IMG/VR virus record: IMGVR_UViG_2541047748_000013 | Length of the DNA: 41,069 nt | Origin: a virus | Taxonomy: Duplodnaviria; Heunggongvirae; Uroviricota; Caudoviricetes | Direction: 5' to 3' (one strand) | Part shown: positions 1 through 41,069 of the stretch, piece after piece | Numbering within the stretch: the stretch's first letter is position 1 | Layout of the letters: the number at the start of each line of letters is the position of its first letter | Notes under the pieces: model-generated | What the model was told of the DNA's origin: nothing | Database searches by the model: none | Seen by the model: only the letters and a program-made list of their open reading frames with translations | Position numbers and translations under genes: made by a program

Positions 1-516
1 ATGAAATTTAAAAAATGTCTTCTGCCTGTGGCAATGTTAGCGTCATTCACTCTGGCAGGATGCCAGTCAAATGCTGATGATCATGCCGCCGATGTTTATC
101 AAACCGATCAACTGAATACCAAACAAGAAACTAAAACCGTTAATATTATTTCCATTCTTCCCGCAAAAGTTGCCGTAGACAACGCCCAAAATAAACGGAA
201 CGCACAAGCCTTCGGCGCGCTTATTGGCGCTGTCGCTGGCGGTGTTATCGGCCACAACGTCGGGTCTGGCAGCAATTCCGGAACGACGGCAGGTGCAGTT
301 GGCGGCGGAGCTGTAGGCGCGGCAGCGGGTTCTATGGTGAATGATAAAACCTTAGTGGAAGGTGTTTCTTTAACATATAAGGAAGGCACCAAAGTGTATA
401 CCTCCACCCAGGTGGGTAAAGAGTGCCAGTTTACGACAGGTTTAGCCGTTGTTATTACCACGACGTATAACGAAACGCGTATTCAGCCAAATACCAAATG
501 TCCTGAAAAGAGCTAA
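1..516 (+). CDS. Glycine-zipper outer-membrane lipoprotein (Pcp/SlyB-like); host flank or Bor-like moron
   Basis: ATG at window position 1; signal peptide with lipobox LAGC; long Gly/Ala-rich glycine-zipper segment (GALIGAVAGGVIGHNVGSG...GAVGGGAVGAAAGS). Confidence 0.6.
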   Translation: MKFKKCLLPVAMLASFTLAGCQSNADDHAADVYQTDQLNTKQETKTVNIISILPAKVAVDNAQNKRNAQAFGALIGAVAGGVIGHNVGSGSNSGTTAGAVGGGAVGAAAGSMVNDKTLVEGVSLTYKEGTKVYTSTQVGKECQFTTGLAVVITTTYNETRIQPNTKCPEKS

Positions 517-531
517 TAATCAGGAGGAGTC

Positions 532-1071
532 ATGAAGAAAGTTTTTCTTTGCGCCATCTTAGCCTCCTTAAGCTATCCGGCTATCGCCTCATCATTGCAG
601 GATCAACTCTCGGCTGTCGCAGAAGCGGAACAGCAAGGTAAAAATGAAGAGCAAAGGCAGCATGACGAATGGGTCGCGGAGCGCAACAGGGAAATCCAGC
701 AAGAGAAGCAACGTCGCGCAAACGCCCAGGCCGCGGCTAATAAAAGAGCGGCAACGGCAGCAGCGAATAAGAAAGCTCGTCAGGATAAACTGGACGCCGA
801 AGCCACTGCGGACAAAAAACGCGATCAAAGTTATGAAGATGAGCTACGTAGCTTAGAGATTCAGAAACAAAAACTGGCGCTGGCGAAAGAAGAAGCCCGC
901 GTCAAGCGCGAAAACGAATTTATCGATCAGGAACTGAAGCACAAAGCTGCGCAAACCGATGTGGTGCAATCTGAAGCTGACGCAAACAGAAATATGACTG
1001 AAGGCGGTCGCGATCTGATGAAAAGCGTGGGTAAAGCAGAAGAGAATAAATCAGATAGCTGGTTTAACTAA
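532..1071 (+). CDS. Secreted charged coiled-coil protein of unknown function
   Basis: RBS AGGAGG about 7 nt upstream of ATG; N-terminal signal peptide (AIASS); K/E/Q/R/A-rich low-complexity body; 16 bp after previous gene. Confidence 0.55.
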   Translation: MKKVFLCAILASLSYPAIASSLQDQLSAVAEAEQQGKNEEQRQHDEWVAERNREIQQEKQRRANAQAAANKRAATAAANKKARQDKLDAEATADKKRDQSYEDELRSLEIQKQKLALAKEEARVKRENEFIDQELKHKAAQTDVVQSEADANRNMTEGGRDLMKSVGKAEENKSDSWFN

Positions 1072-1108
1072 ACGATGTTAGTAACTTCAAACCTATAATT
1101 CTTTAGGA

Positions 1109-1143
1109 TAAAAAAACCCTCTGTAGTAACAGAGGGTTTTGTT
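1109..1143. terminator. Bidirectional intrinsic terminator between the lipoprotein pair and the lysis cassette
   Basis: A-run, stem CCCTCTG/CAGAGGG, T-run (aaaaaaaccctctgtagtaacagagggttttgtt). Confidence 0.6.
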
Positions 1144-1289
1144 CATTCATAGTGCAGGGTCAAATCATTCCCACTCAATTATTTACGATAACCATAACCA
1201 ATTGAGTGATAACATTTTTCCAAATCTCAATTTTTCCCGTACCGTTTTATATACCGTCACCGGAAATCAGTACCATGAAAAATGCCATG

Positions 1290-1772
1290 CTATCTGGTCA
1301 AAGTGTCGTACTGTTTTTCGCAGACTCTTCCGGCTTCGGCTGCCCGGTCAGCATACTCTGCCAGTTGTCTGTTTCTCTCGAGAGATTTGCTGAGCACGTC
1401 GGCAAGCAAAACTCCGGTGTCTGCGGCTGACGACCCAGCGCCGACAATGGCGTTATACTGCCTGAGCTGCTCACGGATGGCAAAGAGTTGTTGCTGCAAC
1501 CGGCCAGCGCTAGCGGCAGCATCAAGAGCATCATTGCGCGCCTGGTCGATCCTCTGCTGAGCTTCACGTTCATTGGTCACTTTCTCCTGTTCGTAGTACT
1601 GACGAACTTTGTCTTCTTCGGCTTTGCGGTCTTCTTCCGCCTGAGCATACCCGGCATCGTACTGGCGACTGCCGTGTATATTCCAGGCAACCACTCCTGA
1701 TATGACCAGAACAGCAAACACTGCCACGATAAGAAACTGTTTCCAGTATGCTTTTACGAATGCCCAGATCAT
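1290..1772 (-). CDS. Rz-like i-spanin
   Basis: N-terminal TM helix, charged coiled-coil periplasmic body, immediately downstream of endolysin with 4-nt overlap; contains an embedded out-of-frame lipoprotein ORF. Confidence 0.7.
1298..1534 (-). CDS. Rz1-like o-spanin lipoprotein embedded within Rz in another frame
   Basis: Lipobox LALAGC, Pro-rich mature part, fully embedded in the Rz reading frame; start chosen at internal Met pair, start uncertain. Confidence 0.5.
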   Translation of the reverse strand: MMLLMLPLALAGCSNNSLPSVSSSGSITPLSALGRQPQTPEFCLPTCSANLSRETDNWQSMLTGQPKPEESAKNSTTL

Positions 1773-2398
1773 ACCGCCAGCACCTTACTGGCAGTGATGT
1801 ACCGCGCTCGCCGGTCGTCGATGCCGTTCCGGCCACCATTGATAATCAGAGTTACACGTGCAATATCGCCGGTATACTTCATGCATCCTTTGCTGGCGAA
1901 GAACCACGCCGCGCTACGAGCCGCATATCCGTCCTGCGCCAGCAGTTCAGGGCTCTCCAGCAGGTCAACCTTCAGACCGTTTCCGCAATCACGATAGTTA
2001 TTCAAACCGGTAATCTGGATAAGTCCGCGCCCTCGGTAATTCCAGCCATCACCAGGGGCATTGTTCCCCATGCGTTTGCTGTATACCAGATTTGCGATCG
2101 CGCGCTGGCGCTCAAGTGGCAATGGTGGTTCACCAGCACGGCGCCCCAGTGCATTAGCCTGCCCCTGAGTGAGACGCCCAGCCCGAACGAAGTTAGCCAG
2201 TCCGCTGACACTGTAGTTGAAATTCTCCTGCAACCTGGTGAAGCCCCCAGACTCATGCCCGACTTGAGCAATAAACATTGCCTGATCTTCTGCTTTGCTG
2301 ATACCAAACTCTTTCATCGCAGAAGTTATATGCGAGAACCAGCGTGCGGCCAGTGCCTCGCTGATACCAGCAGCTCGCTGGAATTGTTTAATCTCCAT
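1769..2398 (-). CDS. Endolysin, glycoside hydrolase family 19 (chitinase-like lysozyme)
   Basis: Motifs QVGHESGGF and [12 protein letters not shown] typical of GH19; start placed at ATG (MEIKQ) with GAGG RBS 8 nt upstream rather than the longer listed ORF. Confidence 0.85.
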
Positions 2399-2696
2399 GT
2401 TTAGACCTCGATACTTTAAAAATTTGAACGACGTTACCGCGCGTTTTAATAACCGCAGCCAGCATGACAGCGTTGATAATGACCTCAGATAAATCCACAG
2501 CCATTGGCGTACGTAACCAGATTGCATAGGCGACTCGAACAGGAATACTGGCCGCAGCAACAATCAGGAAATAAGCAAGCCATCCTCCCCACCTTCGATG
2601 TTGAGAGCCGTTACGCCGGAATGTGACAACGCGAATTGCTATGCCAGTGCAAATAACTGCATTGGTGATAAGCAAAAAAAACTCATGCGTTACCAT
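2388..2696 (-). CDS. Lysis-cassette membrane protein (holin/antiholin-like)
   Basis: 102 aa with 2-3 predicted hydrophobic helices, positioned between putative holin and endolysin. Confidence 0.45.
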
Positions 2697-3087
2697 CGTC
2701 TTTTCTCCCCGGAATTAACTCGCGTGGATTATCGGAACGGTGATAGAGCCATATACCAATACGCACAGCGACAATTGCTGACACGAATGCGCCTGCAGAG
2801 AAAACAATCCCTTTTTCAAAAGAGTCCTGCGTGATGGTAGGGATCAGGCTGGCTATGCCGATAAGAATTGATGCTGCTGGTTTGTAAAAGAGAAGGCCGC
2901 AAAGAAAGCTGAGCATCGACAGGAGCACCCGGCGACGGATGGGGTACTCTACTGCAGAGGTAACAAAAATTACCGCCCCAGCCAAAGCCCCTAAAGCAAC
3001 CTCCGGAGGGACACCTGCAATAACCGCAGCAAGAGAACCAAAACTAAGCAACTGATTTAATTGCTCACTTGTTACTTGAGCAGACAT
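2683..3087 (-). CDS. Putative holin
   Basis: 134 aa, several hydrophobic helices, charged C-terminus, first gene of the lysis cassette. Confidence 0.5.
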   Translation of the reverse strand: MSAQVTSEQLNQLLSFGSLAAVIAGVPPEVALGALAGAVIFVTSAVEYPIRRRVLLSMLSFLCGLLFYKPAASILIGIASLIPTITQDSFEKGIVFSAGAFVSAIVAVRIGIWLYHRSDNPRELIPGRKDDGNA

Positions 3088-3368
3088 ACTTTCTCCTGTT
3101 TACTATCTATAAGCCAGTCAATTATTGATGACTAACCCCGCATAGTAAACCATATATGAATCATTATTGTTCCATATCATATATCTCAATAAAAGTACTA
3201 ATGATTTTACAGAACGAGCCAGCAGAGTGGGGGCAGTTGTACAGGAACCATAGACTTAATTTTGTATTTAATAATGCTATGGTGTAATAAACCTGAACAT
3301 GTATTTAAAATACGTACTGATTCATGATAGAATTCAAAGATAACTTTTCACAAACTCCGTTTTTGATA

Positions 3369-3395
3369 CCCGCAAAATATTGCGGGCTTTTTTTT
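3369..3395 (+). terminator. Hairpin plus T8 run in plus orientation abutting the tailspike stop
   Basis: cccgcaaaatattgcggg followed by ctttttttt; no U-run in the minus orientation. Confidence 0.35.
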
Positions 3396-6300
3396 AACGT
3401 TCTTCCAGAGACTGAATCCGCTCTTTTATCTTATCCATTTCTCTGCGCTGCCATGCTGCCTCGATATAGAATAAGAGATCAGGTCTGACCCCCCATCTAG
3501 ATCCTGCTGGCGTTATTTCAACGCGCTCAATGATGTCTTCCATTACCATCACTGGATTATCATCCTCATCAACAATGATGCTCCCGTCATTATCAGTCAG
3601 CGGCATTTCCCTTTGGCCAGTAATGACGTCATCATATACTGCGGGATAATCGTCATAGCAAAGAAAGGCATAGCGGCATGTTGTGCTTTCTTCTTCCATG
3701 AGTCCGTGAGAAATAAGAACATCACGAAGTTGCTGCGCGATTACACCATGATGTATCCTCGCCCCTTCTTCCCCCTTTATAGCGACAGCGTTCAGCCATT
3801 TATAAGCGATATACCTGACGTCACCCCAGGCATCCAGCAATGCTTCGTCAGGAGAGACCGGCTCTGTCTTTAATGTTCCGTCACTGGTAACCACAGGATT
3901 GGAGCCAAGATAAACTGTCGAGAACCTGTTTCCCGGACCACCAAGAGCATTTACATTATCAAGATAAGGTTTAACATCTCCGTTCTCAAAAAGATGTTCG
4001 AGTGCGTTATATACCGCGCGACGTGGAGTACTGCTTCCGGAACCATGCAACGTTATCATTGCACCATCTGCTGAAGACGTTGTTTCACCGCCGCTAACGA
4101 TTAATCTCTGAGCGGTAACATCATCAGACGGTACTTTCTTCGCAATAATGGCGTAATTACCCTCAAGTTTGACTTCCGCGCGAACTTGTCCTGATGTACC
4201 TGCATGGACAGTCAGTGACTGGACGGCAACATCATCTGTGAAATCAACGGGTACAGGAACCGTCCTCACGCCTGACGTCGACATAAAAGTAGGAAGCGTT
4301 CTGTTAGGAGTGGCTCCGTAGACAAAATCCCTTGAAACAAATTCTTCCTGTTTAATTTTCACCCTGAAACAATACAAATCAGCCGGGTGACCATCGTGAA
4401 CATAAGGATATTTTCTGTTGTTATCCCCTATGCTCCATGGGTTTAGAAAGTCTTCCCCACCGAAAATGTAGTACAGCCAGTTGTCTTTGATACAAACTGA
4501 ACCAACACCAACCGCAGAGTTAACTATTCCGCCCTGATAAATCTGATCAGTAACATTAACCCACTCTACATTATCCAGACTCCACTCATTGACGTTAACT
4601 CTGGTCATAAATGTTCTTGGATAATTTCCTGCATAACGGTTATCAGGTTCTCCTCCTTCCCACTCACCAAATGCGCGCTCACTGCCAAAAATAATCAGCT
4701 CATCGCCAACTTTGGCAAAAGGAAGGTTTGAGTGATGAACATTATTTGGGAAGCGAAGAGAATTCCATGATGTACCTAAATCAGAGCTTCTGTGCAATGA
4801 ACTACCGGGTTGAGTACTTAATGTCCCCCTGGTCGTCAGATACAGAATGCCATCATAATATTTTACACATGGCTCAGATGCATTCGCCTCATATTCTACA
4901 GGTATGCGTCTGCGAACAAAGCTACCAGGAGAACCGAAAGCATCAGAGAAATAGAGTATCCCAAGCTCGCGTGGACCAATATCACCATTATGGTAGCCAA
5001 CAGCAAAACTGTTATCGCTAATCGTCGCAAAACTGTGAATCTCAGTAACAGGAGTGCTTCCGTCAACAAAAGAAGGAATAGTTCCAAGACTGGTTTTTCT
5101 CCATGGTGACGAGTGAAATGATGTACCAAAACTCCAGTATCTACCCTCGTTATTCTGATCCACATCCTGGGTATTTTGCGTCGTAACTGTAAAAGTATTT
5201 TTATCAATAACAGTAGTCACCGTCATATTCCCGGTAACACCTGTAACACCAGAGTTTGAGAAGTTGACAAAATCACCAGCAAATAATCCGTGATCAGTAA
5301 TGCGAATATAAGCGACTTGCTGATTTGCTGCTTTCGTTATACCACCATAAACGCGAAGGCTGCGACTCATTGGGCGATCCCACAACTCTGCAACCTGCAG
5401 TTTATTTCCGCTCACGGTCCGCGTCTCAATTACAGCAAAAAGGCGATTTCTGACAACCCCCATACTCATGCAGTGATAGTTAACTGTGGGATAGTTTTCA
5501 TGTAAATCTGTAAGCCATTCCGGCGTTGTCCAGGTCTTCCCGTCATCTCCTGAGCGAACCCATGCAACATGGAGGTTATTTACACCATGGCGGTCTCCAG
5601 CCATAAAAGGCGCATAGATGACATTGTCATATACAAACGTTTTATCCTGCGTCCAGGCGTTGTACCACGGTGTATCTGTAATTTTAAATAACTCTCCCTG
5701 GATAAAATCTTCAGAAGCATAAAAAAGAGGCTGGCCCGGTATTCTCTCAAATAAAAAACGAGCATTTTTAAATCGACTGACATCCGGAAGAGTTGATACT
5801 TTAAAAGTAAGCCCTAATCCGTCAATTTTATAACCTGGAGATGAGGCTTCAAGGCACGCGCTTATTGCAGTGGAATCGTCATTTATACCATCACCAACAG
5901 CTCCAAAATCTTTGGGGCTAATAGCATCACGCATTTTATCCTGGAACGTTCGGTACACAGCCCCAGAACCATACTGAATAAACCAACCAAAACCACCAAC
6001 AACCCCGGCGATTGCAGCATCGACATAATTACGCATTGAGCGATTATTTACAGCGTCCTGCTCAAATGATGGATCTGCAAGGTTAGAAATTTTGTTTTGC
6101 TTTGCATCGTAATATTTTGCAAGCAAAGATGGTTTCATCAATGCACGTCTGAACCACCCAAAACATTGCTGGATCAGCATCGTCAGGTAGTCAAAGGCAT
6201 CTTCATGCACTTCGGGGAAAAATTTTCCCTGATTGCGAAGGTCTGTCTCCTGCACTACATCAAGCACACGATCTATCGTAATTCGCCATCCAGTAGCAAG

Positions 6301-6513
6301 CGGAGACGGAAGAACCACAGAACCGCCACTATAAGTGCCCGCCCCAGTTACCGTATAACCGGTATCCAGAACCAATTCTGTTACGTTCCCGTTCAGGTCA
6401 GACACCTGAACAACCAGGTCTGATTTTCTGAAAATTCGAAAAGTATACGGAAACGATGTCGTAACGCCGTTACCGGTGTATTCGTTGTGGTCAACTTCGG
6501 TTGAGACCGTCAT
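3394..6513 (-). CDS. Tailspike/tail fiber: T7 gp17-like N-terminal adaptor, sialidase-like Asp-box beta-propeller, C-terminal S74-type intramolecular chaperone
   Basis: N-terminus resembles podovirus tail-fiber anchoring domain; Asp-boxes SGDDGKTW and SSDLGTSW; DFGAVGDGINDD motif; C-terminal SDGTLKT...HGVIAQQL region resembles autoproteolytic chaperone domain. Confidence 0.8.
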   Translation of the reverse strand: MTVSTEVDHNEYTGNGVTTSFPYTFRIFRKSDLVVQVSDLNGNVTELVLDTGYTVTGAGTYSGGSVVLPSPLATGWRITIDRVLDVVQETDLRNQGKFFPEVHEDAFDYLTMLIQQCFGWFRRALMKPSLLAKYYDAKQNKISNLADPSFEQDAVNNRSMRNYVDAAIAGVVGGFGWFIQYGSGAVYRTFQDKMRDAISPKDFGAVGDGINDDSTAISACLEASSPGYKIDGLGLTFKVSTLPDVSRFKNARFLFERIPGQPLFYASEDFIQGELFKITDTPWYNAWTQDKTFVYDNVIYAPFMAGDRHGVNNLHVAWVRSGDDGKTWTTPEWLTDLHENYPTVNYHCMSMGVVRNRLFAVIETRTVSGNKLQVAELWDRPMSRSLRVYGGITKAANQQVAYIRITDHGLFAGDFVNFSNSGVTGVTGNMTVTTVIDKNTFTVTTQNTQDVDQNNEGRYWSFGTSFHSSPWRKTSLGTIPSFVDGSTPVTEIHSFATISDNSFAVGYHNGDIGPRELGILYFSDAFGSPGSFVRRRIPVEYEANASEPCVKYYDGILYLTTRGTLSTQPGSSLHRSSDLGTSWNSLRFPNNVHHSNLPFAKVGDELIIFGSERAFGEWEGGEPDNRYAGNYPRTFMTRVNVNEWSLDNVEWVNVTDQIYQGGIVNSAVGVGSVCIKDNWLYYIFGGEDFLNPWSIGDNNRKYPYVHDGHPADLYCFRVKIKQEEFVSRDFVYGATPNRTLPTFMSTSGVRTVPVPVDFTDDVAVQSLTVHAGTSGQVRAEVKLEGNYAIIAKKVPSDDVTAQRLIVSGGETTSSADGAMITLHGSGSSTPRRAVYNALEHLFENGDVKPYLDNVNALGGPGNRFSTVYLGSNPVVTSDGTLKTEPVSPDEALLDAWGDVRYIAYKWLNAVAIKGEEGARIHHGVIAQQLRDVLISHGLMEEESTTCRYAFLCYDDYPAVYDDVITGQREMPLTDNDGSIIVDEDDNPVMVMEDIIERVEITPAGSRWGVRPDLLFYIEAAWQRREMDKIKERIQSLEER

Positions 6514-6617
6514 GTTAAATCTCCAGATAGTCGCAGCACCCGTTGCGCCGCATATCTGGTTATTCTATTACCTGAAAAACCACATATGGATAGAAAGACT
6601 GTAAATACGAATAGATA

Positions 6618-6632
6618 TTACCTTTCAGGTAA
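6618..6632. promoter_or_regulatory. TTACC-N5-GGTAA dyad (putative phage repressor operator) upstream of the antirepressor island
   Basis: Perfect dyad TTACCTTTCAGGTAA; identical copy at 25793-25807. Confidence 0.5.
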
Positions 6633-6671
6633 TTTGCAAAACGTGCTGGATAGCAAACAAATTATTTGCTA

Positions 6672-6687
6672 CTGTATAAATATACAG
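6672..6687. promoter_or_regulatory. LexA (SOS) box
   Basis: CTGTATAAATATACAG matches CTGT-N8-ACAG with AT-rich spacer; overlaps a TATAAAT -10-like element 22 nt upstream of the 6709 start codon. Confidence 0.7.
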
Positions 6688-6708
6688 TTATTGCATGGAG
6701 AAGATAAG

Positions 6709-6966
6709 ATGCAGCAGTATCACTATCCACTGGAAGACGGATTTACCGAAAGGATTCACACGCCGGGAGGCGTCAGGTCACTGGTGGAGGGATCGCACTT
6801 GATGAAATTACTCCGGGATCTCGATAAGGATGGATTTAATGTCGATGGCCCACTTGCCGAACTGACTGCACTGATTAACTACGTCACCAGCTCACAGATG
6901 TCTATGCAGGATCTGCAAACACATCTCGACTATTGTGCCGAACAATTACGAAAACAAACCAGATAA
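6709..6966 (+). CDS. Small protein homologous to the C-terminal domain of the downstream antirepressor
   Basis: 86 aa; GGAG RBS 8 nt upstream; aligns by eye with the Ant C-terminus (LMKLLRDLDKDGFNVDGPLAELT / LMNLLNQLQEDGHDVSGAAAELT; QDLQTHLDY / RDIQTHAEY). Confidence 0.6.
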   Translation: MQQYHYPLEDGFTERIHTPGGVRSLVEGSHLMKLLRDLDKDGFNVDGPLAELTALINYVTSSQMSMQDLQTHLDYCAEQLRKQTR

Positions 6967-6997
6967 GATTTGAAATTACCAATAGGAGTGCTTATAT

Positions 6998-7012
6998 TTA
7001 CCTTTGCGGTAA
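6998..7012. promoter_or_regulatory. TTACC-N5-GGTAA dyad inside a larger hairpin between the ant-like gene and ant
   Basis: TTACCTTTGCGGTAA flanked by inverted repeat AGGAGTGC...GCACTCCT. Confidence 0.45.
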
Positions 7013-7103
7013 ATTTACATCGCACTCCTCTTGTGCCATAGTAATCGGGCACTGGCAAAATCCAGTGCCGGGATTGGCGTCCCGGGTTACTAAGTGGCGC
7101 ATA

Positions 7104-7125
7104 CCACGCCAGACGTGGTTTTTTT
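7104..7125 (+). terminator. Intrinsic terminator upstream of ant
   Basis: CCACG ccaga CGTGG followed by T7 run. Confidence 0.55.
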
Positions 7126-7281
7126 ATGCGTTAAGCACAGCTATATCCGAATTATGGTGGGCTGGGCAGGGGTCCGAAAGGACGCCGGTACCACTTAGGC
7201 CGGTACGCCAACCTTGTCCAGTTCACCACCAGTAATTGGCGTTGCGGTGGTGATTAAAATCACTAAGTGGAGATAACCACC

Positions 7282-7992
7282 ATGGCTAATGCTCAAACTG
7301 CCATCTTCAAATTTGAATCTGTTAACCCTATCCGTTCCATCATTATCGATGGCCAACCATGGTTTGTAGCCCAAGACGTTTGTAGTGCGCTGCGTATCCA
7401 AAACGTCACCCAAGCACTTGAAAAACTGGATGATGATGAAAGGTCTATGTTCAACATAGGGCATGAACATCGTGCAATTTTTGACAGCCGAGTAAAAGAG
7501 ATCAACATTATCTCCGAGTCAGGCCTCTACACACTGATCCTCCGCTGCCGCGACGCAGTGACACCAGGCACTATCCCCTACCGCTTTCGTAAATGGGTTA
7601 CAGGTGAGGTTCTTCCTCAGATCCGCCGCACCGGAAGCTACATTAAAAACTCGCTCCCGCAGGAAGAACGCATAAAGATGGTTGCCGACCAGGTAGCCAA
7701 CGCCACAGCATCAGCAGTAATGCAGGCGATGAAGATAGAGAACAAAACCTACAGCGCCCCGCTGAAGCCCGGCTACCGCAGTTTGATTCACTCGCCGTCG
7801 GGTGTTCTCGGCCTGACGGAGAACTCACTGCTGATGAATTTGCTGAACCAGTTACAGGAAGACGGGCATGACGTATCGGGCGCGGCGGCGGAGCTGACCA
7901 CCATGTTCTGCTACATCGTCGGTGTGAGCAAATGCCTGCGTGATATCCAGACCCACGCGGAGTACATCAACGACAAGGCAGGGTTCTTCTGA
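7282..7992 (+). CDS. ant: Antirepressor, Bro-N/KilA-N N-terminal domain with Ant-type C-terminal domain
   Basis: Bro-N-like N-terminus (FVAQDVCSAL...SGLYTLILRCRD); GGAG RBS 9 nt upstream of ATG at 7282. Confidence 0.8.
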   Translation: MANAQTAIFKFESVNPIRSIIIDGQPWFVAQDVCSALRIQNVTQALEKLDDDERSMFNIGHEHRAIFDSRVKEINIISESGLYTLILRCRDAVTPGTIPYRFRKWVTGEVLPQIRRTGSYIKNSLPQEERIKMVADQVANATASAVMQAMKIENKTYSAPLKPGYRSLIHSPSGVLGLTENSLLMNLLNQLQEDGHDVSGAAAELTTMFCYIVGVSKCLRDIQTHAEYINDKAGFF

Positions 7993-8077
7993 CGAGCGGC
8001 GGCACATGGATGTGCCTACAATTATCAATAATTGTTTACACTCGTTGCAGTTAAAAGCATTATACTCATGTTTAAAA

Positions 8078-8092
8078 TTACCCGATTGGTAA
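8078..8092. promoter_or_regulatory. TTACC-N5-GGTAA dyad overlapping the promoter region of the moron operon
   Basis: TTACCCGATTGGTAA 22 nt upstream of the 8114 start; TAAAAT -10-like hexamer abuts it. Confidence 0.45.
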
Positions 8093-8113
8093 AGTCGATT
8101 GGTTGAGGTTCAT

Positions 8114-8440
8114 ATGAGCAGAAGATATGTCAAGGAGCTGGCTATAGAGTCTGGCACCCCTTTGGGTATCGTTCCTGGCTCCAACTATGCCAAGGCTTTA
8201 AACCGAGACTCTGTCGTCAAAGTTATATCAAGAGACATGAATATGGTCGGAGACGATCTCAGACGGTCAGAAAATCGTGTTTATGCTGAATATATAGTAA
8301 AGAACGGAAAAAAAATTGCAGCGCCTGCTGGCGGAAAATGGGCAATAGTGACAGGGAAAAACTCAAATGCAAGAGGAAAACCAGAAGCTAAAGGAATGTC
8401 CTTCGACAAATATGCAAAAATCTATTGGGCAACCAAGTGA
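8114..8440 (+). CDS. Hypothetical protein (moron operon gene 1)
   Basis: ATG with GAGG RBS 5-6 nt upstream; 109 aa basic protein, no family recognised. Confidence 0.45.
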   Translation: MSRRYVKELAIESGTPLGIVPGSNYAKALNRDSVVKVISRDMNMVGDDLRRSENRVYAEYIVKNGKKIAAPAGGKWAIVTGKNSNARGKPEAKGMSFDKYAKIYWATK

Positions 8441-8915
8441 TAACGAAGAAACTGAGTTCGAGGAAGTTGAGGAAGGGCTAAGTAACGAGATCATTCAACA
8501 CCCAGATGCCTTCACAAGAGTTCTTGATCGCCCTGAAATTCAGGAGATAGTTGTCGCTCACCATGCGTTTCAGGGTCCGCTTCCTCCCCCCTATCTGCTT
8601 CGCGGGTATCAGGATATTTTACCTGATGCCCCCGAACGCATCTTCCAGCTGACGGAGAAGGAGTTTGCTCACCGCCAGAAAATGGAGGAAAAGGCACTTG
8701 ACGGGGCTATTAATAGAGATAAACGTGGGCAGTGGTTTGGCCTGAGTGCAACTATTTTTACAGTAGCTTGTGCAACATTATTAGGTTTAACAGGTCATGA
8801 AGTTCTAGCTGGCACAGTGATCGGTACAGTTGTTGCAGTGGCTGGTATTTTCGTTCTTAGACAAAAACCAAGCATCAAGAAGAAATCTGAAGACAACAAA
8901 CCTGAAGAAAAGTAA
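8367..8915 (+). CDS. DUF2335-like membrane protein (moron operon gene 2)
   Basis: Acidic N-terminus, HHAFQGPLPPPYLL motif, two C-terminal hydrophobic helices; overlaps previous ORF, start uncertain (8367 or 8412). Confidence 0.5.
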   Translation: MQEENQKLKECPSTNMQKSIGQPSDNEETEFEEVEEGLSNEIIQHPDAFTRVLDRPEIQEIVVAHHAFQGPLPPPYLLRGYQDILPDAPERIFQLTEKEFAHRQKMEEKALDGAINRDKRGQWFGLSATIFTVACATLLGLTGHEVLAGTVIGTVVAVAGIFVLRQKPSIKKKSEDNKPEEK

Positions 8916-8936
8916 GCCCGCGCTGCGGGCTTTTTT
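8916..8936 (+). terminator. Intrinsic terminator after the moron operon
   Basis: GCCCGC gct GCGGGC followed by T6. Confidence 0.6.
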
Positions 8937-8967
8937 GTGGACGAAACAAAAGTCAGTGCTACACTCA

Positions 8968-8995
8968 TTGACGCCACATTGAGGTGGCTTATAGA
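8968..8995 (+). promoter_or_regulatory. Putative sigma70 promoter for the small secreted-peptide gene
   Basis: TTGACG, 16-bp spacer, TATAGA. Confidence 0.35.
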
Positions 8996-9008
8996 TGGAA
9001 ATGTCACA

Positions 9009-9170
9009 ATGAAAAAAGCATTTGCTGCACTGTTCGTTTTGTTGTCTCTGGTAGCTTCAACTCAGGCCTTTGCCGGTCGTTGTCAGCACGACAGCGATAC
9101 CGCCGCTGACGGCTCCCGCTGCGGTGGGCGTTCTGCGGATTCCCGCCCGGGCGGCGGTGGCATTCGTTAA
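9009..9170 (+). CDS. Small secreted Cys-containing peptide (53 aa precursor)
   Basis: Signal peptide MKKAFAALFVLLSLVASTQAFA; own promoter and flanking terminators; internal Met of listed ORF 8937-9170. Confidence 0.4.
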   Translation: MKKAFAALFVLLSLVASTQAFAGRCQHDSDTAADGSRCGGRSADSRPGGGGIR

Positions 9171-9192
9171 AAACAAGGCCGCGAAAGCGGCC
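9171..9192. terminator. Bidirectional intrinsic terminator between convergent genes
   Basis: GGCCGC gaaa GCGGCC with A-run upstream and T-rich tract downstream. Confidence 0.55.
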
Positions 9193-9193
9193 T

Positions 9194-9205
9194 GTGACAT
9201 GTCAC
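9194..9205. repeat. 12-bp perfect palindrome GTGACATGTCAC, copy 1 of 3; contains the TGA stop of the 9202-9498 gene
   Basis: Exact 12-mer also at 26777-26788 and 29042-29053, each next to a terminator hairpin. Confidence 0.6.
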
Positions 9206-9498
9206 GTTCCTTTTCTGAATGATAGCCGTTCGAAAAATGATGACATTCCACCGCAGACAATAGCAAAGATGATCCCACCAAAGAAGAGAAGGCCAGCCTG
9301 CCACCACTCCCACCGCCATACATCCACAGCACCAACCATACCAACAATCGCTCCAACAAATGGAATATAGCTCACGATGAAAGCAATGGGGGCTGCAATT
9401 ATCCAGTGCAATCCCCACCATGATTCAAGCCCAGCCATAATTGCTGCCAACTGAAAAAGGCCAACGACGATATAAACAATGAATCCTATCGCTTGCAT
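9202..9498 (-). CDS. Small integral membrane protein (3 TM), superinfection-exclusion-like position
   Basis: 98 aa, Trp-rich hydrophobic helices, directly downstream of the ejection-protein genes. Confidence 0.5.
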   Translation of the reverse strand: MQAIGFIVYIVVGLFQLAAIMAGLESWWGLHWIIAAPIAFIVSYIPFVGAIVGMVGAVDVWRWEWWQAGLLFFGGIIFAIVCGGMSSFFERLSFRKGT

Positions 9499-9510
9499 GT
9501 AGTCACCTAT

Positions 9511-9684
9511 TTACCCAGTAAAAATCAGAGGCCTCCCCTCAATAAGGCTTGCAACAAGAACTATTCCCTGCACAACAAAGATGAACCAGCAAATAGCTTG
9601 AGTCTGAGGGTTAAGAAAATATTTGTAGCGGTCAATAAATAACAACCCACCAGAAATTATCACACTCAAAATAATTAAAAACAC
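9511..9684 (-). CDS. Possible small hydrophobic protein (GTG start)
   Basis: 57-codon ORF not in the supplied track; AAGGAAG RBS 4-5 nt upstream of GTG; two hydrophobic segments. Confidence 0.3.
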   Translation of the reverse strand: MFLIILSVIISGGLLFIDRYKYFLNPQTQAICWFIFVVQGIVLVASLIEGRPLIFTG

Positions 9685-9693
9685 AACACTTCC

Positions 9694-12168
9694 TTATTGC
9701 GGAGTGACATCCTGAGGTCGCCACCAGTATGTCTGATTAAACTCTTTCTTCGAACGTTGCTCCATTTTACGCAAATAGCCTGGTGAAAAATACTCCTGCA
9801 TCTGGTTCAAGATCATATGATCGAGAGCCGCCTTTAAGTACCAGAGATTCGCACCTGGCATCAAACCTTTCCCCAGCTTCACCAGATCACCACCAGTCTG
9901 CTCACTCTTCCCTTCCACAGCATTTAACGGTATGCCCTGAGCAATCTTCACTACGTCATCAACCAGACCAGCTACCGGGCCAAGCATCGACGCCAGCGCG
10001 CCGCTTCCGTACCTAGTGTGATCTGACAATAAAAAGTCACCGTAAAGGCCAAGGCCACCACCTTTCAGTAGAGCACCAAGCCAGAATTTTGCGGCACCTT
10101 CTCCTGTCATCTCTCGAGGATTACGACCAGACGCAAGGTCGTTAAGTTGCTGCGACAAAGCGCCAAGAATGGTCGTACTGGCAATAAACGTCGCAATATA
10201 TGCCGCACGCCCACCAGCAGACGGCATACCCATAGCGCGTGACCAGTGACGCATAACAACCGAGATAGGGAACGATTTAAACAGGAAAACACTTCTCGTT
10301 AATTCACCTTTCCATGTTCCACGCTGAATACCAGAACCGGTTATCAGTTGCTCACGTGCTCCCGGTGTAATAACAGCCATATCAACTTCTTCAGTTACGG
10401 CACCGAGCAGTTTACGCATTGCCTCAAATTTCACTCGTTCAGGCTCACCAAGATGTTTAACTGCTGAATCAGGGATACGCATAATGCTTTCCGGTGTCAG
10501 CATCGTATTATTACCGTTCCCCCAGTCCTCCTGTTGCGCCAGCTTCCATACGCTCCAGTCTGTGTCAGTAATCCCTTTGCTTTTCAGGATACGAAAATCA
10601 GAGTCATCGAGGCTACGAAGGTCTGGTGTCCGTGACACTACTTCTCCCAGGCTTCCCATCATGGTTACGCCATAGGCGCGCTTGTGCGCATCTGACCATG
10701 CTGTAAGCCCACTGGCACGCATTACGGCCGTTGCCGCCCAACGAGACACTGACGGCCCCATATTATCCATCGCCCAGCGGTTAACGCTGCCAAGTAGAGA
10801 TTCCATCGCCAGACCAGCGCGGCGCGCCCGCGCAAGTTCTGTACGGTTCGTTGGGTCCATAGCTTCAAGCTGGTTGCGGAATAACTGGTTCATTGGAAGG
10901 TTGGTAACCTTCGCAGACAGATACATGGTTCCAAGATCAGAGAACGATGACAGCAACGCGGATCCGAGTCTGCTGGCAACCAGCCAGTTGCGGATATTGT
11001 CAGACCATCGCGCGATGTGCGGATTCGCTACAGGCTGTGTCTTTCCAGAAATAAAGTTGTACAGATTCTCTGTGTTGTTCGCCAGCCGCTCGACTTTACC
11101 GGTTTTACTCGGGTTAGCTGTTGCCGTTTCTGCCTTAACCTGATCAAGAAGGGAGCGGAAAACATGATCGGGGTTTGGGCCATATGTTTCCACCAGTGCA
11201 ATATCTTTACTGATACCTTCCAGGTGACCGACCATGATTTCCCATAGAGAGCGATCGCCATAAAGTTGCTGATATTGCAGATAGGAATCTGCATCTTTGA
11301 AATGTATCTGTCGTGATGCATTACCACGGTTAGCACGTGCGCCGGAAATTCGCATTCCGGTATCAGTAAGCTTATTCAGCCCACCAGTAGCGATCGTGTT
11401 ATAAGCCTCTCCAAGAAATGCAGACAACTCGGCATCGTTCATCAGTTGTCCATCGGCTCGGGTATAATATTTGCGATCCAGCTTACCTATAACATCGCTA
11501 ACCCATTTATCTTTTGATACCGCCCCAACCTTTTCCATAGAATGATGTTGAGGGATCCCCCAGTTTTCGAGATAGCCAATGTCCCCACCAGCATCATTAA
11601 ACCGGCGGCGGAGTAGATCTGTCACTTCTCTCCACGCCTTAGCACCTTTTCTTGCTTTAGCATTGCCAGTATTTTGCCCTCGCATTTCATATACCAGGTC
11701 ACGCACGCCCGCTTCATCTTCAAACAGGCCAAAAAAGCGAGGATCAACTGCTTCGAATGCCTCCTGCAATTGACTCAATGCATAATCACGAGTGGCTTTT
11801 GTTCTGGACTCAACAGAGAGGAAATTCGATTTACCGTCTGCATTAAAAGCAATAGTACGGTTAAGAGCGCCAAGTTTCCCATCAGCCCCTTGATAGCTAT
11901 TGATAAATTTATCCAATCTCTGACGTGCGGCTATAGTAAGAGCCACACGACGTTTCTTTAATGCCGCTTCTCGCTGTAATTCTTCAGATGCCAATTGTGC
12001 TGCACGATACAGCCGCTCTGACTCGGAAAGTTGTCGCCACGACATAGGGTCATCACGAGCAATGGAGCGCATATTGCGATAAATGCGGTCTTCAATGTTC
12101 TGTATTTCTCGCGCCGTTAACGTGCGCTGCGCCGCCTGCTGGACCGCTTGTATACATTCCTGTCTCAT
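9694..12168 (-). CDS. Internal virion / DNA-ejection protein (large)
   Basis: 824 aa, last of three large proteins following internal-virion-protein B-like gene, as in T7 gp15/gp16 block. Confidence 0.55.
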   Translation of the reverse strand: MRQECIQAVQQAAQRTLTAREIQNIEDRIYRNMRSIARDDPMSWRQLSESERLYRAAQLASEELQREAALKKRRVALTIAARQRLDKFINSYQGADGKLGALNRTIAFNADGKSNFLSVESRTKATRDYALSQLQEAFEAVDPRFFGLFEDEAGVRDLVYEMRGQNTGNAKARKGAKAWREVTDLLRRRFNDAGGDIGYLENWGIPQHHSMEKVGAVSKDKWVSDVIGKLDRKYYTRADGQLMNDAELSAFLGEAYNTIATGGLNKLTDTGMRISGARANRGNASRQIHFKDADSYLQYQQLYGDRSLWEIMVGHLEGISKDIALVETYGPNPDHVFRSLLDQVKAETATANPSKTGKVERLANNTENLYNFISGKTQPVANPHIARWSDNIRNWLVASRLGSALLSSFSDLGTMYLSAKVTNLPMNQLFRNQLEAMDPTNRTELARARRAGLAMESLLGSVNRWAMDNMGPSVSRWAATAVMRASGLTAWSDAHKRAYGVTMMGSLGEVVSRTPDLRSLDDSDFRILKSKGITDTDWSVWKLAQQEDWGNGNNTMLTPESIMRIPDSAVKHLGEPERVKFEAMRKLLGAVTEEVDMAVITPGAREQLITGSGIQRGTWKGELTRSVFLFKSFPISVVMRHWSRAMGMPSAGGRAAYIATFIASTTILGALSQQLNDLASGRNPREMTGEGAAKFWLGALLKGGGLGLYGDFLLSDHTRYGSGALASMLGPVAGLVDDVVKIAQGIPLNAVEGKSEQTGGDLVKLGKGLMPGANLWYLKAALDHMILNQMQEYFSPGYLRKMEQRSKKEFNQTYWWRPQDVTPQ

Positions 12169-12173
12169 TTAAT

Positions 12174-13976
12174 TTAACCTCTCAAGAAACACGCCACAGC
12201 GACATCAAACAGGCTGGAATCCTGTATTGCCTGCTCACTTTCCCTGTTCGTTTCATCCAGTACTTCACGCGCACTGCGCGATTGTGGATTACCATCATCA
12301 TCCAGCACGGTGATTATCATGTCAGGTGATTCAAGCAGCGAGTCTTCAGCTATGCGCAGATCAATATCTCCTGCCTGATCTGACATCATTTTTTGTTCTG
12401 TCTGTTGCAATATCTTACCGGGCTCAAAAGGAGCTACTTCGTCTGGCGTCCTGACCTCTGCTGTTTTATAGAATGAAACAGCCTGAGCATTAAGTTCACT
12501 TTCTGCCTGCTGTCGCCGTGCCAGTTCTGCTCGAGCTTCAAAAAACTGACCGCCAGGCTCATGCGGTGCCAACGCGTTACGGGAAAATTCCAAGCGTTCT
12601 TGTGCCTGCCGGATTCGTTGGTCAATATCGCGAAGTCTGGCCTGTTTATCTGATCGAGCACGAGATAAAGCCTTACCGCTACCGGTTGGCTCTTCTGCAA
12701 GAATTTGTGCGCGCTGTTCAGTGAGATTTTCAATAATTCGTTGGCTATTAGCGATTTCAGACTGGTAAACCTGTCTATCGCCACGCGGCAAAAGCTGCGC
12801 GGCCTGTTCTTCAAGCAACCGATTTTCTATAGCGCGCGCCGTTACTCCATCATCTACAGATGACAGAGCCTCATTAACTGCCTGAGACAGCAGACTCTTG
12901 CGCCCAGGAATTTCACTGAAAGATGCAGACTCAACAATGCTGGCAACGTCTACAGGTCTCCCCTGGCTAACATCAGACATGGCTTTTCGCAGAGCCTGAA
13001 TGTGCGAATTACGCGAAAGCACGTTGATCGGAACGCCGGGAGCAATATCAATTTCAGCATGATGAGCGGCATTCGCCGCCAGTGCAGCATCGATATCAAC
13101 TGGTGCAAAATTTGGTGCGCTTGTAGACTCGCCGCGAGAGTTCATAAATCTGCCGACACCACCAAACGCCACCCCAAGAACAGCATCAATAGCAATTGCC
13201 TGTCGATCCAACACATCATACTGGTTAGCCATTTCGCTATAGCCACCATCACGAAGCGTTTTTGCAGTAAGCCCACGCTGTGCCATACCGAACGCAATAT
13301 TTGTACCTGCGGCATAGGCAATATCTGGCGTTGCACGTACTGCTGTTGCTGCGGCGCGTCGCACTGAACTTTCACCCGTCCGCGCAAGCTGGGCCGCCAC
13401 ACCTTCCGCCAGCGCACCACCAGCACGTAACCCGAGGCTCATAGGGATCAGTGTTCCGGCACCAGCAGTAATACCCTGCACTAATCCCGCTTCCTGCGCC
13501 GTCCTGAAATCAACACCCTGAGCGGACAGGCGCTCAAATTCAGAGAATCCCTGAAGAGAGGTAACTGCGGCTGCGCCACCAATCGGCCCTGCTAATGCTG
13601 AACCGACAACAGCCTGTCCGCCCATATCGAACAACCCATAAAGAACCTGCCCGGCGGTTCCGGTTGTCGCGGCATCAGGCGTCAACCGCTTAACCTGCTG
13701 CTCTGCTAGTTTTCTCTGCTCGGCAATGTATGAAACTGAAGTATCATTGAACGAGGTGTTTTCGTTAACAAACTGAGCAATCGGGGATACGATTTTATCC
13801 ATTCCTGCCCATAGCAACTGGTCTGGCTTTGCCACCAGCCCGGAGTACAAACCAGACAATGCCGCTCCTACAGCATTGTCGAAAAAACCAACATCGCTGT
13901 TAAATCCCGCTGGATTTGATGCTGCTTCGTCAAGCTGCTGATTCTGGTTTACTGGATTAAGGCCAAAGTAACTCAT
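12174..13976 (-). CDS. Internal virion / ejection protein, Gly/Ala-rich
   Basis: 600 aa, G/A-rich N-terminal half, position in ejection block. Confidence 0.55.
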   Translation of the reverse strand: MSYFGLNPVNQNQQLDEAASNPAGFNSDVGFFDNAVGAALSGLYSGLVAKPDQLLWAGMDKIVSPIAQFVNENTSFNDTSVSYIAEQRKLAEQQVKRLTPDAATTGTAGQVLYGLFDMGGQAVVGSALAGPIGGAAAVTSLQGFSEFERLSAQGVDFRTAQEAGLVQGITAGAGTLIPMSLGLRAGGALAEGVAAQLARTGESSVRRAAATAVRATPDIAYAAGTNIAFGMAQRGLTAKTLRDGGYSEMANQYDVLDRQAIAIDAVLGVAFGGVGRFMNSRGESTSAPNFAPVDIDAALAANAAHHAEIDIAPGVPINVLSRNSHIQALRKAMSDVSQGRPVDVASIVESASFSEIPGRKSLLSQAVNEALSSVDDGVTARAIENRLLEEQAAQLLPRGDRQVYQSEIANSQRIIENLTEQRAQILAEEPTGSGKALSRARSDKQARLRDIDQRIRQAQERLEFSRNALAPHEPGGQFFEARAELARRQQAESELNAQAVSFYKTAEVRTPDEVAPFEPGKILQQTEQKMMSDQAGDIDLRIAEDSLLESPDMIITVLDDDGNPQSRSAREVLDETNRESEQAIQDSSLFDVAVACFLRG

Positions 13977-16486
13977 TGCGGAATATCTCCGGAGAATCTC
14001 TGACGCTTCTGTGTCAGATCAAGAACAACAGGAGAACCATCATCTTTCAGCAGATAACCAGTACCAAGTTTCACCAGATACTGACTATCGCCGTAACTTT
14101 GCAAACCATACTGACCAGGCGGTGTTTTTATCCCGGTGCCGACAACTTGTTCATTCCAAGCCTGATTAACCTGCTTATCGAATTGCTCTGCAGACATTCC
14201 CCACGGCAAAAGGACATTCCCCATTCCGTTATAGTCATGCACGCCACCTGTAGCTACGTTAACAGCCTGTTTCCAGATATCAGTGTCAATTTCACCTGAT
14301 ATCACGCCTTTTTTCGCCATCACACCAGCGTAATAGTCCTTTGCGATCTCGTATGCCATTGATGCCCCCTGAGCATCACCAGCAAATGCATCCTTCACCA
14401 TGTCAGAAAACTCAAGGCGAAGATCAGCATCTTTAGGCATCGGAATACCTTTCGCATCATCAGTACCTTTACGAGCCGCCGCGCCAGCAAGAATTGTCTG
14501 CGCAGCGGTTTCAGGAGACACGGAAACATCCGGATTAAACCAGTTTTTTTCTGCCAAAATACCACCAGGCTTGTCCATCAGTATCCCGGCAACGGCAGCA
14601 GATGGAGCGTTGGCACTGATCTGCTGTAGTGCTGACATATACACCTGCCCACCACCAGTGCTCTGCCTGATGGTATCGAGATATGCTGCCTGTTGGGAAA
14701 CTGGAGCATCACGAAAGAAAACACCGATCTGATTGGCCTCGTCTTTGGAAAAGAACGTCAGTGGAGTGCCATATGACTTAGCAAGGTCACTGACCTGAGC
14801 GGCACGCAAGGCAACGCTCTGTCCAAAGTTATCCTTATTGCTCATGTCGATAGGCTTTGTCTGTCCGGAGGCAAGAGAGAACTGCACAGGATCCGACTGC
14901 CGCTGCTTTATCACCTGATTTGCAGCCGAAACAACGTTGTCATAAAGAGCTGCGCGTGCCGCATACCCCTCCCCTGTTTCACCAGTATCCGGGCGTAATT
15001 GCTCAACATATGCTGTAATGCTGCTTGTCGGCATGTTGCGGAAAGAGCCTATATACTGTCCGGCGATCTGCGTATTCTTAAACTCGGTATATCGCAGGTT
15101 TCCTTCTCTGACTCCATAAGCTGCAATAAAATCATCCTCACCAGGTGGGTTAGGAAATTCAACGCCACGCATATACGCAGCCGTCGCATCGCGAACCCGG
15201 CTGTCGAGCATCGTTTTATATTCAGCCTGCTGTTGTCTGGCTAGTGCATCAGTCTGTCGCAACACGCTGGCCTGATCTGATTCACTTAAAGCATCGAACC
15301 AGGCTACACCGGTATAACGTTTATTTTTTGTCGGTAGCTGAGAAAGCCCCAGCGCAGCACTAACACCTGCAGTTAACTGCTGATCACTGTATGGCTGGCT
15401 ACCGTTTTCATGATGGATAATGGCTGCACAAAGCGCCTTCAGGGTATCAGGATTTGATGCATCGAGAGGCTCATCAGCAGAAACGCCAAGTTGTTCGCAC
15501 ACTGCTTTGATATACGACATAGTGTCATTTTTATCAGTAGGCGGTGCCCAGCGATTAATTATCTCGCTGACGGTATCAATACCCTGCCGCTGATACGACA
15601 TCAGGTTCCGCCCTAATGCACGAATACCGTGTTCAGGGGTTTCGAATTTGGCAAAGCGACCATCATCACCAGTCTGCCCAACCCACGGATTAGTTTTGCT
15701 GTATTCAAGATTGCCGGGGTTATTGTTGCGTATACCGCGGGTACGATCGGAAGAGCCACTATCTGCTACAGCACGGCGAGATCCAGCAGCAGTATCGCTT
15801 AACTCGCCGTTTTGCTGTCTTACCTGAAGATAGTTTGCTCCAATAGCATTTTGAGCAGTTGCTTTTGCTGTTGCTTCTTTAAACTCGATTTTCTTGGCCT
15901 GGATTTGCTCGTCACTCCAGCCATGTGCAATGCCGTAATCCTCAATTTGCTGGAAAGTTTGCTTATTAGCCAATACGTATGCGGCGTTGTCGCCATACAA
16001 TGCTGCGGCATTTTTACCATTGTTCAGCAGCGTAGCCTGAAACTGGCCTTCTTCGTAGGCATTTATTTGCCCTATCTCGTACCTCCCGGCCTGCGTAGTG
16101 AACTGAATGCGCTGCTGCTGCGCCTGCTGCATGAAAGCATTACGAGCCTGTTCATCCGGCAGCGACATAGCCAGTTGTTCGACCTGAGCATCAAACTGCT
16201 GCGTATACTCATGGCCTTTTCCAATAGCATTTTTCCCTTTCAGGTTAAGCAATCCTGTTTCAGGATTATTCAGCAGATCGCTGCTTATCTGACTGAGGTT
16301 AAGAGATGCCTCCTGAGCCAGAGCGATATTGGCACGCTGTTTTTCCTGACCAAAAACATCAATTGCCTCTGTCCCTGCCCGAACAAAAGCATTACCAATA
16401 CCTGGCTGAGAAAACGTCTGCAAGCCTGCTGACTGAACTCCACGACTTTGCACCTGGCGTCCGGATGTAGTAGGAACAACAGGCAT
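13973..16486 (-). CDS. Internal virion protein with putative peptidoglycan-hydrolase domain
   Basis: 837 aa; contains RNNNPGN motif region seen in virion-associated lysozyme domains. Confidence 0.55.
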   Translation of the reverse strand: MPVVPTTSGRQVQSRGVQSAGLQTFSQPGIGNAFVRAGTEAIDVFGQEKQRANIALAQEASLNLSQISSDLLNNPETGLLNLKGKNAIGKGHEYTQQFDAQVEQLAMSLPDEQARNAFMQQAQQQRIQFTTQAGRYEIGQINAYEEGQFQATLLNNGKNAAALYGDNAAYVLANKQTFQQIEDYGIAHGWSDEQIQAKKIEFKEATAKATAQNAIGANYLQVRQQNGELSDTAAGSRRAVADSGSSDRTRGIRNNNPGNLEYSKTNPWVGQTGDDGRFAKFETPEHGIRALGRNLMSYQRQGIDTVSEIINRWAPPTDKNDTMSYIKAVCEQLGVSADEPLDASNPDTLKALCAAIIHHENGSQPYSDQQLTAGVSAALGLSQLPTKNKRYTGVAWFDALSESDQASVLRQTDALARQQQAEYKTMLDSRVRDATAAYMRGVEFPNPPGEDDFIAAYGVREGNLRYTEFKNTQIAGQYIGSFRNMPTSSITAYVEQLRPDTGETGEGYAARAALYDNVVSAANQVIKQRQSDPVQFSLASGQTKPIDMSNKDNFGQSVALRAAQVSDLAKSYGTPLTFFSKDEANQIGVFFRDAPVSQQAAYLDTIRQSTGGGQVYMSALQQISANAPSAAVAGILMDKPGGILAEKNWFNPDVSVSPETAAQTILAGAAARKGTDDAKGIPMPKDADLRLEFSDMVKDAFAGDAQGASMAYEIAKDYYAGVMAKKGVISGEIDTDIWKQAVNVATGGVHDYNGMGNVLLPWGMSAEQFDKQVNQAWNEQVVGTGIKTPPGQYGLQSYGDSQYLVKLGTGYLLKDDGSPVVLDLTQKRQRFSGDIPQ

Positions 16487-17061
16487 CAGTAACCTCCTAT
16501 TTTGAATCGGGAGTCAGAATTCATAAAACCTGAGTTAGATAACATTGGCGTCCCACCACTAGATGTACTTCCTTTAGAGAACGGACTCCACGTCCCACCA
16601 AACATCTGGTACGCACCGTATGCCTTCAGAGGCGCAGTGAGCAATGTTGTTGCTGCTCCCACATTCCCCTGTTTACGGGCTGAACTGGCTTCTGCTTTAT
16701 AGTTGGCAGCCTGAACCTGATAACCGTAAGCCTCGCGTTGCGCGTTATTCACCGTCGTCAGCGAATCAAGAGCGCCAAACTGGGCAGTGTCGCCAAATAT
16801 ATCCAGCGCGTTACCTGTAGATAAATCAGCGCCGGTAGCCCCCATTGTCGCCGCCTGTGTACCAAGCCGCTGTCGGGTCTCTCTGCGTCGTTGCTCAGCT
16901 TCAGCGTTACCTCTGTTTATTGCATCATTTGCCTGAGCTGTGGCTATATCTGCGTTCGCTTCTGCAACCTTCGAGGCATACTTTCCCTGTTGGTACTGGG
17001 TGTATGCCTGAATGCCACTCATGGCGAGCATTGCGCCACCAGCAATAACCGGATCGCACAT
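16486..17061 (-). CDS. Internal virion protein B-like (T7 gp14-like)
   Basis: 191 aa, Ala/Gln-rich, N-terminus MC..A....SGIQA; size and position match. Confidence 0.5.
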   Translation of the reverse strand: MCDPVIAGGAMLAMSGIQAYTQYQQGKYASKVAEANADIATAQANDAINRGNAEAEQRRRETRQRLGTQAATMGATGADLSTGNALDIFGDTAQFGALDSLTTVNNAQREAYGYQVQAANYKAEASSARKQGNVGAATTLLTAPLKAYGAYQMFGGTWSPFSKGSTSSGGTPMLSNSGFMNSDSRFKIGGY

Positions 17062-17525
17062 TATTTTCTCTCCATGTGAAATCTGTGGAAATTAAGACCA
17101 AGAGCACCATAAGGCGCGGCTTCTTCAAGCCTGAATCCAAGCCAGTGCAGCCATGCTTTGGCAACATGGTTTCGCTCGTCGACGTAGTTTTCCAGGCGCG
17201 GATAAACTGCCAGCATCTGCTGCAATACAGGGCGGCAGTGGCGAAGAAATGTCTTCTGATATTTTTCAATACGGCTGGTTCCGACCAGCCAGGGCGTACC
17301 ATTGCCACCGATCATTGACGCCGGAGATACGCCAAACATGGTTACCAGTTCTCCGTTCGCAAATCCTGACCAGGCCATAGTCGCAGTACGCAGACCAACA
17401 CGCAGTGCATCTTCGGTAGTCATCAGTGATACCGCATACAATTCGTCAATATCAGCCTGACGAACATCCGGCAAAATCATCTGAAGATGCTCTTCGGTAG
17501 CGGGAATAATTTGAACGTAGATCAT
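17061..17525 (-). CDS. Internal virion protein A-like (T7 gp13-like)
   Basis: 154 aa, directly downstream of tail tubular B-like gene. Confidence 0.45.
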   Translation of the reverse strand: MIYVQIIPATEEHLQMILPDVRQADIDELYAVSLMTTEDALRVGLRTATMAWSGFANGELVTMFGVSPASMIGGNGTPWLVGTSRIEKYQKTFLRHCRPVLQQMLAVYPRLENYVDERNHVAKAWLHWLGFRLEEAAPYGALGLNFHRFHMERK

Positions 17526-19996
17526 CAGAATCCCCCAACAGTAAGGCGAGGAATAACGGCAAGAACAGACAGCGGCAACGGGTCAAGCTGACGGATTTTT
17601 ACACGTCCGTTTTTGCCCCAGTTACTGTCCAGTTTCACTTCTACTTTTCCGGTAGCGTCATCAACAGGATCATCGTAGAACTCGAATTCACGCTGTGGAT
17701 ATTCGTACCATTTACCGCCGGGCGTAGTCGCCCAGATGCCGCGACTGGCATTCACAACCAGAGTAACAGACGGGATCACCTGTTTTTTGTCCAGCAGCGT
17801 TTCCTGTCCGTTAATGTTGATATCCAGTGTTTCGAATTCAGCAGTTATTGGCAGGCCGATGTGCACTACAGCCCCCGGAGATTCCAGCGTGACGGCACCT
17901 CCGGAAACCACTTTCTGTGGTTCCACGTTCGCATCAGAGAGGATGTTTACGGTCTGGCCTTCAAGATGAGACAAGCCGCCAAATGTCCGGCGCGCCATCT
18001 GCCAGTTCGTGGTGGCCACATTCCTGAGGGATGGCGGGACGTTCCTGTTAGCACGAACCACTACAGCGGTATTGCTGGTTACAGAAATAATGTCGCAACG
18101 TAATTCTTTTGACACCTCATCGCCAGTATCAGGATCAGTTCCGGTATAAGGGAACTGTAGTTGCGCGCCGACATCACTACTGGTGAAGTACGCACCACCA
18201 GAAACACTGATTGTATATTCCGCGCGGTAATCCCATTCGCCAGAACCACCAGTGATGATCATCGTTCTGTCAGACGTATTTCTTCCATCATAGCTAAGGC
18301 CAGAATCAACAAAGAAAGCATCTTCATCGCTGGTAAATAAACGGCTGGACAGTCGCTCGATGTATCTCACTGTTTGCCCGTTAACGGTTCGGTTAATGAC
18401 GAAATACACCGCATCTTCATTGCCTTCGCTGATACTGCATGTGCTTTCATATTTTCCGGTACTGGACTGTGGTGCCCATGCAAAAACCTGTTGATCACGC
18501 AAATAGGTCATCACCAGTAATTTACCGTCATCACGAATGCAGAAGGCGCTGGAGTAAGGGACTATCGAGAAGCACCAGTCAACAATGCTGTGCTTCTGAA
18601 AAAGATGATTGGCAAGGATAGTAAGGTCGTTCCCCTGATAGCCGTCAACATCGAATGAGTAGGCCAGATCACGGACAACACTGCCTTTCTCCTGGACGAA
18701 CAGAGCAATATTCGCCACGGCAATTGGTGGGACATTGCTCGAGCCATTTGATCCCTGAGAGCTGAATGCAAATGATGATGGGGTAAGCACTTTGTTCTGG
18801 TCGCCAGTGATGACGTACTCACCTCCGGAAGTCAGCGCCACCAGCGAACCAACATCAATCAGGTGACGGATCTCATTAACCTGACGCCCGGCATAGGTGT
18901 AGATAATTCTGTCGTCATCCTGCGTAGGATTGCTTTTGCCAAAATCCTTATAATCCCCGGTACGGCTGGCCCAGATAGTCTGAGGAAACGCAGTCGATGC
19001 GGCGAAGTAAAGACGTTGTTGATAATAAACAACAGTGCCAGGATAACCATTAACACTGTTCCAGGCATATTTAGCCCATTTATAGCTGGCATTATCCTCG
19101 CCCACGACCTGCGAAGGGATATAGGAAATCACCTCGGCAGTTGCAGTAGTTCCATTTGCAGCAGTGATACGGGCAATGCCAAAACCACTGTGCAGATATT
19201 CCCACTCAATGCCAGTATCATCATCACCGGATCCGCCCCAGCCATCCCATGATGTGCCTTCTGTATGCGAAGGGCGCAAAGTACCTGTTTTGCCTGCTGT
19301 AACGGCGCGATAGTAGTTACTGTCTGCACGGCGAATATCGCCAATCGACGTACTCTTACTGGTTTCCCATACCGGCACAGAATCCACTGCAGGCTGTTCC
19401 AGATAGAACAATTTGCCTACCTGCTCCGCGCCAAAAATAGAGGCGCTTGCCGTTAGCGTAATTGTCCCGGTGCTGGCGCTGGCATAAACCGTCACTGACT
19501 CGTCAATATTGATATCTTCAAATGGCCCGTTCTTCGTTACCACATCAACCAGTTGCCAGTTGTCATGCGCATAGCGGCGCAACTCTTTCGGCGGGTATGC
19601 CGGATGAACCAGCGTAAGCACGTCTGCGCTTTGCGTGAATTTAATTCGGAACAGATCGGCTTCAGTATATGGCGTGGAAATTTCATAAATAACATTGCTG
19701 CTGTTCAGCACCAACGCACCATCTTTGATAACGCGCATGTACTGGTGTCCGAACTCCAGAGCATAAGTCTGAACCGTCGAGAACTGGAACGGGATCAGGC
19801 GGCATTTCCGATTTGGGTATTTGGCGGCACCGACAAAACGCGTACCAGGTCGATTCTCAACTCCGCCATACTGCCGCACGATAAAGTTATCGCACTTGCG
19901 CAATGCCACCTGGTACTTCGCCATGTCAATACGACCGTACAACGACGGTCCAATCTCACCACCGGCAAAGCTGGGCTGGATCCAACTGATAGCCAT
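17525..19996 (-). CDS. Tail tubular protein B-like (nozzle)
   Basis: 823 aa, follows a 201-aa tail tubular A-like gene; size and order as T7 gp11/gp12. Confidence 0.55.
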   Translation of the reverse strand: MAISWIQPSFAGGEIGPSLYGRIDMAKYQVALRKCDNFIVRQYGGVENRPGTRFVGAAKYPNRKCRLIPFQFSTVQTYALEFGHQYMRVIKDGALVLNSSNVIYEISTPYTEADLFRIKFTQSADVLTLVHPAYPPKELRRYAHDNWQLVDVVTKNGPFEDINIDESVTVYASASTGTITLTASASIFGAEQVGKLFYLEQPAVDSVPVWETSKSTSIGDIRRADSNYYRAVTAGKTGTLRPSHTEGTSWDGWGGSGDDDTGIEWEYLHSGFGIARITAANGTTATAEVISYIPSQVVGEDNASYKWAKYAWNSVNGYPGTVVYYQQRLYFAASTAFPQTIWASRTGDYKDFGKSNPTQDDDRIIYTYAGRQVNEIRHLIDVGSLVALTSGGEYVITGDQNKVLTPSSFAFSSQGSNGSSNVPPIAVANIALFVQEKGSVVRDLAYSFDVDGYQGNDLTILANHLFQKHSIVDWCFSIVPYSSAFCIRDDGKLLVMTYLRDQQVFAWAPQSSTGKYESTCSISEGNEDAVYFVINRTVNGQTVRYIERLSSRLFTSDEDAFFVDSGLSYDGRNTSDRTMIITGGSGEWDYRAEYTISVSGGAYFTSSDVGAQLQFPYTGTDPDTGDEVSKELRCDIISVTSNTAVVVRANRNVPPSLRNVATTNWQMARRTFGGLSHLEGQTVNILSDANVEPQKVVSGGAVTLESPGAVVHIGLPITAEFETLDININGQETLLDKKQVIPSVTLVVNASRGIWATTPGGKWYEYPQREFEFYDDPVDDATGKVEVKLDSNWGKNGRVKIRQLDPLPLSVLAVIPRLTVGGF

Positions 19997-20601
19997 CAGG
20001 ACAACCTCGCAATGGTAAACTCGTCAACCGGTGGCAGTGGTTCCTGTGATTCATTCTGGCTATGCGAGCCAGCACTAAGAATCACGCGATTGTACATATT
20101 GAGGGCAAACGTACCGAGGTCTGCATTCCCAGTCAGCGCCATGTTAATAGCTGCCGCAAGACGCCAGGCCAACGCCTCCATAAAAATGGCATCAAACATG
20201 TTCACATCTGAAACGCGAGAGACATACTTGAGCCATGCCTGCGGCTGGTCTGTGTAGATCAACTTTCCTGTTCCGTTGGTGTCTGCACCAACTTCGTACT
20301 GAACGCGCATTGCTGCTGTTGGATTGCGTACACCAGGAAGCATAATTTCAGTAATGCGCAGACAATCGGACGGGTACTGATACGCATATTCCCAGTCAGG
20401 CGGTGGATTGCTCGTATCTGCAAGCGCCACGCGTTTGGTAGCAAAGTTCCAGTCAAAATCAGAAAGCACAGCATCACGGCAGGCCTCAAAGTGCAGCGAA
20501 CATTCCCCCGCTTCCTTGCTGGCTTCCGTCAGGCTGTTAATGCTGCGGCTATTGCCAATATTGGACAGCGCACGATTGCAGATCTCTACTACAGAGGCCA
20601 T
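19996..20601 (-). CDS. Tail tubular protein A-like (adaptor)
   Basis: 201 aa; position between head-completion genes and tubular B-like. Confidence 0.5.
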   Translation of the reverse strand: MASVVEICNRALSNIGNSRSINSLTEASKEAGECSLHFEACRDAVLSDFDWNFATKRVALADTSNPPPDWEYAYQYPSDCLRITEIMLPGVRNPTAAMRVQYEVGADTNGTGKLIYTDQPQAWLKYVSRVSDVNMFDAIFMEALAWRLAAAINMALTGNADLGTFALNMYNRVILSAGSHSQNESQEPLPPVDEFTIARLS

Positions 20602-20930
20602 TACTCACCCCCATTGCCGTACAGGGTTTCAGCCGCTGATTTTTCTACATCCCCGGAAACAGGAGCGATCGCCATATCAGTGATCTGCAGATCGGCGCTG
20701 CGATTAACACCATCGTCAGTTTCTCTGGCAGACAGGCCTCGAATAACAGCTTTTGCAGTTATCATCACTTCTGTTCCGACGCCCTGAGGTTGCGCCTTCA
20801 GCTTATTCAATGTGTCGTTATTAAGAGTGATGCACAGCCCCCACGGGTATTCATCGCGAGTTCTGGTTTCTCCGCTCTCATCCTGGTAGCTGTCAGTGCC
20901 GGTTTTGAGGTTTACGAGTTCCATATACAC
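20601..20930 (-). CDS. Virion-module hypothetical protein
   Basis: 109 aa, contiguous with structural operon. Confidence 0.45.
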   Translation of the reverse strand: MYMELVNLKTGTDSYQDESGETRTRDEYPWGLCITLNNDTLNKLKAQPQGVGTEVMITAKAVIRGLSARETDDGVNRSADLQITDMAIAPVSGDVEKSAAETLYGNGGE

Positions 20931-20974
20931 TCCTGCAATAAAGGGGCCGAAGCCCCTTGTCGGATTCGCGAGGC

Positions 20975-21319
20975 TTACACGCCTAGTTCTTTACGCTTAT
21001 CTGCGATCTTCTCGCGGAGCGTTTCGGCTTTAGCGTTATGGTGTGGCTTCTCGTTAAAGAGCAATTCGTACTCTTCACGGAGCTTATCCAGTTCACCATC
21101 ATCTGACACATCGTTGATGATTTTGGTGCTGGTTGCTGCCATTGACACCTTTCCTGCAACTTTTGCTTTTGCCTGTCTGGCTGCATCGTTAACAGGTTCC
21201 AGTGCGCTACCAGGCTCACCTTCGTATTCGATTTCTGCCCCCTCCGGCCACAGTGTGTTATGGATATGAGAGAGGCGCAGAACGCGGTATCTTGGTTTCT
21301 CACCTGACATCGATATCAC
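20975..21319 (-). CDS. Virion-module hypothetical protein
   Basis: 114 aa, contiguous with structural operon. Confidence 0.45.
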   Translation of the reverse strand: MISMSGEKPRYRVLRLSHIHNTLWPEGAEIEYEGEPGSALEPVNDAARQAKAKVAGKVSMAATSTKIINDVSDDGELDKLREEYELLFNEKPHHNAKAETLREKIADKRKELGV

Positions 21320-21320
21320 C

Positions 21321-21758
21321 TTAACCAGTTACTTTTGAGCGGATCGGATACGGCGTATTGGCATCAACATCAAGACTGATACCAGCAGTGAATTCGCCAG
21401 CCGTTAGCGGGCCAGTTGCGACGGAGTAGTTAACACGCAGATATCGCTGAACACCGGCAGGCACCTTTGCAGAAACAACTCGTTTACCTGCTGTCAGGGC
21501 GGTCTTTGCCAGTGCACCACTATCATAAATAGTGGTCCATGAGCTGTTATCCTCACTCGTCTGCAACTGGATGTTTACAGTTGCATCACCGCTTGCTGCG
21601 GCGGCTGTGTTAACCAGCGCCCAAAACTCAAGCGGGTAACCCACGCCGATATCACGACGTTTTCCGTCAATTGGACCGAGATCGATTACGTCAGTAGAAG
21701 CCGCGGTATCAGTTACCGCCTGTGCTTCGGAGAACATCAACAGTTTGTCGGTGATCAT
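21321..21758 (-). CDS. Possible capsid decoration / Ig-like protein
   Basis: 145 aa, immediately downstream of major capsid gene; beta-rich composition. Confidence 0.4.
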   Translation of the reverse strand: MITDKLLMFSEAQAVTDTAASTDVIDLGPIDGKRRDIGVGYPLEFWALVNTAAAASGDATVNIQLQTSEDNSSWTTIYDSGALAKTALTAGKRVVSAKVPAGVQRYLRVNYSVATGPLTAGEFTAGISLDVDANTPYPIRSKVTG

Positions 21759-21809
21759 CTTCTTTCTCCATTAGTGGGTCTGTTACGACCCACAGGTTAA
21801 TAACAGGCG

Positions 21810-22802
21810 TTACACCACGCGGGCTTCTGTTTCCAGAAGCGCATCAGTTTCACGGATTGGTACACCACGGAATGAAGTCCACCACTCGCCTTCTGTCTCT
21901 TTTACGCTGATAGCCAGAGATGTTTTCTCCAGAGACTGCAGATCAAGAGCCTGGCCTACAGTGCGGTTCATGTAGAACACCGGGCGGCCCATGCCACGGT
22001 TTGGAATGCGATGCAGTGCTTTAACCATCAACTTCGCAATATTTGCGGCAGAGGATGGTTCTGAAAGATTGCTGACATCGATGTTTGCAATGCGAACAAC
22101 ATAACGCCAGTCACGCAGAGCAAGTCCGTTATCCCATTTGTAATGGGTGCGATAGCCTTCGTACTTGCCGCCATTAGCATCTTCCAGTGTCACCTGGCCT
22201 TTATCTTCCATCTGGATGCCAGCCTTCTGCCCTTTCGGGAAGATGCCATGCACGGTGTTTTCGCCCCACACCACTAACCAGATTGAGGTGTTATCTGTAC
22301 CCGTGCCACCAGCATCAATGATGTTCTGAGCATTACCCGCAGACAGGCTGGAATAGCGGGAGGACAGTCCCATAAACTGCTGAGGATTAACGCTGGAATC
22401 ACCATAAAACAGCGTCTGCGCCATCTGCTGATTCATCGCTTCAATAAATGCGCGGTCTTCAGAAAGGCGGAATTCGGCGGTATTGCCGTTCAGATCAGCC
22501 AGTGACTTATCGACTTCCGCATAGGTTTCCAGCATGCCAACGGAATCGGTTACCTGCACTGTGGTTGATTTGCTTGGCTGTACGCCATAGTTCAGCAAAC
22601 GCCAGGTAGCTGAAGGTAAACCAGAACGAATGGTGGTTCGGTGTCCGGTAGGAAGGTTCCCTTCGACAAAAGGCATATCCTGAAGGATCGGGTTAGTTTG
22701 ACCGAGAAGCTCGATAATCTTATCGACTTTCCCGTTTGGATCGACGCGCTTACCCCAGTCAGCCAGCGTTAGCGCAGTTAAGCCTTTAACAGCCATTGTC
22801 AT
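21810..22802 (-). CDS. Major capsid protein
   Basis: 330 aa, follows scaffold gene in the canonical terminase-portal-scaffold-capsid order. Confidence 0.7.
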   Translation of the reverse strand: MTMAVKGLTALTLADWGKRVDPNGKVDKIIELLGQTNPILQDMPFVEGNLPTGHRTTIRSGLPSATWRLLNYGVQPSKSTTVQVTDSVGMLETYAEVDKSLADLNGNTAEFRLSEDRAFIEAMNQQMAQTLFYGDSSVNPQQFMGLSSRYSSLSAGNAQNIIDAGGTGTDNTSIWLVVWGENTVHGIFPKGQKAGIQMEDKGQVTLEDANGGKYEGYRTHYKWDNGLALRDWRYVVRIANIDVSNLSEPSSAANIAKLMVKALHRIPNRGMGRPVFYMNRTVGQALDLQSLEKTSLAISVKETEGEWWTSFRGVPIRETDALLETEARVV

Positions 22803-22810
22803 TTCCTCTC

Positions 22811-23512
22811 TTATTTGCCATAGAGCACTTCGGCCGCACTACGCTGGCCTTCATTACTACCGGTGACCATGCCATCTTCAGACATCGCCTTTCCGATTTT
22901 CACGAACGTTTTGACCAGATCAGGGTGATTACCCAGCCCGGTGGTGTTCAGATATTCTTTGAGTTCAGGTGTCCCGAACTGGTCAAGCGCACGCTGTGCG
23001 GCGCTAAGGTTAGAAATCAACTTGTCGCCACCGATTTCTTTGTCAGCTTTTACATCAGCAGCCCACTGCTCGGTTGTTTTCTGCCAGGCTTCTGCCTGGC
23101 GCTGCTGCACACCTGCCAGAATCTTCGGATAAGCATCAACCAGCTTTTGCGCTTGCTCGTTGGTCAGGTTTAGTTCTCGCGCCACCGGCTCGAATTCCTT
23201 CAACGCTTCTGTATCCAGCTCTACGCCTTCGGCAGCCTGAAACTCGTACTTTTCAGGCGCACCCTCTGGTTTATCGCCGTCCTTTTTTTCATCCTGCTTA
23301 TCGTTTTCAGGCTTTTTGTCATCAGCAGGTTTATCGCCATCAGCAACAGGTTGTGGCTTATCACCTTCCTGTTGTGATGGATCACCAACTGGAGCAGGGT
23401 TATCACCTGCAGGCGCTGACGGTTCTGACGCAGCCGGAGCTGCTCCACCATCGACTGGTTGCTCATTGCAAAGACGGCGATACAGCAAACGCTCAAATAA
23501 ATTCATGATCAC
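22811..23512 (-). CDS. Scaffolding protein
   Basis: 233 aa, acidic, Pro/Asp/Lys-rich low-complexity N-terminal half, between portal and capsid. Confidence 0.65.
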   Translation of the reverse strand: MIMNLFERLLYRRLCNEQPVDGGAAPAASEPSAPAGDNPAPVGDPSQQEGDKPQPVADGDKPADDKKPENDKQDEKKDGDKPEGAPEKYEFQAAEGVELDTEALKEFEPVARELNLTNEQAQKLVDAYPKILAGVQQRQAEAWQKTTEQWAADVKADKEIGGDKLISNLSAAQRALDQFGTPELKEYLNTTGLGNHPDLVKTFVKIGKAMSEDGMVTGSNEGQRSAAEVLYGK

Positions 23513-23805
23513 TCCTGTTCACTGGCCTCTTTGGCCATCTTCAAATACTGTTCAGGGCAATGCGCCATAACGCGCTGAAACAGTTCCAGCGCCAGATTGC
23601 GTTGCCCCTCATTAAATGCCATTGCCATAGCGTCCATCGGTGAGATAGCGGAAAACACACGGCCTTTCTCCAGCACCGACCAGACAACGCGACGCCCCTG
23701 TTCACTGCTCATGACAAAGCGAATGTCATCAATTTCACGCTGTGCCATGTCACGTTGCTTACGGGCGTTTTCTTCTTTCAGTTGATCATCTTCGTAATCT
23801 GTCAT
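23509..23805 (-). CDS. Hypothetical head-assembly protein
   Basis: 98 aa, 4-nt overlaps with portal and scaffold genes. Confidence 0.5.
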   Translation of the reverse strand: MTDYEDDQLKEENARKQRDMAQREIDDIRFVMSSEQGRRVVWSVLEKGRVFSAISPMDAMAMAFNEGQRNLALELFQRVMAHCPEQYLKMAKEASEQE

Positions 23806-25481
23806 TGTGATTGCCCACCCTGACCACTAACTGCATTCGCCATAGCTGACAAAACACTCGGATCCGAAGTTTTAGCTTCGCTTAGCGTCTTGGCACCCTG
23901 TGCCGCCGCCATCCCCATCGCCATCATTTGTTGCTGCTGTTGTTGCTGTGCCCGTTGCTGGCGAGCCTGCTCAACCTGTTCCTGCGGAACAATGACGGTT
24001 GGAGACACTCCGGACATATCAGCGAATGCATCGATCGCCTGATCAACGTTGAGTTTGTCGAGAGCTTCTGGTTTCGCTTGCGCAAGTTGACCAATGAAGT
24101 TAACCGTGGACGCCAGACTGGACAGGCCGATAGACTTCTGCGCCTGAGCCATGACGGAAATGTATTCGACCTTCAGGGGCATACCTTCCATCACGTCTGG
24201 CGGTGGCGGCAGCATGTTTTTACGCACCATCATCGAGAAAGAGCGGTCAATGAGAGGATTAAGACATTCGTCGTTCAGACGCTCCAGAACCGGCCCCAAC
24301 ATCAGAAGTTTTTCTTCTTTCATTTCGATCACCGCTTCAACAGGCATCGAGCGGGTATTGATGTTCTGCAACATCATGAACAGATCGACAAAGTAGGCGC
24401 TGTTAATGATTTGACGAGTGTCCTGAATGTCTGCCACCAAATCTGCTGTACTGGGGTTAACCAGATAAGCAGGCCTGAAACCATCCTGACCAGTAATCTG
24501 ATCGATATACGTGATGTCGCCAGGAAGAAGGGAGGCACGCTGATTCTTGAGGGAAGTCGGAGCAACCATCGGCGGATTGGTGGCTTTATCAATCAACTGC
24601 GACTTGCGCTTCTGAAGAAGCTGCAATGCCTTAACAGATCCAAGCGCCAGCATACCCGGGCATGATGATCCATAAACATCTTCGCCGTTAACTTCCCAGC
24701 GCGGAGCCATAATTGGAAACTCATCGAATCCGGACTCACGCAACAACTTGTCGTTATCGCCACCAACCTCGTAATAAACCGATTTGAATGGCTTGTTCTT
24801 GCTATCCAGCTTCGATGTATCGCGGTCAATGTTCGGGTAAACCGAATGCATCACTTCAATCCACTTCTCGTAGGTGCCGCTTTCCCACATGCTTTTTACG
24901 GATTCGCTGACGTTATTTAGTCCGAACTCCTGAACAAGCTGACGAACAGTCATAGAGAACTTGCGAAAACAGGTGTCCACACTGCCACGAGGTGAGTTAG
25001 CCAGGTAGTAACTGCCTATCGGGAATGGCATTGTGCGAATGATGTCCTCGTCATCCTCCAGCACTGCCATTGCACCAGTGCTGTATGTGCCGAGGCTTCC
25101 GTATAACTGCGGCAGCGACTGATAGAGATTCGACTTATTGAACATATCGTTCATGCGGTTCTGCACCGCCTCAAGCCACAACTTAACAGGGCCATAATCC
25201 ATCATTTCAGGATCTGGCGTAGCCAGGCGAAACCACGGACGCGCGGGGCTTGTGATGCCTGACATCATGCCGCTGGCGAGAGTGCGCGCCGCCATAGTCC
25301 CGGTCGAATCAATAATGCGTGTATTGCGTCGATCGTTACGGTTAACCTCAGAAGTCAGAAAGCGGGAACCACGCGGGTTGATGTAATCACTCAACTCGCG
25401 CCAGTGCGGCTCGAACGACTGACGCTCGCTTTCAAGTTGTGCGAACTGTTTGTTCAATCGCTCTTTAGTTGTTTCCGCCAT
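23802..25481 (-). CDS. Portal (head-to-tail connector) protein
   Basis: 559 aa, first large gene after terminase; Gln/Ala/Met-rich C-terminus reminiscent of T7 gp8; GGAG RBS. Confidence 0.75.
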   Translation of the reverse strand: MAETTKERLNKQFAQLESERQSFEPHWRELSDYINPRGSRFLTSEVNRNDRRNTRIIDSTGTMAARTLASGMMSGITSPARPWFRLATPDPEMMDYGPVKLWLEAVQNRMNDMFNKSNLYQSLPQLYGSLGTYSTGAMAVLEDDEDIIRTMPFPIGSYYLANSPRGSVDTCFRKFSMTVRQLVQEFGLNNVSESVKSMWESGTYEKWIEVMHSVYPNIDRDTSKLDSKNKPFKSVYYEVGGDNDKLLRESGFDEFPIMAPRWEVNGEDVYGSSCPGMLALGSVKALQLLQKRKSQLIDKATNPPMVAPTSLKNQRASLLPGDITYIDQITGQDGFRPAYLVNPSTADLVADIQDTRQIINSAYFVDLFMMLQNINTRSMPVEAVIEMKEEKLLMLGPVLERLNDECLNPLIDRSFSMMVRKNMLPPPPDVMEGMPLKVEYISVMAQAQKSIGLSSLASTVNFIGQLAQAKPEALDKLNVDQAIDAFADMSGVSPTVIVPQEQVEQARQQRAQQQQQQQMMAMGMAAAQGAKTLSEAKTSDPSVLSAMANAVSGQGGQSQ

Positions 25482-25495
25482 TTCAATGACTCCGG

Positions 25496-25702
25496 TTACT
25501 GACCAAGCAGCGTTTTACCGCTGGTATTAGCGGTTGATGTGTCGCCCTGAGAACCGGTAAGCAGCGTAGAACTACGACCAGCAGCAACGCGACGGCGACG
25601 TGTTTCTTCGTCGCGGGCATCAACAACGGCGGCATCCTGCTCCTGTGGTGCTGCCTGAACTTCTGGTGTTGCAGGCACTGATGGTGAGCTACCCATGCAC
25701 AT
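25496..25702 (-). CDS. Small hydrophilic hypothetical protein
   Basis: 68 aa, GGAG RBS 9 nt upstream, stop 12 nt before portal start; preferred over overlapping 25483-25722 frame. Confidence 0.45.
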   Translation of the reverse strand: MCMGSSPSVPATPEVQAAPQEQDAAVVDARDEETRRRRVAAGRSSTLLTGSQGDTSTANTSGKTLLGQ

Positions 25703-25770
25703 ATCAATGACTCCGTACGCAATTAAATTATTACCAATTTAACCACATATGATTTATTTATCGTAGATAG

Positions 25771-25807
25771 TTGACATTTAACGCACAAATTATTACCTTT
25801 CAGGTAA
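25771..25807 (+). promoter_or_regulatory. Putative plus-strand promoter (TTGACA) with TTACC-N5-GGTAA dyad upstream of tRNA-Arg
   Basis: TTGACA at 25771-25776; dyad TTACCTTTCAGGTAA at 25793-25807 identical to the 6618 site. Confidence 0.4.
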
Positions 25808-26129
25808 CCAAAGAGTTCATTCCGGTTACTAACCTGACTGGCTTGTCGTTAAATTGAACAGGTGGAGTGAGCTTTTATTTTGAGCAGTACGGCGTATGGC
25901 ACATGCGCCGATAGCGGTCTGGATACGTTTAAGGGGCACCCTCCCTTGCTCGGGCAAACGAACCAGGTAGCCGGAATGTGCAAGTCGAGCGGTTTTATTC
26001 CGCGCACGGGGATTCACCATCCCGGCGATTCGGTGTGACGCCTCGGAAGAGACGAGGGTACAACGATGAGAGCATTTATGGAGCCGCGACAAAGTGTGGC
26101 GCCTTAACAGGCTAAGTGCTCTCAGCGTT

Positions 26130-26206
26130 GTGGCATTAGCTCAGTTGGACAGAGCAACCGCCTTCTAAGCGGTTGGTCGCAGGTTCGAATCCTGCATGCC
26201 ACGCCA
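26130..26206 (+). tRNA. tRNA-Arg (anticodon UCU)
   Basis: Manual cloverleaf: acceptor GTGGCAT/ATGCCAC, D-stem GCTC/GAGC, anticodon stem ACCGC/GCGGT with loop CTTCTAA, T-arm GCAGG-TTCGAAT-CCTGC, discriminator G, encoded CCA. Confidence 0.9.
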
Positions 26207-26249
26207 GAATCACGCCTAAGGACCGTGATGCCAGAAGTTCCAGGTGCTT

Positions 26250-26291
26250 GGCGGTGATGGTTTCCCTTGAAGGACTATCACCGCCCTTTTT
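26250..26291 (+). terminator. Intrinsic terminator downstream of tRNA-Arg
   Basis: GGCGGTGAT...ATCACCGCC stem followed by CTTTTT. Confidence 0.55.
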
Positions 26292-26400
26292 ACAGCAGGA
26301 CGCCATTGCGATGACTTCATGCTGTAAACCAGTACAGCCACGGAAGGCATAACTCATTGCTTCCGGTTCGCCGGGCATTTTTTTAAGGTGAGATTAGACT

Positions 26401-26772
26401 ATGAGTGACAAAGACATTGAATCTGAAATTCAGGCTAAAGGTTTAGCCGCGCCGCGCGTTACGCCAGACCATATCGAGAGCATTATTGCTCAGGAGGCAT
26501 ATTTCACAGCAGAAGATGGTGCCTTTGGCGTAGCCATAAAAGCGAAACATACTGGCGGAGAGGTAAACTACCAGCCGCACGAATCACTTTCTCTGCTGAC
26601 GTTCTGCGTCCTGGTGCTGCGCAACGGCTTCACCGTCACCGGAGAGAGCGCCTGTGCAAGCCCGGAAAACTTTGATGCGGAAATTGGTCGGAAGATTGCC
26701 CGGCAGAATGCTGTAAACAAAATCTGGATGCTTGAAGGTTACTTGCTGAAGCAGAAGTTAAGCGAGCAATAA
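26401..26772 (+). CDS. Gp49 / Sf6 gp66-family phage protein
   Basis: 123 aa; recalled resemblance to the Phage_gp49_66 family; plus-strand island inside the minus-strand late operon. Confidence 0.55.
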   Translation: MSDKDIESEIQAKGLAAPRVTPDHIESIIAQEAYFTAEDGAFGVAIKAKHTGGEVNYQPHESLSLLTFCVLVLRNGFTVTGESACASPENFDAEIGRKIARQNAVNKIWMLEGYLLKQKLSEQ

Positions 26773-26776
26773 CACC

Positions 26777-26788
26777 GTGACATGTCAC
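26777..26788. repeat. 12-bp palindrome GTGACATGTCAC, copy 2 of 3
   Basis: 4 nt after the Gp49-like stop, immediately followed by a terminator hairpin. Confidence 0.6.
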
Positions 26789-26791
26789 AAA

Positions 26792-26819
26792 CAGCCAGCC
26801 GATGAGCTGGCTTTGTTTT
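26792..26819 (+). terminator. Intrinsic terminator after the Gp49-like gene
   Basis: AGCCAGC cgatga GCTGGCT followed by TTGTTTT. Confidence 0.55.
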
Positions 26820-26862
26820 ATCCTCACCAGAGGATATCTCCGTCATTATCCCCGCTAACGGA

Positions 26863-28338
26863 TTAAGCATAGGGATCATAATCTGTAATGGCCTTGCCTT
26901 GCTGGTTCTGCTGCCCGGGAATTCGCAGACGCTTAGACACAGGGAACGCAAACGTCAGCAGTAGCGCATCGCCTTTACCCGGCGAACGCCCAAGCCGCTC
27001 CTTGATATCTTCCTTCGGTTCGATAACGATTTTACCGTCCACACGAACTTTGTACTCTGCCGCCGACAGGTCGTCTGCAGTTTCCTGGTCATCCAGCATG
27101 CCGCCGAGCCTCAGCCATGTCTTGCATGAGTTGAACATCTCCCCACGCTTGTTGAGCATCTGCGGGTCAGTAGACGCGCCACCGAACGGAACAAGTTGCC
27201 ATGTACGTCCCCAGCCATCACCGATTGACTTCAAACCGGTTCCGTAACCGAAGTCGATGAACACCGCGTCAGCCTGATACTGGTCTTCAAAGTCAGCGAT
27301 ACGCTTCGCCATAATCAGATCGTCGGTAGTCTTGTTGCCAGTCCACAGCACCTTACTGTGTAGCCCCTGCCGCAGGTATATCACCGCGTCATCAACGCCT
27401 GAATATGCCGGGTCAACACCGATTATCACCGGAGCATGTGCAACCTGCGCAGCGGTAACCACCCGCTTCATGGCCTCGTCTGTAAGGCCTGTTGGGATAA
27501 ACTGGAGTTCTGACGCGTCAGGGAAGATCCCCCGCACGCGGACCTTCACGAAGTCGCTGTCTTCGCCGTAGTCGTCAACCCATTTCTGCAGCTGCTGCTT
27601 GTTTGTGCCTTCCACGGTGCGGCTGTCAATCTGCGCGCACTTCCAGCGGTGCTTGTACTTGCGGAAGCATTCGCGGAAGCGCCCGGTGTTACGCGTCGGG
27701 TTCCCAAACGCCACCCAGATAATTTCCGTGTCTTCGTCCGTAAGCGCACCCTCAGCAACTTCCCACACCAGATCCGCAATGTTCGACGCTTCATCGAATA
27801 CCACGATGATGCGTTTGCGCTCGTTGTGTAGTCCGGCGAATGCCTCGGTGTTGTGCTCAGACCAGGGTATTGCGTCAGCCCGCCACCGCTTGTCGTGCCC
27901 TAGGTCATTGCTGTACATCGCGGTAGCGGTACAGGTAAACCAGTCTTTCGTGATAGCAAGGTTCGACCACTTGATAATTTCCGGCCAGGTCTTCGTTCGT
28001 AGCTGGTTGTCGGTGTTGGCGGTCACCACGACCTTACAATCCTCGCAAGTGGACATGCCCCAGTTGATCAGCATTGAGATGAATGCGGATTTACCAATAC
28101 CGTGACCAGAAGCGCGTGCCAGCATAAGCGGCTGATAGCGCGTCTCTGGATTCTGCAGGTGATCACGTATCTCTCGGAACGCATCAGCCTGCCACTGACG
28201 TGGGCCGGTGGCATGTGCCAGTTCAGTCCCCTCTTCCCCCCACGGGAACGCATAGAGGGCATAGCCAAGCGGATCGTGAGTGAACCCTGCAATATCCTCG
28301 ATTAACTGCTCTTCAGGAGATAACGCTGTATCTGTCAC
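26863..28338 (-). CDS. Terminase large subunit
   Basis: 491 aa; N-terminal ATPase-like region (GHGIGKSAF Walker A-like) and C-terminal nuclease-like region; overlaps small subunit stop. Confidence 0.85.
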   Translation of the reverse strand: MTDTALSPEEQLIEDIAGFTHDPLGYALYAFPWGEEGTELAHATGPRQWQADAFREIRDHLQNPETRYQPLMLARASGHGIGKSAFISMLINWGMSTCEDCKVVVTANTDNQLRTKTWPEIIKWSNLAITKDWFTCTATAMYSNDLGHDKRWRADAIPWSEHNTEAFAGLHNERKRIIVVFDEASNIADLVWEVAEGALTDEDTEIIWVAFGNPTRNTGRFRECFRKYKHRWKCAQIDSRTVEGTNKQQLQKWVDDYGEDSDFVKVRVRGIFPDASELQFIPTGLTDEAMKRVVTAAQVAHAPVIIGVDPAYSGVDDAVIYLRQGLHSKVLWTGNKTTDDLIMAKRIADFEDQYQADAVFIDFGYGTGLKSIGDGWGRTWQLVPFGGASTDPQMLNKRGEMFNSCKTWLRLGGMLDDQETADDLSAAEYKVRVDGKIVIEPKEDIKERLGRSPGKGDALLLTFAFPVSKRLRIPGQQNQQGKAITDYDPYA

Positions 28339-28931
28339 TGATTGCCATCCTGACGTTCTTTCAGTCTCTTCCTGGCTGCCGCTATGCGATCAGCAATTGT
28401 CACATTCACATTAACATCCAGGCGTTCTTTGAATGCGTTGACGTCGACGTGCTTACCAATCAGTTCGAGGTTCTTCACCTTGTCAGGCCATTTAATTTTT
28501 TTGAGGATTGTCTCTATCGAATCCTCGTTCATGTTCATGATGGTCGATGACAGATCAAAGCCACTAAGCGTAGTGCGCCAGATTTTCGGCCACTCGCGGA
28601 TTGGCTTAAGGCTCCCATCGTCGTTGAGGATGTCGATCACGTCCATCTGGTCGATCTCCACCAGGCGCATGAGAACGTAATCAGCACTGACGCGCATTCG
28701 TTTGTTGCGCTCCTCCATCAACTCGGCAATCCGTTTTTGAATGCGTTCATCGCGCATCATGACACTGGCTTTAACTGCCGCTGTATTTGGGGAGAATCCT
28801 GCGTTAATCGCTGCCTGAGTCTGGTTTTCAGGCGTTTTGATGTATGACTGGCAATAAGCCTCCTGCATTGCTGTTAGTGGCTTAAATTGCGTTGATTTGC
28901 GTTTATAGGCTTTAGGTTCAGCAGGCATCAT
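28335..28931 (-). CDS. Terminase small subunit
   Basis: About 198 aa from internal Met pair (MMPAEP); immediately upstream of large subunit; listed ORF start at 29009 judged too far upstream. Confidence 0.7.
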   Translation of the reverse strand: MMPAEPKAYKRKSTQFKPLTAMQEAYCQSYIKTPENQTQAAINAGFSPNTAAVKASVMMRDERIQKRIAELMEERNKRMRVSADYVLMRLVEIDQMDVIDILNDDGSLKPIREWPKIWRTTLSGFDLSSTIMNMNEDSIETILKKIKWPDKVKNLELIGKHVDVNAFKERLDVNVNVTIADRIAAARKRLKERQDGNQ

Positions 28932-28948
28932 AACCACCGTGGTAATAG

Positions 28949-28963
28949 TTACCGTTGTGGTAA
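28949..28963. promoter_or_regulatory. TTACC-N5-GGTAA dyad cluster just upstream of the terminase small subunit start
   Basis: TTACCGTTGTGGTAA flanked by GGTAATAGTTACC and GGTAATAGTACC. Confidence 0.45.
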
Positions 28964-28971
28964 TAGTACCA

Positions 28972-29000
28972 TGCAAAATAAAGCCGCCATAGTTGGCGGC
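28972..29000 (-). terminator. Intrinsic terminator (minus orientation) in front of the packaging/late operon
   Basis: Minus-strand hairpin GCCGCC aactat GGCGGC followed by TTTATTTTG. Confidence 0.5.
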
Positions 29001-29041
29001 AGTATTCAAACCCCATCAAATTCATCATGCATAATCTACTC

Positions 29042-29053
29042 GTGACATGTCAC
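29042..29053. repeat. 12-bp palindrome GTGACATGTCAC, copy 3 of 3; contains the TGA stop of the 29050-29391 gene
   Basis: Exact 12-mer; about 40 nt upstream (minus direction) of the terminator hairpin. Confidence 0.6.
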
Positions 29054-29391
29054 ACTATTAATTTCGTTTCATGCCAGCCTTTAGTCACCCAGCATTGCGA
29101 GTCACCATCACACGGGCATGAATTCACAGGAACTCTCTCGCCGCACTTACCGCAACGTTTTCTGCTGATCGATTTTATACGCCCGTGCACGCGTGCATCA
29201 TCCTGGCGGATCAGTAACGCTATATACTCACCAAATTCGTAAGGCGCACGCCCGGGGCGACGCGTGGCACAGTTACGCTCCAGCATTTCAATTTCCTGAG
29301 CATCAAGCACAATTTCCAGCTTACGCACACCAGATGCAGCTTGTCTGGCTCTCTGAGCGGCTTTGCGCTCTGCTGCTGATTTAGCCATCAA
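29050..29391 (-). CDS. Zn-ribbon protein (C-terminal CxxC...CPC), candidate late-gene regulator
   Basis: 113 aa; basic Ala/Arg-rich N-terminus and Cys4 cluster CGKCG...CPCDG; last gene before late terminator and terminase. Confidence 0.5.
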   Translation of the reverse strand: MMAKSAAERKAAQRARQAASGVRKLEIVLDAQEIEMLERNCATRRPGRAPYEFGEYIALLIRQDDARVHGRIKSISRKRCGKCGERVPVNSCPCDGDSQCWVTKGWHETKLIV

Positions 29392-29662
29392 TATTCACCT
29401 TTATCGCGAACACCTTTACCGGTTTATCGCCGAAGTGGGGATGTGTGATTGTCTTGATTTCATATCCGTCATACGGAATATCAATTCTGCGGCTGGAATC
29501 GTCGCGCTTCGGATATCCCTTTGTGATAATCAGGCGGTCATACTCGCGGAACATAATTCGCTTATTCCAGTAGTCATTACACAGGCGATACTCTTCCGTT
29601 TTCTCTCCGCGAATCATGGCATCGAAGTATTCACCTTTAACGGCAAGTTGCAGGTTAGCCAC
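29381..29662 (-). CDS. DUF3850/ASCH-like (PUA-fold) phage protein
   Basis: 93 aa; recalled resemblance (VKGEYFDAMIRGEKTEEYR). Confidence 0.5.
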   Translation of the reverse strand: MANLQLAVKGEYFDAMIRGEKTEEYRLCNDYWNKRIMFREYDRLIITKGYPKRDDSSRRIDIPYDGYEIKTITHPHFGDKPVKVFAIKVNIDG

Positions 29663-29745
29663 GACCTTCCTCCTTTGGCTTGTGAATTTGTATCGTCATG
29701 CCGCTTTGAGTGGTGACTACAACGACAGAACCAGGCTGAAGACTG

Positions 29746-29943
29746 TTAAGATTGAATGCTTCGTAAAACGAAGCCAAGGCCAGCGCTTTTTTTATTCTTT
29801 CGGTTCCACCAACGCCATCCATTGCTACAGGCTACACTGACAATCCACTGTCCACTCCTGTAAGCCATATAAAACCAGATGAGCAAAACCTGAATGAATG
29901 CTATCCAGTCAATAATCGTATATTTCGCGAAGGAGACCATCAA
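29746..29943 (-). CDS. Possible small membrane protein
   Basis: 65 aa, hydrophobic N-terminal helix, start abuts upstream gene stop; weak support. Confidence 0.3.
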   Translation of the reverse strand: MMVSFAKYTIIDWIAFIQVLLIWFYMAYRSGQWIVSVACSNGWRWWNRKNKKSAGLGFVLRSIQS

Positions 29944-30512
29944 TTAACCTCCTGCGGCGGTTCCGGTAGAGGCATCCAGTACAAGGCGTTCCCTAACCAC
30001 GATAAAGTGCCGTCGCTCAACTCCACGTATTCCCCTTGTACCTGTCCTGCCATATACTCGCCGTGCTTTGAATAAATTAAAATCCAATCATCTTGAGCGG
30101 GCATTCGCTCACTACAGCTTATCCAACCATCCGGAGTTACCGGATAGTTGCCCGACAGCTCGTTCAACTTGTAAGTTTGGCTTACAGGTTCGGCTTCCAG
30201 TTCTGCAATGCGCTTCTCTGCAGCTTCCAGCTCAACGCGCAGCTTCCCTACCGTTAGCGCAATTTCCTCGTTCTCCTGGTCGCGGCGTTTGATGTATTGC
30301 TGGTTTCTTTCCCGTTCATCCAGCAGCGCCAGCACGGTTTCTGGTCCGGTCAGAAATTTGAAGGCGTTGAGCGCATCAATATCCACACCGTAATCCTTAA
30401 GTTCCTGTTCACTTAACAAATCATCATCAACTGGCAACATTAACAGGCGTTCCATTGCCGGAATTGCACGTTCTGCCGCCTCACGCAGTGCCTGATAGTC
30501 AATCTTGTTCAC
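29940..30512 (-). CDS. DUF551-domain protein (coiled-coil N-terminus)
   Basis: C-terminal WISCSERMPAQDDWILIY...ALYWMPLPEPP motif; start placed at GTG with AAGGGAG RBS 7 nt upstream instead of the listed ATG at 30593. Confidence 0.55.
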   Translation of the reverse strand: MNKIDYQALREAAERAIPAMERLLMLPVDDDLLSEQELKDYGVDIDALNAFKFLTGPETVLALLDERERNQQYIKRRDQENEEIALTVGKLRVELEAAEKRIAELEAEPVSQTYKLNELSGNYPVTPDGWISCSERMPAQDDWILIYSKHGEYMAGQVQGEYVELSDGTLSWLGNALYWMPLPEPPQEVN

Positions 30513-30804
30513 TGGTTGTCTCCCTTGCAGGGCTTTCGAATGTATCAAACTCAAACAACTTAACCACGTCATCAAACAGGACATAATCGCCATCAGGATC
30601 TTCAGTCATGTCAGCGCCACACTCCTGACCGAACGAGTCACAACCATCCATATCAAGCTCGTATCGCTTCAGGTTTGCGATATTTGATAAATTCAGCGCC
30701 AGTACAGCTAGGGCATAAACCTCTTCGGCGGTATACCCTGCGCCATGCCCATACATTTCAATGCGGGATATGATTTCTTCTACCCGTTGTTTTGTGATCG
30801 TCAT
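30499..30804 (-). CDS. Acidic hypothetical protein
   Basis: 101 aa, contiguous in nin-like operon. Confidence 0.5.
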   Translation of the reverse strand: MTITKQRVEEIISRIEMYGHGAGYTAEEVYALAVLALNLSNIANLKRYELDMDGCDSFGQECGADMTEDPDGDYVLFDDVVKLFEFDTFESPARETTSEQD

Positions 30805-31280
30805 TTTTGCTCACCTCCATGTTCTTCCAGAAAAATACGCATAGCCTCAAGCATCTCTTCGGTGTCATACGGAGACAGCTTGTCACGCAGGATGTGTTCA
30901 ATGCTGTTAATGAACTTTCGGATTGCTTTGCGTTCAATTTCAGTCAGGAAAGCATCGGTGGCTGGGGTGTCTGATTGCAGAGACTTTGCGCGATAGTCAT
31001 TCCACCCTCTTGCATACATGGGATTAACTCGCACTCCATCTTTTACGCAATATGCCTGCCCTCCACGGTTGATAACCTTGATTTCGTCCATAGCGCCAGA
31101 CTTCAGCCCCGCATTCTCTGCCGCCAGCGCATTAGCACGCACCAGTTGCACTTCCAGTTGCGTTGCCAAATCGCTGATCAGCTTTGCCACACTGCGCATA
31201 TCAACGGCACCACATTCTGCTTTCAGTTCCGAAGCCATCTCATGCCCGGCGGCAACTAACCCTTTGATATTACTTTCCAT
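30801..31280 (-). CDS. Hypothetical protein (possibly Ead/Ea22-like)
   Basis: 159 aa, coiled-coil N-terminus; 4-nt overlap with next gene. Confidence 0.5.
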   Translation of the reverse strand: MESNIKGLVAAGHEMASELKAECGAVDMRSVAKLISDLATQLEVQLVRANALAAENAGLKSGAMDEIKVINRGGQAYCVKDGVRVNPMYARGWNDYRAKSLQSDTPATDAFLTEIERKAIRKFINSIEHILRDKLSPYDTEEMLEAMRIFLEEHGGEQK

Positions 31281-31341
31281 CTTTACCCTCGCTTATCCAC
31301 ATAACTTATTGATTACATTGATAACTAAAAAGATCGTCGAT

Positions 31342-31686
31342 TCAGAACTCTTCGATGTTCCAGCCACCACCTGCTTTCTTTGGTTTAACCGTTACCCCGA
31401 TGATTCGGAACGGATACTGATCTGCGGCGACTTTGGTTTTCACCCTGGCGTCGTCGGTCCAGAAACCTTTCACTTCGTGCAGTTCCATCTCTCCGGTGGC
31501 GAGCATCACAGCGAAATCTGGCGTATAGAACGTGTTGTCAGCTAACCGCAGCTTGATACCCTCGAATCGATACCAGGCGATTTCCCCTGCACGTTTACGC
31601 AGCTCAAGGTGCTGGCAATACGCAGATTCAGTTTTGTTCATCTGGCCTGTTTTGAGTCGACCAAGAGCCTGTATCTGTTTTCTCAT
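31342..31686 (-). CDS. DUF1064-like phage protein (possible nuclease fold)
   Basis: 114 aa; own promoter-like element and operator dyad overlapping the RBS. Confidence 0.5.
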   Translation of the reverse strand: MRKQIQALGRLKTGQMNKTESAYCQHLELRKRAGEIAWYRFEGIKLRLADNTFYTPDFAVMLATGEMELHEVKGFWTDDARVKTKVAADQYPFRIIGVTVKPKKAGGGWNIEEF

Positions 31687-31689
31687 GAT

Positions 31690-31704
31690 TTACCTCTGAG
31701 GTAA
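31690..31704. promoter_or_regulatory. TTACC-N5-GGTAA dyad overlapping the Shine-Dalgarno of the DUF1064-like gene
   Basis: TTACCTCTGAGGTAA 4 nt from the start codon; the GAGG of the right arm is the only RBS-like element. Confidence 0.5.
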
Positions 31705-31751
31705 TTAAAAACCACATAAGACATGAAATCAATAGAGTTTATAATATTTTG

Positions 31752-31766
31752 TTACCTAACAGGTAA
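31752..31766. promoter_or_regulatory. TTACC-N5-GGTAA dyad between replication and nin-like genes
   Basis: TTACCTAACAGGTAA. Confidence 0.45.
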
Positions 31767-31803
31767 TTATCGAGGCGTAAAAAAATGCGCTATCGCGCTG
31801 GTA

Positions 31804-32580
31804 TTACTTGATAAATCCTGCCGCCTTTCCCCGCCTGTATTCCTCCATCAGCCACTGCGCCGGTGTTATTCCCCCAAGGGTGGCGGCGTTAGGCATGCAC
31901 CCGAAACTTCGCCCTGGTGGATGGTAAACGTCTCTCCCTGTGTCCGGAGGTGTACTCATGGGCTCTGGCTTTGCCTGTATGCTGATCACCGGATCGGGTA
32001 TCTGCTGTCCGGAAGCCACCTTTTTCGCCCAATCATCGAGCAGCCTGCGCGCGTGTTTCTCAACCTCACTCTCGCTAAGCTGGCGCTGATACATTGCACG
32101 ACGGGTATCACATACGACCCAGTACATAACCGGATGCCGCCACGGGAATCTTTCGGGACCACCAGGATATAAACTTTTTTCCTTGCTGTACCGGTGAAAC
32201 TCCGCCATCACATCGTCAATGGTGACGCCAAGAACCATCTTGCTGTCTTTGCACCACTTGATGAATTGCCCTGGCGACGGCCAGAACGGAGATTCACTGG
32301 CGCGGGCGTGGCGCATACCAGCGTTAACCTGTTCCATTGTAGTGATCCCATTCTCCAGAAACGCAAGCATCCATTGCTTACGGAATTCATTAAGTTTGTT
32401 CTGCTCCCTTATGGTCGAAACGCTTGCAGGAAATGCAGCCTGTAACTGGACAAATAGTTCATTGAAAATTCTAGCAACCTGCTCCTTTTTGCCATTGCTG
32501 TCACGCCGCTCTTCATGCACAGCAACACCATGCTCACGTAAGCGATCGTACTCATTGAGAAGTTCTGGAGTTGATTTCAT
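31804..32580 (-). CDS. P: Replication protein P-like helicase loader
   Basis: Recalled strong similarity to lambda P (ENGITTMEQVNAGMR, PSPGQF). Confidence 0.8.
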   Translation of the reverse strand: MKSTPELLNEYDRLREHGVAVHEERRDSNGKKEQVARIFNELFVQLQAAFPASVSTIREQNKLNEFRKQWMLAFLENGITTMEQVNAGMRHARASESPFWPSPGQFIKWCKDSKMVLGVTIDDVMAEFHRYSKEKSLYPGGPERFPWRHPVMYWVVCDTRRAMYQRQLSESEVEKHARRLLDDWAKKVASGQQIPDPVISIQAKPEPMSTPPDTGRDVYHPPGRSFGCMPNAATLGGITPAQWLMEEYRRGKAAGFIK

Positions 32581-33400
32581 CCCACACCCCTTCTATCCAG
32601 TCAGTGTTATTCCAGTCAAGCTCATCGCTTTTCCCGGCATTTTTTGATTTTCCCCTGATATGATTTACGTGCCTGGCGAATTTTTGTTCCCACTGAACCT
32701 GCGTGAACACTTTGCCCTCAGCCATCCAGTAATCCCGGAATGCAGCAAGTTCAGCAGGTGTAAATTCCGGTTCCGGCAGGGCCGTTCCCCACAGCGCAGC
32801 ACGCCGCCGAAAATCTGGCGACGGTAGCCAGCCATCTGTCATCGGAAATTTCCCGATGGGTTCACTCAGGCCATCCAGAAATTCAGGTTCTGCCACCTGC
32901 AACGGCGTACTGTTCGCTTCACTGGTCGGAGCACCCTCGCACACGTGCGCTATGTGTGGGGTTTTATATATATCTTCCTCTTCCTCTTCCTCTGGTAACT
33001 CCTTTTGTAACGCTGTTGGCGTTACTTTTTGCGTTACTCGTTTTCGATGCTCTGCCACTCTTCTATTCGTAAGTGCACGTTTTTTCGATGATTCTCCATT
33101 ATGTCGCTCAAAGTTTGGAAGAATTAGTTTGCCGTCATGATAAGCAAGCCATCCGACGCTAATGAGGGCGTCAGCAAATCCTGTAATAAAAGCGAGTCTA
33201 TCAAGTACTCCTTTTGTAACGCTGCCAGCGTTACCGTCTATTGTTTGCTGGTCAGCCCATGCCCATATACGAACCAGCTTTCCAAGAACAGCATCTGGAT
33301 CAATACCCAGAATTTCTGCTATCTGAAAAATTTCAGGTTTATCAGGAGTGATAACTTCAACCTTAATCCAGCTGCTTGCCATAGGTTTCCCCTCTTGCAC
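32552..33400 (-). CDS. Replication initiator / replisome organizer (lambda O analogue)
   Basis: N-terminal replisome-organizer-like domain, poly-Glu linker, C-terminal DnaT-like region; iterons inside the coding sequence. Confidence 0.7.
   Translation of the reverse strand: MQEGKPMASSWIKVEVITPDKPEIFQIAEILGIDPDAVLGKLVRIWAWADQQTIDGNAGSVTKGVLDRLAFITGFADALISVGWLAYHDGKLILPNFERHNGESSKKRALTNRRVAEHRKRVTQKVTPTALQKELPEEEEEEDIYKTPHIAHVCEGAPTSEANSTPLQVAEPEFLDGLSEPIGKFPMTDGWLPSPDFRRRAALWGTALPEPEFTPAELAAFRDYWMAEGKVFTQVQWEQKFARHVNHIRGKSKNAGKSDELDWNNTDWIEGVWDEINSRTSQ
32960..33234. repeat. Putative replication origin: paired 19-bp palindromic iterons plus AT-rich tract inside the O-like gene
   Basis: GTAACGCTGTTGGCGTTAC (33007-33025) and GTAACGCTGCCAGCGTTAC (33216-33234), both preceded by CTCCTTTT; extra GCGTTAC at 33031; AT-rich GTTTTATATATATC near 32961. 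Confidence 0.5.
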
Positions 33401-33575
33401 TCTTTAGTGCACAAGCAAATTCATTACGATGGCGGTTGGCGCTATTCATTGCACATTCAACACATGTTCCGTTCAGAACATACCTTTCAGAGAGATGGCC
33501 GTGACGGCACCGCTTTCCTGTGAAATAGCGATTTAACCCGGCTTTTGCGGCCTCCATTCTGGTTACTATCTTCAA
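33363..33575 (-). CDS. Small Cys/His-rich protein in the cII position
   Basis: 64-70 aa, CRHGH...CVEC cluster; overlaps O-like start; weak RBS; low support. Confidence 0.3.
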   Translation of the reverse strand: MKIVTRMEAAKAGLNRYFTGKRCRHGHLSERYVLNGTCVECAMNSANRHRNEFACALKSARGETYGKQLD

Positions 33576-33653
33576 TTTTTCCGCCCCTTTTTGTTATTGA
33601 TATTGGCTATTTTGCACAATTGGAAAATTTGATCAACCAGATTTGGTTTTTTA

Positions 33654-33668
33654 TTACCTTTGAGGTAC
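33654..33668. promoter_or_regulatory. TTACC-N5-GGTAC dyad between cro-like and downstream genes
   Basis: TTACCTTTGAGGTAC, imperfect right arm. Confidence 0.4.
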
Positions 33669-33670
33669 GA

Positions 33671-33701
33671 ATAGATATGAAAAGACCGCCGGGTGGCGGT
33701 C
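33671..33701 (-). terminator. Weak intrinsic terminator after the cro-like gene (tR1-like position)
   Basis: GACCGCC-ACCC-GGCGGTC hairpin followed by TTTTCAT on the minus strand. Confidence 0.3.
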
Positions 33702-33723
33702 TACAGAGGGTTGTAGCTGGATA

Positions 33724-33954
33724 TCATGAGTAGAAGAAGTATGCCAGTTCTGCTTTTGAGCGCAGCCATTGTCTTGTTTTACAGGCTTTAAAAAGCCCAT
33801 TCATCAATACCTTACCTGGCATTTTGCGCTTACCTGTTAAGTGAGTCTGGATATAGTGACTCGTCGTTCCGGCTTCCTGTGCGAAGGCTTCACGCTCATC
33901 CGGAGTAAGTGCAAGCCAGTGCTTTTTGAAATCGAAATGTCCGTTATCGCTCAT
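33724..33954 (-). CDS. Cro-like HTH regulator
   Basis: 76 aa; HTH-like segment (FAQEAGTTSHYIQTHLTGKRKMP); divergent from the repressor gene across an operator-rich 154-bp region. Confidence 0.6.
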   Translation of the reverse strand: MSDNGHFDFKKHWLALTPDEREAFAQEAGTTSHYIQTHLTGKRKMPGKVLMNGLFKACKTRQWLRSKAELAYFFYS

Positions 33955-33990
33955 AGCTATTGCCTGATATTTATTTCAGATAATAAATAT

Positions 33991-34053
33991 TCACCCATAA
34001 GGTAACAAAAATCAAGGATAGTTACCTATGGGGTGCATTTACCTGTTGGGTAA
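33991..34053. promoter_or_regulatory. Tripartite operator in the divergent repressor/cro promoter region
   Basis: Three dyads: TCACCCATAAGGTAA (33991-34005), TTACCTATGGGGTGC (34022-34036), TTACCTGTTGGGTAA (34039-34053). Confidence 0.55.
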
Positions 34054-34108
34054 TATTGCTTTAAATTGAATCATCTACTGATTCATATATGAGGCGATTT
34101 CCCAGAAA

Positions 34109-34693
34109 ATGAAAAGTATCCAGGACGTCCGCAGGCAAAATCTCAACGACTTGATCGACCGTGAATTCAATGGTGTTCAGACGCGGATGGCTGAAAAACT
34201 TGGAACTCAGGCAAATCTGGTAAACCGCTGGGCTCTTGGCAAGAAGGTTATCGGCGACCAGGTTGCACGAAAAATTGAAGCTGCCGCCAATAAACCCCGT
34301 AACTGGCTTGATATTGATCGCTCGCTTTCTCAGGAGGGTTTTCAGCCTGTCGGCCCGAGCGATATAGGTCAGCTGGCGGCTCACAACCTGGAACGCTGGA
34401 TGAGCGAAAGCCGCGACCTTTCAACGCAGGGAAAACTACACCGCGCATCCGGCGTCGCCCAGGTGACAATCAGCCGCCTGTTAAACAATGAGGTCAGCGT
34501 TTCCATTTCCACCCTGGAGAATGTTGCATCCGCATTCGGGCGTCACGGCTATGAATTACTGATTCACCCGCACGACCCTGCGACCATCAACTATGATCGC
34601 TCGCGCTACGCATTGTTACCCGAAACCGAGAAAGCAAAGATCGAAAGTTACATTGAATTTGTCATCAACCAGAACGAAAAAAACAAACAATAA
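34109..34693 (+). CDS. CI-type repressor with tandem HTH domains and no S24 peptidase domain
   Basis: 194 aa; two XRE-like HTH segments; no Ala-Gly/Ser-Lys autocleavage domain visible; short leader. Confidence 0.6.
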   Translation: MKSIQDVRRQNLNDLIDREFNGVQTRMAEKLGTQANLVNRWALGKKVIGDQVARKIEAAANKPRNWLDIDRSLSQEGFQPVGPSDIGQLAAHNLERWMSESRDLSTQGKLHRASGVAQVTISRLLNNEVSVSISTLENVASAFGRHGYELLIHPHDPATINYDRSRYALLPETEKAKIESYIEFVINQNEKNKQ

Positions 34694-34715
34694 AATCATA
34701 TTTTTCAGTAAGTAA

Positions 34716-34738
34716 GCCGCCTTCTGGCGGCTTTTTTA
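34716..34738 (+). terminator. Intrinsic terminator after the repressor gene
   Basis: GCCGCC ttct GGCGGC followed by T6. Confidence 0.6.
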
Positions 34739-34750
34739 TTGCCTATACGA

Positions 34751-34765
34751 TTACCTAACGGGTAA
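34751..34765. promoter_or_regulatory. TTACC-N5-GGTAA dyad upstream of early-left promoter
   Basis: TTACCTAACGGGTAA. Confidence 0.5.
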
Positions 34766-34784
34766 TTTTTTTAACTCATATCTA

Positions 34785-34812
34785 TTGACATCAAACCAGA
34801 TACGCATAATCA
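34785..34812 (+). promoter_or_regulatory. Putative early-left (PL-like) promoter
   Basis: TTGACA at 34785-34790, CATAAT-like -10 around 34805-34812, bracketed by two operator dyads. Confidence 0.45.
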
Positions 34813-34827
34813 TTACCTCAACGGTAA
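34813..34827. promoter_or_regulatory. TTACC-N5-GGTAA dyad just downstream of the PL-like -10
   Basis: TTACCTCAACGGTAA. Confidence 0.5.
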
Positions 34828-34846
34828 CAGACCGAGGTAACAAGTT

Positions 34847-35008
34847 ATGCAGTGGAAAATCATCAACGGTTGGTACTGCGTTACTGCATGCGGATTCATG
34901 AGCTGGAAGTTCCGCACCTTACAGGAAGGCATTAAGTGGGCTTTCGTCAGCAAAGAAGCTCGCGATGTGGCAAACGATAACGAGATATGGGAGGAGGTTA
35001 GCAAATGA
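34847..35008 (+). CDS. Small Trp-rich protein, first gene of early-left operon
   Basis: 53-codon ORF not in supplied track; GAGGT RBS 7 nt upstream; stop overlaps next start (ATGA). Confidence 0.4.
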   Translation: MQWKIINGWYCVTACGFMSWKFRTLQEGIKWAFVSKEARDVANDNEIWEEVSK

Positions 35009-36039
35009 GTGAATTATCAATCATCGAAATCACACCAGATATGGCACCAAGAATTTACGTTGAAAAAGGACTAGAAAAGTTTCTCGAGCAGATCCGCGAA
35101 GGTGTTAATGAAGTGCCTGACATTAGCACAGACAAAGGAAGAAAGCGCATTGCATCTCTGGCTGCGAAGGTTTCAAGAAGTAAAACAGCGGTAGAAAAAC
35201 CAGGACGTGATTATCTGAAACGCCTGAAAGAACAGCCGAAAGTAGTTGAAGCAGAGTTGCGACGCTTCGTAACCGAATGCGATCGGCTTCGTGATGAAGT
35301 ACGCCGCCCACTCACCGAGTGGGAAAATGCTGAGAAATTACGCACTGAAGCACTGCAACAACGCCTGACAAATTTGCGAGCACTGGCTGACGTGATCGAT
35401 CTCTCCGGAAACTACTTGCCATCATCTGATATTCAGGAACGAATTCAAGAGGCTAAATCAGTAGCACTTGATGAAAGTTGGCAGGAGTACGCAGCAGAAG
35501 CTGGAGTAGCCAAGGATTCAACCATCCAGAAACTGGAAGAATCACTCGCAGTAGCTCAAAAACGCGAGCATGAAGCCGCTGAGCTGGAGCGACTTCGCAA
35601 AGAAGCGGAGGAAAAAGCGCGCATTGAGCGAGAAGAGAATATCCGCCGGGAAGCTGCTGAACAGGCCAGGCTCGAAGCTGAACAAAAAGCGAAAGCTGAA
35701 ATTGATGCTGCGGCACGCCTGGCGGCGGAAGAAAAAGCACGTGCTGAAGTAGCAGAACGTCAGCGAATTGAAGCAGAGCAGCGTGCACGACGCGAAAAAG
35801 AAGAAGCCGTTGCCGAGGAACGCCGACGCCAAGAGGCGGAAGAAAAAGCCCGCCTTGACGAACAGAAGCGTATCGCCGACGAAGAAGCGCGCCGAGCTGC
35901 AGATAAAGAGCATCGCCGTACCGTTAACCGCAGAGTAATCGCAGATCTGATAGCCCAAGGCATTCCCGAAGAATTCGCGCAGAAAGCAATGTTGGCTATC
36001 GCTGGCGGCAAAGTGCAGGACGCGTATATCAAATATTGA
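35005..36039 (+). CDS. Coiled-coil protein with long EAR/K-rich repeat region, unknown function
   Basis: 344 aa; about 120-aa N-terminal domain followed by charged Ala/Glu/Arg/Lys low-complexity region. Confidence 0.55.
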   Translation: MSELSIIEITPDMAPRIYVEKGLEKFLEQIREGVNEVPDISTDKGRKRIASLAAKVSRSKTAVEKPGRDYLKRLKEQPKVVEAELRRFVTECDRLRDEVRRPLTEWENAEKLRTEALQQRLTNLRALADVIDLSGNYLPSSDIQERIQEAKSVALDESWQEYAAEAGVAKDSTIQKLEESLAVAQKREHEAAELERLRKEAEEKARIEREENIRREAAEQARLEAEQKAKAEIDAAARLAAEEKARAEVAERQRIEAEQRARREKEEAVAEERRRQEAEEKARLDEQKRIADEEARRAADKEHRRTVNRRVIADLIAQGIPEEFAQKAMLAIAGGKVQDAYIKY

Positions 36040-36040
36040 G

Positions 36041-36346
36041 GTGGGTATGAACGTTAATCAGCAGAAAAATCTTCAAAAAATCATGCTGGCATTCGACAAG
36101 GACTACCGCCTGTCAGAACAGCTATATGACCGACAAGTTGAACTGATCGATAGCATCCGGCTTCATCAACTGGCCTCAACTTTTGACGCTGTAACAGGCA
36201 AAGGAGTTCGCCAGGAAGTGCTGGAGGCTGCTAAAGACAGCCCTGAGTTCGAAGAACTGACAGATTCCTACCGGCGCGAGGCAATGGCAATTATCGCACG
36301 CTGGGATCTGGCGGATCGGATTGATGGGCAGAGGGAAGCGGCATGA
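36041..36346 (+). CDS. Hypothetical protein preceding the exonuclease
   Basis: 101 aa; 1-nt gap from previous gene, 4-nt overlap with next. Confidence 0.5.
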   Translation: MGMNVNQQKNLQKIMLAFDKDYRLSEQLYDRQVELIDSIRLHQLASTFDAVTGKGVRQEVLEAAKDSPEFEELTDSYRREAMAIIARWDLADRIDGQREAA

Positions 36347-37242
36347 TGCAGAACGCTGGAATCATGGATAGAACAAAATACATCGGAGGAAGCGATGTTG
36401 CAGGGATTCTTGGAATTAGCCCATGGCGCACCCCGCTTGAGGTTTATCTGGATAAGGTCCAGCCACGTGTCAAACCAGTAGACCCAAGCAAGCAGAAAGT
36501 TTTCACGCGTGGCCAGCGTATGGAGCCATACGTAATAGACCTGCTTTCTGAGGAAACAGGGATGGAAATCGTTCATCGCGGAAACCGCTATATCCACCGT
36601 GATTACGATTTTATTGCAGCTGAGATCGATGCAGAAGCAGCGTCAGGCGAGAACATTGAGATCAAAACAGTTAGTCCGTTCAAAGCCAAAGAATGGGGAG
36701 AAATCCAGACAGATGCAATTCCTGTGCATTACACGGCCCAGGCCATGCACGGGTTGATGGTTACAAACAAACAGGTATGCGTTTTCGGTGTGCTTATCGG
36801 TGGCGACGACTTCCGAATCTATCGGGTTGAGCGTGATGAAGAAACTATCCAGGCGATCTTAGAAAAAGAAATCGCTTTCTGGGACCGAGTGAAAAATCTT
36901 AACCCGCCGGAAGCTACCAGCGTAAGCGATGTATCGCTGATGTTTGAGAAAGATGCCGGGACAAGTATCGAGGCTGACGGAAAGGCACTCGCACTATTCA
37001 ACGATCTACGAGACATGAAGTCACGCAGAAAATCACTGGAAGAAGAAATAGCTATATCAGAAGAGAAGCTGAAGATGTACATGCAAGAGCACTCAGTCCT
37101 GACCCTGGACGGAAAGCCGCTCTGCACATGGAAATCTCAGATCAGCAACAGATTCGACCAGAAGCTATTCCAGTCAGTACACCCTGAGTTATTCGAAAAA
37201 TTCAAAACAACAACGACACAACGCGTCTTCAGAATGAAGTAA
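36343..37242 (+). CDS. YqaJ-type recombination exonuclease (lambda Exo-like)
   Basis: YIGGSDVAGILG motif and PD-(D/E)xK-like region; immediately upstream of RecT-like gene. Confidence 0.8.
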   Translation: MMQNAGIMDRTKYIGGSDVAGILGISPWRTPLEVYLDKVQPRVKPVDPSKQKVFTRGQRMEPYVIDLLSEETGMEIVHRGNRYIHRDYDFIAAEIDAEAASGENIEIKTVSPFKAKEWGEIQTDAIPVHYTAQAMHGLMVTNKQVCVFGVLIGGDDFRIYRVERDEETIQAILEKEIAFWDRVKNLNPPEATSVSDVSLMFEKDAGTSIEADGKALALFNDLRDMKSRRKSLEEEIAISEEKLKMYMQEHSVLTLDGKPLCTWKSQISNRFDQKLFQSVHPELFEKFKTTTTQRVFRMK

Positions 37243-37251
37243 GGAGAAAAA

Positions 37252-38274
37252 ATGTCTATCAATGCACTTAAGGCAGCGGCTACCGGTAACCAAGTTGCAC
37301 ATCATAATGAGAAACTAACAACTCTGGCCGGACTTCTGGCAGACCCAAAAATTAAAGCTCAGATGGCTTTGGCACTTCCAAAGCACATGACAGCAGACCG
37401 TCTGGCGCGCATAGCAACCACAGAGATCCGAAAGGTTCCAAAACTTGCATCATGCGACCAAGCCAGCTTCCTGGGGGCAATTATGCAATGTGCCCAATTG
37501 GGTCTTGAACCAGGCGGAGCTCTTGGACACGCTTACCTGATACCGTTCGACAAACGCCAGAAAGTAAATGGAAGATGGGAAACCGTATCTACAGAAGCAC
37601 AGCTGATTATCGGCTATCGCGGAATGATTGACCTTGCCCGCCGCTCTGGGCAGATCCTGAGTATCTCGGCTCGTACCGTACATACAAACGACAAATTCAG
37701 CTACTCATACGGCCTGGAAGAAACGCTCGAGCATTTACCTTGCGAAACAGGTGACCGCGGAGAATTAACGCACGTTTACGCCGTTGCACGACTGAAAGAT
37801 GGCGGAGTCCAATTTGAAGTTATGAGCCGGGCAGACATTGAGAAAGTTCGTGCACTGAGCAAAGCCGGTAGCAGTGGCCCATGGGTTGATCACTTCGATG
37901 AGATGGCTAAAAAAACAGTAATTCGCCGACTATTCAAATATCTTCCTGTTTCTATTGAAATGCAGAAGGCTGTTGTTATGGATGAGCGCGCTGAAGCTGG
38001 ACTTAGCCAAGATAACGCAGCTGTTATCACTGGTGAATATTCCGTAGTTGACGATGAGCGTCAACACCTGTCGCCAATTTCAGATTCAGAACGAGAAGAA
38101 GCTCGAGAATATATCATCGCGATACTTAATAGCCTGGATCCATCTGCTGAAGATGCAAAAACGATGTTCAAGCGCGCTGAAAATGAGATTAACACCATGG
38201 CTGAAAAGCTCGGTGATGAATATCACCAAAAATTCATGATGACGCTTAACGATATGCGTCCAGAATTCGAGTAA
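37252..38274 (+). CDS. recT: RecT-family single-strand annealing protein
   Basis: 340 aa; AAGGAG RBS; recalled RecT-like core (GYRGMIDLARRSG). Confidence 0.8.
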   Translation: MSINALKAAATGNQVAHHNEKLTTLAGLLADPKIKAQMALALPKHMTADRLARIATTEIRKVPKLASCDQASFLGAIMQCAQLGLEPGGALGHAYLIPFDKRQKVNGRWETVSTEAQLIIGYRGMIDLARRSGQILSISARTVHTNDKFSYSYGLEETLEHLPCETGDRGELTHVYAVARLKDGGVQFEVMSRADIEKVRALSKAGSSGPWVDHFDEMAKKTVIRRLFKYLPVSIEMQKAVVMDERAEAGLSQDNAAVITGEYSVVDDERQHLSPISDSEREEAREYIIAILNSLDPSAEDAKTMFKRAENEINTMAEKLGDEYHQKFMMTLNDMRPEFE

Positions 38275-38323
38275 CCACCACCGCGGTGCCACACGCGCCG
38301 CACTGCAACCAAGAGAGGTATTT

Positions 38324-38572
38324 ATGAAAGGTGCATTAGGTAAGAAGGAACTCCTGGCGGTGGTGCCACTGTCATGGAGCACTATCGACCGTATGGAGCG
38401 CGCAGGGGAATTTCCTAAACGCTGGTATATCACTGACAAACGCTGCGCATGGAACCGTGACGAAGTTGAGCGTTGGCTTGATGAACGTCAGGCAGCAAGC
38501 CCGGCAGAGTTCCAGGGTAAAAAACCTCCTGTTCAGCAACGTGTATATCGTCCTGTGAGCAACGCGGCATGA
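38324..38572 (+). CDS. AlpA-family regulator / excisionase-like protein
   Basis: 82 aa; MerR-type HTH pattern typical of AlpA/Xis; GAGG RBS. Confidence 0.65.
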   Translation: MKGALGKKELLAVVPLSWSTIDRMERAGEFPKRWYITDKRCAWNRDEVERWLDERQAASPAEFQGKKPPVQQRVYRPVSNAA

Positions 38573-38681
38573 GTGTGCTGCTAAGGCACTGGAGCAAATG
38601 GTCAGGATGGTACTTATTCCTGGCCTCTGTTTCAGCATGGCTTTATCTGCTGGCATTAATTTTCAGAGAGGGTTGGATTAA

Positions 38682-38981
38682 GTGAGAAAGTTAAGCCGAC
38701 TTGAAAAATATCACATGAACAAGGTTTCAATGCGCAGCCCTTCAAAGGTTGTTGCCGTTACTCCTGCGGCGATAGAGATCGAAAAACGCGCGATTGAAAG
38801 AGAGAAAAAAGGGCAATTCCGCATTGCCGCTCACCTTTGGCTTCAGTGTATGGATGTTGCTTCTGGTGATGTTGAACGTGCAAGGATCGCGGTTCGCAGG
38901 GACCAATGTATCACAAAAGGTAACGGCCTTCGCCGTGGCGACTATAGCGGCATAGGATGTTGTGGGGTGGTTTATGACTAA
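38682..38981 (+). CDS. Possible PerC/ANR-family regulator
   Basis: 99 aa; Trp/Arg pattern (RIAAHLWLQCMDV...ARIAVRRDQC) loosely resembles PerC; GTG start assumed. Confidence 0.4.
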   Translation: MRKLSRLEKYHMNKVSMRSPSKVVAVTPAAIEIEKRAIEREKKGQFRIAAHLWLQCMDVASGDVERARIAVRRDQCITKGNGLRRGDYSGIGCCGVVYD

Positions 38982-39624
38982 GAAATACACACTAATCTAT
39001 GCAGATCCACCCTGGGTATACCGGGACAAAGCCGCAGATGGTAATCGCGGTGCCGGTTTTAAATATCCGGTTATGAGTGTGCTGGATATCTGCCGCCTTC
39101 CTGTGTGGGATTTGGCCGATGAAAACTGTCTGTTGGCCATGTGGTGGGTGCCAACACAACCACTCGAAGCACTAAAAGTTGTTGAAGCCTGGGGATTCCG
39201 TCTGATGACCATGAAGGGCTTCACGTGGATAAAATGTGGTAGTCGACAACCAGATAAACTGGTTATGGGTATGGGACACATGACTCGCGCCAATAGTGAA
39301 GATTGCCTGTTTGCGGTAAAGGGAAAACTACCTACGCGCATTAATGCAGGGATCGTTCAGTCATTTACCGCACCGCGGCTTGAGCATTCAAGAAAGCCAG
39401 ATATCGTTCGTGAAAAACTTGTGCAATTATTAGGCGATGTTTCTCGCATTGAACTGTTCGCCCGCCAGACGTCTCATGGCTTCGATGTTTGGGGTAATCA
39501 GTGCGAAGACCCGGCAGTGCAACTACACCCTGGATACGCGTTGGATATTGGCGGATTAACAAATGCATTCAGCAATGCTCCGCTGTCACCAACAGACAAC
39601 CAGGGGCGGGAGCGTGCTGCATGA
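38974..39624 (+). CDS. MT-A70 family N6-adenine DNA methyltransferase (orphan)
   Basis: DPPW catalytic motif (YADPPWVY); no adjacent restriction endonuclease gene. Confidence 0.8.
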   Translation: MTKKYTLIYADPPWVYRDKAADGNRGAGFKYPVMSVLDICRLPVWDLADENCLLAMWWVPTQPLEALKVVEAWGFRLMTMKGFTWIKCGSRQPDKLVMGMGHMTRANSEDCLFAVKGKLPTRINAGIVQSFTAPRLEHSRKPDIVREKLVQLLGDVSRIELFARQTSHGFDVWGNQCEDPAVQLHPGYALDIGGLTNAFSNAPLSPTDNQGRERAA

Positions 39625-39815
39625 ACAGGGCATCACCAGCAGATTTAAGAAAATGCCTTGAAACTGCAAACATGCTTGCACACAGCGGGATCAGGTTTGT
39701 TCCAATTCCCGCTGTCACTGATGCTGAATTTGCAACACTGTCAGCAATATTCGAAAACAAAATTGAATCACTGGCAGCAGAAGCAGAGATGGAAGAAAAT
39801 CAGCAGAACTATTAA
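39621..39815 (+). CDS. Small hypothetical protein adjacent to integrase (DUF1382-like?)
   Basis: 64 aa; ATGA overlap with methyltransferase stop. Confidence 0.4.
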   Translation: MNRASPADLRKCLETANMLAHSGIRFVPIPAVTDAEFATLSAIFENKIESLAAEAEMEENQQNY

Positions 39816-39818
39816 ACG

Positions 39819-41069
39819 TTATTCCCCCGCCATCCACTTCTCAAACTTCGACGGGGAGAACGGAATCAGATCCGTATGCTCCCCGTCAATCCATGAATCA
39901 ATCATATCGGCCCACTGCTGCAACATGTAGGCGCGCTGTCTGGCGTATTCCGCTTTGTTATATACGGCGCGCACACCTTTCTGCTCATGTGCCAGAGCCT
40001 TTTCAATCCAGTCTGAAGGATAACCAGCCTCATGCAACAACGTACTGGCTGTACGGCGCATATCATGTACAGTGAAGTCCTGAATATGCTCACCATCTTC
40101 ATTTATTATTTTCACCGTTCTGTCGATCAGAGAGTTCAGCGCGGCATTAGATAATGGCTTCCGGAAATTGTAACGACCAGGAACCAGATATTCACTTCCA
40201 CCAGCGCACATCTGCAACCCGACCAATATATCCTGTGCCTGTTTAGGCAGGTAAATAACGTGCGCCCGGCTTCCCTTCATGCGGTCTGGAGGAATTGTCC
40301 ATGTCCATTTTTTAAAATCTATTTCATCCCACGTTGCATTGGTGAATTCGCCCTTACGAACCATAGTGATAAGCACCAGTTTTAAAGCCATTTTCATAGT
40401 GCCCATAGCACCAATGGCATCCAGCGTGCGGAAGAACAGGCCAATTTCTTCTGGTGTCAGTGTTCGCTCTCGTGGTTTAAATATGGCGATAGACGAAGGT
40501 TTAATGTCAGCCGCAGGATTAAACAAACCATGACCACGGTCATTGGCGTGACGGTATACGCTACTGATGATCTCCCTGGCCTGCACTGCTGTTGCCCGGC
40601 CACCGCGTTCGACAATCCGGTCACACAAATCACGAACCATCGATGTGGTAATTTCAGCCATCATTTTATTGCCAAGAACCGGAAGTATGTCACGGTCGAT
40701 CACCGCCTGTTTCATTGCGCGGGTACTGTCAGCCAGGATGACGTGTTTCATATAACTGTCGGTATGTACCGCAAACGTCTCGGCACCACGAATCTTTTTG
40801 ATACCGTCACGTTTAGCCGCAGCCGGTGACTGGCCTGCTTTAAGCAGCTTCTTTGCAGCAATCAGTTCTTCTCGCGCTTCTGCCAGGCTGATACCGTCAT
40901 GCCCATACTGCCCGATTACCAGTGTTTCGCGGCGACCGTTGATACGGTAGTCATAGCGAAACGAGACCGTGCCTGACGTAAGCACAGCTACATACAGCCC
41001 GTCACGATCGGAGACCTTGTACAGTTTGTCCTGCGGCTTGAGGTTTTTTAATTTTGTATCGGTAAGCAC
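39819..41069 (-). CDS. int: Tyrosine integrase, P4-type; 5' end runs off the window
   Basis: N-terminal LTDTKLKNLKP arm-binding-type motif; C-terminal R...HxxR...Y-type catalytic region (HDMRRTASTLL, VRAVY); ORF open at window edge. Confidence 0.85.
   Translation of the reverse strand: MLTDTKLKNLKPQDKLYKVSDRDGLYVAVLTSGTVSFRYDYRINGRRETLVIGQYGHDGISLAEAREELIAAKKLLKAGQSPAAAKRDGIKKIRGAETFAVHTDSYMKHVILADSTRAMKQAVIDRDILPVLGNKMMAEITTSMVRDLCDRIVERGGRATAVQAREIISSVYRHANDRGHGLFNPAADIKPSSIAIFKPRERTLTPEEIGLFFRTLDAIGAMGTMKMALKLVLITMVRKGEFTNATWDEIDFKKWTWTIPPDRMKGSRAHVIYLPKQAQDILVGLQMCAGGSEYLVPGRYNFRKPLSNAALNSLIDRTVKIINEDGEHIQDFTVHDMRRTASTLLHEAGYPSDWIEKALAHEQKGVRAVYNKAEYARQRAYMLQQWADMIDSWIDGEHTDLIPFSPSKFEKWMAGE

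Follow-up and report, generated by a model that had tools for sequence, protein, structure and literature searches.

The window, by which we mean the whole 41,069-nt stretch of DNA analysed, carries the tailspike gene on its minus strand at 3394..6513 (1039 codons plus stop; predicted precursor 115.7 kDa). These bounds bear out the open reading frame of the preliminary description of this DNA, which left the strand unstated. A Shine-Dalgarno-like GGAG (6521..6524, read 6524-6521 on the minus strand), read off the sequence, precedes the ATG at 6513 by 7 nt. On the other side, a GC-rich hairpin (3369..3386, assigned to neither strand) lies 8 nt downstream of the tailspike stop codon, with an A-run on its gene side and a T-run on its plus-strand side; it may be a candidate terminator. 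A holin/endolysin cassette lies downstream of the tailspike gene, an integrase gene is found at the window's far end, and the window retains terminase, portal, capsid, tail, lysis, and integrase genes. We used PADLOC to look for defence genes in six ORFs, namely four ORFs of unknown function near the tailspike gene and in regions that diverge from phage ZX5, the ORF at 8099-8440 in a ZX5-matched region, and a DUF2335 ORF; it returned zero matches.

Judged from its sequence, the 1039-aa protein is an endosialidase (endo-N-acetylneuraminidase, GH58) tailspike. Four endosialidase Pfam domains (End_N_terminal, End_beta_propel, End_beta_barrel, and End_tail_spike) and Peptidase_S74 all exceed their gathering thresholds, and a PDB sequence search returned K1F endoNF (1v0e/3gvl, E = 0) and the phi92 protein (4hiz, E 2e-271). 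The endosialidase N-terminal extension (5701..5901; aa 205-271; PF12218, E 5.9e-32; on the minus strand, as are all protein features given below) aligns to K1F endoNF from residue 246. It is followed by a six-bladed catalytic beta-propeller (4351..5700; aa 272-721), to which PF12217 aligns over its full profile (1-367), scoring 773 bits (cut-off 24; E 3.7e-233). The beta-propeller glycosidase proposed earlier can thus be named as an endosialidase propeller. A lectin-like beta-barrel domain is inserted within the propeller (5119..5367; aa 383-465; PF12195, E 3.2e-46), and the propeller is followed by a stalk (tail-spike/triple beta-helix) domain (3886..4350; aa 722-876; PF12219, E 8.4e-78). Both Asp-box motifs of the preliminary description are present, SGDDGKTW at 5530..5553 (aa 321-328) and SSDLGTSW at 4765..4788 (aa 576-583), and in the alignment with K1F endoNF each coincides, in every column, with one of that enzyme's two Asp-boxes (362-369 and 610-617, respectively). 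The composition of the protein itself predicts 0.0014 matches to S.D.G.[ST]W.

The propeller carries H309, R515, E547, R562, and R613, which correspond to the K1F active-site residues His350, Arg549, Glu581, Arg596, and Arg647 [roles in K1F: PMC12632334, PMC2955717]; the mapping of R515 was taken from the list of invariant columns in the K1F alignment. K1F endoNF (gp17; 1v0e/3gvl and 3gw6) has the same architecture from the N-terminal extension through the chaperone domain, with 66% identity over aa 205-876, 70% over the propeller, and 54% over the C-terminal domain, and the two proteins share the catalytic residues, both Asp-boxes, the Ser-Lys dyad, and the equivalent of Arg897. They differ in a 7-aa propeller insertion, FVDGSTP (aa 482-488), and at the position of K1F stalk residue Q853, which is Met819 both here and in the endosialidase of CUS-3, a P22-like prophage. 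We take Q853 to belong to a polysialic-acid site in the K1F stalk. However, Met819 and the insertion are also found in the active CUS-3 enzyme; therefore, neither counts against activity. The capsule-degrading role that had been suggested for the tailspike is the established function of the endosialidase family, and with its domains and catalytic residues kept, we predict the same function here. Catalytically dead endosialidase variants of K1 phage mutants, which bind polysialic acid without cutting it, do exist and serve as polySia probes [review: PMC5380687], but it is hardly credible that this protein is one of them, as H309, R515, E547, R562, and R613 are all kept and one propeller residue separates it from the active CUS-3 enzyme.

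The C-terminus was earlier likened to the S74 intramolecular chaperone, and the likeness proved to be close. The chaperone domain (Peptidase S74; 3397..3885; aa 877-1039, 18.7 kDa) matches PF13884 with 41.4 bits (cut-off 22) over aa 877-937, a stretch that includes both SDGTLKT, which begins at aa 877, and HGVIAQQL, which begins at aa 922. The K1F chaperone domain (3gw6) aligns in the PDB sequence search over aa 757-1038 with E 1.3e-93. The Ser-Lys dyad is kept as S877 (3883-3885) and K882 (3868-3870), equivalents of K1F S911/K916, and R863 in the stalk domain lies in an invariant column as the counterpart of K1F stalk R897; the roles of the dyad and of Arg897 have been described in K1F [PMC8326128]. 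Cleavage between T876 and S877 is predicted to release the domain, giving products with calculated masses of 97.0 and 18.7 kDa.

The tail-anchor module (5902..6513; aa 1-204) consists of a beta-sandwich (aa 9-82) and then helices that, in the trimer, are probably wound into a coiled coil. By sequence matches, it is an epsilon15-like (Uetakevirus)/Carin-1-type tailspike anchor, a module common to spikes with different distal domains. PHROG tail families match aa 1-166 or 1-204 with E 1e-50 to 1e-140 (1e-111 to 1e-140 for aa 1-204), and the PDB sequence search matches aa 1-184 of Dpo31 from the marine podovirus Carin-1 (E 1.5e-32), the nearest structure solved so far. Anchor homologues (n = 182, 53-100% identity) come from E. 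coli, Klebsiella, Salmonella, Enterobacter, Proteus, Morganella, and Serratia, and in phiv142-3 a 98.5% identity is confined to nt 1-582 of the tailspike gene. The D1 beta-sandwich of Dpo31 (PDB 28lx/8ck1) and the start of its D2 coiled coil resemble the anchor (Foldseek E 1e-11, 48% identity), and D1 is placed at the virion base in the Carin-1 virion map. Dpo31 likewise loses an 18-kDa C-terminal domain, whereas its catalytic part, a depolymerase for Cobetia exopolysaccharide, is unrelated.

The N-terminus had also been called T7 gp17-like, which holds for the fold but not for membership of that family by sequence. In the AlphaFold2 model of aa 1-204 (pLDDT about 90 for aa 11-80), Foldseek matches N-terminal chains of T7 gp17 (7boz, 7ey9, and 8dsp) with probability 1.00 (E 2e-5 to 4e-4), and it also matches podovirus fibre N-termini. 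TM-scores against the T7 gp17 chains are 0.34-0.50, low because the helices are badly placed in the monomer model. At the sequence level, Phage_T7_tail (PF03906) reaches 15.9 bits (E 0.011) on the tailspike N-terminus, below its cut-off of 25.2, while K1F itself has a genuine T7 gp17 N-terminus (PF03906 62.9 bits, plus PF18668). BLASTP of the N-terminus against that of K1F was non-significant, and a phmmer search of the PDB with the N-terminus returned no T7 gp17 chain at E<=10. Aligning a 38-sequence anchor profile by hhalign with a K1F-type profile of 10 sequences, shallow because the homologue search yielded close relatives only, gave a probability of 0.6%. Family membership by sequence thus finds no support from Pfam, BLASTP, phmmer, or hhalign, and it is only the comparison of folds that supports a relationship.

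From codon 233 to codon 1026 (3436..5817), the gene consists of an endosialidase cassette that CUS-3 also carries. Of its 2376 nt, 8 depart from CUS-3 siaK1, identity breaks off sharply at both ends, and 449 of the 450 propeller residues are identical to those of SiaK1 (ABQ88383.1). The cassette, residues 233-1026 of the protein studied here, takes in propeller, barrel, stalk, and chaperone domain. Outside the cassette, the two differ: CUS-3 has a P22 gp9-type head-binding domain at its N-terminus, unrelated to the epsilon15/Carin-1-type anchor found here, and they also part over the last ~13 residues and in the DNA downstream. In CUS-3, the phase-variable neuO adjoins the spike. A neuO-like phase-variable capsule O-acetyltransferase beside this tailspike is ruled out, as the downstream genes are holins and an endolysin and Tandem Repeats Finder detected no tandem AAGACTC array of the CUS-3 neuO type in the whole window.

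The preliminary description left the substrate as polysialic acid or another acidic capsule; polysialic acid is upheld, and the predicted specificity can be narrowed to alpha-2,8 polysialic acid (K1). This narrowing follows from the near-identity of the propeller to that of CUS-3, whose GenBank record for SiaK1 gives endo-alpha-sialidase activity with IDA evidence [citing PMID 16689790], and from phage ZX5, which carries a 99.9% identical gene and grows on an O87:H52:K1 strain. Another substrate, such as O-acetylated K1, K92 (alternating alpha-2,8/2,9), or a different acidic capsule, is very unlikely. The divergence from K1F at ~34% of positions in aa 205-876 and the 7-aa insertion would fit such a change, as would a K1F mutational scan suggesting that the choice among K1 hosts is fine-tuned by residues in the barrel and the stalk [PMC12632334]. 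However, the CUS-3 endosialidase with its nearly identical propeller has been characterised on polysialic acid, all of the listed K1F catalytic residues are kept, ZX5 infects a K1 strain, and the listed lysogens belong to K1 lineages.

The closest characterised phage is vB_EcoP_ZX5, a temperate, plaque-forming Uetakevirus isolated on the O87:H52:K1 strain [PMC9782041]. Its ORF7 (QTH80017.1) shares 99.9% nucleotide identity with the tailspike gene over all 3120 bases, with 3 nucleotide differences in the cassette and nothing of substance to separate the two. Window and ZX5 are collinear, with 93.7-99.4% identity in the matched blocks (96% or more in most of them), although some early-region modules differ. 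Near-full-length copies of the tailspike occur in 72 complete E. coli genomes (best match 100% identity), and identical copies are found in K1 ExPEC/APEC genomes, e.g., APEC O1, CE10 (O7:K1), and O1:K1:H7 strains. We therefore consider, with a probability of roughly 95%, that the gene belongs to a ZX5-like (Uetakevirus, epsilon15-like) prophage, which adjoins yfgI/yfgH in an E. coli chromosome, and encodes its receptor-destroying tailspike. This interpretation of the tailspike, in essence that of the preliminary description, is already known: the 2022 ZX5 paper names the same three domains for ORF7 [PMC9782041], and RefSeq annotates the gene as [quoted passage not shown] (e.g., WP_000218907.1 of APEC O1). 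Given the many annotated genome copies and the ZX5 description, the tailspike is an ordinary one.

The gene does sit in a chromosome rather than in a phage isolate, and decayed copies exist elsewhere, including one with an IS3 insertion in FY26 and remnants spanning 7-58% of the cassette. Nonetheless, it is highly improbable that this intact-looking gene is the silent relic of a defective prophage, never assembled into virions: its 1039-codon frame is intact with every functional residue kept, the window is collinear with the viable ZX5 and retains its terminase, portal, capsid, tail, lysis, and integrase genes, and a 100% identical sequence across many independent genomes speaks against decay. 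As a separate observation, about 48 of 5426 complete genomes appear to hold both endosialidase prophage types (by inclusion-exclusion, 72 + 157 - 181), and strain F11 is a direct example of a double prophage.

Two close homologues, K1F endoNF and the CUS-3 enzyme, suggest how the functional tailspike of a ZX5-like prophage would work, and from them we infer trimerisation, self-cleavage, and activity. Three 115.7-kDa chains would assemble into a trimer under the guidance of the chaperone domain at the C-terminus (aa 877-1039). [quoted passage not shown] The beta-sandwich and helical module of aa 1-204 would hold the trimer on the short tail, and the cutting of polysialic acid would open a way for the virion through the K1 capsule and on to the outer membrane.

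Few phage depolymerases have been studied as thoroughly as endosialidase tailspikes, and the exact protein is already correctly named in RefSeq and in a published phage genome with a three-domain description, so this analysis adds little to the known function. In practice, the protein offers a further K1-specific depolymerase with good annotation, of use in capsule typing, the detection of polysialic acid, or anti-capsule therapy. The gene also provides a textbook-clean case of a receptor-binding cassette on a third type of podovirus anchor, the epsilon15-like one, besides the T7-like (K1F) and P22-like (CUS-3) types.

How one cassette came to be carried by different prophages is a more tentative matter. 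Across prophage types, copies of the cassette differ at 4-9 of 2376 nt. Based on these few differences, the sharp junctions, and the ~48 double carriers, we suggest, at somewhat less than even odds, that the 2.4-kb cassette was exchanged very recently between two unrelated prophages, CUS-3 and a ZX5-like Uetakevirus, in one K1 E. coli cell, and that it is maybe still being homogenised by gene conversion. If this is true, co-lysogeny would be where receptor-binding modules pass from one phage genus to another.

The gene under study lies within a prophage. From position ~1163 to its end, the window is collinear with the temperate phage vB_EcoP_ZX5 (Uetakevirus, epsilon15-like), and the matched blocks share 93.7-99.4% identity, most of them at least 96%. 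The left end of the prophage adjoins yfgH and yfgI (1-1071), with homology to ZX5 starting at 1163 and homology to the APEC O1 chromosome running up to 1278. Because the integrase gene (39819-41069) sits at the right edge of the window, the second attachment site lies outside it. Most of the RecE-like/RecT early region of ZX5 is replaced here by a YqaJ-type exonuclease (36343-37242) and RecT (37252-38274), part of a region (34994-38271) that is unlike ZX5. Two further ORFs in this region, 35005-36039 (phrog_1376) and 36041-36346 (phrog_856), are of unknown function; PADLOC gave no match for the early-region ORFs that differ from ZX5. A tRNA-Arg gene (anticodon TCT; 26130-26206, plus strand) lies between the terminase and portal regions; the annotation of the APEC O1 copy includes it as well.

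The long ORF of the window (3394-6513, minus strand) encodes the 1039-aa tailspike, with a GGAG found by inspection 7 nt 5' of its ATG on the gene strand. Read on that strand, genes for large internal and tail proteins lie 5' of it, and genes for two holins, a GH19 endolysin, and a DUF2514 protein lie 3'. Between the tailspike and holin genes is an AT-rich spacer of 306 bp (3088-3393), and a GC-rich hairpin (3369-3386) is located just 3' of the tailspike stop codon.

Pfam identified five domains, all scoring far over curated cut-offs: End_N_terminal (aa 205-271), End_beta_propel (aa 272-721; E 3.7e-233), End_beta_barrel inserted in the propeller (aa 383-465), End_tail_spike (aa 722-876), and Peptidase_S74 (aa 877-937). 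In a PDB sequence search, aa 205-876 matched the crystallised endosialidase of coliphage K1F, endoNF (1v0e, 3gvl), at E = 0. The same search recovered the phi92 endosialidase (4hiz; E 2e-271) and, for aa 757-1038, a K1F stalk-plus-chaperone construct (3gw6; E 1.3e-93). In a three-way alignment, identity to K1F was 66% for aa 205-876 and 54% for the C-terminal domain. So close a match to crystallised proteins leaves no doubt about the propeller and S74 folds. The preliminary description had proposed a beta-propeller glycosidase from two Asp-boxes, and an S74 chaperone from the C-terminal motifs SDGTLKT (from aa 877) and HGVIAQQL (from aa 922); both proposals hold, and the propeller is specifically that of an endosialidase. 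The Asp-boxes, SGDDGKTW (aa 321-328) and SSDLGTSW (aa 576-583), align exactly with the two in endoNF, and two matches to S.D.G.[ST]W are not chance, since 0.0014 would be expected from the composition of the protein.

The functional residues are likewise retained. Residues described as essential in K1F (H350, R549, E581, R596, and R647; PMC12632334; PMC2955717) all align with identical residues here (H309, R515, E547, R562, and R613). The K1F self-cleavage dyad S911/K916 and stalk arginine R897 (PMC8326128) correspond to S877, K882, and R863. The predicted cut between T876 and S877 would split a precursor with a computed mass of 115.7 kDa, leaving a spike of 97.0 kDa and releasing a domain of 18.7 kDa. 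By analogy with work on K1F and CUS-3, a P22-like prophage, we infer that aa 1-204 would hold the mature trimer on the tail, while the propeller, barrel, and stalk would bind alpha-2,8 polysialic acid and cleave it, allowing the virion to cross the K1 capsule.

The N-terminus had been described as T7 gp17-like, which holds for its fold and its tail-attachment role, though not for family membership. Sequence comparison did not assign aa 1-204 to the gp17 family: with a cut-off of 25.2 bits, Pfam Phage_T7_tail scored 15.9 (versus 62.9 bits for K1F, which has a genuine T7-type N-terminus), a BLASTP comparison with the K1F N-terminus was not significant, the PDB sequence search returned no gp17 chain at E<=10, and hhalign of a 38-member N-terminal family profile with a K1F-type profile gave a probability of 0.6%. 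By sequence, this region belongs with other tailspikes: aa 1-166 or 1-204 are matched by PHROG tail families (E 1e-50 to 1e-140), and 182 homologues (53-100% identity), some labelled "head-binding protein," occur in E. coli, Klebsiella, Salmonella, Enterobacter, Proteus, Morganella, and Serratia. The nearest solved structure in the PDB sequence search belongs to Dpo31, a tailspike from the marine podovirus Carin-1 (E 1.5e-32); the D1 beta-sandwich of Dpo31 is located at the virion base in the Carin-1 cryo-EM map (PMC13317679). AlphaFold, given the family alignment, predicts a beta-sandwich with high confidence (aa 9-82; pLDDT ~90) and then three helices. Foldseek ranked Carin-1 first (E 1e-11), followed by fibre N-termini of PhiM1, LME-1, Kp7, Kp9, P-SCSP1u, HRP29, and T7 gp17 (8dsp, 7ey9, and 7boz; E 2e-5 to 4e-4, probability 1.00, 13-16% identity). 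One 277-aa homologue from Kluyvera cryocrescens (P0010) has 80% identity to the anchor plus a PF12218 endosialidase N-terminal extension, a tentative sign that a comparable spike exists beyond Escherichia; being short, the protein may be a fragment.

The tailspike is already known. Its gene shares 99.9% identity with ZX5 ORF7, described as a T7-like tail-fibre N-terminus with an endosialidase and an endosialidase chaperone, in a phage isolated on an O87:H52:K1 strain (PMC9782041). Copies of nearly full length are present in 72 complete E. coli genomes (best 100% identity), including APEC O1, CE10 (O7:K1), and O1:K1:H7 strains, under the RefSeq product name [quoted passage not shown] The preliminary description was thus a correct sequence reading of an annotated, published, and mechanistically understood protein.

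Nucleotides 699-3091 of the gene are 99.5% identical to siaK1 of CUS-3. In pairwise alignment, identity starts abruptly at ~nt 697 and ends at ~nt 3078, delimiting a cassette of codons 233-1026 (window 3436-5817) in which 8 of 2376 positions distinguish the window from CUS-3 of RS218. CUS-3 has a neuO acetyltransferase gene and heptanucleotide repeat beside its spike, whereas none adjoins the spike in the window. For the CUS-3 enzyme, endo-alpha-sialidase activity is backed by direct assay evidence cited in its record, and the two propellers differ by a single residue. This near-identity, together with the intact frame, the conserved functional residues, and the viability of the ZX5 relative, makes it unlikely that the gene belongs to a dead prophage relic, that its substrate has shifted, or that the protein is a binding-only variant.

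Among 5426 complete genomes, 194 contain the cassette, nearly full-length in 181. Decayed endosialidase genes also exist in other E. coli lysogens, one with an IS3 insertion (strain FY26), and remnants in some genomes span only 7-58% of the cassette. With the ZX5-type gene in 72 genomes and the CUS-3-type junction in 157, we estimate that ~48 of the 5426 carry both prophage types (72 + 157 - 181). E. coli F11 (NZ_CM184318.1) has both, ~185 kb apart (loci L022, 1962-4907, and L023, 1224-4343), with 4 differences in 2376 nt between its two cassettes, versus the 8 between the window and RS218. Many K1 genomes seem to have two endosialidase prophages, one CUS-3-type and one ZX5-type, and recombination or gene conversion between prophages sharing a genome may account for this pattern. 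For K1F and CUS-3, it has long been described that a single catalytic cassette can sit on different tail anchors (reviewed in PMC5380687), and the tailspike here extends that series by an epsilon15-type anchor.

Follow-up and report, generated by a model that had tools for sequence, protein, structure and literature searches.

Repressor operators and a second palindromic motif in three putative lytic control regions of an epsilon15-like prophage

The repressor Rep acts as a tetramer on palindromic sites, with DNA-binding pairs drawn from different dimers, and the tetramer is broken by the antirepressor Ant (PMC9638917). The epsilon15 RefSeq record carries dyads of the type TTACC-N5-GGTAA as annotated repressor binding sites. 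We analysed a stretch of viral DNA of 41,069 nucleotides (the window), which is an epsilon15-like (Uetakevirus) prophage with ∼97-98% identity to the E. coli phages ZX5, TL-2011b and phiV10. Its rep gene (34109-34693, plus strand) encodes an SPC32H/epsilon15-type repressor that has two helix-turn-helix (HTH) regions, one at residues 21-61 (YdaS-type, the weaker of the two) and one at 106-147 (Pfam HTH_3), and the protein matches PDB 5D50_A (E = 4e-42). The product of the small antirepressor gene ant (6709-6966, plus strand) matches PDB 5D50_E (E = 4e-47), and the gene is preceded by an exact LexA box, TACTGTATAAATATACAGT (6670-6688, plus strand; 0.03 expected).

Ten exact copies of TTACC-N5-GGTAA were observed in the window against 0.03 expected, at 6618, 25793 and 31752 and at seven further positions (6998, 8078, 28949, 31690, 34039, 34751 and 34813). 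Three more copies carry one mismatch (28931, 33654 and 33991). A similar excess was found in phiV10, Tyrion and BUCT711. The annotated epsilon15 sites equivalent to window dyads lie before terS, gp3, the tail fibre gene and gene 43, and at P_L. As an operator type already known from the epsilon15 record, the dyad serves the SPC32H-type repressor Rep, which would be expected to bind at the individual sites described here.

Dyads flank rep itself, at O_R and P_L. The former, located between a Cro-like gene and rep, holds three Rep sites (33991-34053; 33991 with one mismatch, 34022 with two, 34039 exact). The P_L region (34751-34827, plus strand) consists of a distal dyad (34751-34765), a -35 TTGACA (34785-34790), a -10 AATCAT (34808-34813) and a proximal dyad (34813-34827). 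At P_L, at 6998, at 8078 and in the region C3 described below, the -10 and the dyad share one T, the last of the former and the first of the latter. The dyads at 6998-7012 and 8078-8092 (both plus strand) adjoin the -10 hexamers of plus-strand promoters, TTGAAA-17-TATATT (6970-6998) and TTAAAA-16-TAAAAT (8051-8078), respectively. Two adjacent Rep sites, 18 bp apart (28931-28963, minus strand), are situated in the interval from the terminator that follows the gp49 homologue to the start of terS, corresponding to the annotated epsilon15 repressor site 12-27; 28949 is exact, and 28931 reads TTACC-N5-GGTTA on the minus strand.

An earlier note on this DNA had described three regions, here called C1, C2 and C3, as copies of a duplicated promoter-operator module. 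We found the elements where the note had placed them (in C1, TTACC at 6568-6572, AACCACATATG at 6578-6588 and the dyad at 6618-6632; those of C2 and C3 likewise), and the shared arrangement is that of promoter-operator modules of common architecture, with motif and dyad counts far above chance. The 11-mer AACCACATAWG, for example, is present in three exact copies against 0.05 expected. On the minus strand, every cassette combines a distal operator with a predicted weak sigma-70 promoter, the motif CATATGTGGTT and a proximal Rep site. This last site lies five bases beyond CATATGTGGTT, beside the -10; C3 has a full dyad there, C1 and C2 a half-site. Motif and distal dyad are separated by 29, 41 and 31 bp in C1, C2 and C3, respectively, and the distance from distal to proximal Rep site is 50 or 62 bp. 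A generic sigma-70 promoter scan flagged none of the minus-strand promoters of C1, C2 and C3, whose -35 elements match at just 3-4 of six bases.

In a four-way cassette alignment, the mean column identity was 57%; the invariant columns were merely scattered, and the cassettes were unlike outside the motifs. The likeness nevertheless goes beyond the dyad, so that the proposal of a shared module survives the comparison. The identity reported between the copies at 6618 and 25793 extends to 17 bp (TATTACCTTTCAGGTAA) instead of 15 bp. A recent duplication, on the other hand, is contradicted by the differences outside the short motifs and by the fact that each cassette is kept at its own position in six lineages, from Escherichia, Salmonella, Enterobacter and Klebsiella phages, despite a Rep identity of 42% between the E. 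coli and Salmonella groups. Among 85 distinct IMG/VR cassettes, the dyad-to-motif distance is fixed (44 or 56 bp), and T1, A2 and T6 are kept in the hexamer following GGTAA while the rest of it varies.

C1 is located between the divergent tail-spike and ant genes. Its distal operator is the exact dyad TTACCTTTCAGGTAA (6618-6632), at the same position as the epsilon15 'protein_bind repressor' site 19895-19911. On the minus strand, the 14-mer ATCCATATGTGGTT (6578-6591), which contains the AACCACATATG copy and in which CATAT and GGTT are invariant across the six lineages, is followed by the proximal half-site GGTAA (6568-6572) and, directly adjacent, a predicted -10 TAGAAT (6567-6562); a predicted -35 TCCATA (6590-6585) stands at a 17-nt spacing from it. 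GGTAATAGAAT is also invariant across the six lineages. In 49 distinct IMG/VR C1 cassettes the hexamer is TAGAAT, TAAACT, TACAAT or TAAAAT, with T1, A2 and T6 constant.

The distal operator of C2 (25793-25807, exact dyad; epsilon15 repressor site 2931-2947) overlaps the -10-like TACCTT of a plus-strand promoter-like site, TTGACA-17-TACCTT (25771-25776 and 25794-25799), that faces tRNA-Arg (26130-26206). The C2 core (25754-25725, minus strand) consists of the 14-mer AATCATATGTGGTT (25754-25741; AACCACATATG at 25741-25751), AAATT, GGTAA (25735-25731; TTACC on the plus strand) and a predicted -10 TAATTT (25730-25725). A 28-nt block, ATATGTGGTTAAATTGGTAATAATTTAA, is invariant in the six lineages, where its flanks are variable, and is likewise constant in 36 distinct IMG/VR cassettes; GTCAA, which reads TTGAC on the opposite strand, is also invariant across the six lineages. 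From the start of the pseudo-dyad to the distal dyad is 62 bp.

In C3, the distal operator (31752-31766; epsilon15 repressor site 35906-35922) closely follows the replication-operon terminator in the minus-strand direction. The promoter read from the sequence (31690-31732, minus strand) has a -35 TTGATT (31732-31727) and a -10 TTTAAT (31709-31704), and its spacer holds CTTATGTGGTT (31720-31710, minus strand; AACCACATAAG at 31710-31720 on the plus strand). The proximal full operator (31704-31690, minus strand) includes the Shine-Dalgarno GAGG of the DUF1064 gene, whose ATG is at 31686. This layout is common to the six lineages. The two dyads are 62 bp apart, like the P_L pair; the same spacing was observed at both places in phiV10, epsilon15 and Tyrion, and spacings of 62 and 63 bp in BUCT711.

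The asymmetry of the cassettes suggests that the Rep-operated promoters probably face the minus strand. The chances appear about even that C1, C2 and C3 each control a minus-strand lytic operon, encoding the tail-spike (3394-6513), head/portal proteins (first gene 25496-25702) and nin-like functions (first gene 31342-31686), respectively. We infer these targets because the -10 hexamer lies beside the half-site and conservation runs up to the start codon. The earlier note had named the ant island, the tRNA island and the nin-like genes instead. Its nin-like assignment stands, while ant has a LexA box of its own and drops out; the tRNA assignment is right in part, as the C2 distal dyad overlaps the promoter-like site facing tRNA-Arg, but the cassette itself would drive the head operon.

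CATATGTGGTT forms the better conserved of the two arms of a 14-bp palindrome. The pattern of this palindrome, AWYCA-N4-TGRWT, is present five times in the window against 1.09 expected; four of the five are cassette sites. A PWM scan recovers the sites at C1-C5, with the copies at C3 and P_L being poor palindromes that score below the best shuffled scores. Relatives outside the three cassettes precede the lysis operon (C4) and the replication operon (C5), and a degenerate form is present in P_L. The C4 copy, ATTCATATATGGTT (3148-3161, minus strand), precedes the lysis operon, whose first gene is at 2683-3087, and has no Rep dyad within 170 bp in the window; its counterpart in phiV10 and Tyrion, AACCATATATGGTT, is perfectly palindromic. 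C5 (33609-33668, minus strand), which separates the terminator behind the Cro-like gene from the gp40/replication genes, comprises the one-mismatch Rep dyad (33654-33668), 5 nt, the perfect-armed palindrome AACCAGATTTGGTT (33635-33648) and a predicted promoter (-35 TTGATC, 33636-33631; -10 CAAAAT, 33614-33609), an arrangement also found in phiV10, epsilon15, SPC32H and Tyrion. Perfect palindromes were observed at C4 and C5 in several lineages. The P_L copy is AACCAGATACGCAT (34794-34807); Tyrion carries ATCCATATATGGTT at the equivalent place, 5 nt from its dyad. At C4 the palindrome stands by itself; at C1, C2, C3, C5 and P_L it is separated from a Rep half-site by 5 bp.

It seems an evenly balanced matter whether the 14-mer is bound by a protein other than Rep, a second dimeric regulator. 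As to the sign of its action, the centre of the 14-mer is at about -19.5 relative to the predicted -10 at C3 and P_L, at -29.5 at C1 and C2 and at -40 at C5, and this varying position would fit occlusion and not a single activation geometry. The leading, though tentative, candidate is the gp39 homologue, a Cro-like HTH protein of 76 aa (33724-33954, minus strand), whose gene stands alone between P_R and the first terminator. The protein belongs to phrog_35 'transcriptional repressor' and has weak similarity to the N-terminal HTH of Rep. The 37 phage records in which Rep occurs are also the ones that contain homologues of the Cro-like protein. Since this protein and the motif are both present in every phage of the genus, their matching distribution carries no information.

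We therefore have the following working model. In the lysogen, a single Rep tetramer would bridge the distal and proximal sites and keep the promoter closed, and the distal operators would additionally cover the adjoining divergent promoters. The 50-bp spacing of the C1 Rep sites, a non-integral number of helical turns, counts against this scheme. Upon DNA damage, LexA would free Ant, Rep would be disassembled and the cassettes would open. The second regulator, likeliest the Cro-like protein made from P_R, would occupy the 14-mer and might act on every major lytic promoter but P_R.

Alternatively, the 14-mer could be an auxiliary low-affinity site for Rep itself, which we consider unlikely. 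Two of the four N-terminal HTH domains of Rep would then contact the strong dyad or half-site and two the adjacent AACCA/TGGTT five-mers, ∼10 bp further on the same helical face, with CATAT in C1 and C2 merely a weak -35. The constant 5 bp to the half-site, the ACC...GGT core common to both site types and the natural TTACC-N5-GGTTA variant at terS (28931) are consistent with such a site, as are the 17-18 bp, centre to centre, between neighbours at O_R and terS (near the 19.5 bp for the 14-mer), the pairing across dimers in the tetramer (PMC9638917) and the fit of T(C/T)CATA - 17 nt - TAnnnT in C1 and C2 to a -35/-10 pair. However, the 14-mer is kept at C4 without an adjoining half-site, its half-site spacing is 1 bp off (ACC-N6-GGT vs ACC-N5-GGT), and its centre is kept (mostly TATA/TATG) where the N5 of true operators is free. 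Moreover, the dyads at 6618, 6998, 8078, 25793, 28949, 31752, 34039 and 34751 all occur without a 14-mer neighbour.

It is improbable that the motif is instead the recognition element of activator-dependent middle/late promoters, to which the Rep operators would add lysogenic silencing only. Such promoters would resemble the late promoters of P1, where a -10 is combined with a palindrome and the activator is Lpa. P1 late genes depend on Lpa (PMC8198154). The motif does stand ahead of the replication, nin, head, tail-spike and lysis operons, and C1 and C2 have a poor -35, as at activator-dependent promoters. Early-made candidates would be the products of two P_L-operon genes, one PerC-like (38682-38981) and one AlpA-like (38324-38572), or the gp49 homologue. 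The position of the motif relative to the predicted -10, however, shifts by 20 bp among cassettes; P_L and C3 have good -35/-10 elements with the motif in between, a repressing position; and gp49 homologues are present in N15 and the lambda-like phage Chlobot, both of which are without the motif.

It is very improbable that the motif acts in RNA, at the foot of hairpins in 5' leaders by which operon mRNAs would be stabilised or processed (RNase III sites), or their start regions masked. This reading draws on C4, where a strong hairpin starting from GGTT in the lysis-operon leader (3098-3150, minus strand; directly after the motif) is kept with different sequences in the window (z = -3.0) and epsilon15 (z = -5.5), the latter having an annotated RNase III site at the equivalent place (24755-24817). 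At C1, an inverted copy at 6551-6561 also offers the motif a pairing partner in the E. coli lineage (z = -2.7), but the lineages from Salmonella, Enterobacter and Klebsiella lack this copy. Folds of C2 and C3 do not surpass those of shuffled sequence (z = -1.3 and -0.7), the best -10 of C1 and C2 is downstream of the motif, which would thus be untranscribed from that promoter, and no Rfam family was found at the site.

The mosaic junction suspected in the earlier note is borne out at C2, where the block of homology to epsilon15/SPC32H (22847-25807) stops exactly at the outer edge of the dyad, and not at C1 and C3, which lie inside homology blocks, away from the block ends. That the shared sequences are merely recombination 'boundary' sequences at such junctions, with no regulatory role, is scarcely credible in spite of the C2 block end and the variable islands (ant/Bro, tRNA and conversion genes) adjoining the cassettes, as the same dyad flanks the repressor gene and adjoins -10 hexamers, and the distances between elements and to start codons are fixed across genera.

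The window is a temperate podophage of the epsilon15 type (genus Uetakevirus), and long stretches of it are ∼97–98% identical to the E. coli phages vB_EcoP_ZX5, TL-2011b, phiv142-3 and phiV10. Its minus strand carries the virion, lysis, replication and nin-like genes, and its plus strand the repressor gene, the early-left operon and a small number of accessory genes. We observed 10 exact copies of the dyad TTACC-N5-GGTAA in the window, as against 0.03 expected. These are the same in form as the ATTACC-N5-GGTAAT sites that are marked 'protein_bind: repressor' in the epsilon15 RefSeq record (NC_004775). In epsilon15, annotated sites stand in front of terS and of the small gene upstream of portal, separate gene 19 from the tail fibre, and precede gene 43, and three further ones adjoin the repressor gene. 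Their window counterparts are at 28949, 25793, 6618, 31752 and 34751/34813. The positions at terS, at P_L and at the three cassettes C1 (6555–6635), C2 (25727–25808) and C3 (31690–31770) agree with those in epsilon15, SPC32H, phiV10, Tyrion and BUCT711. The dyad was also over-represented in phiV10, Tyrion (Enterobacter) and BUCT711 (Klebsiella).

The gene of the predicted reader of the dyads, the repressor Rep, is at 34109–34693 and is a homologue of the SPC32H repressor (PDB 5D50_A, E = 4e-42). Dyads are present on both of its sides, at 33991, 34022 and 34039 toward the gene of a Cro-like protein, and at 34751 and 34813 at P_L. Rep of the E. coli group shares only ∼42% identity with that of the Salmonella group, and the form of the dyad is nevertheless kept. 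The homologue of the SPC32H antirepressor, ant, is at 6709–6966 (PDB 5D50_E, E = 4e-47), and an exact LexA box, TACTGTATAAATATACAGT (6670–6688), is located 20 nt upstream of it. The ant product is 85 aa long and the SPC32H antirepressor is nearly identical to it. PMC9638917, a later paper with a summary of the SPC32H work, describes Rep as a tetramer on palindromic sites that is split by a tetrameric antirepressor. The ZX5 paper describes neither operators nor a LexA box; it takes the Bro-N protein as the antirepressor, and the ant gene at 6709–6966 and LexA are absent from its text.

Judged by its sequence, the window is an E. coli member of the epsilon15/SPC32H-type Rep operator network. What is already known of this network is the set of dyads, as an epsilon15 prediction, and the Rep and Ant proteins, from SPC32H. 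The window shares with epsilon15 and SPC32H (PDB 5D50/5D4Z) the dyad itself, its positions at terS, the pre-portal small gene, ant/tail fibre, the nin-like genes, P_L and O_R, a homologous Rep, a small Ant and a LexA box before ant. It differs from them in being an E. coli member, in having an endosialidase tail spike, and in a Rep that is only ∼42% identical to the Salmonella proteins. The repressor would directly guard almost every operon in the genus, the late ones included, and not the immunity region alone.

One layout recurs at four promoters: a −35 element, a spacer of 16–17 nt, and a −10 element whose final T is the first T of a dyad. These promoters are P_L (−35 TTGACA, 34785–34790; −10 AATCAT, 34808–34813), those at 6970–6998 and 8051–8078, and the C3 promoter on the minus strand (−35 TTGATT, 31732..31727; −10 TTTAAT, 31709..31704). 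At both P_L and C3 a second dyad lies exactly 62 bp upstream, and this spacing was seen again in phiV10, epsilon15, Tyrion and BUCT711. Such pairs of sites around promoters provide a concrete DNA layout for testing the tetrameric 'trans' binding of the SPC32H Rep structure. At C1 and C2 the element proximal to the promoter is a half-site alone, GGTAA, followed by a hexamer that is likely to be the −10. Among 85 distinct IMG/VR cassettes, this hexamer is TAGAAT, TAAACT, TACAAT or TAAAAT in the C1 type and TAATTT in the C2 type, with T1, A2 and T6 kept in every variant; in the same set the distal dyad stands at a fixed 44 or 56 bp from the second motif (described below). The −35-like hexamers 17 bp upstream (TCCATA/TTCATA in C1, ATCATA in C2) are weak, with 3–4 of the six bases matched, and a generic promoter scan made no call for the minus-strand promoters of C1 and C2.

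The asymmetry of the cassettes is all toward the minus strand, which places them in front of the tail-spike gene, the head operon and the nin-like operon. The earlier note had proposed the ant island, the tRNA island and the nin-like genes as their targets. The nin-like operon was borne out; ant and the tRNA were not as main targets, as the asymmetry faces the minus-strand tail-spike gene and head operon. A link to the tRNA survives in part, since the distal dyad of C2 overlaps with TTGACA-17-TACCTT, a conserved site on the plus strand facing tRNA-Arg (26130–26206) and a gene of the N4 gp49/Sf6 gp66 family. Among the plus-strand promoter sites within the cassettes, only this TTGACA of C2 is conserved. 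We rejected the plus-strand AAGACA-16-TATAAT site of C3 (31718–31745) as a promoter; its transcript would be antisense to the replication genes, and the site is not conserved in epsilon15.

All the sequence elements that the earlier note had listed for the three cassettes are present at their positions. Its 11-mer, AACCACATAWG (coding-strand form CATATGTGGTT), occurs three times in the window as against 0.05 expected and is confined to the three cassette regions, and the dyads at 6618 and 25793, described as identical over 15 bp, are so over 17 bp. The proposal that the cassettes are a duplicated module did not hold. They are unalike beyond the short elements, a four-way alignment giving 57% mean column identity with the invariant columns scattered, and therefore they are not recent copies of one another. 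A mosaic junction, also proposed, was found at C2, where the epsilon15/SPC32H homology with the window stops exactly at the outer edge of the dyad (25807), but not at C1 and C3, which sit within homology blocks. Variable islands border the cassettes, which may double as recombination joints, as a by-product of conserved regulatory DNA.

The 11-mer is one arm of a 14-mer palindrome, AWYCA-N4-TGRWT, and comparison with related phages showed this second motif to be kept at every cassette in six lineages. At C2, it is embedded in 28 nt that are invariant in these lineages, and the flanks drift. We observed further copies at C4, before the lysis operon (3148–3161; perfectly palindromic in phiV10 and Tyrion, as AACCATATATGGTT), at C5, with the terminator that follows the Cro-like gene on one side and the replication genes on the other (AACCAGATTTGGTT, 33635–33648), and, in degenerate form, within P_L (34794–34807; Tyrion counterpart ATCCATATATGGTT). 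The window has five matches to AWYCA-N4-TGRWT as against 1.09 expected, and four of the five are cassette sites. The match AACCAGGTCTGATT at 6412–6425, inside the 5' part of the tail-spike gene ∼90 nt past its start codon, may be due to chance.

The epsilon15 annotation includes IHF and RNase III sites but has nothing at CATATGTGGTT; the proximal half-sites, the C4 dyad (24704), the O_R dyads and the second C3 dyad are all unmarked in it. Neither the cassette architecture (half-site abutting the −10, 62/50-bp pairing) nor the second palindrome at six promoters is described in that record or in the literature searched, which excluded the primary epsilon15 and SPC32H papers.

An inverted copy of the second motif, CATATCTGGTT, is located at 6551–6561 on the plus strand, 16 bp from the C1 copy. 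The two flank the half-site and the −10, and the inverted copy was seen in the E. coli lineage only. In epsilon15, a perfect palindrome, ATTCAGATATGAAT, composed of the 'left-arm' variant of the second motif, lies at 33405–33418 between the O_R dyads and the start of the Cro-like gene. Its window counterpart, ATTCATATATGAGG, at about 34085–34098 near the start of rep, is only partial.

We favour the view that the 14-mer is the site of a second dimeric regulator, acting beside the sites of Rep. A Rep half-site is located exactly 5 bp from the 14-mer at C1, C2, C3, C5 and P_L, and beside all the other dyads of the window the 14-mer is absent. The chief alternative makes the 14-mer an auxiliary Rep site, one that the tetramer would contact with its second pair of DNA-binding domains, as the constant 5-bp offset and the presence of a TTACC-N5-GGTTA variant at terS (28931) would suggest. 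However, the C4 copy stands isolated, without an adjoining half-site and, in the window, with no dyad nearby at all; the half-site spacing is off by one base; and the centre of the 14-mer is conserved, whereas that of the Rep operator is free. If the motif were an auxiliary Rep site, the gain would be smaller, namely an improved operator model. As the site of a second regulator, it offers a precise and cheap target for finding the protein that orders lytic gene expression.

An activator like Lpa of P1 fares worse as the reader of the second motif. In Lpa-dependent late promoters of P1 the palindrome is fixed at about −22, upstream of the −10, and there is no −35. In the window its position is variable, the predicted centre being at about −19.5 relative to the −10 at C3 and P_L, −29.5 at C1 and C2, and about −40 at C5, and C3 and P_L have a good −35. 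Turn-down by occlusion would fit such variable positions better than a single activation geometry. A role of the motif at the RNA level fits only C4, where it is followed by a strong hairpin that is kept in epsilon15 with a different sequence. The leader hairpin of the lysis operon has z = −3.0 in the window (3098–3150, minus strand) and z = −5.5 in epsilon15 (24755–24817), where it is annotated as an RNase III site. A possible −10 that follows the C4 motif, the hexamer TATAAT/TATGAT, was discarded, as it belongs to the conserved RNA stem.

Other readers were dismissed. Antitermination of the lambda Q type is ruled out, because the gap from the motif to the start codon (38 nt in C2, 23 nt in C3, no terminator between) leaves no room for a terminator. 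The gp49 homologue (29050–29391) is unlikely as a late regulator binding the motif, since relatives of it are encoded by N15 and, in the accessory region, by the lambda-like Chlobot, two phages that lack the motif; further homologues are in Vibrio and Yersinia phages, all are unnamed, and Pfam and PDB searches gave no match. The C2 sequence TGTGGTTAA is one mismatch from the DnaA box TGTGGATAA, but by eye its GTG is not kept in epsilon15 C1 or phiV10 C4. By eye, the consensus sequences of sigma-54, CRP, IHF, Fis, ArcA and CpxR did not fit either.

As a second regulator, the Cro-like HTH protein of 76 aa (33724–33954), a gp39 homologue, is the best candidate. It is the sole product of P_R ahead of a terminator, is weakly similar to the N-terminal HTH of Rep, and is restricted to the same 37 phage records as Rep.

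A third palindrome, GTGACATGTCAC, has three exact copies in the window as against 0.01 expected. These are at 9194–9205 after the last virion gene, at 26777–26788 after terL, and at 29042–29053, overlapping the stop codon of the gp49 homologue. Every copy is at the 3' end of a minus-strand operon and adjoins an intrinsic terminator. The copies after the virion genes and terL are kept in phiV10, epsilon15, SPC32H, Tyrion and BUCT711, and that at the gp49 end in epsilon15, SPC32H and BUCT711; the latter is not visible in phiV10 and Tyrion because those records stop at the gp49 stop codon. The palindrome is unannotated in the epsilon15 record.

A wider proposal, which we consider doubtful, is that uetakevirus transcription units are marked by three palindrome families, the second of which the Cro-like protein reads as one regulon, in a switch layout unlike those of lambda, P22, 186 and P1. 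The Rep operator would stand at operon starts, AWYCA-N4-TGRWT at all major lytic promoters but P_R, each time precisely 5 bp away from a Rep half-site, and GTGACATGTCAC at operon ends, adjoining terminators. The Cro-like protein would have under its control P_L as well as the promoters of the replication, nin, head, tail-spike and lysis genes, acting beside the repressor operators and not on them.

The window resembles P1 in having one repressor with many dispersed operators before separate operons, a C4 antisense RNA and an antirepressor-type gene under one operator, and a short common palindrome beside the −10 that marks lytic operons. Unlike in P1, Rep is unrelated to C1, the late operons bear repressor sites themselves, and the position of the palindrome relative to the −10 is not fixed; the window dyad is symmetric, whereas the C1 operator of P1 is asymmetric. 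The antisense RNA is part of a module in which a Rep-dyad promoter (6970–6998; dyad 6998–7012) is followed by isrK sRNA (7049–7125) and C4 antisense RNA (7150–7233), both Rfam matches, and by an ORF with a Bro-N domain (7267–7992). By its sequence, this module (6970–7992) resembles the immI c4-ant of P1/P7, apparently placed under a Rep operator.

As in lambda, there are several operators at P_L and at the divergent P_R/P_RM, paired sites keep a fixed distance, and the first P_R product is a small HTH protein. In contrast to lambda, Rep would not be cleaved by RecA but removed by an antirepressor, the pairs are 62 bp apart around a single promoter, the late operons are also guarded by operators, and the putative site of Cro is not the repressor operator but a different one alongside it. 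In coliphage 186 (Tum) and in the Salmonella phages Gifsy/Fels-2, a non-cleavable repressor is likewise inactivated by a small protein with an SOS-box promoter; such LexA-controlled antirepressor systems are listed in PMC7380047. The antirepressor family of the window is of the SPC32H type, unlike theirs, and the likeness concerns the neighbourhood of C1 and not the C1 cassette.

The phages concerned are serotype-converting and K1-specific prophages of E. coli, Salmonella, Klebsiella and Enterobacter, part of which already serve as reporter phages. The tail spike of the window (3394–6513, minus strand) is an endosialidase, with the Pfam domains End_beta_propel and End_tail_spike and a Peptidase_S74 chaperone domain, and the phage should therefore target the K1 (polysialic acid) capsule. 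Only the N-terminal part of the spike (∼6079–6513) is common to phiV10 and epsilon15. The left end of the window (1–1162) is without homology to either phage and encodes a glycine-zipper/TraT-like protein (1–516) and a DUF5384 protein (532–1071); past the lysis genes, this may be host flank or else an accessory module.

Follow-up and report, generated by a model that had tools for sequence, protein, structure and literature searches.

The questions raised by positions 6618–7992 of the sequence analysed here are how an Escherichia coli phage whose repressor has no recognisable Peptidase_S24 domain is induced, and why two genes with the same effector domain stand one after the other beside its tailspike gene. 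The sequence (hereafter the window) is a viral DNA of 41,069 nucleotides, IMG/VR record IMGVR_UViG_2541047748_000013, from an epsilon15/phiV10-like (Uetakevirus) E. coli phage. Judged by its sequence, the smaller of the two genes is the E. coli counterpart of the characterised antirepressor gene ant of the Salmonella phage SPC32H. The preferred reading of the whole locus, to which a probability of roughly 70% is given, is that two modules of known kinds lie in tandem: an SPC32H-type switch, and a cassette of the P1 immI/Gifsy-1 type with a second, SOS-independent antirepressor of Rep. Both modules are of kinds already known and only their pairing is undescribed; to our knowledge, two antirepressors paired through one shared effector domain have not been described before.

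The first module comprises the following features, in window coordinates:

6618–6632, no strand: palindrome TTACCTTTCAGGTAA in the tailspike–ant intergenic region, a candidate Rep/Cro immunity operator by presumed role
6647–6675, plus strand: putative ant promoter, with a -35 element TGGATA at 6647–6652, a 17-nt spacer and an extended -10 element TGcTACTGT at 6667–6675
6670–6689, no strand: LexA (SOS) box TACTGTATAAATATACAGTT, overlapping the putative -10 element and start site
6709–6966, plus strand: ant, encoding an 85-aa antirepressor, orthologue of SPC32H Ant (match to PDB 5D50 chain E)

As the initial annotation had noted, a near-consensus LexA box core, CTGTATAAATATACAG, is present at 6672–6687. 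The extended 20-mer (6670–6689) agrees with the LexA consensus TACTGTATATATATACAGTA at 18 of 20 bases and is the sole site in the whole window with three or fewer mismatches, for which shuffled sequences give an expectation of 0.00. The bare core CTGT-N8-ACAG occurs three times in the window against 0.64 expected, which is not significant alone, and the sites at 21780 and 26322, having neither the AT-rich spacer nor the flanks, were set aside as fitting chance. The same window-wide scan returned no LexA box upstream of the Bro-N gene. The ant reading frame runs from the ATG at 6709, with GGAG 8 nt before it, to the stop codon ending at 6966; the frame had been given correctly, but its product has 85 residues, since the earlier count of 86 included the stop codon. 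A longer, 126-aa frame from the ATG at 6586, used by many gene callers (for example P0036), was rejected as ant because the extension spans the promoter and the LexA box and because the crystallised Ant has 86 aa. The ant promoter was not called by a consensus promoter scanner; it was placed from the invariant columns of a six-phage alignment, in which the conserved TGGATA-17-TGcTACTGT, overlapped by the LexA box, is the putative promoter. The upstream palindrome lies about 50–65 bp before the predicted start, outside the core promoter, and its position is conserved in phiV10-type phages, SPC32H, Tyrion and Klebsiella phages. The ant gene adjoins the tailspike gene in opposite orientation within the late region in the window as in phiV10, ZX5, Tyrion and the Klebsiella phages, and the LexA box, the small reading frame and the layout all recur in eight related phages and prophages. 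In current resources the protein is labelled 'hypothetical protein' (RefSeq) or 'unknown function' (PHROGs, phrog_450), and the only Pfam match, a sub-threshold one to DUF724, was taken as noise.

The 85-aa protein matches PDB 5D50 chain E over residues 2–84 (E = 4.1e-47) and is 88% identical to the annotated SPC32H 'ant' by tblastn; the entry 5D50 is the crystal structure of SPC32H Ant in complex with Rep. According to papers citing the SPC32H work, Ant is under LexA control and inactivates the repressor, the Rep tetramer of SPC32H being split by an Ant tetramer. The LexA box of the window aligns with that of SPC32H. In SPC32N, a sibling of SPC32H said to be constitutively induced, a C>A substitution falls within the ACAG arm of this orthologous box.

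The presumed target of Ant is encoded at a distance from the locus and is flanked by palindromes:

33991–34053, no strand: a pair of palindromes where the promoters of a cro-like gene (33724–33954, minus strand) and of rep diverge
34109–34693, plus strand: rep, encoding a repressor of non-S24 type that is homologous to SPC32H Rep (5D50_A match) and is the presumed target of Ant
34751–34827, no strand: two palindromes 3' of rep and 5' of the rightward early operon

The rep product matches 5D50_A (E = 4e-42), is 42% identical to SPC32H Rep, and aligns through its C-terminal domain with the tetramerisation and Ant-binding domain of SPC32H Rep (PDB 5D4Z). The earlier description of a repressor with two helix-turn-helix domains and no S24 domain was confirmed, with HTH_3 at residues 106–147, a weak YdaS-type helix-turn-helix at 21–61, and no Pfam match to Peptidase_S24 at E ≤ 0.1. 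Between the window phage and SPC32H, Rep has diverged far more (42% identity) than Ant (88%). The 88% identity to SPC32H Ant, the homology of Rep and the box change of SPC32N together identify the small protein as the canonical antirepressor rather than as a fragment or modulator. Two earlier proposals, namely that induction works by way of an SOS-controlled antirepressor against a repressor that cannot be cleaved, and that the small protein is the actual repressor-binding module induced by SOS, are supported by the LexA box, the Ant and Rep homologies and the missing S24 match. The assignment of the Bro-N protein as the full-length Ant has to be turned around, as it is the small protein that is canonical and the Bro-N protein that is a derivative with an Ant-like domain.

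The palindrome TTACC-N5-GGTAA occurs at 13 sites in the window against 0.58 expected by chance, and flanks rep in both the window phage and SPC32H, in which the counterpart of the 33991–34053 cluster consists of three sites at 34390–34451 and that of the 34751–34827 cluster lies at 33528–33680. It is also present at the promoter of the RNA module described below in every relative. We infer from this distribution that TTACC-N5-GGTAA is probably the Rep operator. A full-text literature search for the motif returned nothing relevant, and we know of no prior description of a genus-wide TTACC-N5-GGTAA palindrome at each promoter.

The second module, together with the palindrome that lies beyond it, is laid out as follows:

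6970–7042, plus strand: promoter region of the RNA module, with TTGAAA-17-TATATT at 6970–6998 and TTTACA-17-CATAGT at 7014–7042, conserved in six phages
6998–7012, no strand: conserved palindrome TTACCTTTGCGGTAA between the two promoter-like sites
7036–7125, plus strand: a1b1 target/IsrK-type sRNA, including a terminator, with the b1 loop at 7074–7080
7150–7233, plus strand: C4-type antisense RNA, with the specificity loop b' (ACGCCAA) at 7205–7211
7236–7242, plus strand: b2 target (TTGGCGT), within the Bro-N leader and 40 nt 5' of the ATG
7282–7992, plus strand: gene for the proposed second antirepressor, with Bro-N at nt 7330–7617 and an SPC32H-Ant-like domain at nt 7744–7974
8078–8092, no strand: third palindrome, TTACCCGATTGGTAA, abutting promoter-like sites 5' of an ORF at 8114–8440 and the DUF2335 gene at 8367–8915

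The TTTACA-17-CATAGT promoter puts the start near 7049, where the Rfam isrK model also begins, and the palindrome at 6998–7012 is centred near -44 of this conserved promoter, so that an activator site is also conceivable. In Rfam comparisons, isrK (RF01394) reaches 67.7 bits, where the gathering score is 50, C4 (RF01695) reaches 66 bits at 7150–7233, where it is 45, and c4-a1b1 (RF03163) 44.1 bits, slightly below its gathering score of 46.7. A terminator had been predicted ahead of the Bro-N gene and does exist, as an intrinsic terminator at 7103–7125; it is, however, not a plain terminator but part of an IsrK/C4 module of the P1 immI/Gifsy-1 type. The C4 loop and its two targets show three-way compensatory covariation: the b1:b' and b':b2 duplexes are 100% paired although four of the seven pairs are changed on both sides, a score that none of 500 shuffles reaches, and for b':b2 all 42 cells pair. 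This covariation argues that the regulation is under selection, and both isrK and C4 are found in all eight relatives with the fusion gene. A coupling device of the 'ash family'/orf45 type was rejected because the length of the candidate frame is not conserved. The ORF that starts in C4 has 14 codons in the window and ends within C4, 84 nt before the Bro-N ATG; in relatives it runs to 14, 15 or 35 codons or stays open to the end of the aligned segment.

The protein encoded at 7282–7992 has 236 aa, with Bro-N (PF02498) at residues 17–112 (E = 9.6e-20 in Pfam). The homology of the small protein to its C-terminus, already proposed, holds at 42% identity over fusion-protein residues 155–228 (E = 9e-16); residues 155–231 likewise match 5D50_E (E = 1.2e-13), and neither ANT/KilA-C nor any other Pfam family was found in the C-terminal half. 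Overall, the small Ant and the fusion C-domain are 37–42% identical and have 19 invariant positions in common. An exhaustive profile search for the Ant-like domain gave 68 representative proteins, and nine of the ten checked against Pfam carry antirepressor-type N-domains. Four kinds of N-domain (Bro-N, AntA, Rha and ORF6N) precede the Ant-like C-module at the same genomic position, and isrK and C4 accompany it in every case; in the relative L009, for instance, the N-domain is AntA of the P1/P7 type. We are not aware of any earlier description of such N-domain swapping before the Ant-like domain. Among complete E. coli genomes, 534 of 5426 (about 1 in 10) contain the module, some in up to three copies. 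In addition, the C-terminal ~150 aa of the fusion protein are identical to ORF4 of the near-identical phage ZX5, whose overexpression from a plasmid as a GST fusion lowered lysogens from 10^9 to 10^6 (1000-fold) and cut rep mRNA by 75%. In the ZX5 study the Bro-N protein was regarded as the antirepressor, and neither the small Ant nor LexA is mentioned.

Under the tandem-module reading, host LexA bound at the box over the ant promoter would keep ant off, and DNA damage would remove LexA, upon which the 85-aa Ant would be made, bind the non-cleavable Rep and lift it from its operators. The promoter of the second module, flanked by an operator-like palindrome, would give rise to the IsrK/a1b1 element ending in the terminator; the read-through transcript would carry C4, whose loop is predicted to pair with b1 upstream and with b2 in the leader, thereby gating translation of the Bro-N protein with its Ant-paralogous C-domain. 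In the lysogen, the Bro-N protein would be silent through operator, terminator and C4, and its synthesis would either follow the titration of Rep, so that it works as a latch, or fall early in infection. The binding of LexA and Rep in the window phage and the timing of expression are what we infer within this scheme. A more specific version can be put forward tentatively, at odds short of even: a two-stage latch common to the uetakeviruses of E. coli, Enterobacter and Klebsiella, in which titration of Rep by Ant leads to the IsrK/C4-gated second antirepressor, with dispersed TTACC-N5-GGTAA Rep operators and a portable Ant fold. If this is true, the second antirepressor would make induction irreversible or offer an SOS-independent route to lysis, the fold of SPC32H Ant would amount to a portable 'repressor-killing' unit that has been joined to DNA-binding domains of the Bro-N, AntA, Rha or ORF6N type, and TTACC-N5-GGTAA would form a genus-wide dispersed Rep operator network, as P1 C1 operators do.

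Three other explanations were weighed against the tandem-module reading. It had been suggested that the small protein is a dominant-negative modulator of the Bro-N 'full-length Ant' instead of the effector; since the paralogues have invariant positions in common, mixed oligomers are possible, and SPC32H Ant works as a tetramer according to the citing papers. However, the Ant crystallised with Rep is an orthologue of the small protein, and the C>A change lies in the LexA box upstream of ant in SPC32N, the phage said to be constitutively induced. Moreover, Salmonella members of the genus have the small Ant without a Bro-N gene, and in phiV10 the Bro-N gene is frameshifted while ant is intact, both of which show that the Bro-N gene is dispensable. 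A modulator role is therefore unsupported and barely credible. The phiV10 frameshift can also be read as a sign that the Bro-N cassette is a moron outside the lysis–lysogeny switch, serving for example DNA binding or host takeover, with an Ant-like tail that only oligomerises, and this fits both a slot after ant that in other relatives holds DUF1902, a YafO toxin or nothing, and the free swapping of N-terminal domains. That explanation is quite improbable, as the Ant-like domain persists in that slot behind four N-domains, in each case together with isrK and C4, the RNA covariation speaks for selected regulation, ZX5 overexpression was anti-lysogenic, and in P1 and Gifsy-1 it is proven antirepressors that this RNA module controls (Gifsy-1: PMC4825925).

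The third explanation, in which the Bro-N::Ant-like protein targets repressors of other resident prophages or related superinfecting phages, with cross-induction or anti-immunity as the outcome, while the small Ant alone drives induction of its own phage, is unlikely but deserves more weight than the two preceding ones. The C-domain is only 37–42% identical to the phage's own Ant, which is itself 88% conserved across genera, and may thus bind a different partner; some E. coli genomes hold up to three copies of the module, and the Bro-N gene can be dispensed with, as in phiV10 and the Salmonella phages. A precedent is FsoA of Fels-1: it is under the phage repressor instead of LexA, Fels-1 induction does not depend on it, and the repressor that it inactivates is that of Gifsy-2. 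Against this stand the effects of ZX5 ORF4, which reduced ZX5's own lysogeny and rep transcript, and the Klebsiella phages, in which the central DGHDVSGAAAE is identical in Ant and in the fusion C-domain. Natural 84-aa hybrids of the two paralogues, in which the C-terminal half of Ant is swapped for that of the fusion C-domain, also sit behind a LexA-like box and argue for a common partner of Ant and the C-domain. In any case, a foreign target is compatible with a role on the phage's own Rep, the two not being mutually exclusive.

With the tandem-module reading, the small Ant becomes the actual induction switch of a module present in about one-tenth of complete E. coli genomes, where it is annotated as hypothetical or of unknown function. 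The knowledge gained on SPC32H corrects this, and its transfer accounts for the way in which these prophages, common in pathogenic E. coli, react to antibiotics that damage DNA. One effector domain with two inputs, LexA on the one hand and operator plus IsrK/C4 on the other, provides a tractable system for the combination of SOS and non-SOS signals, and the SPC32H Ant domain emerges as a mobile module. The advance is incremental and brings no new principle.

Among known systems, the closest is the Ant–Rep–LexA system of SPC32H, reportedly the subject of Kim & Ryu 2013 (J Virol 87:11775) and Kim et al. 2016 (PNAS 113:E2480). Like the window phage, SPC32H is a Uetakevirus with its ant slot beside the tailspike gene in opposite orientation, an equal distance from LexA box to start codon and the same palindrome upstream; unlike the window phage, it has neither a second antirepressor nor isrK/C4, and a structural-operon gene directly follows ant. 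The immI region of P1/P7 (Op51/P51, c4, icd, ant1/2) resembles the window in its secondary antirepressor behind C4 with a1b1 and b2 targets, its operator-like site at the operon promoter and a separate small antirepressor, which in P1 is the primary antirepressor Coi. In contrast to P1, the effector domain in the window is SPC32H-Ant-like instead of a P1 Ant C-domain, there is no icd-like gene, and the small antirepressor is LexA-controlled and paralogous to its larger partner. No relationship between Coi and P1 Ant is known to us. Gifsy-1 isrK-orf45-anrP (PMC4825925) likewise has an IsrK-family sRNA with its own terminator, read-through of which leads into a structured leader (STnc1160, in the C4 position) and an antirepressor-like gene, and its IsrK loop residues pair with a downstream element (Hershko-Shalev et al. 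2016, PMC4825925); in the window, however, the orf45 coupling ORF is not conserved (14 codons) and an antQ-type output is not evident.

The layout had been regarded as off-textbook, yet a LexA-controlled small antirepressor follows the logic of SPC32H, Gifsy and 186 Tum: 186 Tum, GfoA and GfhA of Gifsy-1/3, and N15 AntC share with the window a non-cleavable repressor and a LexA-controlled small antirepressor outside the immunity region. Sequence kinship of Ant to Tum, GfoA/GfhA or AntC was not detected in the profile search (68 representatives, ten of them Pfam-checked), and Kim & Ryu are said to have found SPC32H Ant structurally distinct from antirepressors of the Tum/GfoA/GfhA/AntC type. 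Bro-N/KilA-N proteins with shuffled C-terminal domains were reportedly described by Iyer, Koonin & Aravind in 2002. The fusion protein shares with the Bro-N/KilA-N antirepressors (PF02498, PF08346, PF09669, PF10543) an N-terminal Bro-N followed by a variable C-module, but differs from them in that this C-module is not ANT/KilA-C but the domain of SPC32H Ant, for which Pfam has no family.

The region considered here matches Escherichia phages HEMP4 (97.7%), vB_EcoP_ZX5, TL-2011b and phiV10, epsilon15-like podoviruses of the genus Uetakevirus, and carries two antirepressor genes: a small one, ant, which by homology would be kept off by LexA and whose product would inactivate a non-cleavable repressor (Rep), and a downstream Bro-N gene that is a member of the known RNA-gated antirepressor class.

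Features considered in the window
6709-6966, + strand: ant, with the 1039-aa tailspike gene beside it and virion genes downstream, both on the - strand
7036-7088: c4-a1b1 target motif (Rfam, slightly under threshold)
7049-7125: isrK (Rfam, 67.7 bits; gathering score 50)
7150-7233: C4 antisense RNA (Rfam, 66 bits; gathering score 45)
7282-7992: Bro-N gene
8114-8440, + strand: phrog_10654 (unknown function) gene, downstream of the third palindrome
8367-8915, + strand: DUF2335 membrane protein gene (phrog_3996, 'moron'), downstream of the third palindrome
33724-33954, minus strand: Cro-like candidate, a 76-aa ORF divergent from rep that matches phrog_35 ('transcriptional repressor')
34109-34693: rep, the repressor gene
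6618, 6998, 8078, 25793, 28931, 28949, 31690, 31752, 33654, 33991, 34039, 34751, 34813: TTACC-N5-GGTAA palindromes

The ant ORF reported in the initial annotation exists, with GGAG 8 nt upstream, but encodes 85 rather than 86 aa. The only PDB entry matched by its product is 5D50 chain E ('Anti-repressor protein', 86 aa; E = 4.1e-47), and tblastn finds 88% identity to the annotated ant gene of Salmonella phage SPC32H, whose Ant-Rep-LexA switch has been characterised, and of its sibling SPC32N; in SPC32H, too, ant lies beside the tailspike gene with the virion genes downstream. Rep, said to lack an S24 domain, indeed matches HTH families only, and its PDB matches are 5D50 chain A and 5D4Z ('Repressor'; E = 4e-42; 42% identity). 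Published accounts, citing Kim & Ryu 2013, are that in Salmonella prophages LexA self-cleavage leads to production of an Ant, which inhibits the repressor through protein-protein contact; the C-terminal domain of Rep is described as responsible for tetramerisation and Ant binding. Identity to SPC32H is uneven, at 88% for Ant and only 42% for its presumed partner, though the two form a complex. Many database entries start ant at an upstream ATG (window 6586-6966) and run to 126-127 aa (e.g., P0036, a cluster of 833 sequences); this extension, which spans the promoter and LexA box, is probably a gene-calling artefact.

The near-consensus LexA box, CTGTATAAATATACAG, is present at 6672-6687 as previously noted; the enclosing 20-mer (6670-6689) agrees with the LexA consensus at 18 of 20 positions and is the sole window site with three or fewer mismatches, none arising in shuffles, whereas the 8-base core by itself is without significance (3 window sites against 0.64 expected). 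In alignment it corresponds column for column to the SPC32H box. Public records of SPC32H and SPC32N differ at two positions within the 5.2-kb locus, one of which changes CTGTATGTTTATACAG to CTGTATGTTTATAAAG in the box; Kim and Ryu reportedly found that SPC32N, two bases off SPC32H, produces Ant constitutively owing to a LexA-box mutation. Invariant columns of a six-phage alignment point to a putative ant promoter that has TGGATA (6647-6652) as its -35 and, after a 17-nt spacer, TGcTACTGT (6667-6675) as an extended -10, and for which the consensus promoter scanner made no call; with this placing, the LexA box would span the -10 and the start site.

The palindrome TTACC-N5-GGTAA, a candidate immunity operator, occurs at 10 exact and 3 one-mismatch sites against 0.58 expected, an approximately 20-fold enrichment. 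Sites flank rep on both sides and also precede ant, the RNA module and ORF 8114, while the remainder lie near the start of ORF blocks, identified genes being matched only at the ant and rep surroundings. In SPC32H the motif recurs at equivalent places as 10 exact copies, three of them on each side of rep, and the epsilon15 genome paper is said to have remarked on a similar inverted repeat. The 76-aa ORF is likely a Cro-like partner sharing palindromes 33991 and 34039 with rep. Site 25793 adjoins a tRNA gene (26130-26203; Rfam, 73.3 bits), and SPC32H has a tRNA-Arg annotated at the equivalent position. The gene pair 8114-8440 and 8367-8915 closes at a bidirectional terminator (8914-8932); a DUF2335 gene likewise lies downstream of a Rha::Ant-like gene in another uetakevirus-like locus (L010). 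In other uetakevirus prophages, too, the cargo that follows ant has the palindrome in front of it (L011 2225, L013 4386, L009 10719, L010 11069), be it an unnamed ORF or a gene of the YafO toxin or DUF1902/HicB-like kind, so this slot seems to be a hotspot for cargo genes under operator control.

The intrinsic terminator described between the two antirepressor genes is real (7103-7125) but belongs to IsrK within an RNA switch. Palindrome 6998-7012 separates the -10 of one promoter-like site from the -35 of a second, the conserved TTTACA-17-CATAGT; transcription from the latter is predicted to begin at 7049, exactly where the isrK model does. The C4 loop (b'), ACGCCAA (7205-7211), has two complementary targets, the b1 loop (7074-7080) and b2 (7236-7242), the latter 40 nt upstream of the Bro-N ATG. 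Both isrK and C4 precede a fusion gene, joining an N-terminal domain to an Ant-like C-domain, in phiV10, ZX5, Tyrion, two Klebsiella phages and two further prophages. Across six phages, the loop, b1 and b2 switch together among three specificity types (GGCG, GGTC, GAGA); all b1:b' and b':b2 cells are paired, with 4 of 7 pairs altered on both sides, a score reached in 0 of 500 shuffles, and pairing is lost when the partner is shifted by 1-3 columns. A seventh locus adds one more switch of type. The 'ash family protein' ORF of ZX5 (L002 2164-2277; window 7155-7199) overlaps C4 and has 14 codons in the window and variable length elsewhere, so the protein annotation probably stems from a mis-called RNA gene.

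The 236-aa Bro-N protein carries its Bro-N domain at residues 17-112, and the proposed C-domain homology holds: the small ORF aligns to residues 155-228 (42% identity, E = 9e-16), and residues 155-231 match the entire SPC32H Ant (E = 1.2e-13). Among 1.84 billion representative proteins, an exhaustive profile search recovered the Ant domain in only 68, most of them stand-alone (80-95 aa); in longer ones it is C-terminal, preceded by Bro-N, AntA, Phage_pRha or ORF6N, and two such genes occupy the same slot in uetakevirus-like prophages, where a small ant with a LexA box and an isrK-C4 module come before them. Hybrids of 84 aa combine the Ant N-half with a C-half from the fusion's C-domain; they have a LexA-like box upstream and lack isrK, C4 and the N-domain, a make-up that recombination between the paralogues would be expected to give. 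The central segment, DGHDVSGAAAE, does not differ between the two paralogues of Klebsiella phages. Taken together, slot, hybrids and shared segment suggest that small Ant and the fusion's C-domain perform the same job.

The C-terminal ~150 residues of the Bro-N protein are identical to ZX5 ORF4, whose overexpression lowered lysogens from 10^9 to 10^6 and rep mRNA by 75% (Li et al. 2022, where LexA and SPC32H are nowhere mentioned; the small gene is labelled hypothetical in the ZX5 record). The Bro-N gene is accessory, since it is absent from SPC32H, epsilon15 and SPN1S and frameshifted within the Ant-like domain in phiV10 (L001 2280-2959, annotated as two ORFs), so that the second antirepressor is probably inactive in the well-studied phiV10. 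On the favoured reading, the second antirepressor would be silenced by the candidate operator, the IsrK terminator and C4, would be made after Rep titration or before Rep builds up in a new infection, and would either reinforce commitment to lysis or provide an SOS-independent input. Less probably, the second antirepressor may act on a heterologous target, for which Fels-1 FsoA is a precedent, the small protein may be a modulator, or the Bro-N gene may be a passenger.

The module is common in E. coli, being carried by 534 of 5426 complete genomes, and small Ant is labelled hypothetical in all RefSeq genome rows among the matches listed. The claim of an unorthodox layout does not survive, the core finding being an E. 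coli member of the SPC32H system, given the 5D50 match and Ant identity; what is new, on a modest scale, is the pairing of antirepressors, the effector domain that they have in common and the candidate operator network. The dispersed candidate operators resemble the P1 C1 type, and the RNA switch shares its architecture with P1 immI, where C4 RNA and a C1 operator jointly silence the secondary antirepressor Ant, and with Gifsy-1 isrK-orf45-anrP. In Gifsy-1, the short form of IsrK works in trans, enabling translation of the antirepressor-like AnrP, an inducer of the prophage, from the read-through transcript; the orf45 feature, however, is absent here, the orf45-like ORF having 14 codons in the window and a variable length among relatives.

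Follow-up and report, generated by a model that had tools for sequence, protein, structure and literature searches.

Dispersed symmetric dyads as putative Rep operators in an epsilon15-type prophage

The window, meaning the whole stretch of 41,069 nucleotides that was analysed, is a Uetakevirus prophage of the epsilon15/phiV10 type, which is integrated at guaA of E. coli. It contains 14 symmetric 15-mers of the form TTACC-N5-GGTAA, which are positioned in front of early, accessory, and late transcription units. Judged from the sequence, these dyads are operators of the prophage repressor Rep (34109-34693) with a probability of about 80%; a second probable reader is the Cro-like protein (33724-33954). 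A dyad regulon of this type has already been predicted by the repressor-binding labels in the epsilon15 GenBank record, and the prophage described here is a clean example of it, not a discovery. The known picture of the epsilon15/SPC32H switch is unchanged, and it is extended to further putative sites.

A dyad family in the non-coding DNA of the prophage

An exact scan of the window identified ten TTACC-N5-GGTAA dyads, starting at 6618, 6998, 8078, 25793, 28949, 31690, 31752, 34039, 34751, and 34813, whereas dinucleotide shuffles give an expectation of 0.03. Allowing up to one mismatch resulted in 13 sites against 0.58 expected and added those at 28931, 33654, and 33991. A two-mismatch dyad at 34022, TTACCTATGGGGTGC, completes the tally of 14. 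Its score is 16.2 with a matrix that was built without it; the scores of the other 13 dyads are all at least 16.4, the next-best match reaches 11.4, and the distribution is bimodal. The repeated family proposed in a first-pass annotation is thus real and far above chance in a motif scan against shuffled sequence. All 13 of the sites listed there are dyads, that at 34022 with two mismatches, but the one at 28931 had been missed.

Non-coding DNA constitutes 9.6% of the prophage, yet it contains 14 of the 14 dyads, provided that the start of terS is shifted to ATG 28928, without which the two terS dyads (28931 and 28949) would not count as non-coding. A first-order Markov model trained on the intergenic DNA of the prophage alone predicts 0.0055 exact dyads, compared with the ten found. 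In alignments of five orthologous intergenic regions, the half-sites TTACC and GGTAA are fixed and the central five base pairs are free; invariant arms around a free center are the pattern that would be expected of a protein-binding site.

Dyads of this form fill the corresponding intergenic slots in epsilon15, SPC32H, Tyrion, and BUCT711, in 80 IMG/VR contigs, and in two further prophages, one from Serratia and a divergent one from E. coli. Every examined relative with a homologue of Rep carries the dyad in these slots, and a structural relative that lacks Rep has no dyad. The motif is retained in phages from five or more enterobacterial genera, and the half-sites and the reading helix of Rep are identical in phages from at least six host genera. 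The distances from the sites at rep to those at terS and gp3 vary among the 80 contigs.

Putative operators around rep, cro, and the PL-like promoter

The immunity region contains these features:
33654-33668, dyad with one mismatch, past the terminator behind cro and upstream of a gp40-like gene
33724-33954, - strand, Cro-like small regulator, divergent from rep, possible second dyad binder
34008 (TTGTTA) to 33980 (TATTAT), - strand, cro-side promoter, the hexamers of which enclose dyad 33991
33991-34005, OR-type operator with one mismatch, inside the -35/-10 spacer of the cro-side promoter
34022-34036, middle OR-type operator with two mismatches, 31 bp from 33991
34039-34053, exact OR-type operator closest to rep, 55 bp ahead of its start codon
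34109-34693, + strand, rep, repressor (N-terminal helix-turn-helix, C-terminal half for tetramerisation and Ant binding), presumed dyad binder
34751-34765, exact distal dyad of the PL-like promoter, directly past the rep terminator (34714-34733)
34785 (TTGACA), 17-bp spacer, 34813 (AATCAT), PL-like promoter, the hexamers of which adjoin dyad 34813
34813-34827, exact proximal dyad of the PL-like promoter, its first base being the final T of the -10, 62 bp from 34751

The dyads at 33991, 34022, and 34039 form a tripartite operator between the divergent rep and cro-like genes, in which the latter two start 17 bp apart and are separated by 2 bp. The rep-proximal dyad is found 70 bp before rep in 80 of 80 IMG/VR loci. 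The dyad at 33654 has syntenic one-mismatch counterparts in Tyrion (35365) and BUCT711 (6032).

Putative operators of the nin region and the late operons

The nin region and the late operons have these dyads and promoter elements:
31752-31766, exact dyad, the distal one at the nin-region promoter, 62 bp away from 31690
31732-31727 (-35, TTGATT) and 31709-31704 (-10, TTTAAT), - strand, nin-region promoter
31690-31704, exact proximal dyad of the nin-region promoter, centered on the predicted +1
28949-28963, exact dyad paired with 28931, immediately past a conserved terminator (29000->28983)
28931-28945, one-mismatch dyad TAACCACCGTGGTAA, 2 bp ahead of the likely terS start codon ATG 28928
25793-25807, exact dyad before the late operon, 90 bp upstream of gp3/portal (- strand)

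The dyad at 31752 is directly behind a conserved terminator (31798->31779). At both the PL-like and the nin-region promoters, a second dyad is positioned exactly 62 bp upstream of the first in all five phages and in nearly all of the 80 contigs. The pair of dyads 18 bp apart at terS is common to epsilon15 and Tyrion, and SPC32H has only the first of the two at up to one mismatch. A conserved TTGACA on the + strand is located 17 bp from the dyad at 25793. This dyad had previously been placed in front of tRNA-Arg; it is assigned here to gp3/portal because the conservation extends from the dyad towards gp3/portal and not towards tRNA-Arg. The other earlier placements, at rep/cro, the PL-like region, the antirepressor island, the accessory operon, the nin-like genes, and the terminase, are retained.

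Putative operators of ant, the isrK/C4/BRO-N cassette, and the accessory operon

The remaining dyads are accompanied by an antirepressor gene and two accessory units:
6618-6632, exact dyad TTACCTTTCAGGTAA, between the divergent tailspike (- strand, start 6513) and ant (+ strand, 6709) genes
6670-6689, LexA box TACTGTATAAATATACAGTT, 20 bp ahead of ant, conserved in five phages
6709-6966, + strand, small antirepressor Ant of the SPC32H type, 88% identical to SPC32H Ant
6998-7012, exact dyad, its first base being the final T of the -10 in the promoter TTGAAA(6970)-17-TATATT(6998)
7049-7233, + strand, isrK-like sRNA (7049-7125) and C4 antisense RNA (7150-7233), identified with Rfam
7282-7992, BRO-N gene downstream of isrK/C4, Bro-N domain E = 9.6e-20
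8078-8092, exact dyad, starting on the last T of a -10-like TAAAAT (8073-8078)

The dyad at 6618 is kept in five phages, and the LexA box has two mismatches to the 20-bp consensus. The promoter at 6970-6998 is predicted from its position to drive the isrK-like RNA, the C4 RNA, and the BRO-N gene; the two RNAs score 67.7 and 66 bits, respectively, both of which exceed the gathering scores. Dyads syntenic to that at 6998 are present in Tyrion (21393) and BUCT711 (17377). The dyad at 8078 is 21 bp ahead of the accessory operon 8114-9170.

At four promoters in total, the first base of a dyad is the final T of the -10 hexamer, so that the dyad is centered on +1, and at least six dyads adjoin or fall inside promoter-like hexamers. 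Transcription, as predicted from the promoter geometry, would start within the dyads at approximately 34820, 31697, 7005, and 8085. No convincing sigma-70 hexamers were found at the terS, gp3, and tailspike/ant dyads.

Candidate binding proteins and alternative explanations

Rep was searched against Pfam, PHROGs, and the PDB. It is a full-length homologue of SPC32H Rep (PDB 5D50, E = 4e-42, residues 1-190), is 42-43% identical to the Reps of epsilon15 and SPC32H, and contains a recognition stretch, NLVNRW, that is invariant across the family. Pfam gives helix-turn-helix families only, with no S24 peptidase/autocleavage domain. The Rep of SPC32H binds palindromic sites as a tetramer, and its tetramerisation domain has a fold that its authors tied to DNA looping. 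It is not cleaved, but is inactivated by the small Ant, which is under LexA control and disassembles the tetramer; LexA-controlled Ant in SPC32H-type phages has been described in a review. Rep is the presumed binder at every site. The syntenic positions of the dyads, their presence together with Rep, and their overlap with promoters support the earlier suggestion of a global repressor regulon.

An unlikely alternative, although more plausible than the others, is that the Cro-like protein or a different phage regulator, such as an AlpA-like or PerC-like protein, reads the distal dyads in place of Rep, for lytic-cycle timing and not for lysogenic silencing. The Cro-like protein matches phrog_35 'transcriptional repressor' (E = 5.6e-13), and its putative reading helix contains a stretch, AGTTSHYIQ.HLT, that five phages share without change. 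Covariation cannot assign the binder, because neither Rep nor the Cro-like protein varies in its DNA-reading stretch across the family. The PL operon encodes AlpA-like and PerC-like regulators, and the late-operon dyads are without good sigma-70 hexamers, as at activator-dependent promoters. However, the distal dyads cannot be told apart by sequence from those between rep and cro, where the repressor must act, and palindromic sites are those reported for SPC32H Rep. Overexpression of Rep in ZX5, whose Rep is identical to that studied here, abolishes late transcripts, with those of holin and endolysin reduced by more than 99.9%; the effect could be indirect. A literature search, beyond the reach of which were the primary epsilon15 and SPC32H papers, found no report of distal-site binding.

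We consider it very improbable that the dyads are sites for a borrowed host transcription factor. The retention of the dyad in phages of so many enterobacterial genera is what a site for a conserved host protein would show, but the dyads cluster in the divergent rep-cro region, a classic operator position, and always accompany a Rep homologue with an invariant reading helix. Approximately 15 kb of flanking E. coli chromosome contain a single one-mismatch site, which is intragenic and not above chance. We know of no E. coli regulator with the TTACC/GGTAA order of half-sites.

There is an equally small chance that the dyads are module-boundary, recombination, or replication/packaging signals such as recombinase sites or iterons. 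They are located at junctions of gene modules whose content differs between relatives; however, their register with the -35/-10 hexamers and +1 is exact and conserved, three of them constitute a standard tripartite operator between rep and cro, and no origin-like clustering was seen. Least likely of all is that the dyads act as RNA hairpins, namely terminators, processing sites, or translational operators: a 4-5 bp hairpin is possible at each dyad, and two dyads cover ribosome-binding sites (31690, at the DUF1064 gene, and 28931), but the hairpins have only -3 to -3.5 kcal/mol and no consistent T-run, the arms are invariant with compensatory changes in no relative aligned, many dyads are upstream of promoters or between divergent genes, beyond any single transcript, and an Rfam search gave nothing on any dyad. 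The dyads thus lack the stable G+C-rich stem with a T-run, or the compensatory arm changes, that would mark an intrinsic terminator or structured RNA.

Proposed mechanism of repression by Rep

By homology to SPC32H Rep, the Rep tetramer would provide two DNA-reading units, each binding one 15-bp dyad through its half-sites and leaving the central five base pairs unread. The geometry of the PL-like, nin, isrK/C4/BRO-N, and accessory promoters suggests that Rep bound to the +1-centered dyad would exclude RNA polymerase. The distance of 62 bp corresponds to approximately six helical turns, which would place the paired dyads on the same face of the DNA, and one tetramer could bridge them and clamp the promoter, although the loop would be tight. 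Alternatively, the pair may bind two independent tetramers, which explains the conserved 62-bp spacing less well. At the cro-side promoter, Rep would occupy the operator in the -35/-10 spacer, with two further operators beside the rep promoter. Additional putative operators precede terS, gp3/portal, tailspike/ant, and int. Promoter occlusion has a stronger case at the early promoters than at the terS, gp3, and tailspike/ant dyads, where Rep may serve rather as a roadblock or as a competitor of an activator.

Each transcription unit has its own terminator and would therefore be silenced directly in the lysogen without a cascade. Upon DNA damage, LexA would leave its box at 6670-6689, Ant would then be produced and strip Rep from the DNA, and all of the units would open together. 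Repression is predicted to be sensitive to the helical phase of the 62-bp pairs, and the units to open simultaneously on production of Ant.

A more general proposal is tentative, and we regard it as possible but short of probable: a single non-cleavable tetrameric Rep gates every unit, including the late structural operons, via +1-centered operators and their 62-bp partners, no late-gene cascade is needed for silence, and the approximately 15 dispersed operators may have frozen the immunity specificity. Such freezing, if this number of operators fixes the specificity, would explain why the half-sites and the Rep reading helix are identical across genera.

Comparison with known phage regulons

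The prophage shares its half-sites, spacing, and slots (terS, gp3/portal, tailspike/ant, PL side, nin, rep-cro, and int) with epsilon15 and SPC32H. A full-length homologue of Rep, the site sequence, the syntenic slots, and Ant with its LexA box are all present, as in the Uetakevirus Rep operator set; SPC32H is resembled in Rep, in Ant, and in the LexA box ahead of ant. The epsilon15 record (AY150271.2) annotates seven dyads as "repressor" binding, among them the ones that precede terS, the portal operon, and the tailspike, and all seven features coincide with matches to the TTACC-N5-GGTAA motif. The annotated counterparts of the dyads at 31752, 28949, 25793, and 6618 are 35906-35922, 12-27, 2931-2947, and 19895-19911, respectively. 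Of the 15 sites in epsilon15, seven carry this label, and the interval between rep and cro has no labelled site. Two dyad-associated units, the isrK/C4/BRO-N cassette and the 8114 operon, are absent from epsilon15. By contrast, the dyad before the lysis genes belongs to the epsilon15/SPC32H set and is missing here, since a matrix scan of the window found none at the lysis operon. Rep is only 42% identical to the Salmonella proteins.

Like that of lambda CI/Cro, the switch has a tripartite operator in the interval that separates the divergent repressor gene from the cro-like gene, together with a second operator set downstream of the repressor gene at the leftward early promoter. The comparison with lambda made in the first-pass annotation holds in that nine of the 14 dyads, representing at least eight further operators, are outside OL- and OR-type positions; it fails in that the repressor is of the SPC32H type and not lambda-type. 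A lambda-type switch was rejected on both counts, the absence of an S24/LexA-like autocleavage domain and operators not confined to OL and OR. Induction probably proceeds via the antirepressor, whereas in lambda CI is cleaved.

In phage P1, the immI operon opens with a C4 antisense RNA and encodes an antirepressor, and one C1 operator is located at its promoter. The cassette described here is similar in that a C4 RNA homologue and a BRO-N gene are found downstream of a putatively dyad-gated promoter. A single C1 repressor of P1 acts on 22 operators dispersed over the genome, which are asymmetric 17-mers, ATTGCTCTAATAAATTT (PMC8546580). The symmetric 15-mers of the prophage are not operators of this type.

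Mycobacteriophage L5 and other Cluster A phages have one immunity repressor and 20-30 stoperators across the genome, which are asymmetric, oriented with transcription, mostly off promoters, and block elongation (PMC6550527). Stoperators of the L5 type were rejected because the dyads are symmetric and overlap or adjoin promoter hexamers. The dyad is invariant across the family, unlike stoperator motifs, which change together with their repressors.

Implications

Because the motif does not vary between host genera, the Rep and Ant of one lysogen might act on the prophage of an unrelated one. Frozen specificity, if true, would predict that prophages from different genera show cross-immunity and interfere with each other through their antirepressors. 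In a search of 5426 complete genomes, 795 matched part of the 5-kb immunity region (31000-36000), a figure that overstates the carriers of this immunity type because the queried region includes replication genes common to other phages. The operator map provides regulatory annotation for a prophage type common in E. coli, and reviews on engineered phages and reporter phages list phiV10, a close relative.

The dyads and their promoters

The dyad TTACC-N5-GGTAA (extended consensus aTTACCtnwnaGGTAAt) occurs 14 times in the window. Every site listed by the first-pass annotation is at the position it gave, and a pattern scan added a one-mismatch copy at 28931 that was absent from that list. Its reading of the dyads as a regulatory family shared by early, accessory, and late operons is correct; the feature is real and in all likelihood functional. 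Ten copies are exact, compared with 0.03 expected in shuffled sequence, and 13 are recovered with at most one mismatch, compared with 0.58 expected. Under a Markov null fitted to the intergenic DNA alone, 0.0055 exact sites would be expected. In a weight-matrix scan the 14 sites score 16.2–26.4 and the rest of the window at most 11.4; the matrix was trained on 13 sites, and the two-mismatch copy at 34022, which was not in the training set, still falls in the high-scoring group. All 14 dyads are positioned in non-coding DNA, which makes up 9.6% of the prophage, a count that needs the start of terS shifted to ATG 28928, as in relatives. With the RefSeq start (TTG 29009), the gene would include the conserved terminator as well as the two terS dyads (28929–29009). 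The ATG agrees with the terS starts of the Salmonella phages epsilon15 and SPC32H and of Enterobacter phage Tyrion, and yields a product of 197 residues.

At four promoters the first T of the dyad is the last T of the −10 hexamer, and the dyad is therefore centered on the inferred transcription start, +1.

Promoters sharing the +1-centered geometry
PL-like promoter: −35 TTGACA 34785; −10 AATCAT, ending 34813; dyad start 34813
nin-region promoter (− strand): −35 TTGATT 31732; −10 TTTAAT, ending 31704; dyad start 31704
Promoter upstream of isrK/C4/BRO-N: −35 TTGAAA 6970; −10 TATATT, ending 6998; dyad start 6998
Promoter upstream of the 8114 operon: −35 TTAAAA 8051; −10 TAAAAT, ending 8078; dyad start 8078

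A second dyad is located exactly 62 bp upstream of the first at the PL-like and nin-region promoters, directly past a terminator. The divergent region between rep and cro includes three dyads spaced 31 and 17 bp, of which the one nearest to cro occupies the spacer of the cro-side promoter. The two terS dyads, 18 bp apart, are confined to the narrow gap that separates a conserved terminator from the start codon. Single dyads are found upstream of gp3/portal, between the tailspike gene and ant, and past the terminator following cro. Inspection by eye of the terS, gp3, and tailspike dyads for sigma-70 promoters identified weak hexamer candidates only.

The succession of a terminator, one or more dyads, and the next transcription unit recurs at four boundaries.

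Terminators of the recurrent cassette
28983–29000: before terS
31779–31798: before the nin-region promoter
33683–33702: after cro
34714–34733: after rep

The terS and nin-region cassettes of terminator and dyads are kept in relatives, which points to insulation of each unit from its predecessor.

Conservation in related phages

Copies with at most one mismatch number 15 in epsilon15, 15 in Tyrion, and 13 in Klebsiella phage BUCT711, with fewer than one expected in each of these three. SPC32H has ten exact and eight one-mismatch copies, about five of the eight inside genes (raw counts). A Serratia prophage and a divergent E. coli prophage have the motif as well. The slots are shared across the relatives despite the identity of their repressors being just 42–78% and the flanking intergenic DNA being only partly alignable. 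Six alignments of orthologous intergenic regions show half-sites without any change, free variation at the five central bases, and retained promoter hexamers. This is how a dimeric protein site is conserved, and not how an RNA structure is.

The paired promoters both keep the 62-bp spacing in the window and the four relatives, except that the PL-like pair of BUCT711 is spaced 63 bp; of 80 IMG/VR contigs with an identical repressor, nearly all keep it too. In these contigs the terS and gp3 sites persist, though their distances from rep differ. Just beyond the window end, at 41112–41126 (30113–30127 of locus L001), the one-mismatch dyad ATACCTTTAAGGTAA is positioned 43 bp upstream of int. A dyad precedes int at about the same distance in epsilon15, SPC32H, Tyrion, BUCT711, and the divergent E. 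coli prophage, and the int promoter seems to be part of the same regulon. Dyads also precede the lysis operon or holin genes in epsilon15, SPC32H, and Tyrion; in the window, the 306 bp ahead of the lysis operon (3088–3393) are free of dyads in both the motif and the matrix scan. The lysis genes of the window come straight after the tailspike gene on the same strand.

Cobetia phage Carin1, which shares the structural module (portal 50% identical) and has no homologue of the repressor, contains no site, but is a weak control because of its higher G+C content, with a chance expectation of 0.07 compared with 0.58 in the window. Sodalis phage phiSG1 was dropped as an outgroup because its record is a degraded mosaic.

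Two further conserved elements accompany the dyads. Upstream of gp3, at 25711–25750 (− strand), a 40-bp block, ATATGTGGTTAAATTGGTAATAATTTAATTGCGTACGGAG, differs by at most three bases among the five phages, the repressors of which are 42–78% identical. It holds the palindrome TTAAATT-GGTAAT-AATTTAA and occurs once in the window. Unlike the block, the DNA upstream of the nearby gp3 dyad does not align. Candidate roles for the block are late promoter, activator site, and 5′ leader. At 6562–6572 (− strand) a conserved lone half-site precedes a good −10-like hexamer (GGTAATAGAAT); the element is 52 bp away from the complete dyad at 6618 and about 50 bp ahead of the tailspike start. The stretch ATTCTATTACC shows no variation among the five phages.

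The repressor as the probable reader of the dyads

The 194-residue-long repressor Rep (34109–34693, +) aligns along its entire length with the solved SPC32H Rep structure (E 4e-42), and a search for an S24 peptidase domain in it found none. SPC32H Rep is reported to bind palindromic sites as a tetramer, in which the DNA-reading pairs form across dimers, and to be disassembled by the tetrameric antirepressor Ant (PMC9638917). Its tetramerization domain has a fold that its authors associate with DNA looping (PMC9986798). LexA-controlled Ant has been described for this phage type (PMC7380047, a review). The small Ant of the window (6709–6966, +) is 88% identical to that of SPC32H, and a LexA box at 6670–6689 is kept in the relatives. 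Phage vB_EcoP_ZX5 (ZX5) encodes a Rep identical to that of the window, and when Rep was overexpressed in ZX5, the transcripts of holin and endolysin fell by more than 99.9% (PMC9782041).

The distal sites could, with low probability, be read by a different phage regulator. The Cro-like protein (33724–33954, −) is a member of a repressor family, and its putative reading helix is no more variable than that of Rep. A search for covariation of the Rep reading helix with the motif, covering 80 related loci, all with 100% identical Rep, and 86 Rep homologues down to 52% identity, gave no signal. The helix sequence NL[VI][NS]RW is nearly invariant among the 86 homologues; motif and slots are unchanged both with NLISRW in the Serratia prophage (54% identity, among the most divergent) and with NLVSRW in the E. 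coli prophage (59% identity). Since neither Rep nor the Cro-like protein varies in its reading stretch, covariation cannot assign the dyads to either. Binding of the dyads by a host factor is unlikely, because the motif travels with Rep, a standard tripartite operator is present between rep and cro, and the approximately 15 kb of host flank scanned has no motif enrichment. Recombination or packaging signals would leave the exact register with the promoter hexamers unaccounted for. RNA hairpins or terminators were rejected, as the dyads fold at −3 to −3.5 kcal/mol, lack T-runs and compensatory changes, and have no Rfam match.

The NL[VI][NS]RW helix and the half-sites are identical in Escherichia, Salmonella, Klebsiella, Enterobacter, and Serratia homologues, to 42–54% protein identity, and comparison of the helix alone extends its conservation to Citrobacter. 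No diversified immunity specificity was seen across the host genera compared. By contrast, lambdoid and Cluster A phages diversify theirs.

Proposed mechanism

In the lysogen, the dyads would be occupied by Rep tetramers. At the four +1-centered sites and the cro-side spacer site, bound Rep would exclude RNA polymerase. The partners of a 62-bp pair are about six helical turns apart and therefore on the same face of the DNA; a tetramer, having two DNA-reading units, could hold the pair on its own. Each transcription unit has its own dyad and an insulating terminator, so silencing would be direct and not by a cascade. Upon DNA damage LexA would be removed, Ant made, and Rep released from all sites, which would then probably be taken by the Cro-like protein.

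Relation to known systems

The epsilon15 record AY150271.2 contains seven protein_bind features labeled "repressor; lysogeny", all of which coincide with motif hits.

Repressor-binding features of epsilon15
12–27: before terS
2931–2947: before gp3/portal
19895–19911: before the tailspike gene
32479–32494, 32554–32570, 32616–32632: PL side
35906–35922: nin region

Late-operon repressor sites in this phage group are therefore already public as a prediction, and the dyad system is a further instance of an already annotated kind. Full-text literature searches for the motif, in a body of text outside which the primary epsilon15 and SPC32H papers fall, returned nothing relevant, and the ZX5 paper contains no operator analysis. 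The analysis presented here adds the full site list for the prophage, the +1-centered geometry, the invariant 62-bp pairing, the extension to the isrK/C4/BRO-N cassette and int, and a specificity that does not vary across host genera.

The 22 dispersed operators of P1 C1 (PMC8546580) and the 20–30 stoperators of L5-type phages (PMC6550527) are similar in function. However, both kinds of site are asymmetric and stoperators act on elongation; therefore, the dyad system belongs to neither family. Nor is it a lambda-type switch, because Rep has no autocleavage domain and the operators extend beyond two regions.

The prophage and its antirepressor cassette

The chromosomes of E. coli SF-468 and several other strains contain the immunity region (31000–36000) at 100% identity. 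Within the epsilon15 group, genus Uetakevirus, phages ZX5, HEMP4, TL-2011b, and phiV10 are 97–99% identical to it over the aligned 52–78% of the query. The prophage adjoins guaA (RefSeq annotation), the attachment core reported for ZX5 is found at 1163–1179, and the window ends at the int start codon. The gene order is that of epsilon15: rep is followed by the PL-like operon (exo, recT, and AlpA-like, PerC-like, and methylase genes); the cro-like, replication, and nin-like genes run divergently from rep; and further units comprise terS/terL, then gp3/portal/capsid/tail, tailspike, and lysis genes.

An isrK-like small RNA (67.7 bits) and a C4 antisense RNA (66 bits) are encoded in tandem at 7049–7233, between the dyad-gated promoter 6970–6998 and the BRO-N gene 7282–7992. 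Together they resemble the immI antirepressor cassette of P1, here within an epsilon15-like prophage. With the SPC32H-type Ant, two antirepressor systems therefore adjoin in the prophage.

The DUF4752, ead-like, and DnaT-like genes (29655–29940, 30201–30455, and 32630–32938) are frameshifted or truncated pseudogenes in RefSeq, and the prophage may therefore be replication-defective. The tailspike (3394–6513, −) is annotated with an endosialidase catalytic beta-propeller domain, which implies that this epsilon15-like temperate podovirus, whose host strain was isolated from blood, is specific for the polysialic acid (K1) capsule.

Follow-up and report, generated by a model that had tools for sequence, protein, structure and literature searches.

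The locus between two antirepressor-related genes of a prophage raises the question of what a gap with many repeats and no convincing open reading frame is doing there. The window, which is the whole stretch of 41,069 nucleotides analysed, belongs to the epsilon15-like (Uetakevirus) prophages and encodes an endosialidase tailspike, and the gap extends from the stop codon of a small gene at 6966 to the ATG of a Bro-N gene at 7282. An initial annotation of the segment from 7013 onwards described nested inverted repeats, an intrinsic terminator and a direct repeat, and suggested an attenuator or a small regulatory RNA controlling the downstream gene, ant, as the sar antisense RNA does in phage P22. 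We propose, with a probability of roughly 0.8, that the region is a P1 immI-type RNA immunity cassette placed before a Bro-N antirepressor gene. The repeats, the terminator and the lack of a conserved ORF are those of a known regulatory cassette and not of a new element.

The initial annotation spoke of an ant-like gene followed by ant. The upstream gene encodes 85 aa, is preceded by a perfect LexA box and has a product 88% identical to that of the gene annotated ant in SPC32H. The downstream gene, for which we retain the name ant, is a Bro-N fusion with the same C-terminal domain, its residues 155-228 being 42% identical to the small Ant upstream. The Bro-N protein is also 81% identical to ZX5 ORF4, overexpression of which promoted lytic growth (PMC9782041).

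Arrangement of the intergenic region

The initial annotation had put forward an Rfam scan as a check. At gathering thresholds, the scan of the whole window returned three matches, namely isrK, C4 antisense RNA and one tRNA elsewhere, with both of the former on the strand of ant (plus). The isrK match (RF01394; 67.7 bits against a gathering score of 50), to a family of Hfq-binding RNA, covers 7049-7125 and, in addition to passing its score threshold, has a Rho-independent terminator at its end. The C4 match (RF01695; 66 bits against 45) is full-length, comprising model positions 1-87. A sensitive scan further placed c4-a1b1 (RF03163) at 7036-7088 with 44.1 bits, just below its gathering score of 46.7. 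The suggestion of a small regulatory RNA controlling ant is thereby borne out by two RNA families on the plus strand, with boxes in C4 that are complementary to the ant leader. The elements of the region are as follows.

6970-6998, plus strand: distal sigma-70-like promoter (-35 TTGAAA, 17-nt spacer, -10 TATATT)
6980-6991 and 7022-7033: outer inverted repeat CAATAGGAGTGC/GCACTCCTCTTG, 92% complementary, flanking the operator
6993-7002 and 7008-7017: inner dyad TATATTTACC/GGTAAATTTA
6997-7013: operator dyad TTTACC-N5-GGTAAA (TTTACCTTTGCGGTAAA), a perfect match, overlapping the distal -10 and abutting the proximal -35
7014-7042, plus strand: proximal promoter (-35 TTTACA, extended -10 TGcCATAGT), predicted start near 7049
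7048-7055 and 7062-7069: inverted repeat GGCACTGG/CCAGTGCC, 100% complementary
7048-7069, plus strand: leader hairpin 1
7049-7125, plus strand: IsrK-like leader or short RNA (Rfam isrK)
7069-7073 and 7080-7084: inverted repeat CGGGA/TCCCG
7069-7084, plus strand: leader hairpin 2, with a1 in its loop
7074-7080, plus strand: box a1, UUGGCGU
7090-7097, plus strand: box b1, CUAAGUGG
7103-7119, plus strand: stem of the intrinsic terminator, with a T-run to 7125
7150-7233, plus strand: C4-type antisense RNA (Rfam match; mature RNA about 7156-7230)
7184-7191 and 7199-7206: direct repeat GCCGGTAC
7191-7198, plus strand: b', CCACUUAG, in the loop of C4 hairpin 2
7205-7211, plus strand: a', ACGCCAA, in the 7-nt junction of C4
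7236-7242, plus strand: target box a2, UUGGCGU, lying in a small hairpin's loop immediately after C4
7246-7253, plus strand: conserved element GGUGGUGA, complementary to 7223-7230 (C4 stem, 3' strand) as well as to 7273-7281
7263-7270, plus strand: target box b2, CUAAGUGG, overlapping the ant Shine-Dalgarno sequence
7269-7272, plus strand: ant Shine-Dalgarno GGAG, 9 nt before the ATG at 7282
7282-7992, plus strand: Bro-N antirepressor-like gene, 236 aa (Pfam Bro-N, E 9.6e-20)

All of the repeats that had been described, together with the terminator, were located in the sequence, and most of them acquire an identity from the two families. The GGCACTGG/CCAGTGCC and CGGGA/TCCCG repeats are the two isrK hairpins, and the terminator is the isrK terminator. 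The supposed direct repeat GCCGGTAC is formed by both strands of C4 hairpin 2, the stem of which contains the palindrome CCGG. The left arm of the outer inverted repeat falls before position 7013, where the segment first described begins. In the alignment, this outer repeat is kept in the closest relatives only, with one complementary variant in ST11-OXA245phi3.2, and is absent from Kp4865-1, Tyrion and ST512-KPC3phi13.3; given a conservation limited to the closest relatives, GGAGTGC/GCACTCC is assigned no function as an RNA element or operator extension.

The transcript from 7049 to 7300 is predicted to fold at -105.4 kcal/mol, compared to a shuffled mean of -81.3 (z -4.99; 0 of 200 shuffles folded as well). 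The composite TTGGCGT-N(5-35)-CTAAGTGG occurs three times in the 41 kb, each time within the region, and was found in none of 100 shuffles.

Transcription of the cassette would start near 7049 from a promoter homologous to P1c4, with a second promoter upstream and a copy of the operator between the two. The proximal -10 (CATAGT, 7037-7042) aligns column by column with the -10 of P1c4 (former P51b), TATAGT, and with that of 17 other loci. The isrK model likewise begins at 7049, and its first position, when taken as +1 in Gifsy-1, reproduces exactly the transcript numbering of Hershko-Shalev et al. 2016. The distal promoter agrees with the consensus at 10 of 12 positions and is kept in the alignment of close Uetakevirus relatives. 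Promoter use is predicted from these matches. The window has 12 copies of the operator dyad, where 1.15 would be expected, and these cluster around an HTH repressor gene of 194 aa (34109-34693), which is flanked by dyad pairs. The same type of dyad is annotated as "repressor; lysogeny" upstream of gp19 in the epsilon15 record. We presume that it is the binding site of the prophage HTH repressor, and the cassette appears, from its sequence, to be wired to this repressor as the P1 cassette is to C1. Should the repressor, when bound at 6997-7013, silence the proximal promoter as well, lysogens would make no C4.

The C4 segment folds, in the minimum free energy structure and the family consensus alike, into a closing stem of 16-17 bp, a hairpin 1 with a GAAA loop, and hairpin 2. 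Predicted unpaired probabilities are 0.99 for a' and 0.85 for b'. Folding of the segment gives a z of -4.60 on the plus strand versus -0.42 on the minus strand. The closing stem is 100% paired across 16 distinct sequences, with six pairs changed on both sides. Based on homology to the annotated P1 c4 (8344-8420), the mature RNA would run from about 7156 to 7230, with GGUGGG at its start and CACCACC at its end, followed by an A. The acceptor-like stem GGUGGG/UUCACC, followed by a tRNA-like ACCA, is present in all loci and makes the sequence seem compatible with excision by RNase P; Hartmann et al. in 1995 reportedly found P1 c4 to be excised from its precursor by this enzyme. An actual tRNA or tmRNA was considered and rejected, as ARAGORN finds only a tRNA-Arg at 26130.

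Box a' is exactly complementary to a1 and a2 over 7 nt, and b' to b1 and b2 over 8 nt. The C4 segment therefore has the boxes expected of its class: a' and b' are complementary to a2 and b2, b2 lies on a ribosome-binding site, and an a1/b1 copy stands upstream. The distance from the end of b2 to the ATG is about 11 nt, and is 7-11 nt in 15 of 19 related loci, including that of P1 icd. The b'/b2 helix reaches just the first two bases of GGAG. In one model, a2 is buried by intramolecular structure (unpaired probability 0.09); the comparative fold places it in a 6-nt loop of a 4-bp hairpin whose stem shows covariation. The stretch at 7273-7281, to which GGUGGUGA is complementary, immediately precedes the ant AUG. 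In the consensus fold, GUGGUG is paired with CAYYAU, which takes in the first two bases (AU) of the start codon, and the changes seen are one-sided only. Such a pairing near the start codon would leave b2 and the Shine-Dalgarno sequence in a loop. RNAcofold of C4 with either target or leader produced no intermolecular pairs beyond those of the monomers, and this algorithm cannot model loop-loop contacts between folded partners.

These elements suggest the following scheme. Many transcripts would end at the terminator (7103-7125) and yield an IsrK-like RNA of about 77 nt that displays a1 and b1. The terminator hairpin is modest (-7.6 kcal/mol), which makes partial read-through plausible, and the transcripts that read through would carry C4 (about 7156-7230), folding into the tRNA-like stem that ends in ACCA. 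By homology with P1, C4 would then be cut out by RNase P, and the exposed a' and b' of the free RNA would pair with a2 and b2 of the ant leader. Since b2 overlaps the Shine-Dalgarno sequence, this pairing would block ribosome binding at ant, and the antirepressor would not be made; such a translational block is what the position of the boxes predicts. The short leader RNA has the same boxes and a longer complementarity, and is most likely a decoy that would bind C4 and turn ant on, as IsrK does in Gifsy-1. The predicted duplex with the C4 core is more stable for the leader than for the target (-34.5 versus -27.7 kcal/mol), and the leader duplex is predicted to be the lower in energy in 16 of the 19 loci. 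A decoy role for the leader RNA would be consistent with these values.

Box pairing across 19 related loci

In order to compare the pairings between phages, a set of 19 loci was assembled from the window, the annotated P1 immI locus and 17 other phage loci. All 18 fetched loci contain a C4 match, and isrK or c4-a1b1 reaches its gathering score in all except SW-37. A search within each locus found a' to be complementary to its own a1 and a2 over 7 nt in 19 of 19 loci, despite four different a-box sequences (UUGGCGU, UUGGUCU, UUGAGAC and UUGACAG). The b' segment likewise has its complements in b1 and b2 of the same locus in 19 of 19 cases, over 6-11 nt and with 12 loop sequences. Mean complementarity is 8.4 nt for self and 4.6 nt for non-self combinations.

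The alignment gives the same picture for the a-box. Pairing in the a'/a2 helix amounts to 95.5%, and four of its seven pairs show compensatory changes; none of 500 shuffles reached the observed covariation, and slid controls drop to 34-45% paired. The corresponding column-based count for b'/b2 (51-58% paired) is degraded by indels in the variable loop, and the search by individual sequence was used instead. The a and b types also assort independently among close relatives: the window combines a GGCG with b AAGUGG, phiv142-3 has a GGUC with b AAGUGG, and phiV10 has a GGCG with b AAAAGG. The co-variation across the 19 loci is strong evidence that the box pairings are under selection. It is thus quite probable that the regulator is an RNA of the P1/P7 c4 type, transcribed from the same strand as its target and together with it, processed, and acting in trans through boxes of 7 and 8 nt.

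Known RNA systems and rival readings

The closest likeness is to the immI region of P1 and P7. The P1 record has, in order, the operator Oc4, the promoters P2c4 and P1c4, a1, b1, c4 (77 nt), a2, b2 and icd, with a2 annotated 4 nt past c4 and the icd ATG 11 nt past b2; alignment puts the elements of the window and of P1 in the same columns, almost nucleotide for nucleotide. The two systems share the order and spacing of the -10, a1, b1, a terminator-like hairpin, C4, a2, b2 and the start codon, as well as the secondary structure, in which a' occupies the junction and b' the loop of a hairpin. In both, b2 lies on the ribosome-binding site of the first gene downstream, RNA and target are co-transcribed from the same strand, and an operator of the prophage repressor is found at the promoter. 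They differ in the boxes themselves, the a-box being UUGGCGU here and UUGACAG in P1, and the b-box CUAAGUGG here and GUUAGUGA in P1, so that cross-immunity is not expected. In P1, ant expression needs icd to be translated, and Rho-dependent polarity plays an additional part. No icd-like ORF was found in the region studied here, where the ATG about 11 nt after b2 directly opens the 236-aa Bro-N gene and b2 sits on the Shine-Dalgarno sequence of the antirepressor gene with no icd between. Unlike in P1, the operator is that of an epsilon15-type HTH repressor and not of C1, the regulated Bro-N protein is unrelated to P1 Ant1, and the phage is a podovirus prophage and not a plasmid prophage.

Gifsy-1 provides the second comparison, with the order isrK, a C4 match (69 bits), anrP and isrJ. 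In the published numbering, the mutant positions C18, G28 and G31 belong to isrK, the latter two being part of a1; C159 and C162 are inside a', and A107 corresponds to the A in AUGGUGGGG at the 5' end of C4. The published compensatory pairs G28A/C162U and G31A/C159U are thus a1/a' pairs. Because of the C4 match and because the published mutant positions map onto a', orf45/STnc1160 is a C4 homologue. In the Gifsy-1 study (PMC4825925), anrP translation rises from 4 units to 484 and 926 when a' is mutated, the compensatory pairs restore structure, and IsrK supplied in trans activates anrP translation 139-fold while an a1-mutant IsrK is inactive. These data agree with C4 as a repressor that the leader RNA relieves by sequestering it. 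The authors themselves explain activation through translation of orf45 (PMC4825925).

The window resembles Gifsy-1 in the two hairpins and the terminator of its isrK, in the C4 that follows directly, in the a-box UUGGCGU, in the placing of b2 on the Shine-Dalgarno sequence of an antirepressor gene, and in a leader with extended complementarity to the C4 core. It differs from Gifsy-1 in its b-box and in lacking an ORF of orf45 length, isrJ downstream and antQ upstream, and no relation of the Bro-N protein to AnrP (or to P1 Ant1) was found. The Gifsy-1 module lies in the nin/Q region, whereas the module here adjoins the tailspike and a LexA-controlled ant gene. The frame that corresponds to orf45 has 14 codons, and the detailed Gifsy-1 mechanism is therefore not transferable unchanged.

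The quoted parts of the IsrK paper liken its locus to P4 CI/SeqA rather than to P1 c4, with SeqA as the structural homologue of IsrK (PMC4825925). The likeness to P4 CI RNA (seqA/seqB/seqC), compared here from its published description, consists of a small RNA processed from the leader of the operon that it controls, with complementary boxes on both sides. P4 CI causes premature transcription termination of the replication genes, according to that paper (PMC4825925); in the window, the downstream box overlaps the Shine-Dalgarno sequence, which points to translational control, unlike P4 CI.

P22 sar, the analogy first proposed, limits antirepressor synthesis in a temperate phage by means of a small RNA, and in this the two systems are alike. 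It is a cis-antisense RNA of full complementarity that comes from the opposite strand and spans the ant ribosome-binding site, while the regulator here is a structured RNA of the same strand with two short boxes. A sar-like RNA from the minus strand over the ant ribosome-binding site would fit the biological context of antirepressor control, and a terminator-like hairpin is present on the minus strand at 7281-7266. This hairpin is merely the complement of the plus-strand GGUGGU/ACCACC stem. No promoter-like site was found on the minus strand in 6400-8200, shuffled sequences fold as well as the C4 segment does on its minus strand (z -0.42), no sar match was obtained at E<=10, and every Rfam match, including both RNA genes, lies on the plus strand. 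Neither arc nor mnt flanks the region, its neighbours being the Ant homologue and the tailspike. We consider a sar-like RNA very improbable, and the analogy did not survive the strand assignment. Equally improbable is that the region encodes a small protein, either the 100-aa ORF with a TTG start (6933-7235) or one of the 34-aa ORFs. These appear in the open-reading-frame listing; they have no Pfam or NCBIfam match, overlap the promoter, the terminator and the RNA genes, and are not kept in relatives. The non-coding character first assigned to the region is upheld by the absence of a conserved ORF. From a conserved AUG at 7154, the window has an ORF of 14 codons that stops at a TAG inside the b' loop, and in relatives the length from this AUG ranges from 3 codons to read-through, with frame shifts. 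The "Ash"/orf45 frame was rejected as a protein on account of this variation in length and frame.

Two further readings accept RNA-level control and assign it differently. An attenuator could act alone, with the terminator at 7103-7125 gating read-through to ant and the other hairpins serving as cis alternatives with no RNA acting in trans. A genuine intrinsic terminator does stand between promoter and ant, of a working type and of a strength that makes partial read-through plausible, so the attenuator part of the original suggestion can be kept as a function that this element could serve. The equivalent terminator in Gifsy-1 is read through, with cis structures A and B (PMC4825925). An attenuator alone would leave unexplained why the a and b boxes co-vary three ways in 19 loci, why the tRNA-like processed architecture is shared with P1 c4, and why IsrK activates in trans in Gifsy-1; we regard it as improbable. 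About as improbable is a purely Gifsy-1 mode, in which translation of an orf45-like ORF would open ant by coupling and the C4-like RNA would have no repressor role. In its favour, the conserved AUG at 7154, at the C4 5' end, is the first orf45 start in Gifsy-1, and some relatives have ORFs of 28-35 codons or longer at this place, annotated "Ash family protein". No orf45-type ORF coupled to the antirepressor was found in the window, where the ORF ends 84 nt before ant, and frame-changing indels in the stem are compensated at the RNA level. A P1 immI-type cassette with a c4-type repressor RNA remains the preferred reading.

Distribution and significance of the cassette

The region is 100% identical to that of E. 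coli O7:K1 CE10 and others. Of 5,426 complete E. coli genomes, at least 435 have the cassette by megablast, and 87 records match at 99% identity or more. The whole cassette is missing from epsilon15 and SPC32H, which makes it an insertion that the E. coli, Klebsiella and Enterobacter members carry. As unrelated antirepressor genes stand behind the same RNA cassette, it is also portable. The RNA genes are unannotated in the GenBank/RefSeq records inspected, which at their place are blank or have spurious small ORFs labelled "Ash family protein" or "similar to SF0880".

The kind of mechanism is already known, from the Rfam families, the P1/P7 work, the Gifsy-1 paper and the APSE paper, the last of which notes isrK, c4 and a Bro-N gene together. 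Beyond this, the terminated leader may be a dedicated sponge for C4, with which it shares its promoter, the balance between termination and read-through at 7103-7125 may decide antirepressor synthesis, and specificity may be set by a modular two-key code of a and b boxes. We advance jointly, and tentatively, a three-RNA switch (with the leader as a C4 sponge and the termination ratio), the two-key a/b code, a second, RNA-gated antirepressor and the corollary for Gifsy-1; this joint reading falls somewhat short of even odds.

For the annotation of these phages, the result is a correction, placing two RNA genes where records show nothing or spurious ORFs. It joins the P1 c4 and Salmonella IsrK literatures by coordinate mapping and offers a simpler reading of the Gifsy-1 mutants. 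If it is true, Gifsy-1 IsrK would be the a1b1 leader, and orf45/STnc1160 the c4, of a P1-type immI system, and this explicit mapping is the most useful by-product of the analysis. The cassette supplies a probable route by which the Bro-N antirepressor is silenced in epsilon15-like prophages of E. coli, Klebsiella and Enterobacter, among them those of K1 meningitis strains such as CE10. Heteroimmunity classes would be predictable from the a and b box sequences, and, if the joint reading is true, these prophages would have added an RNA-gated antirepressor to a LexA-gated one with which it shares a C-terminal domain.

Two antirepressor genes and the operator dyads

The C4 cassette, comprising an isrK-like leader (7049-7125), the C4 antisense RNA (7150-7233) and the a2/b2 boxes, is preceded by a small ant gene with its own regulatory site:

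6670-6688, LexA box, perfect palindrome TACTGTATAAATATACAGT, 20 nt 5' of the 85-aa gene
6709-6966, 85-aa small ant gene, 88% identity to the gene that is annotated ant (anti-repressor) in Salmonella phage SPC32H

The 85-aa gene is probably the SOS-inducible antirepressor of the prophage. Its product aligns with aa 155-228, the C-terminal third, of the 236-aa Bro-N protein encoded by ant (7282-7992, +) at 42% identity (E 9e-16). The prophage thus encodes two proteins that share a putative repressor-binding domain, with one gene located behind the LexA box and the other behind the C4 cassette. Pfam matches of the repressor gene product (34109-34693) include an HTH domain and no protease domain.

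The dyad [AT]TTACC-N5-GGTAA[AT] occurs 12 times in the window versus 1.15 expected, with copies spread across the genome in a manner resembling the scattered operator network of P1 C1:

6617, 6997, 8077, 16232, 25792, 28948, 31689, 31751, 33990, 34038, 34750 and 34812, dyad copies

Pairs of dyads flank the HTH repressor gene, and 5' of ORF 8111-8440 a promoter-like site is followed by the dyad at 8077-8093. Elsewhere in the window are a tailspike gene (3394-6513, -), encoding a full endosialidase with K1 capsule depolymerase domains and an S74 chaperone, and a tRNA-Arg(TCT) gene (26130-26206).

Distribution and annotation of the cassette

In the Salmonella Uetakeviruses SPC32H and epsilon15, a membrane-protein gene directly follows the small ant gene, and isrK, C4 and the Bro-N gene are all absent after ant/gp19. 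From this absence, we infer that the cassette and its downstream ORFs (window ~7000-9500) are an insertion or moron of the E. coli/Klebsiella/Enterobacter lineage. Annotated ORFs in two relatives' loci match PF10554 (Phage_ASH, "Ash protein family", Pfam), and these matches coincide exactly with the isrK, C4 and a2/b2 RNA region:

889-1171, Hafnia phage yong2 (L010)
1042-1155, Yersinia phage vB_YpM_41 (L011)

The Ash reading frame is interrupted or shifted in other relatives, which suggests that PF10554 may have been built from the translated sequence of an RNA gene. Over the isrK/C4 region, PGAP-style "Ash family protein" annotations are probably spurious.

Other small-RNA families lie immediately 3' of the antirepressor gene in relatives:

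1635-1718, sRNA-Xcc1, Stx2a phage (L016)
1717-1791, isrJ, SW-37 (L013)
33406-33480, isrJ, Gifsy-1 (L022)

No such family was found 3' of ant in the window.

Leader conformation and read-through transcription

The conserved element GGTGGTGA (7246-7253) has complements in two places, the 3' strand of the C4 stem (7223-7230) and the bases adjoining the start codon (7273-7281), and could let the leader switch between a precursor and a processed conformation. No plus-strand terminator was predicted between the small ant stop and the isrK terminator (6966-7103); SOS-induced transcripts from the LexA-controlled small ant gene may therefore extend into the C4 cassette. Such read-through RNAs, if made, would hold both arms of the GGAGTGC/GCACTCC repeat (6980-6991 and 7022-7033).

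What the first reader, a model, noticed from the sequence alone, without database searches (positions are those of the whole stretch)
8078..9170. Moron island between ejection genes and the antirepressor: two-gene membrane operon plus secreted peptide
A self-contained plus-strand unit sits among minus-strand virion genes: an operator dyad at its promoter, a 109-aa hypothetical protein, a DUF2335-like two-TM membrane protein, a terminator, then a separately promoted 53-aa signal-peptide-bearing peptide flanked by terminators. Location and architecture fit lysogenic-conversion or defence cargo (superinfection exclusion, abortive infection, or a secreted effector), and none of the three proteins has an assigned function. 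Whether the operator represses or permits expression in the lysogen is an open question.
Basis: inference. Interest (0 to 1): 0.6.

Follow-up and report, generated by a model that had tools for sequence, protein, structure and literature searches.

The report
Repressor-controlled cargo slot in a prophage
This stretch is the swappable cargo slot of a phiV10/epsilon15-type E. coli prophage; here it holds a mobile, uncharacterised gene pair (a small basic protein and a DUF2335 membrane protein) behind a promoter carrying the phage's own repressor operator, followed by a separate small secreted-peptide gene.

Summary
Three real genes lie at 8114-9170:
- A: 108 aa, basic.
- B: DUF2335, two C-terminal membrane helices.
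- C: 53 aa with a signal peptide.
All three are under purifying selection, and promoter-like sites, a dyad and hairpin terminators are present.

The dyad TTACC-N5-GGTAA (8078-8092) is not private to this unit. It occurs 10 times in the window (0.03 expected), including a triple operator between the cro-like gene and a homologue of the SPC32H Rep repressor. A-B is therefore most likely repressed in the lysogen and switched on with the antirepressors. That weakens the lysogenic-conversion reading for A-B.

The promoter/operator and the terminator plus C form a constant frame. Related phages carry other cargo in the same slot (a YafO-like toxin pair, DUF4760, tiny ORFs).

A and B always travel together with overlapping frames, in 13 of 13 contexts:
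- other prophage types;
- a phage-plasmid;
- Streptococcus prophage ends;
- an Enterobacter defence island, directly after Avs8/PD-lambda-4.

No characterised relative exists, and the structure models were poor. My best guess is a two-part, membrane-acting phage-exclusion or abortive module. This is inferred, not shown. Interest is moderate.

The parts
8001..8016 (+). Hairpin GGCACAT-GG-ATGTGCC just after the Bro-N gene stop. It is the constant left edge of the cargo slot.
   Evidence: Read from the sequence. The same element precedes every cargo type in related phages. Terminator function was not tested.
8018..8035 (.). Perfect 18-bp palindrome ACAATTAT-CA-ATAATTGT abutting the TTTACA hexamer.
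   Evidence: unique in the window. It is present in EC.W1-9 and degenerate in the Enterobacter and Leclercia copies. It is absent from slot promoters with other cargo and from the Klebsiella and Rahnella copies. Not a conserved feature; role unknown.
8035..8078 (+). Slot promoter, with two overlapping sigma-70-like candidates: TTTACA-17-CATTAT (8035-8063) and TTAAAA-16-TAAAAT (8051-8078).
   Evidence: 9/12 matches each; consensus level only. A TAnnnT hexamer whose last T is the first T of the dyad is kept in all six aligned contexts, with TTGACG or TTGCAA 16 nt upstream in the others.
8078..8092 (.). Operator dyad TTACC-N5-GGTAA, inferred to be the binding site of the phage Rep repressor. It overlaps the -10/start region of the A-B promoter.
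   Evidence: 10 exact copies in the window against 0.03 expected; triple arrangement between the cro-like gene and Rep; invariant upstream of A in all Enterobacterales copies.
8114..8440 (+). Gene A: 108-aa basic (pI 10) soluble protein with no Pfam domain (phrog_10654). It has a conserved N-terminal ~50 aa (ESGxPLGIxPxSxY...DMxxVGxDLRR) and a C-terminal FxKYAxLYxxTK motif.
   Evidence: The family is tiny: 19 clusters at 90% identity and 11 representatives among 1.84 billion proteins.
8367..8915 (+). Gene B: 182-aa DUF2335 protein (alternative start 8412 gives 167 aa). It has an acidic N-terminus, a DUF2335 core at residues 73-122, two transmembrane helices (123-142 and 144-166) and a Lys-rich tail. 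It overlaps gene A by 74 nt (29 nt from the alternative start).
   Evidence: (phrog_3996).
8914..8932 (+). Intrinsic terminator AAGCCCGC-GCT-GCGGGCTT followed by a T-run. It ends the cargo transcript and is the first element of the constant right frame.
   Evidence: It is identical behind A-B, YafO-like, DUF4760 and tiny-ORF cargo.
9009..9170 (+). Gene C: 53-aa precursor with a Sec-type signal peptide (residues 1-22). The 31-aa mature peptide is GRCQHDSDTAADGSRCGGRSADSRPGGGGIR, with two Cys. It is part of the slot frame, not of the A-B module.
   Evidence: (phrog_14503/3117). A possible promoter is TTGACG-16-TATAGA (8967-8994), read from the sequence; it was not reported by the scanner and is poorly conserved.
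9176..9193 (-). Hairpin AGGCCGC-GAAA-GCGGCCT with a T-run on the minus strand. It terminates the converging virion operon and could at best act weakly on C.
   Evidence: The matching phiV10 stretch lies under a feature annotated 'terminator'.
6618..6632 (.). Context: the same operator upstream of the LexA-box-controlled 85-aa antirepressor gene (6709-6966).
6998..7012 (.). Context: the same operator, in the same register to a -10 (TATATT), at the promoter of the isrK/C4 RNA and Bro-N unit (7049-7992).
34109..34693 (+). Context: the trans-acting factor. This 194-aa two-HTH repressor is homologous to Salmonella phage SPC32H Rep and identical to phiV10 gp40.
   Evidence: PDB 5D50_A, E=4e-42.

Best explanation
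**What it is.** The region is the cargo slot of the antirepressor arm of a phiV10/epsilon15-type temperate podophage.

**The frame.** On the left is a sigma-70 promoter whose -10 abuts a 15-bp operator, TTACC-N5-GGTAA. On the right is an intrinsic terminator followed by gene C, which encodes a small secreted, two-cysteine peptide.

**The operator.** It is the one used throughout the phage by its SPC32H-type Rep repressor (inferred from its distribution).

**The cargo here.** It is a mobile two-gene module:
- A is a small basic cytoplasmic protein, translationally coupled to B.
- B is a DUF2335 protein whose cytoplasmic N-terminal domain is anchored by a C-terminal two-helix membrane hairpin.

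**Inferred working.**
- In the lysogen, Rep sits on the transcription start and keeps A-B silent.
- When Rep is removed by the LexA-controlled antirepressor, or before Rep accumulates on infection, A-B is made together with the antirepressors.
- B then acts at the inner membrane, with A as its obligate partner (regulator, sensor or antidote).
- The most likely purpose is to exclude or abort competing phages.
- Copies elsewhere lack Rep and would be expressed constitutively.

**Shown.** Gene reality, pairing, mobility, the slot frame, and the operator's distribution and geometry.

**Inferred.** Rep binding, silencing in the lysogen, membrane action and an exclusion/abortive role.

**Confidence.** About 0.75 for the architecture and regulation, and about 0.35 for the exclusion/abortive function. 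The single figure given (0.45) is for the whole statement.
For: **Phage identity.** The virion arm is 96-98% identical to HEMP4, phiv142-3 and phiV10.

**Operator.**
- 10 exact copies against 0.03 expected.
- A triple site lies between the cro-like gene and Rep, and two sites flank a TTGACA early promoter.
- phiV10 has an identical Rep and the same sites.
- Rep and the 85-aa Ant match SPC32H Rep and Ant (PDB 5D50, E=4e-42 and 4e-47).
- The -10 hexamer ends on the first base of the dyad at both the A-B promoter and the Bro-N promoter.

**Slot frame.** The promoter/operator and the terminator+C are homologous around four different cargoes.

**Pairing.** An overlapping small gene precedes the DUF2335 gene in 13 of 13 independent contexts, and 11 of these upstream proteins carry recognisable A-family motifs; the Methylococcaceae and Streptococcus ones share only a DWxKV fragment. 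A evolves 3-8 times faster than B.

**Accessory locations.** Copies lie downstream of Q in a Rahnella lambdoid prophage, at the end of an E. coli myovirus-type prophage, after the lysin in Streptococcus Javan prophages, and in a phage-plasmid.

**Defence-island neighbours.** In Enterobacter the neighbours are PD-Lambda-4_A (= Avs8, E=0), an ApeA-like protein and Tmn.

**B topology.**
Against: - No experiment or transcript data exist. Rep binding to this dyad is inferred; the SPC32H papers that might list the operators are not held.
- If A-B is silent in lysogens it cannot protect them, so 'defence' would apply only to the lytic phase or to ectopic copies.
- There are no hits in PADLOC, NCBIfam or PDB. 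AF2 models are poor (pLDDT 50 and 60) and Foldseek returned nothing.
- Defence-island association rests on one lineage.
- The exact operator is retained in elements without a nearby Rep. That is not fully explained by this model unless those transfers are recent.
Confidence: 0.45

Rival explanations
1. This is a classical moron. A-B and C are expressed from the prophage in the lysogen and change the host, through superinfection exclusion of the lysogen or a secreted effector.
For: - The unit has its own promoter-like sites and terminator.
- It is present or absent among near-identical phages.
- A-B occupies classic moron positions in other prophages: after Q, after the lysin, and at prophage ends.
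- C has no Rep operator and a separate promoter candidate.
Against: - The A-B promoter carries the immunity operator across its start site, in the same register as the antirepressor promoter.
- That predicts silence in the lysogen.
- C is independent of A-B.
Confidence: 0.15
2. A-B is a toxin-antitoxin-like addiction module. A is a labile antidote and B a membrane toxin. It stabilises the mobile elements that carry it and has no dedicated anti-phage role.
For: - It is a two-gene overlapping operon with the small, fast-evolving gene first.
- The pair is strictly linked everywhere (13 of 13 contexts).
- The same slot holds a YafO-like toxin pair in sister phages.
- It occurs on plasmids and phage-plasmids.
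Against: - There is no similarity to any known TA family.
- B is 182 aa with a large soluble domain, unlike typical small membrane toxins.
- An addiction module that the repressor keeps off in the lysogen would not stabilise the prophage.
Confidence: 0.15
3. A-B is a lytic-cycle accessory of the phage itself. It could be a holin- or antiholin-like lysis-timing factor, a membrane remodelling or host take-over factor, or a factor that prevents superinfection or re-adsorption during the lytic cycle.
For: - It is predicted to be co-regulated with early and antirepressor genes.
- The C-terminal third of B has the N-in/C-in two-helix hairpin plus charged tail typical of class II holins (comparison from general knowledge).
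Against: - The phage already has holin, endolysin and spanin genes at 1748-3087.
- Most relatives, including phiV10, lack A-B and are viable.
- The module also lives in a non-phage defence island.
- B has no holin HMM hit.
Confidence: 0.15
4. The dyad upstream of A is A's own autoregulatory operator. A would be a DNA-binding protein that happens to share, or mimics, Rep's specificity.
For: - The exact dyad is kept upstream of A in elements with no Rep nearby: 1 site in 46 kb, 1 in 14 kb, and one in a defence island.
- A is basic, with pI 10.
Against: - The same dyad and promoter precede unrelated cargo.
- It occurs at nine other regulatory places in the window, and in phiV10, which lacks A.
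- A shows no similarity to Rep or to any DNA-binding fold. Its model has low confidence.
- Homology of the ectopic copies starts about 50-60 nt upstream of the dyad, which fits the promoter simply travelling with the cargo.
Confidence: 0.1

Closest known systems
Moron cassettes of temperate phages (promoter - gene - terminator units such as those described in HK97/lambda-type phages; from general knowledge)
   Same: - It is an accessory unit with its own promoter and terminator.
- It is present or absent among near-identical genomes.
- It is placed between structural and regulatory blocks.
- The same module occupies typical moron positions in other prophages.
   Different: - The promoter and terminator are a fixed frame and the genes between them are swapped.
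- The promoter carries the phage's immunity operator, so expression is predicted in the lytic or induced state rather than in the lysogen.
SPC32H-type Rep/Ant antirepression switch (PDB 5D4Z/5D50; Kim & Ryu 2013 and Kim et al. 2016, cited via PMC7380047, PMC9638917 and PMC9986798)
   Same: - The window encodes homologues of Rep (E=4e-42) and the 85-aa Ant (E=4e-47).
- A LexA box lies upstream of ant.
- The A-B promoter carries the operator that marks the Rep/cro region.
   Different: A, B and C are not part of the described switch. Their link to it is regulatory only, and it is inferred. The published operator sequence could not be read.
P22 immI region with sieA (general knowledge)
   Same: The position is analogous: between the last internal or ejection-type virion genes and the tailspike. 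It also combines an antirepressor under small-RNA or secondary control with membrane-protein accessory genes.
   Different: There is no sequence similarity to SieA. The P22 sie genes are generally described as expressed in the lysogen (general knowledge); here repression by Rep is predicted. Gene orientation and regulators differ (the C4/isrK RNAs and Rep operators here).
Lambda RexA/RexB and other two-part 'cytoplasmic partner + membrane effector' abortive systems (general knowledge)
   Same: The logic is similar: a soluble protein is coupled to a membrane protein, carried by a temperate phage.
   Different: - There is no homology.
- A is only 108 aa and B has two helices rather than four.
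- rexAB is described as co-transcribed with cI in the lysogen (general knowledge), whereas A-B is predicted to be repressed by the repressor.
- No phenotype is known.
Pfam DUF2335 (PF10097) / PHROG 3996 'membrane protein'
   Same: B is a clear member.
   Different: The family has no described function. The only literature mentions found are apparent slips for DUF2235 phospholipases. The obligatory upstream partner gene does not seem to have been described.

Membership tests
Pfam DUF2335 (PF10097) | Match to the family HMM above the gathering score | tested here: met
   B scores 57.2 bits against a cut-off of 25, E=1.6e-15, over profile positions 1-50 of 50. All homologues carry PF10097.
Moron / lysogenic-conversion cassette | Own promoter and own terminator flanking the accessory gene(s) | tested here: met
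   Promoter-like sites at 8035-8078 and a terminator at 8914-8932. The -10 is conserved across contexts. This is consensus-level evidence only.
Moron / lysogenic-conversion cassette | Present or absent among otherwise closely related phage genomes | tested here: met
   A-B occurs in EC.W1-9, ZX5 and 68 of 5426 E. coli genomes. It is absent from phiV10, phiv142-3, HEMP4 and TL-2011b, which carry other cargo or none.
Moron / lysogenic-conversion cassette | Transcribed from the repressed prophage, independently of the phage repressor | tested here: inconclusive
   In silico evidence is against it for A-B, because the immunity operator overlaps the -10/start. C has no operator. Transcript data are needed.
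Known anti-phage defence systems (PADLOC-DB 2.0) | HMM match of a component to a catalogued system | tested here: not met
   No significant hit for A, B or C. The best was MTase_II, E=0.039, for B.
Anti-phage defence (operational definition) | Enrichment next to known defence genes | tested here: inconclusive
   One lineage (Enterobacter) lies 482 nt downstream of PD-Lambda-4_A/Avs8, with ApeA-like and Tmn genes within 10 kb and an Abi_2-like gene in a variant. Other copies are in prophages. No statistics were done.
Anti-phage defence (operational definition) | Reduces phage plating or burst when expressed | not testable with these tools
   Needs cloning and a phage panel.
Type II toxin-antitoxin module | Two small adjacent co-transcribed genes, usually overlapping | tested here: met
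   A and B overlap by 74 nt (or 29 nt) in all Enterobacterales copies. An overlapping upstream gene is present in 13 of 13 contexts.
Type II toxin-antitoxin module | Membership of a known toxin or antitoxin family, or a DNA-binding antitoxin fold | tested here: not met
   No Pfam, NCBIfam or PDB hit for A. The AF2 model has low confidence.
Type II toxin-antitoxin module | Toxicity of one partner neutralised by the other | not testable with these tools
   Needs expression experiments.
Superinfection-exclusion proteins (SieA, SieB, Imm, Sp, Cor, Llp) | Sequence or profile similarity to a described exclusion protein | tested here: not met
   The PHROG hits are function-unknown or generic 'membrane protein' families. 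No Pfam hits were found.
Class II holins | Small protein with two TM helices, N-in/C-in, a charged C-terminus, and a match to a holin family | tested here: not met
   The topology of B residues 123-182 resembles one. However, B is 182 aa with a 120-aa soluble domain and has no holin HMM hit. The phage has its own holin genes.
SPC32H-type Rep regulon (for the dyad) | Rep homologue encoded by the same phage, with a repeated dyad clustered at the rep/cro divergent region and early promoters | tested here: met
SPC32H-type Rep regulon (for the dyad) | Demonstrated Rep binding to this sequence, or identity to published operators | not testable with these tools
   The primary papers are not held. No binding assay is possible.
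Sec-dependent secreted peptide (gene C) | n-region, h-region and an AxA-type cleavage site, with no lipobox | tested here: met
   MKK / AFAALFVLLSLVA / STQAFA|G. Hydrophobic window at residues 3-23. The pattern is conserved in four lineages. Rule-based reading only; no SignalP was run.

The most novel reading that the evidence does not exclude
The A-DUF2335 pair may be an undescribed, ancient two-gene abortive or exclusion system whose promoter deliberately keeps a phage-repressor operator wherever it goes. In copies outside phiV10-like phages (a defence island, lambdoid and myovirus-type prophages), the Rep made by an incoming or co-resident phiV10/epsilon15-like phage would shut off the operon. 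If A is the labile partner, B would be released at the membrane and abort that infection. The module would then be a decoy-operator sensor of a phage repressor. In its home phage the same wiring would fire the module only at induction.
Probability: 0.07. Interest if true: 0.8.

Novelty: new variant of a known kind. Interest (0 to 1): 0.45.

Why it matters
If the reading is right, it would show three things:
- **A fixed expression socket.** phiV10/epsilon15-type phages would have a fixed 'expression socket' (repressor-operated promoter plus terminator) into which different small modules are swapped (TA-like pairs, DUF4760, the A-DUF2335 pair). This is cargo tied to the lytic switch rather than to lysogeny.
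- **A partner for DUF2335.** DUF2335, a widespread family with no known function, would gain an obligatory partner gene, plus a concrete hypothesis that is cheap to test: a membrane-acting exclusion or abortive module.
- **A candidate for defence-island catalogues.** The module sits next to Avs8, Tmn and an ApeA-like gene.

It remains one of very many uncharacterised prophage accessory modules, so the value is moderate until a phenotype is shown.

Tried and rejected
- **Literature on DUF2335, PF10097 and COG5346.** The only hits describe a 'DUF2335 phospholipase' in T6SS effectors, apparently a slip for DUF2235, so they are irrelevant. The DUF4760 search also gave nothing useful.
- **Family and structure databases.** PADLOC, NCBIfam and PDB sequence searches gave no meaningful hits for A, B or C.
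- **Structure prediction.** AF2 gave pLDDT 49.9 for A and 60.1 for B. Foldseek of B against the PDB returned nothing. I ran no further fold searches because the models are too weak.
- **A versus Rep.** Profile comparison showed no similarity.
- **Upstream palindrome 8018-8035.** I considered it as the operator and rejected it: it is unique in the window and not conserved.
- **RNA hairpin reading of the TTACC dyad.** Rejected as the main reading. The stem never covaries, the dyad sits on the predicted start site, and it clusters as a triple site at the rep/cro region.
- **Host-factor site.** Considered, but not testable here because the pattern is too short for the collection scans.
- **SPC32H primary papers.** Not held.
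- **Scan of species-representative genomes with B.** It gave only two loci because of the pattern-based pre-filter. Co-occurrence is therefore based on 13 hand-checked contexts, not on statistics.
Full report
**Context.** Over 1-25000 the window is 96-98% identical to the E. coli phages HEMP4, phiv142-3 and phiV10 (genus Uetakevirus, epsilon15-like temperate podophages). The stretch searched (window 8000-9250) is 100% identical to the chromosome of E. coli SF-468. Minus-strand genes flank the area: the tailspike (3394-6513) and the large virion proteins (9694-12168 and onward). Between them lies a plus-strand block, 6586-9170. The finding is the distal part of that block.

**The observation.**
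- The three ORFs exist as described: A at 8114-8440 (108 aa, good GAGG Shine-Dalgarno), B at 8367-8915 (182 aa, or 167 aa from the ATG at 8412) and C at 9009-9170 (53 aa).
- B is a DUF2335 protein (E=1.6e-15). It has two hydrophobic helices at residues 123-142 and 144-166 and a Lys-rich tail.
- A is soluble and basic, with pI 10. C has a canonical Sec signal peptide ending AFA|G.
- All three fall in PHROG families: 10654 (unknown), 3996 ('membrane protein') and 14503/3117.
- Against copies from Klebsiella, Enterobacter, Rahnella and another E. coli prophage, dN/dS is about 0.045 for B, 0.05-0.07 for C and 0.15-0.40 for A. All three are therefore real genes, and A evolves much faster.
- The hairpin at 8914-8932 is a good intrinsic terminator on the plus strand. 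The hairpin at 9176-9193 has its T-run on the minus strand and mainly serves the converging virion operon.

**The dyad is the phage's immunity operator.**
- The finding starts at 8078, the first base of TTACC-CGATT-GGTAA. The pattern TTACC-N5-GGTAA occurs 10 times in the window against 0.03 expected.
- The copies sit upstream of an 85-aa gene (6618), upstream of the Bro-N gene unit (6998) and upstream of A (8078). Others are at 25793, 28949, 31690 and 31752.
- One exact and two degenerate copies lie in the 150-bp gap between a cro-like gene (33724-33954, minus strand) and a 194-aa two-HTH protein (34109-34693). Two more flank a TTGACA promoter just downstream of that gene.
- The 194-aa protein is a homologue of the Rep repressor of Salmonella phage SPC32H (PDB 5D50_A, E=4e-42) and is identical to phiV10 gp40. 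phiV10 has the same sites.
- The 85-aa protein is the SPC32H antirepressor homologue (5D50_E, E=4e-47) and has a LexA box, CTGTATAAATATACAG, 21 nt upstream of its start codon. This fits what is described for SPC32H: a repressor that works as a tetramer and is taken apart by a small antirepressor (PMC9638917).
- I infer that the dyad is the Rep operator. The papers that might list the operators are not held.
- At both the A-B and the Bro-N promoters, the last T of a TAnnnT -10 hexamer is the first T of the dyad. A bound repressor would therefore cover the start site.

**The slot and its frame.**
- In sister phages the sequence just after the Bro-N stop is homologous whatever follows. That covers the hairpin, the promoter and the operator. 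The terminator, the leader and gene C are likewise almost identical whatever precedes them.
- Between these two frames the window, EC.W1-9 and ZX5 carry A-B. Other genomes carry a YafO-like toxin with a small upstream ORF, a DUF4760 protein, or two tiny ORFs.
- Of 5426 complete E. coli genomes, 537 have some part of the region and only 68 have the whole island.
- C has no Rep operator. It has only a weak, poorly conserved promoter candidate and a small conserved dyad (GCCAC-N4-6-GTGGC) in its leader. It may be expressed in the lysogen, but nothing shows this.

**The A-B pair is an old, mobile unit.** Every DUF2335 gene I inspected has a small gene overlapping its 5' end.

| Context |
|---|
| The window |
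| E. coli myovirus-type prophage, at its very end beside pinE (A 95%, B 95%, C 98%) |
| Klebsiella phiV10-like prophage, where the pair lies upstream of Bro-N (A 49%, B 81%) |
| Chromosomal site beside a transposase |
| Enterobacter island |
| Leclercia prophage |
| Rahnella lambdoid prophages, between the Q antiterminator and the lysis genes, with C adjacent (A 34%, B 70%, C 75%) |
| Three distant metagenomic or genomic homologues (25-36% identical) |
| A Methylococcaceae genome |
| Streptococcus Javan prophages, after the lysin at the genome end |
| An Enterobacter kobei phage-plasmid |

- All but two of the upstream proteins share an N-terminal signature (xGxPLGIxxxSxY ... D(M/W/F)xxVGxDL). 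The Enterobacterales copies and their closest relatives also share a C-terminal FxKYAxLYxxTK motif.
- The A family is very small: 19 clusters at 90% identity and 11 representatives among 1.84 billion proteins.
- Neither protein has a solved or characterised relative. The AF2 models were poor.

**Hints to function.**
1. Location. The pair sits in accessory positions of several unrelated temperate elements.
2. Neighbours. In Enterobacter it lies 482 nt downstream of a full-length PD-Lambda-4_A protein (E=0). Recent work renames this protein Avs8, a capsid-sensing STAND NTPase. An ApeA-like HEPN protein and Tmn are nearby, and a variant has an Abi_2-like gene.
3. Architecture. A basic soluble partner is translationally coupled to a protein whose acidic soluble domain is tethered by a two-helix hairpin with a charged tail.
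4. The partner evolves 3-8 times faster than the membrane protein.

Together these point to a membrane-acting exclusion or abortive module, with A as regulator, sensor or antidote. None of this is direct evidence, and I put it at about 0.35. The last is disfavoured for A-B by the operator.

**An unresolved point.**
- The exact operator, in the same register to the -10, is kept upstream of A in every Enterobacterales copy, including elements without a nearby Rep:
  - the myovirus-type prophage has one site in 46 kb;
  - the Rahnella lambdoid prophage, with a CI-S24 repressor and P22-type Cro, has one site in 14 kb;
  - the Enterobacter defence island also has one.
- Homology of these copies to the window starts at about 8017-8028, some 50-60 nt upstream of the dyad. 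The simplest reading is therefore that the slot promoter travelled with the cargo in separate exports from phiV10-like phages.
- It cannot be excluded that A also binds the dyad, or that trans control by Rep matters for function. The latter is the basis of the 'novel case'.

**Verdict.**
It is wrong in treating the three genes as one self-contained island and in expecting lysogenic expression of A-B.
- It is a new variant of a familiar kind of thing, a prophage accessory cassette. Its two noteworthy features are a fixed repressor-operated expression socket and an undescribed obligate partner for DUF2335.
- Interest is moderate (0.45).

Noticed in passing
window 6672-6687 and 6709-6966: A near-consensus LexA box, CTGTATAAATATACAG, lies 21 nt upstream of the start codon of an 85-aa homologue of the SPC32H antirepressor (PDB 5D50_E, E=4e-47). 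The repressor (34109-34693) has two HTH domains and no peptidase domain. Induction is therefore probably by LexA-controlled antirepression, as in SPC32H.
   Followed up: partly
window 7049-7125 and 7150-7233: Rfam finds isrK (67.7 bits) and C4 antisense RNA (66 bits) in tandem. They lie between a Rep-operated promoter (6970-7012) and the Bro-N protein gene (7267-7992). This is a P1-type c4/ant-like small-RNA control layer on a second antirepressor-like gene, whose C-terminal domain duplicates the 85-aa Ant (phrog_450).
   Followed up: partly
window 25793-25807 and 26130-26206: A TTGACA promoter with a Rep operator sits about 330 nt upstream of a tRNA-Arg(TCT) gene, inside the otherwise minus-strand packaging/head region. 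The phage tRNA may be under repressor control.
   Followed up: no
window 28931-28963, 31690-31766: More Rep-type operators occur at unexpected places. One exact and one single-mismatch copy lie at the start of the small-terminase-like ORF. A pair brackets the divergent region between 31342-31686 (-) and the next genes. Rep may control more than the classical early promoters.
   Followed up: no
L020 5668-9519 and 9742-10543 (Enterobacter, GCA_903935975.1): The A-DUF2335 pair lies directly downstream of a full-length PD-Lambda-4_A/Avs8 gene, with ApeA-like (1987-3324) and Tmn (15417-19355) genes in the same 20 kb. A second TTACC-N5-GGTAA dyad (13749) sits beside a DUF1902 gene.
   Followed up: partly
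L004 7087-8145 versus window 8114-9170: Between these two E. coli copies, synonymous divergence of B (dS 1.1-1.5) is about ten times that of A (0.14) and C (0.19). This indicates recombination inside the module that replaced the B allele.
   Followed up: no
window 8973-8988 (and the same place in L008, L013): A small dyad, GCCAC-N4-6-GTGGC, in the leader/promoter of gene C is kept in the E. coli, Klebsiella and Rahnella copies although the loop differs. It could be a regulatory hairpin or a binding site.
   Followed up: no
window 9202-9498 and 9511-9684 (minus strand): Two very hydrophobic small proteins (98 aa with three helices, phrog_3075; 57 aa with two helices) end the virion operon right against the slot. 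phiV10 has a different small membrane protein there (p21). This is another variable membrane-protein position.
   Followed up: no
L005 4242-5002 (E. coli HCM-28C-2): In the same slot, the YafO-family toxin gene is preceded by an unannotated small ORF starting about 70 nt after the operator. This is probably its partner, so that cargo is also a two-gene module.
   Followed up: no
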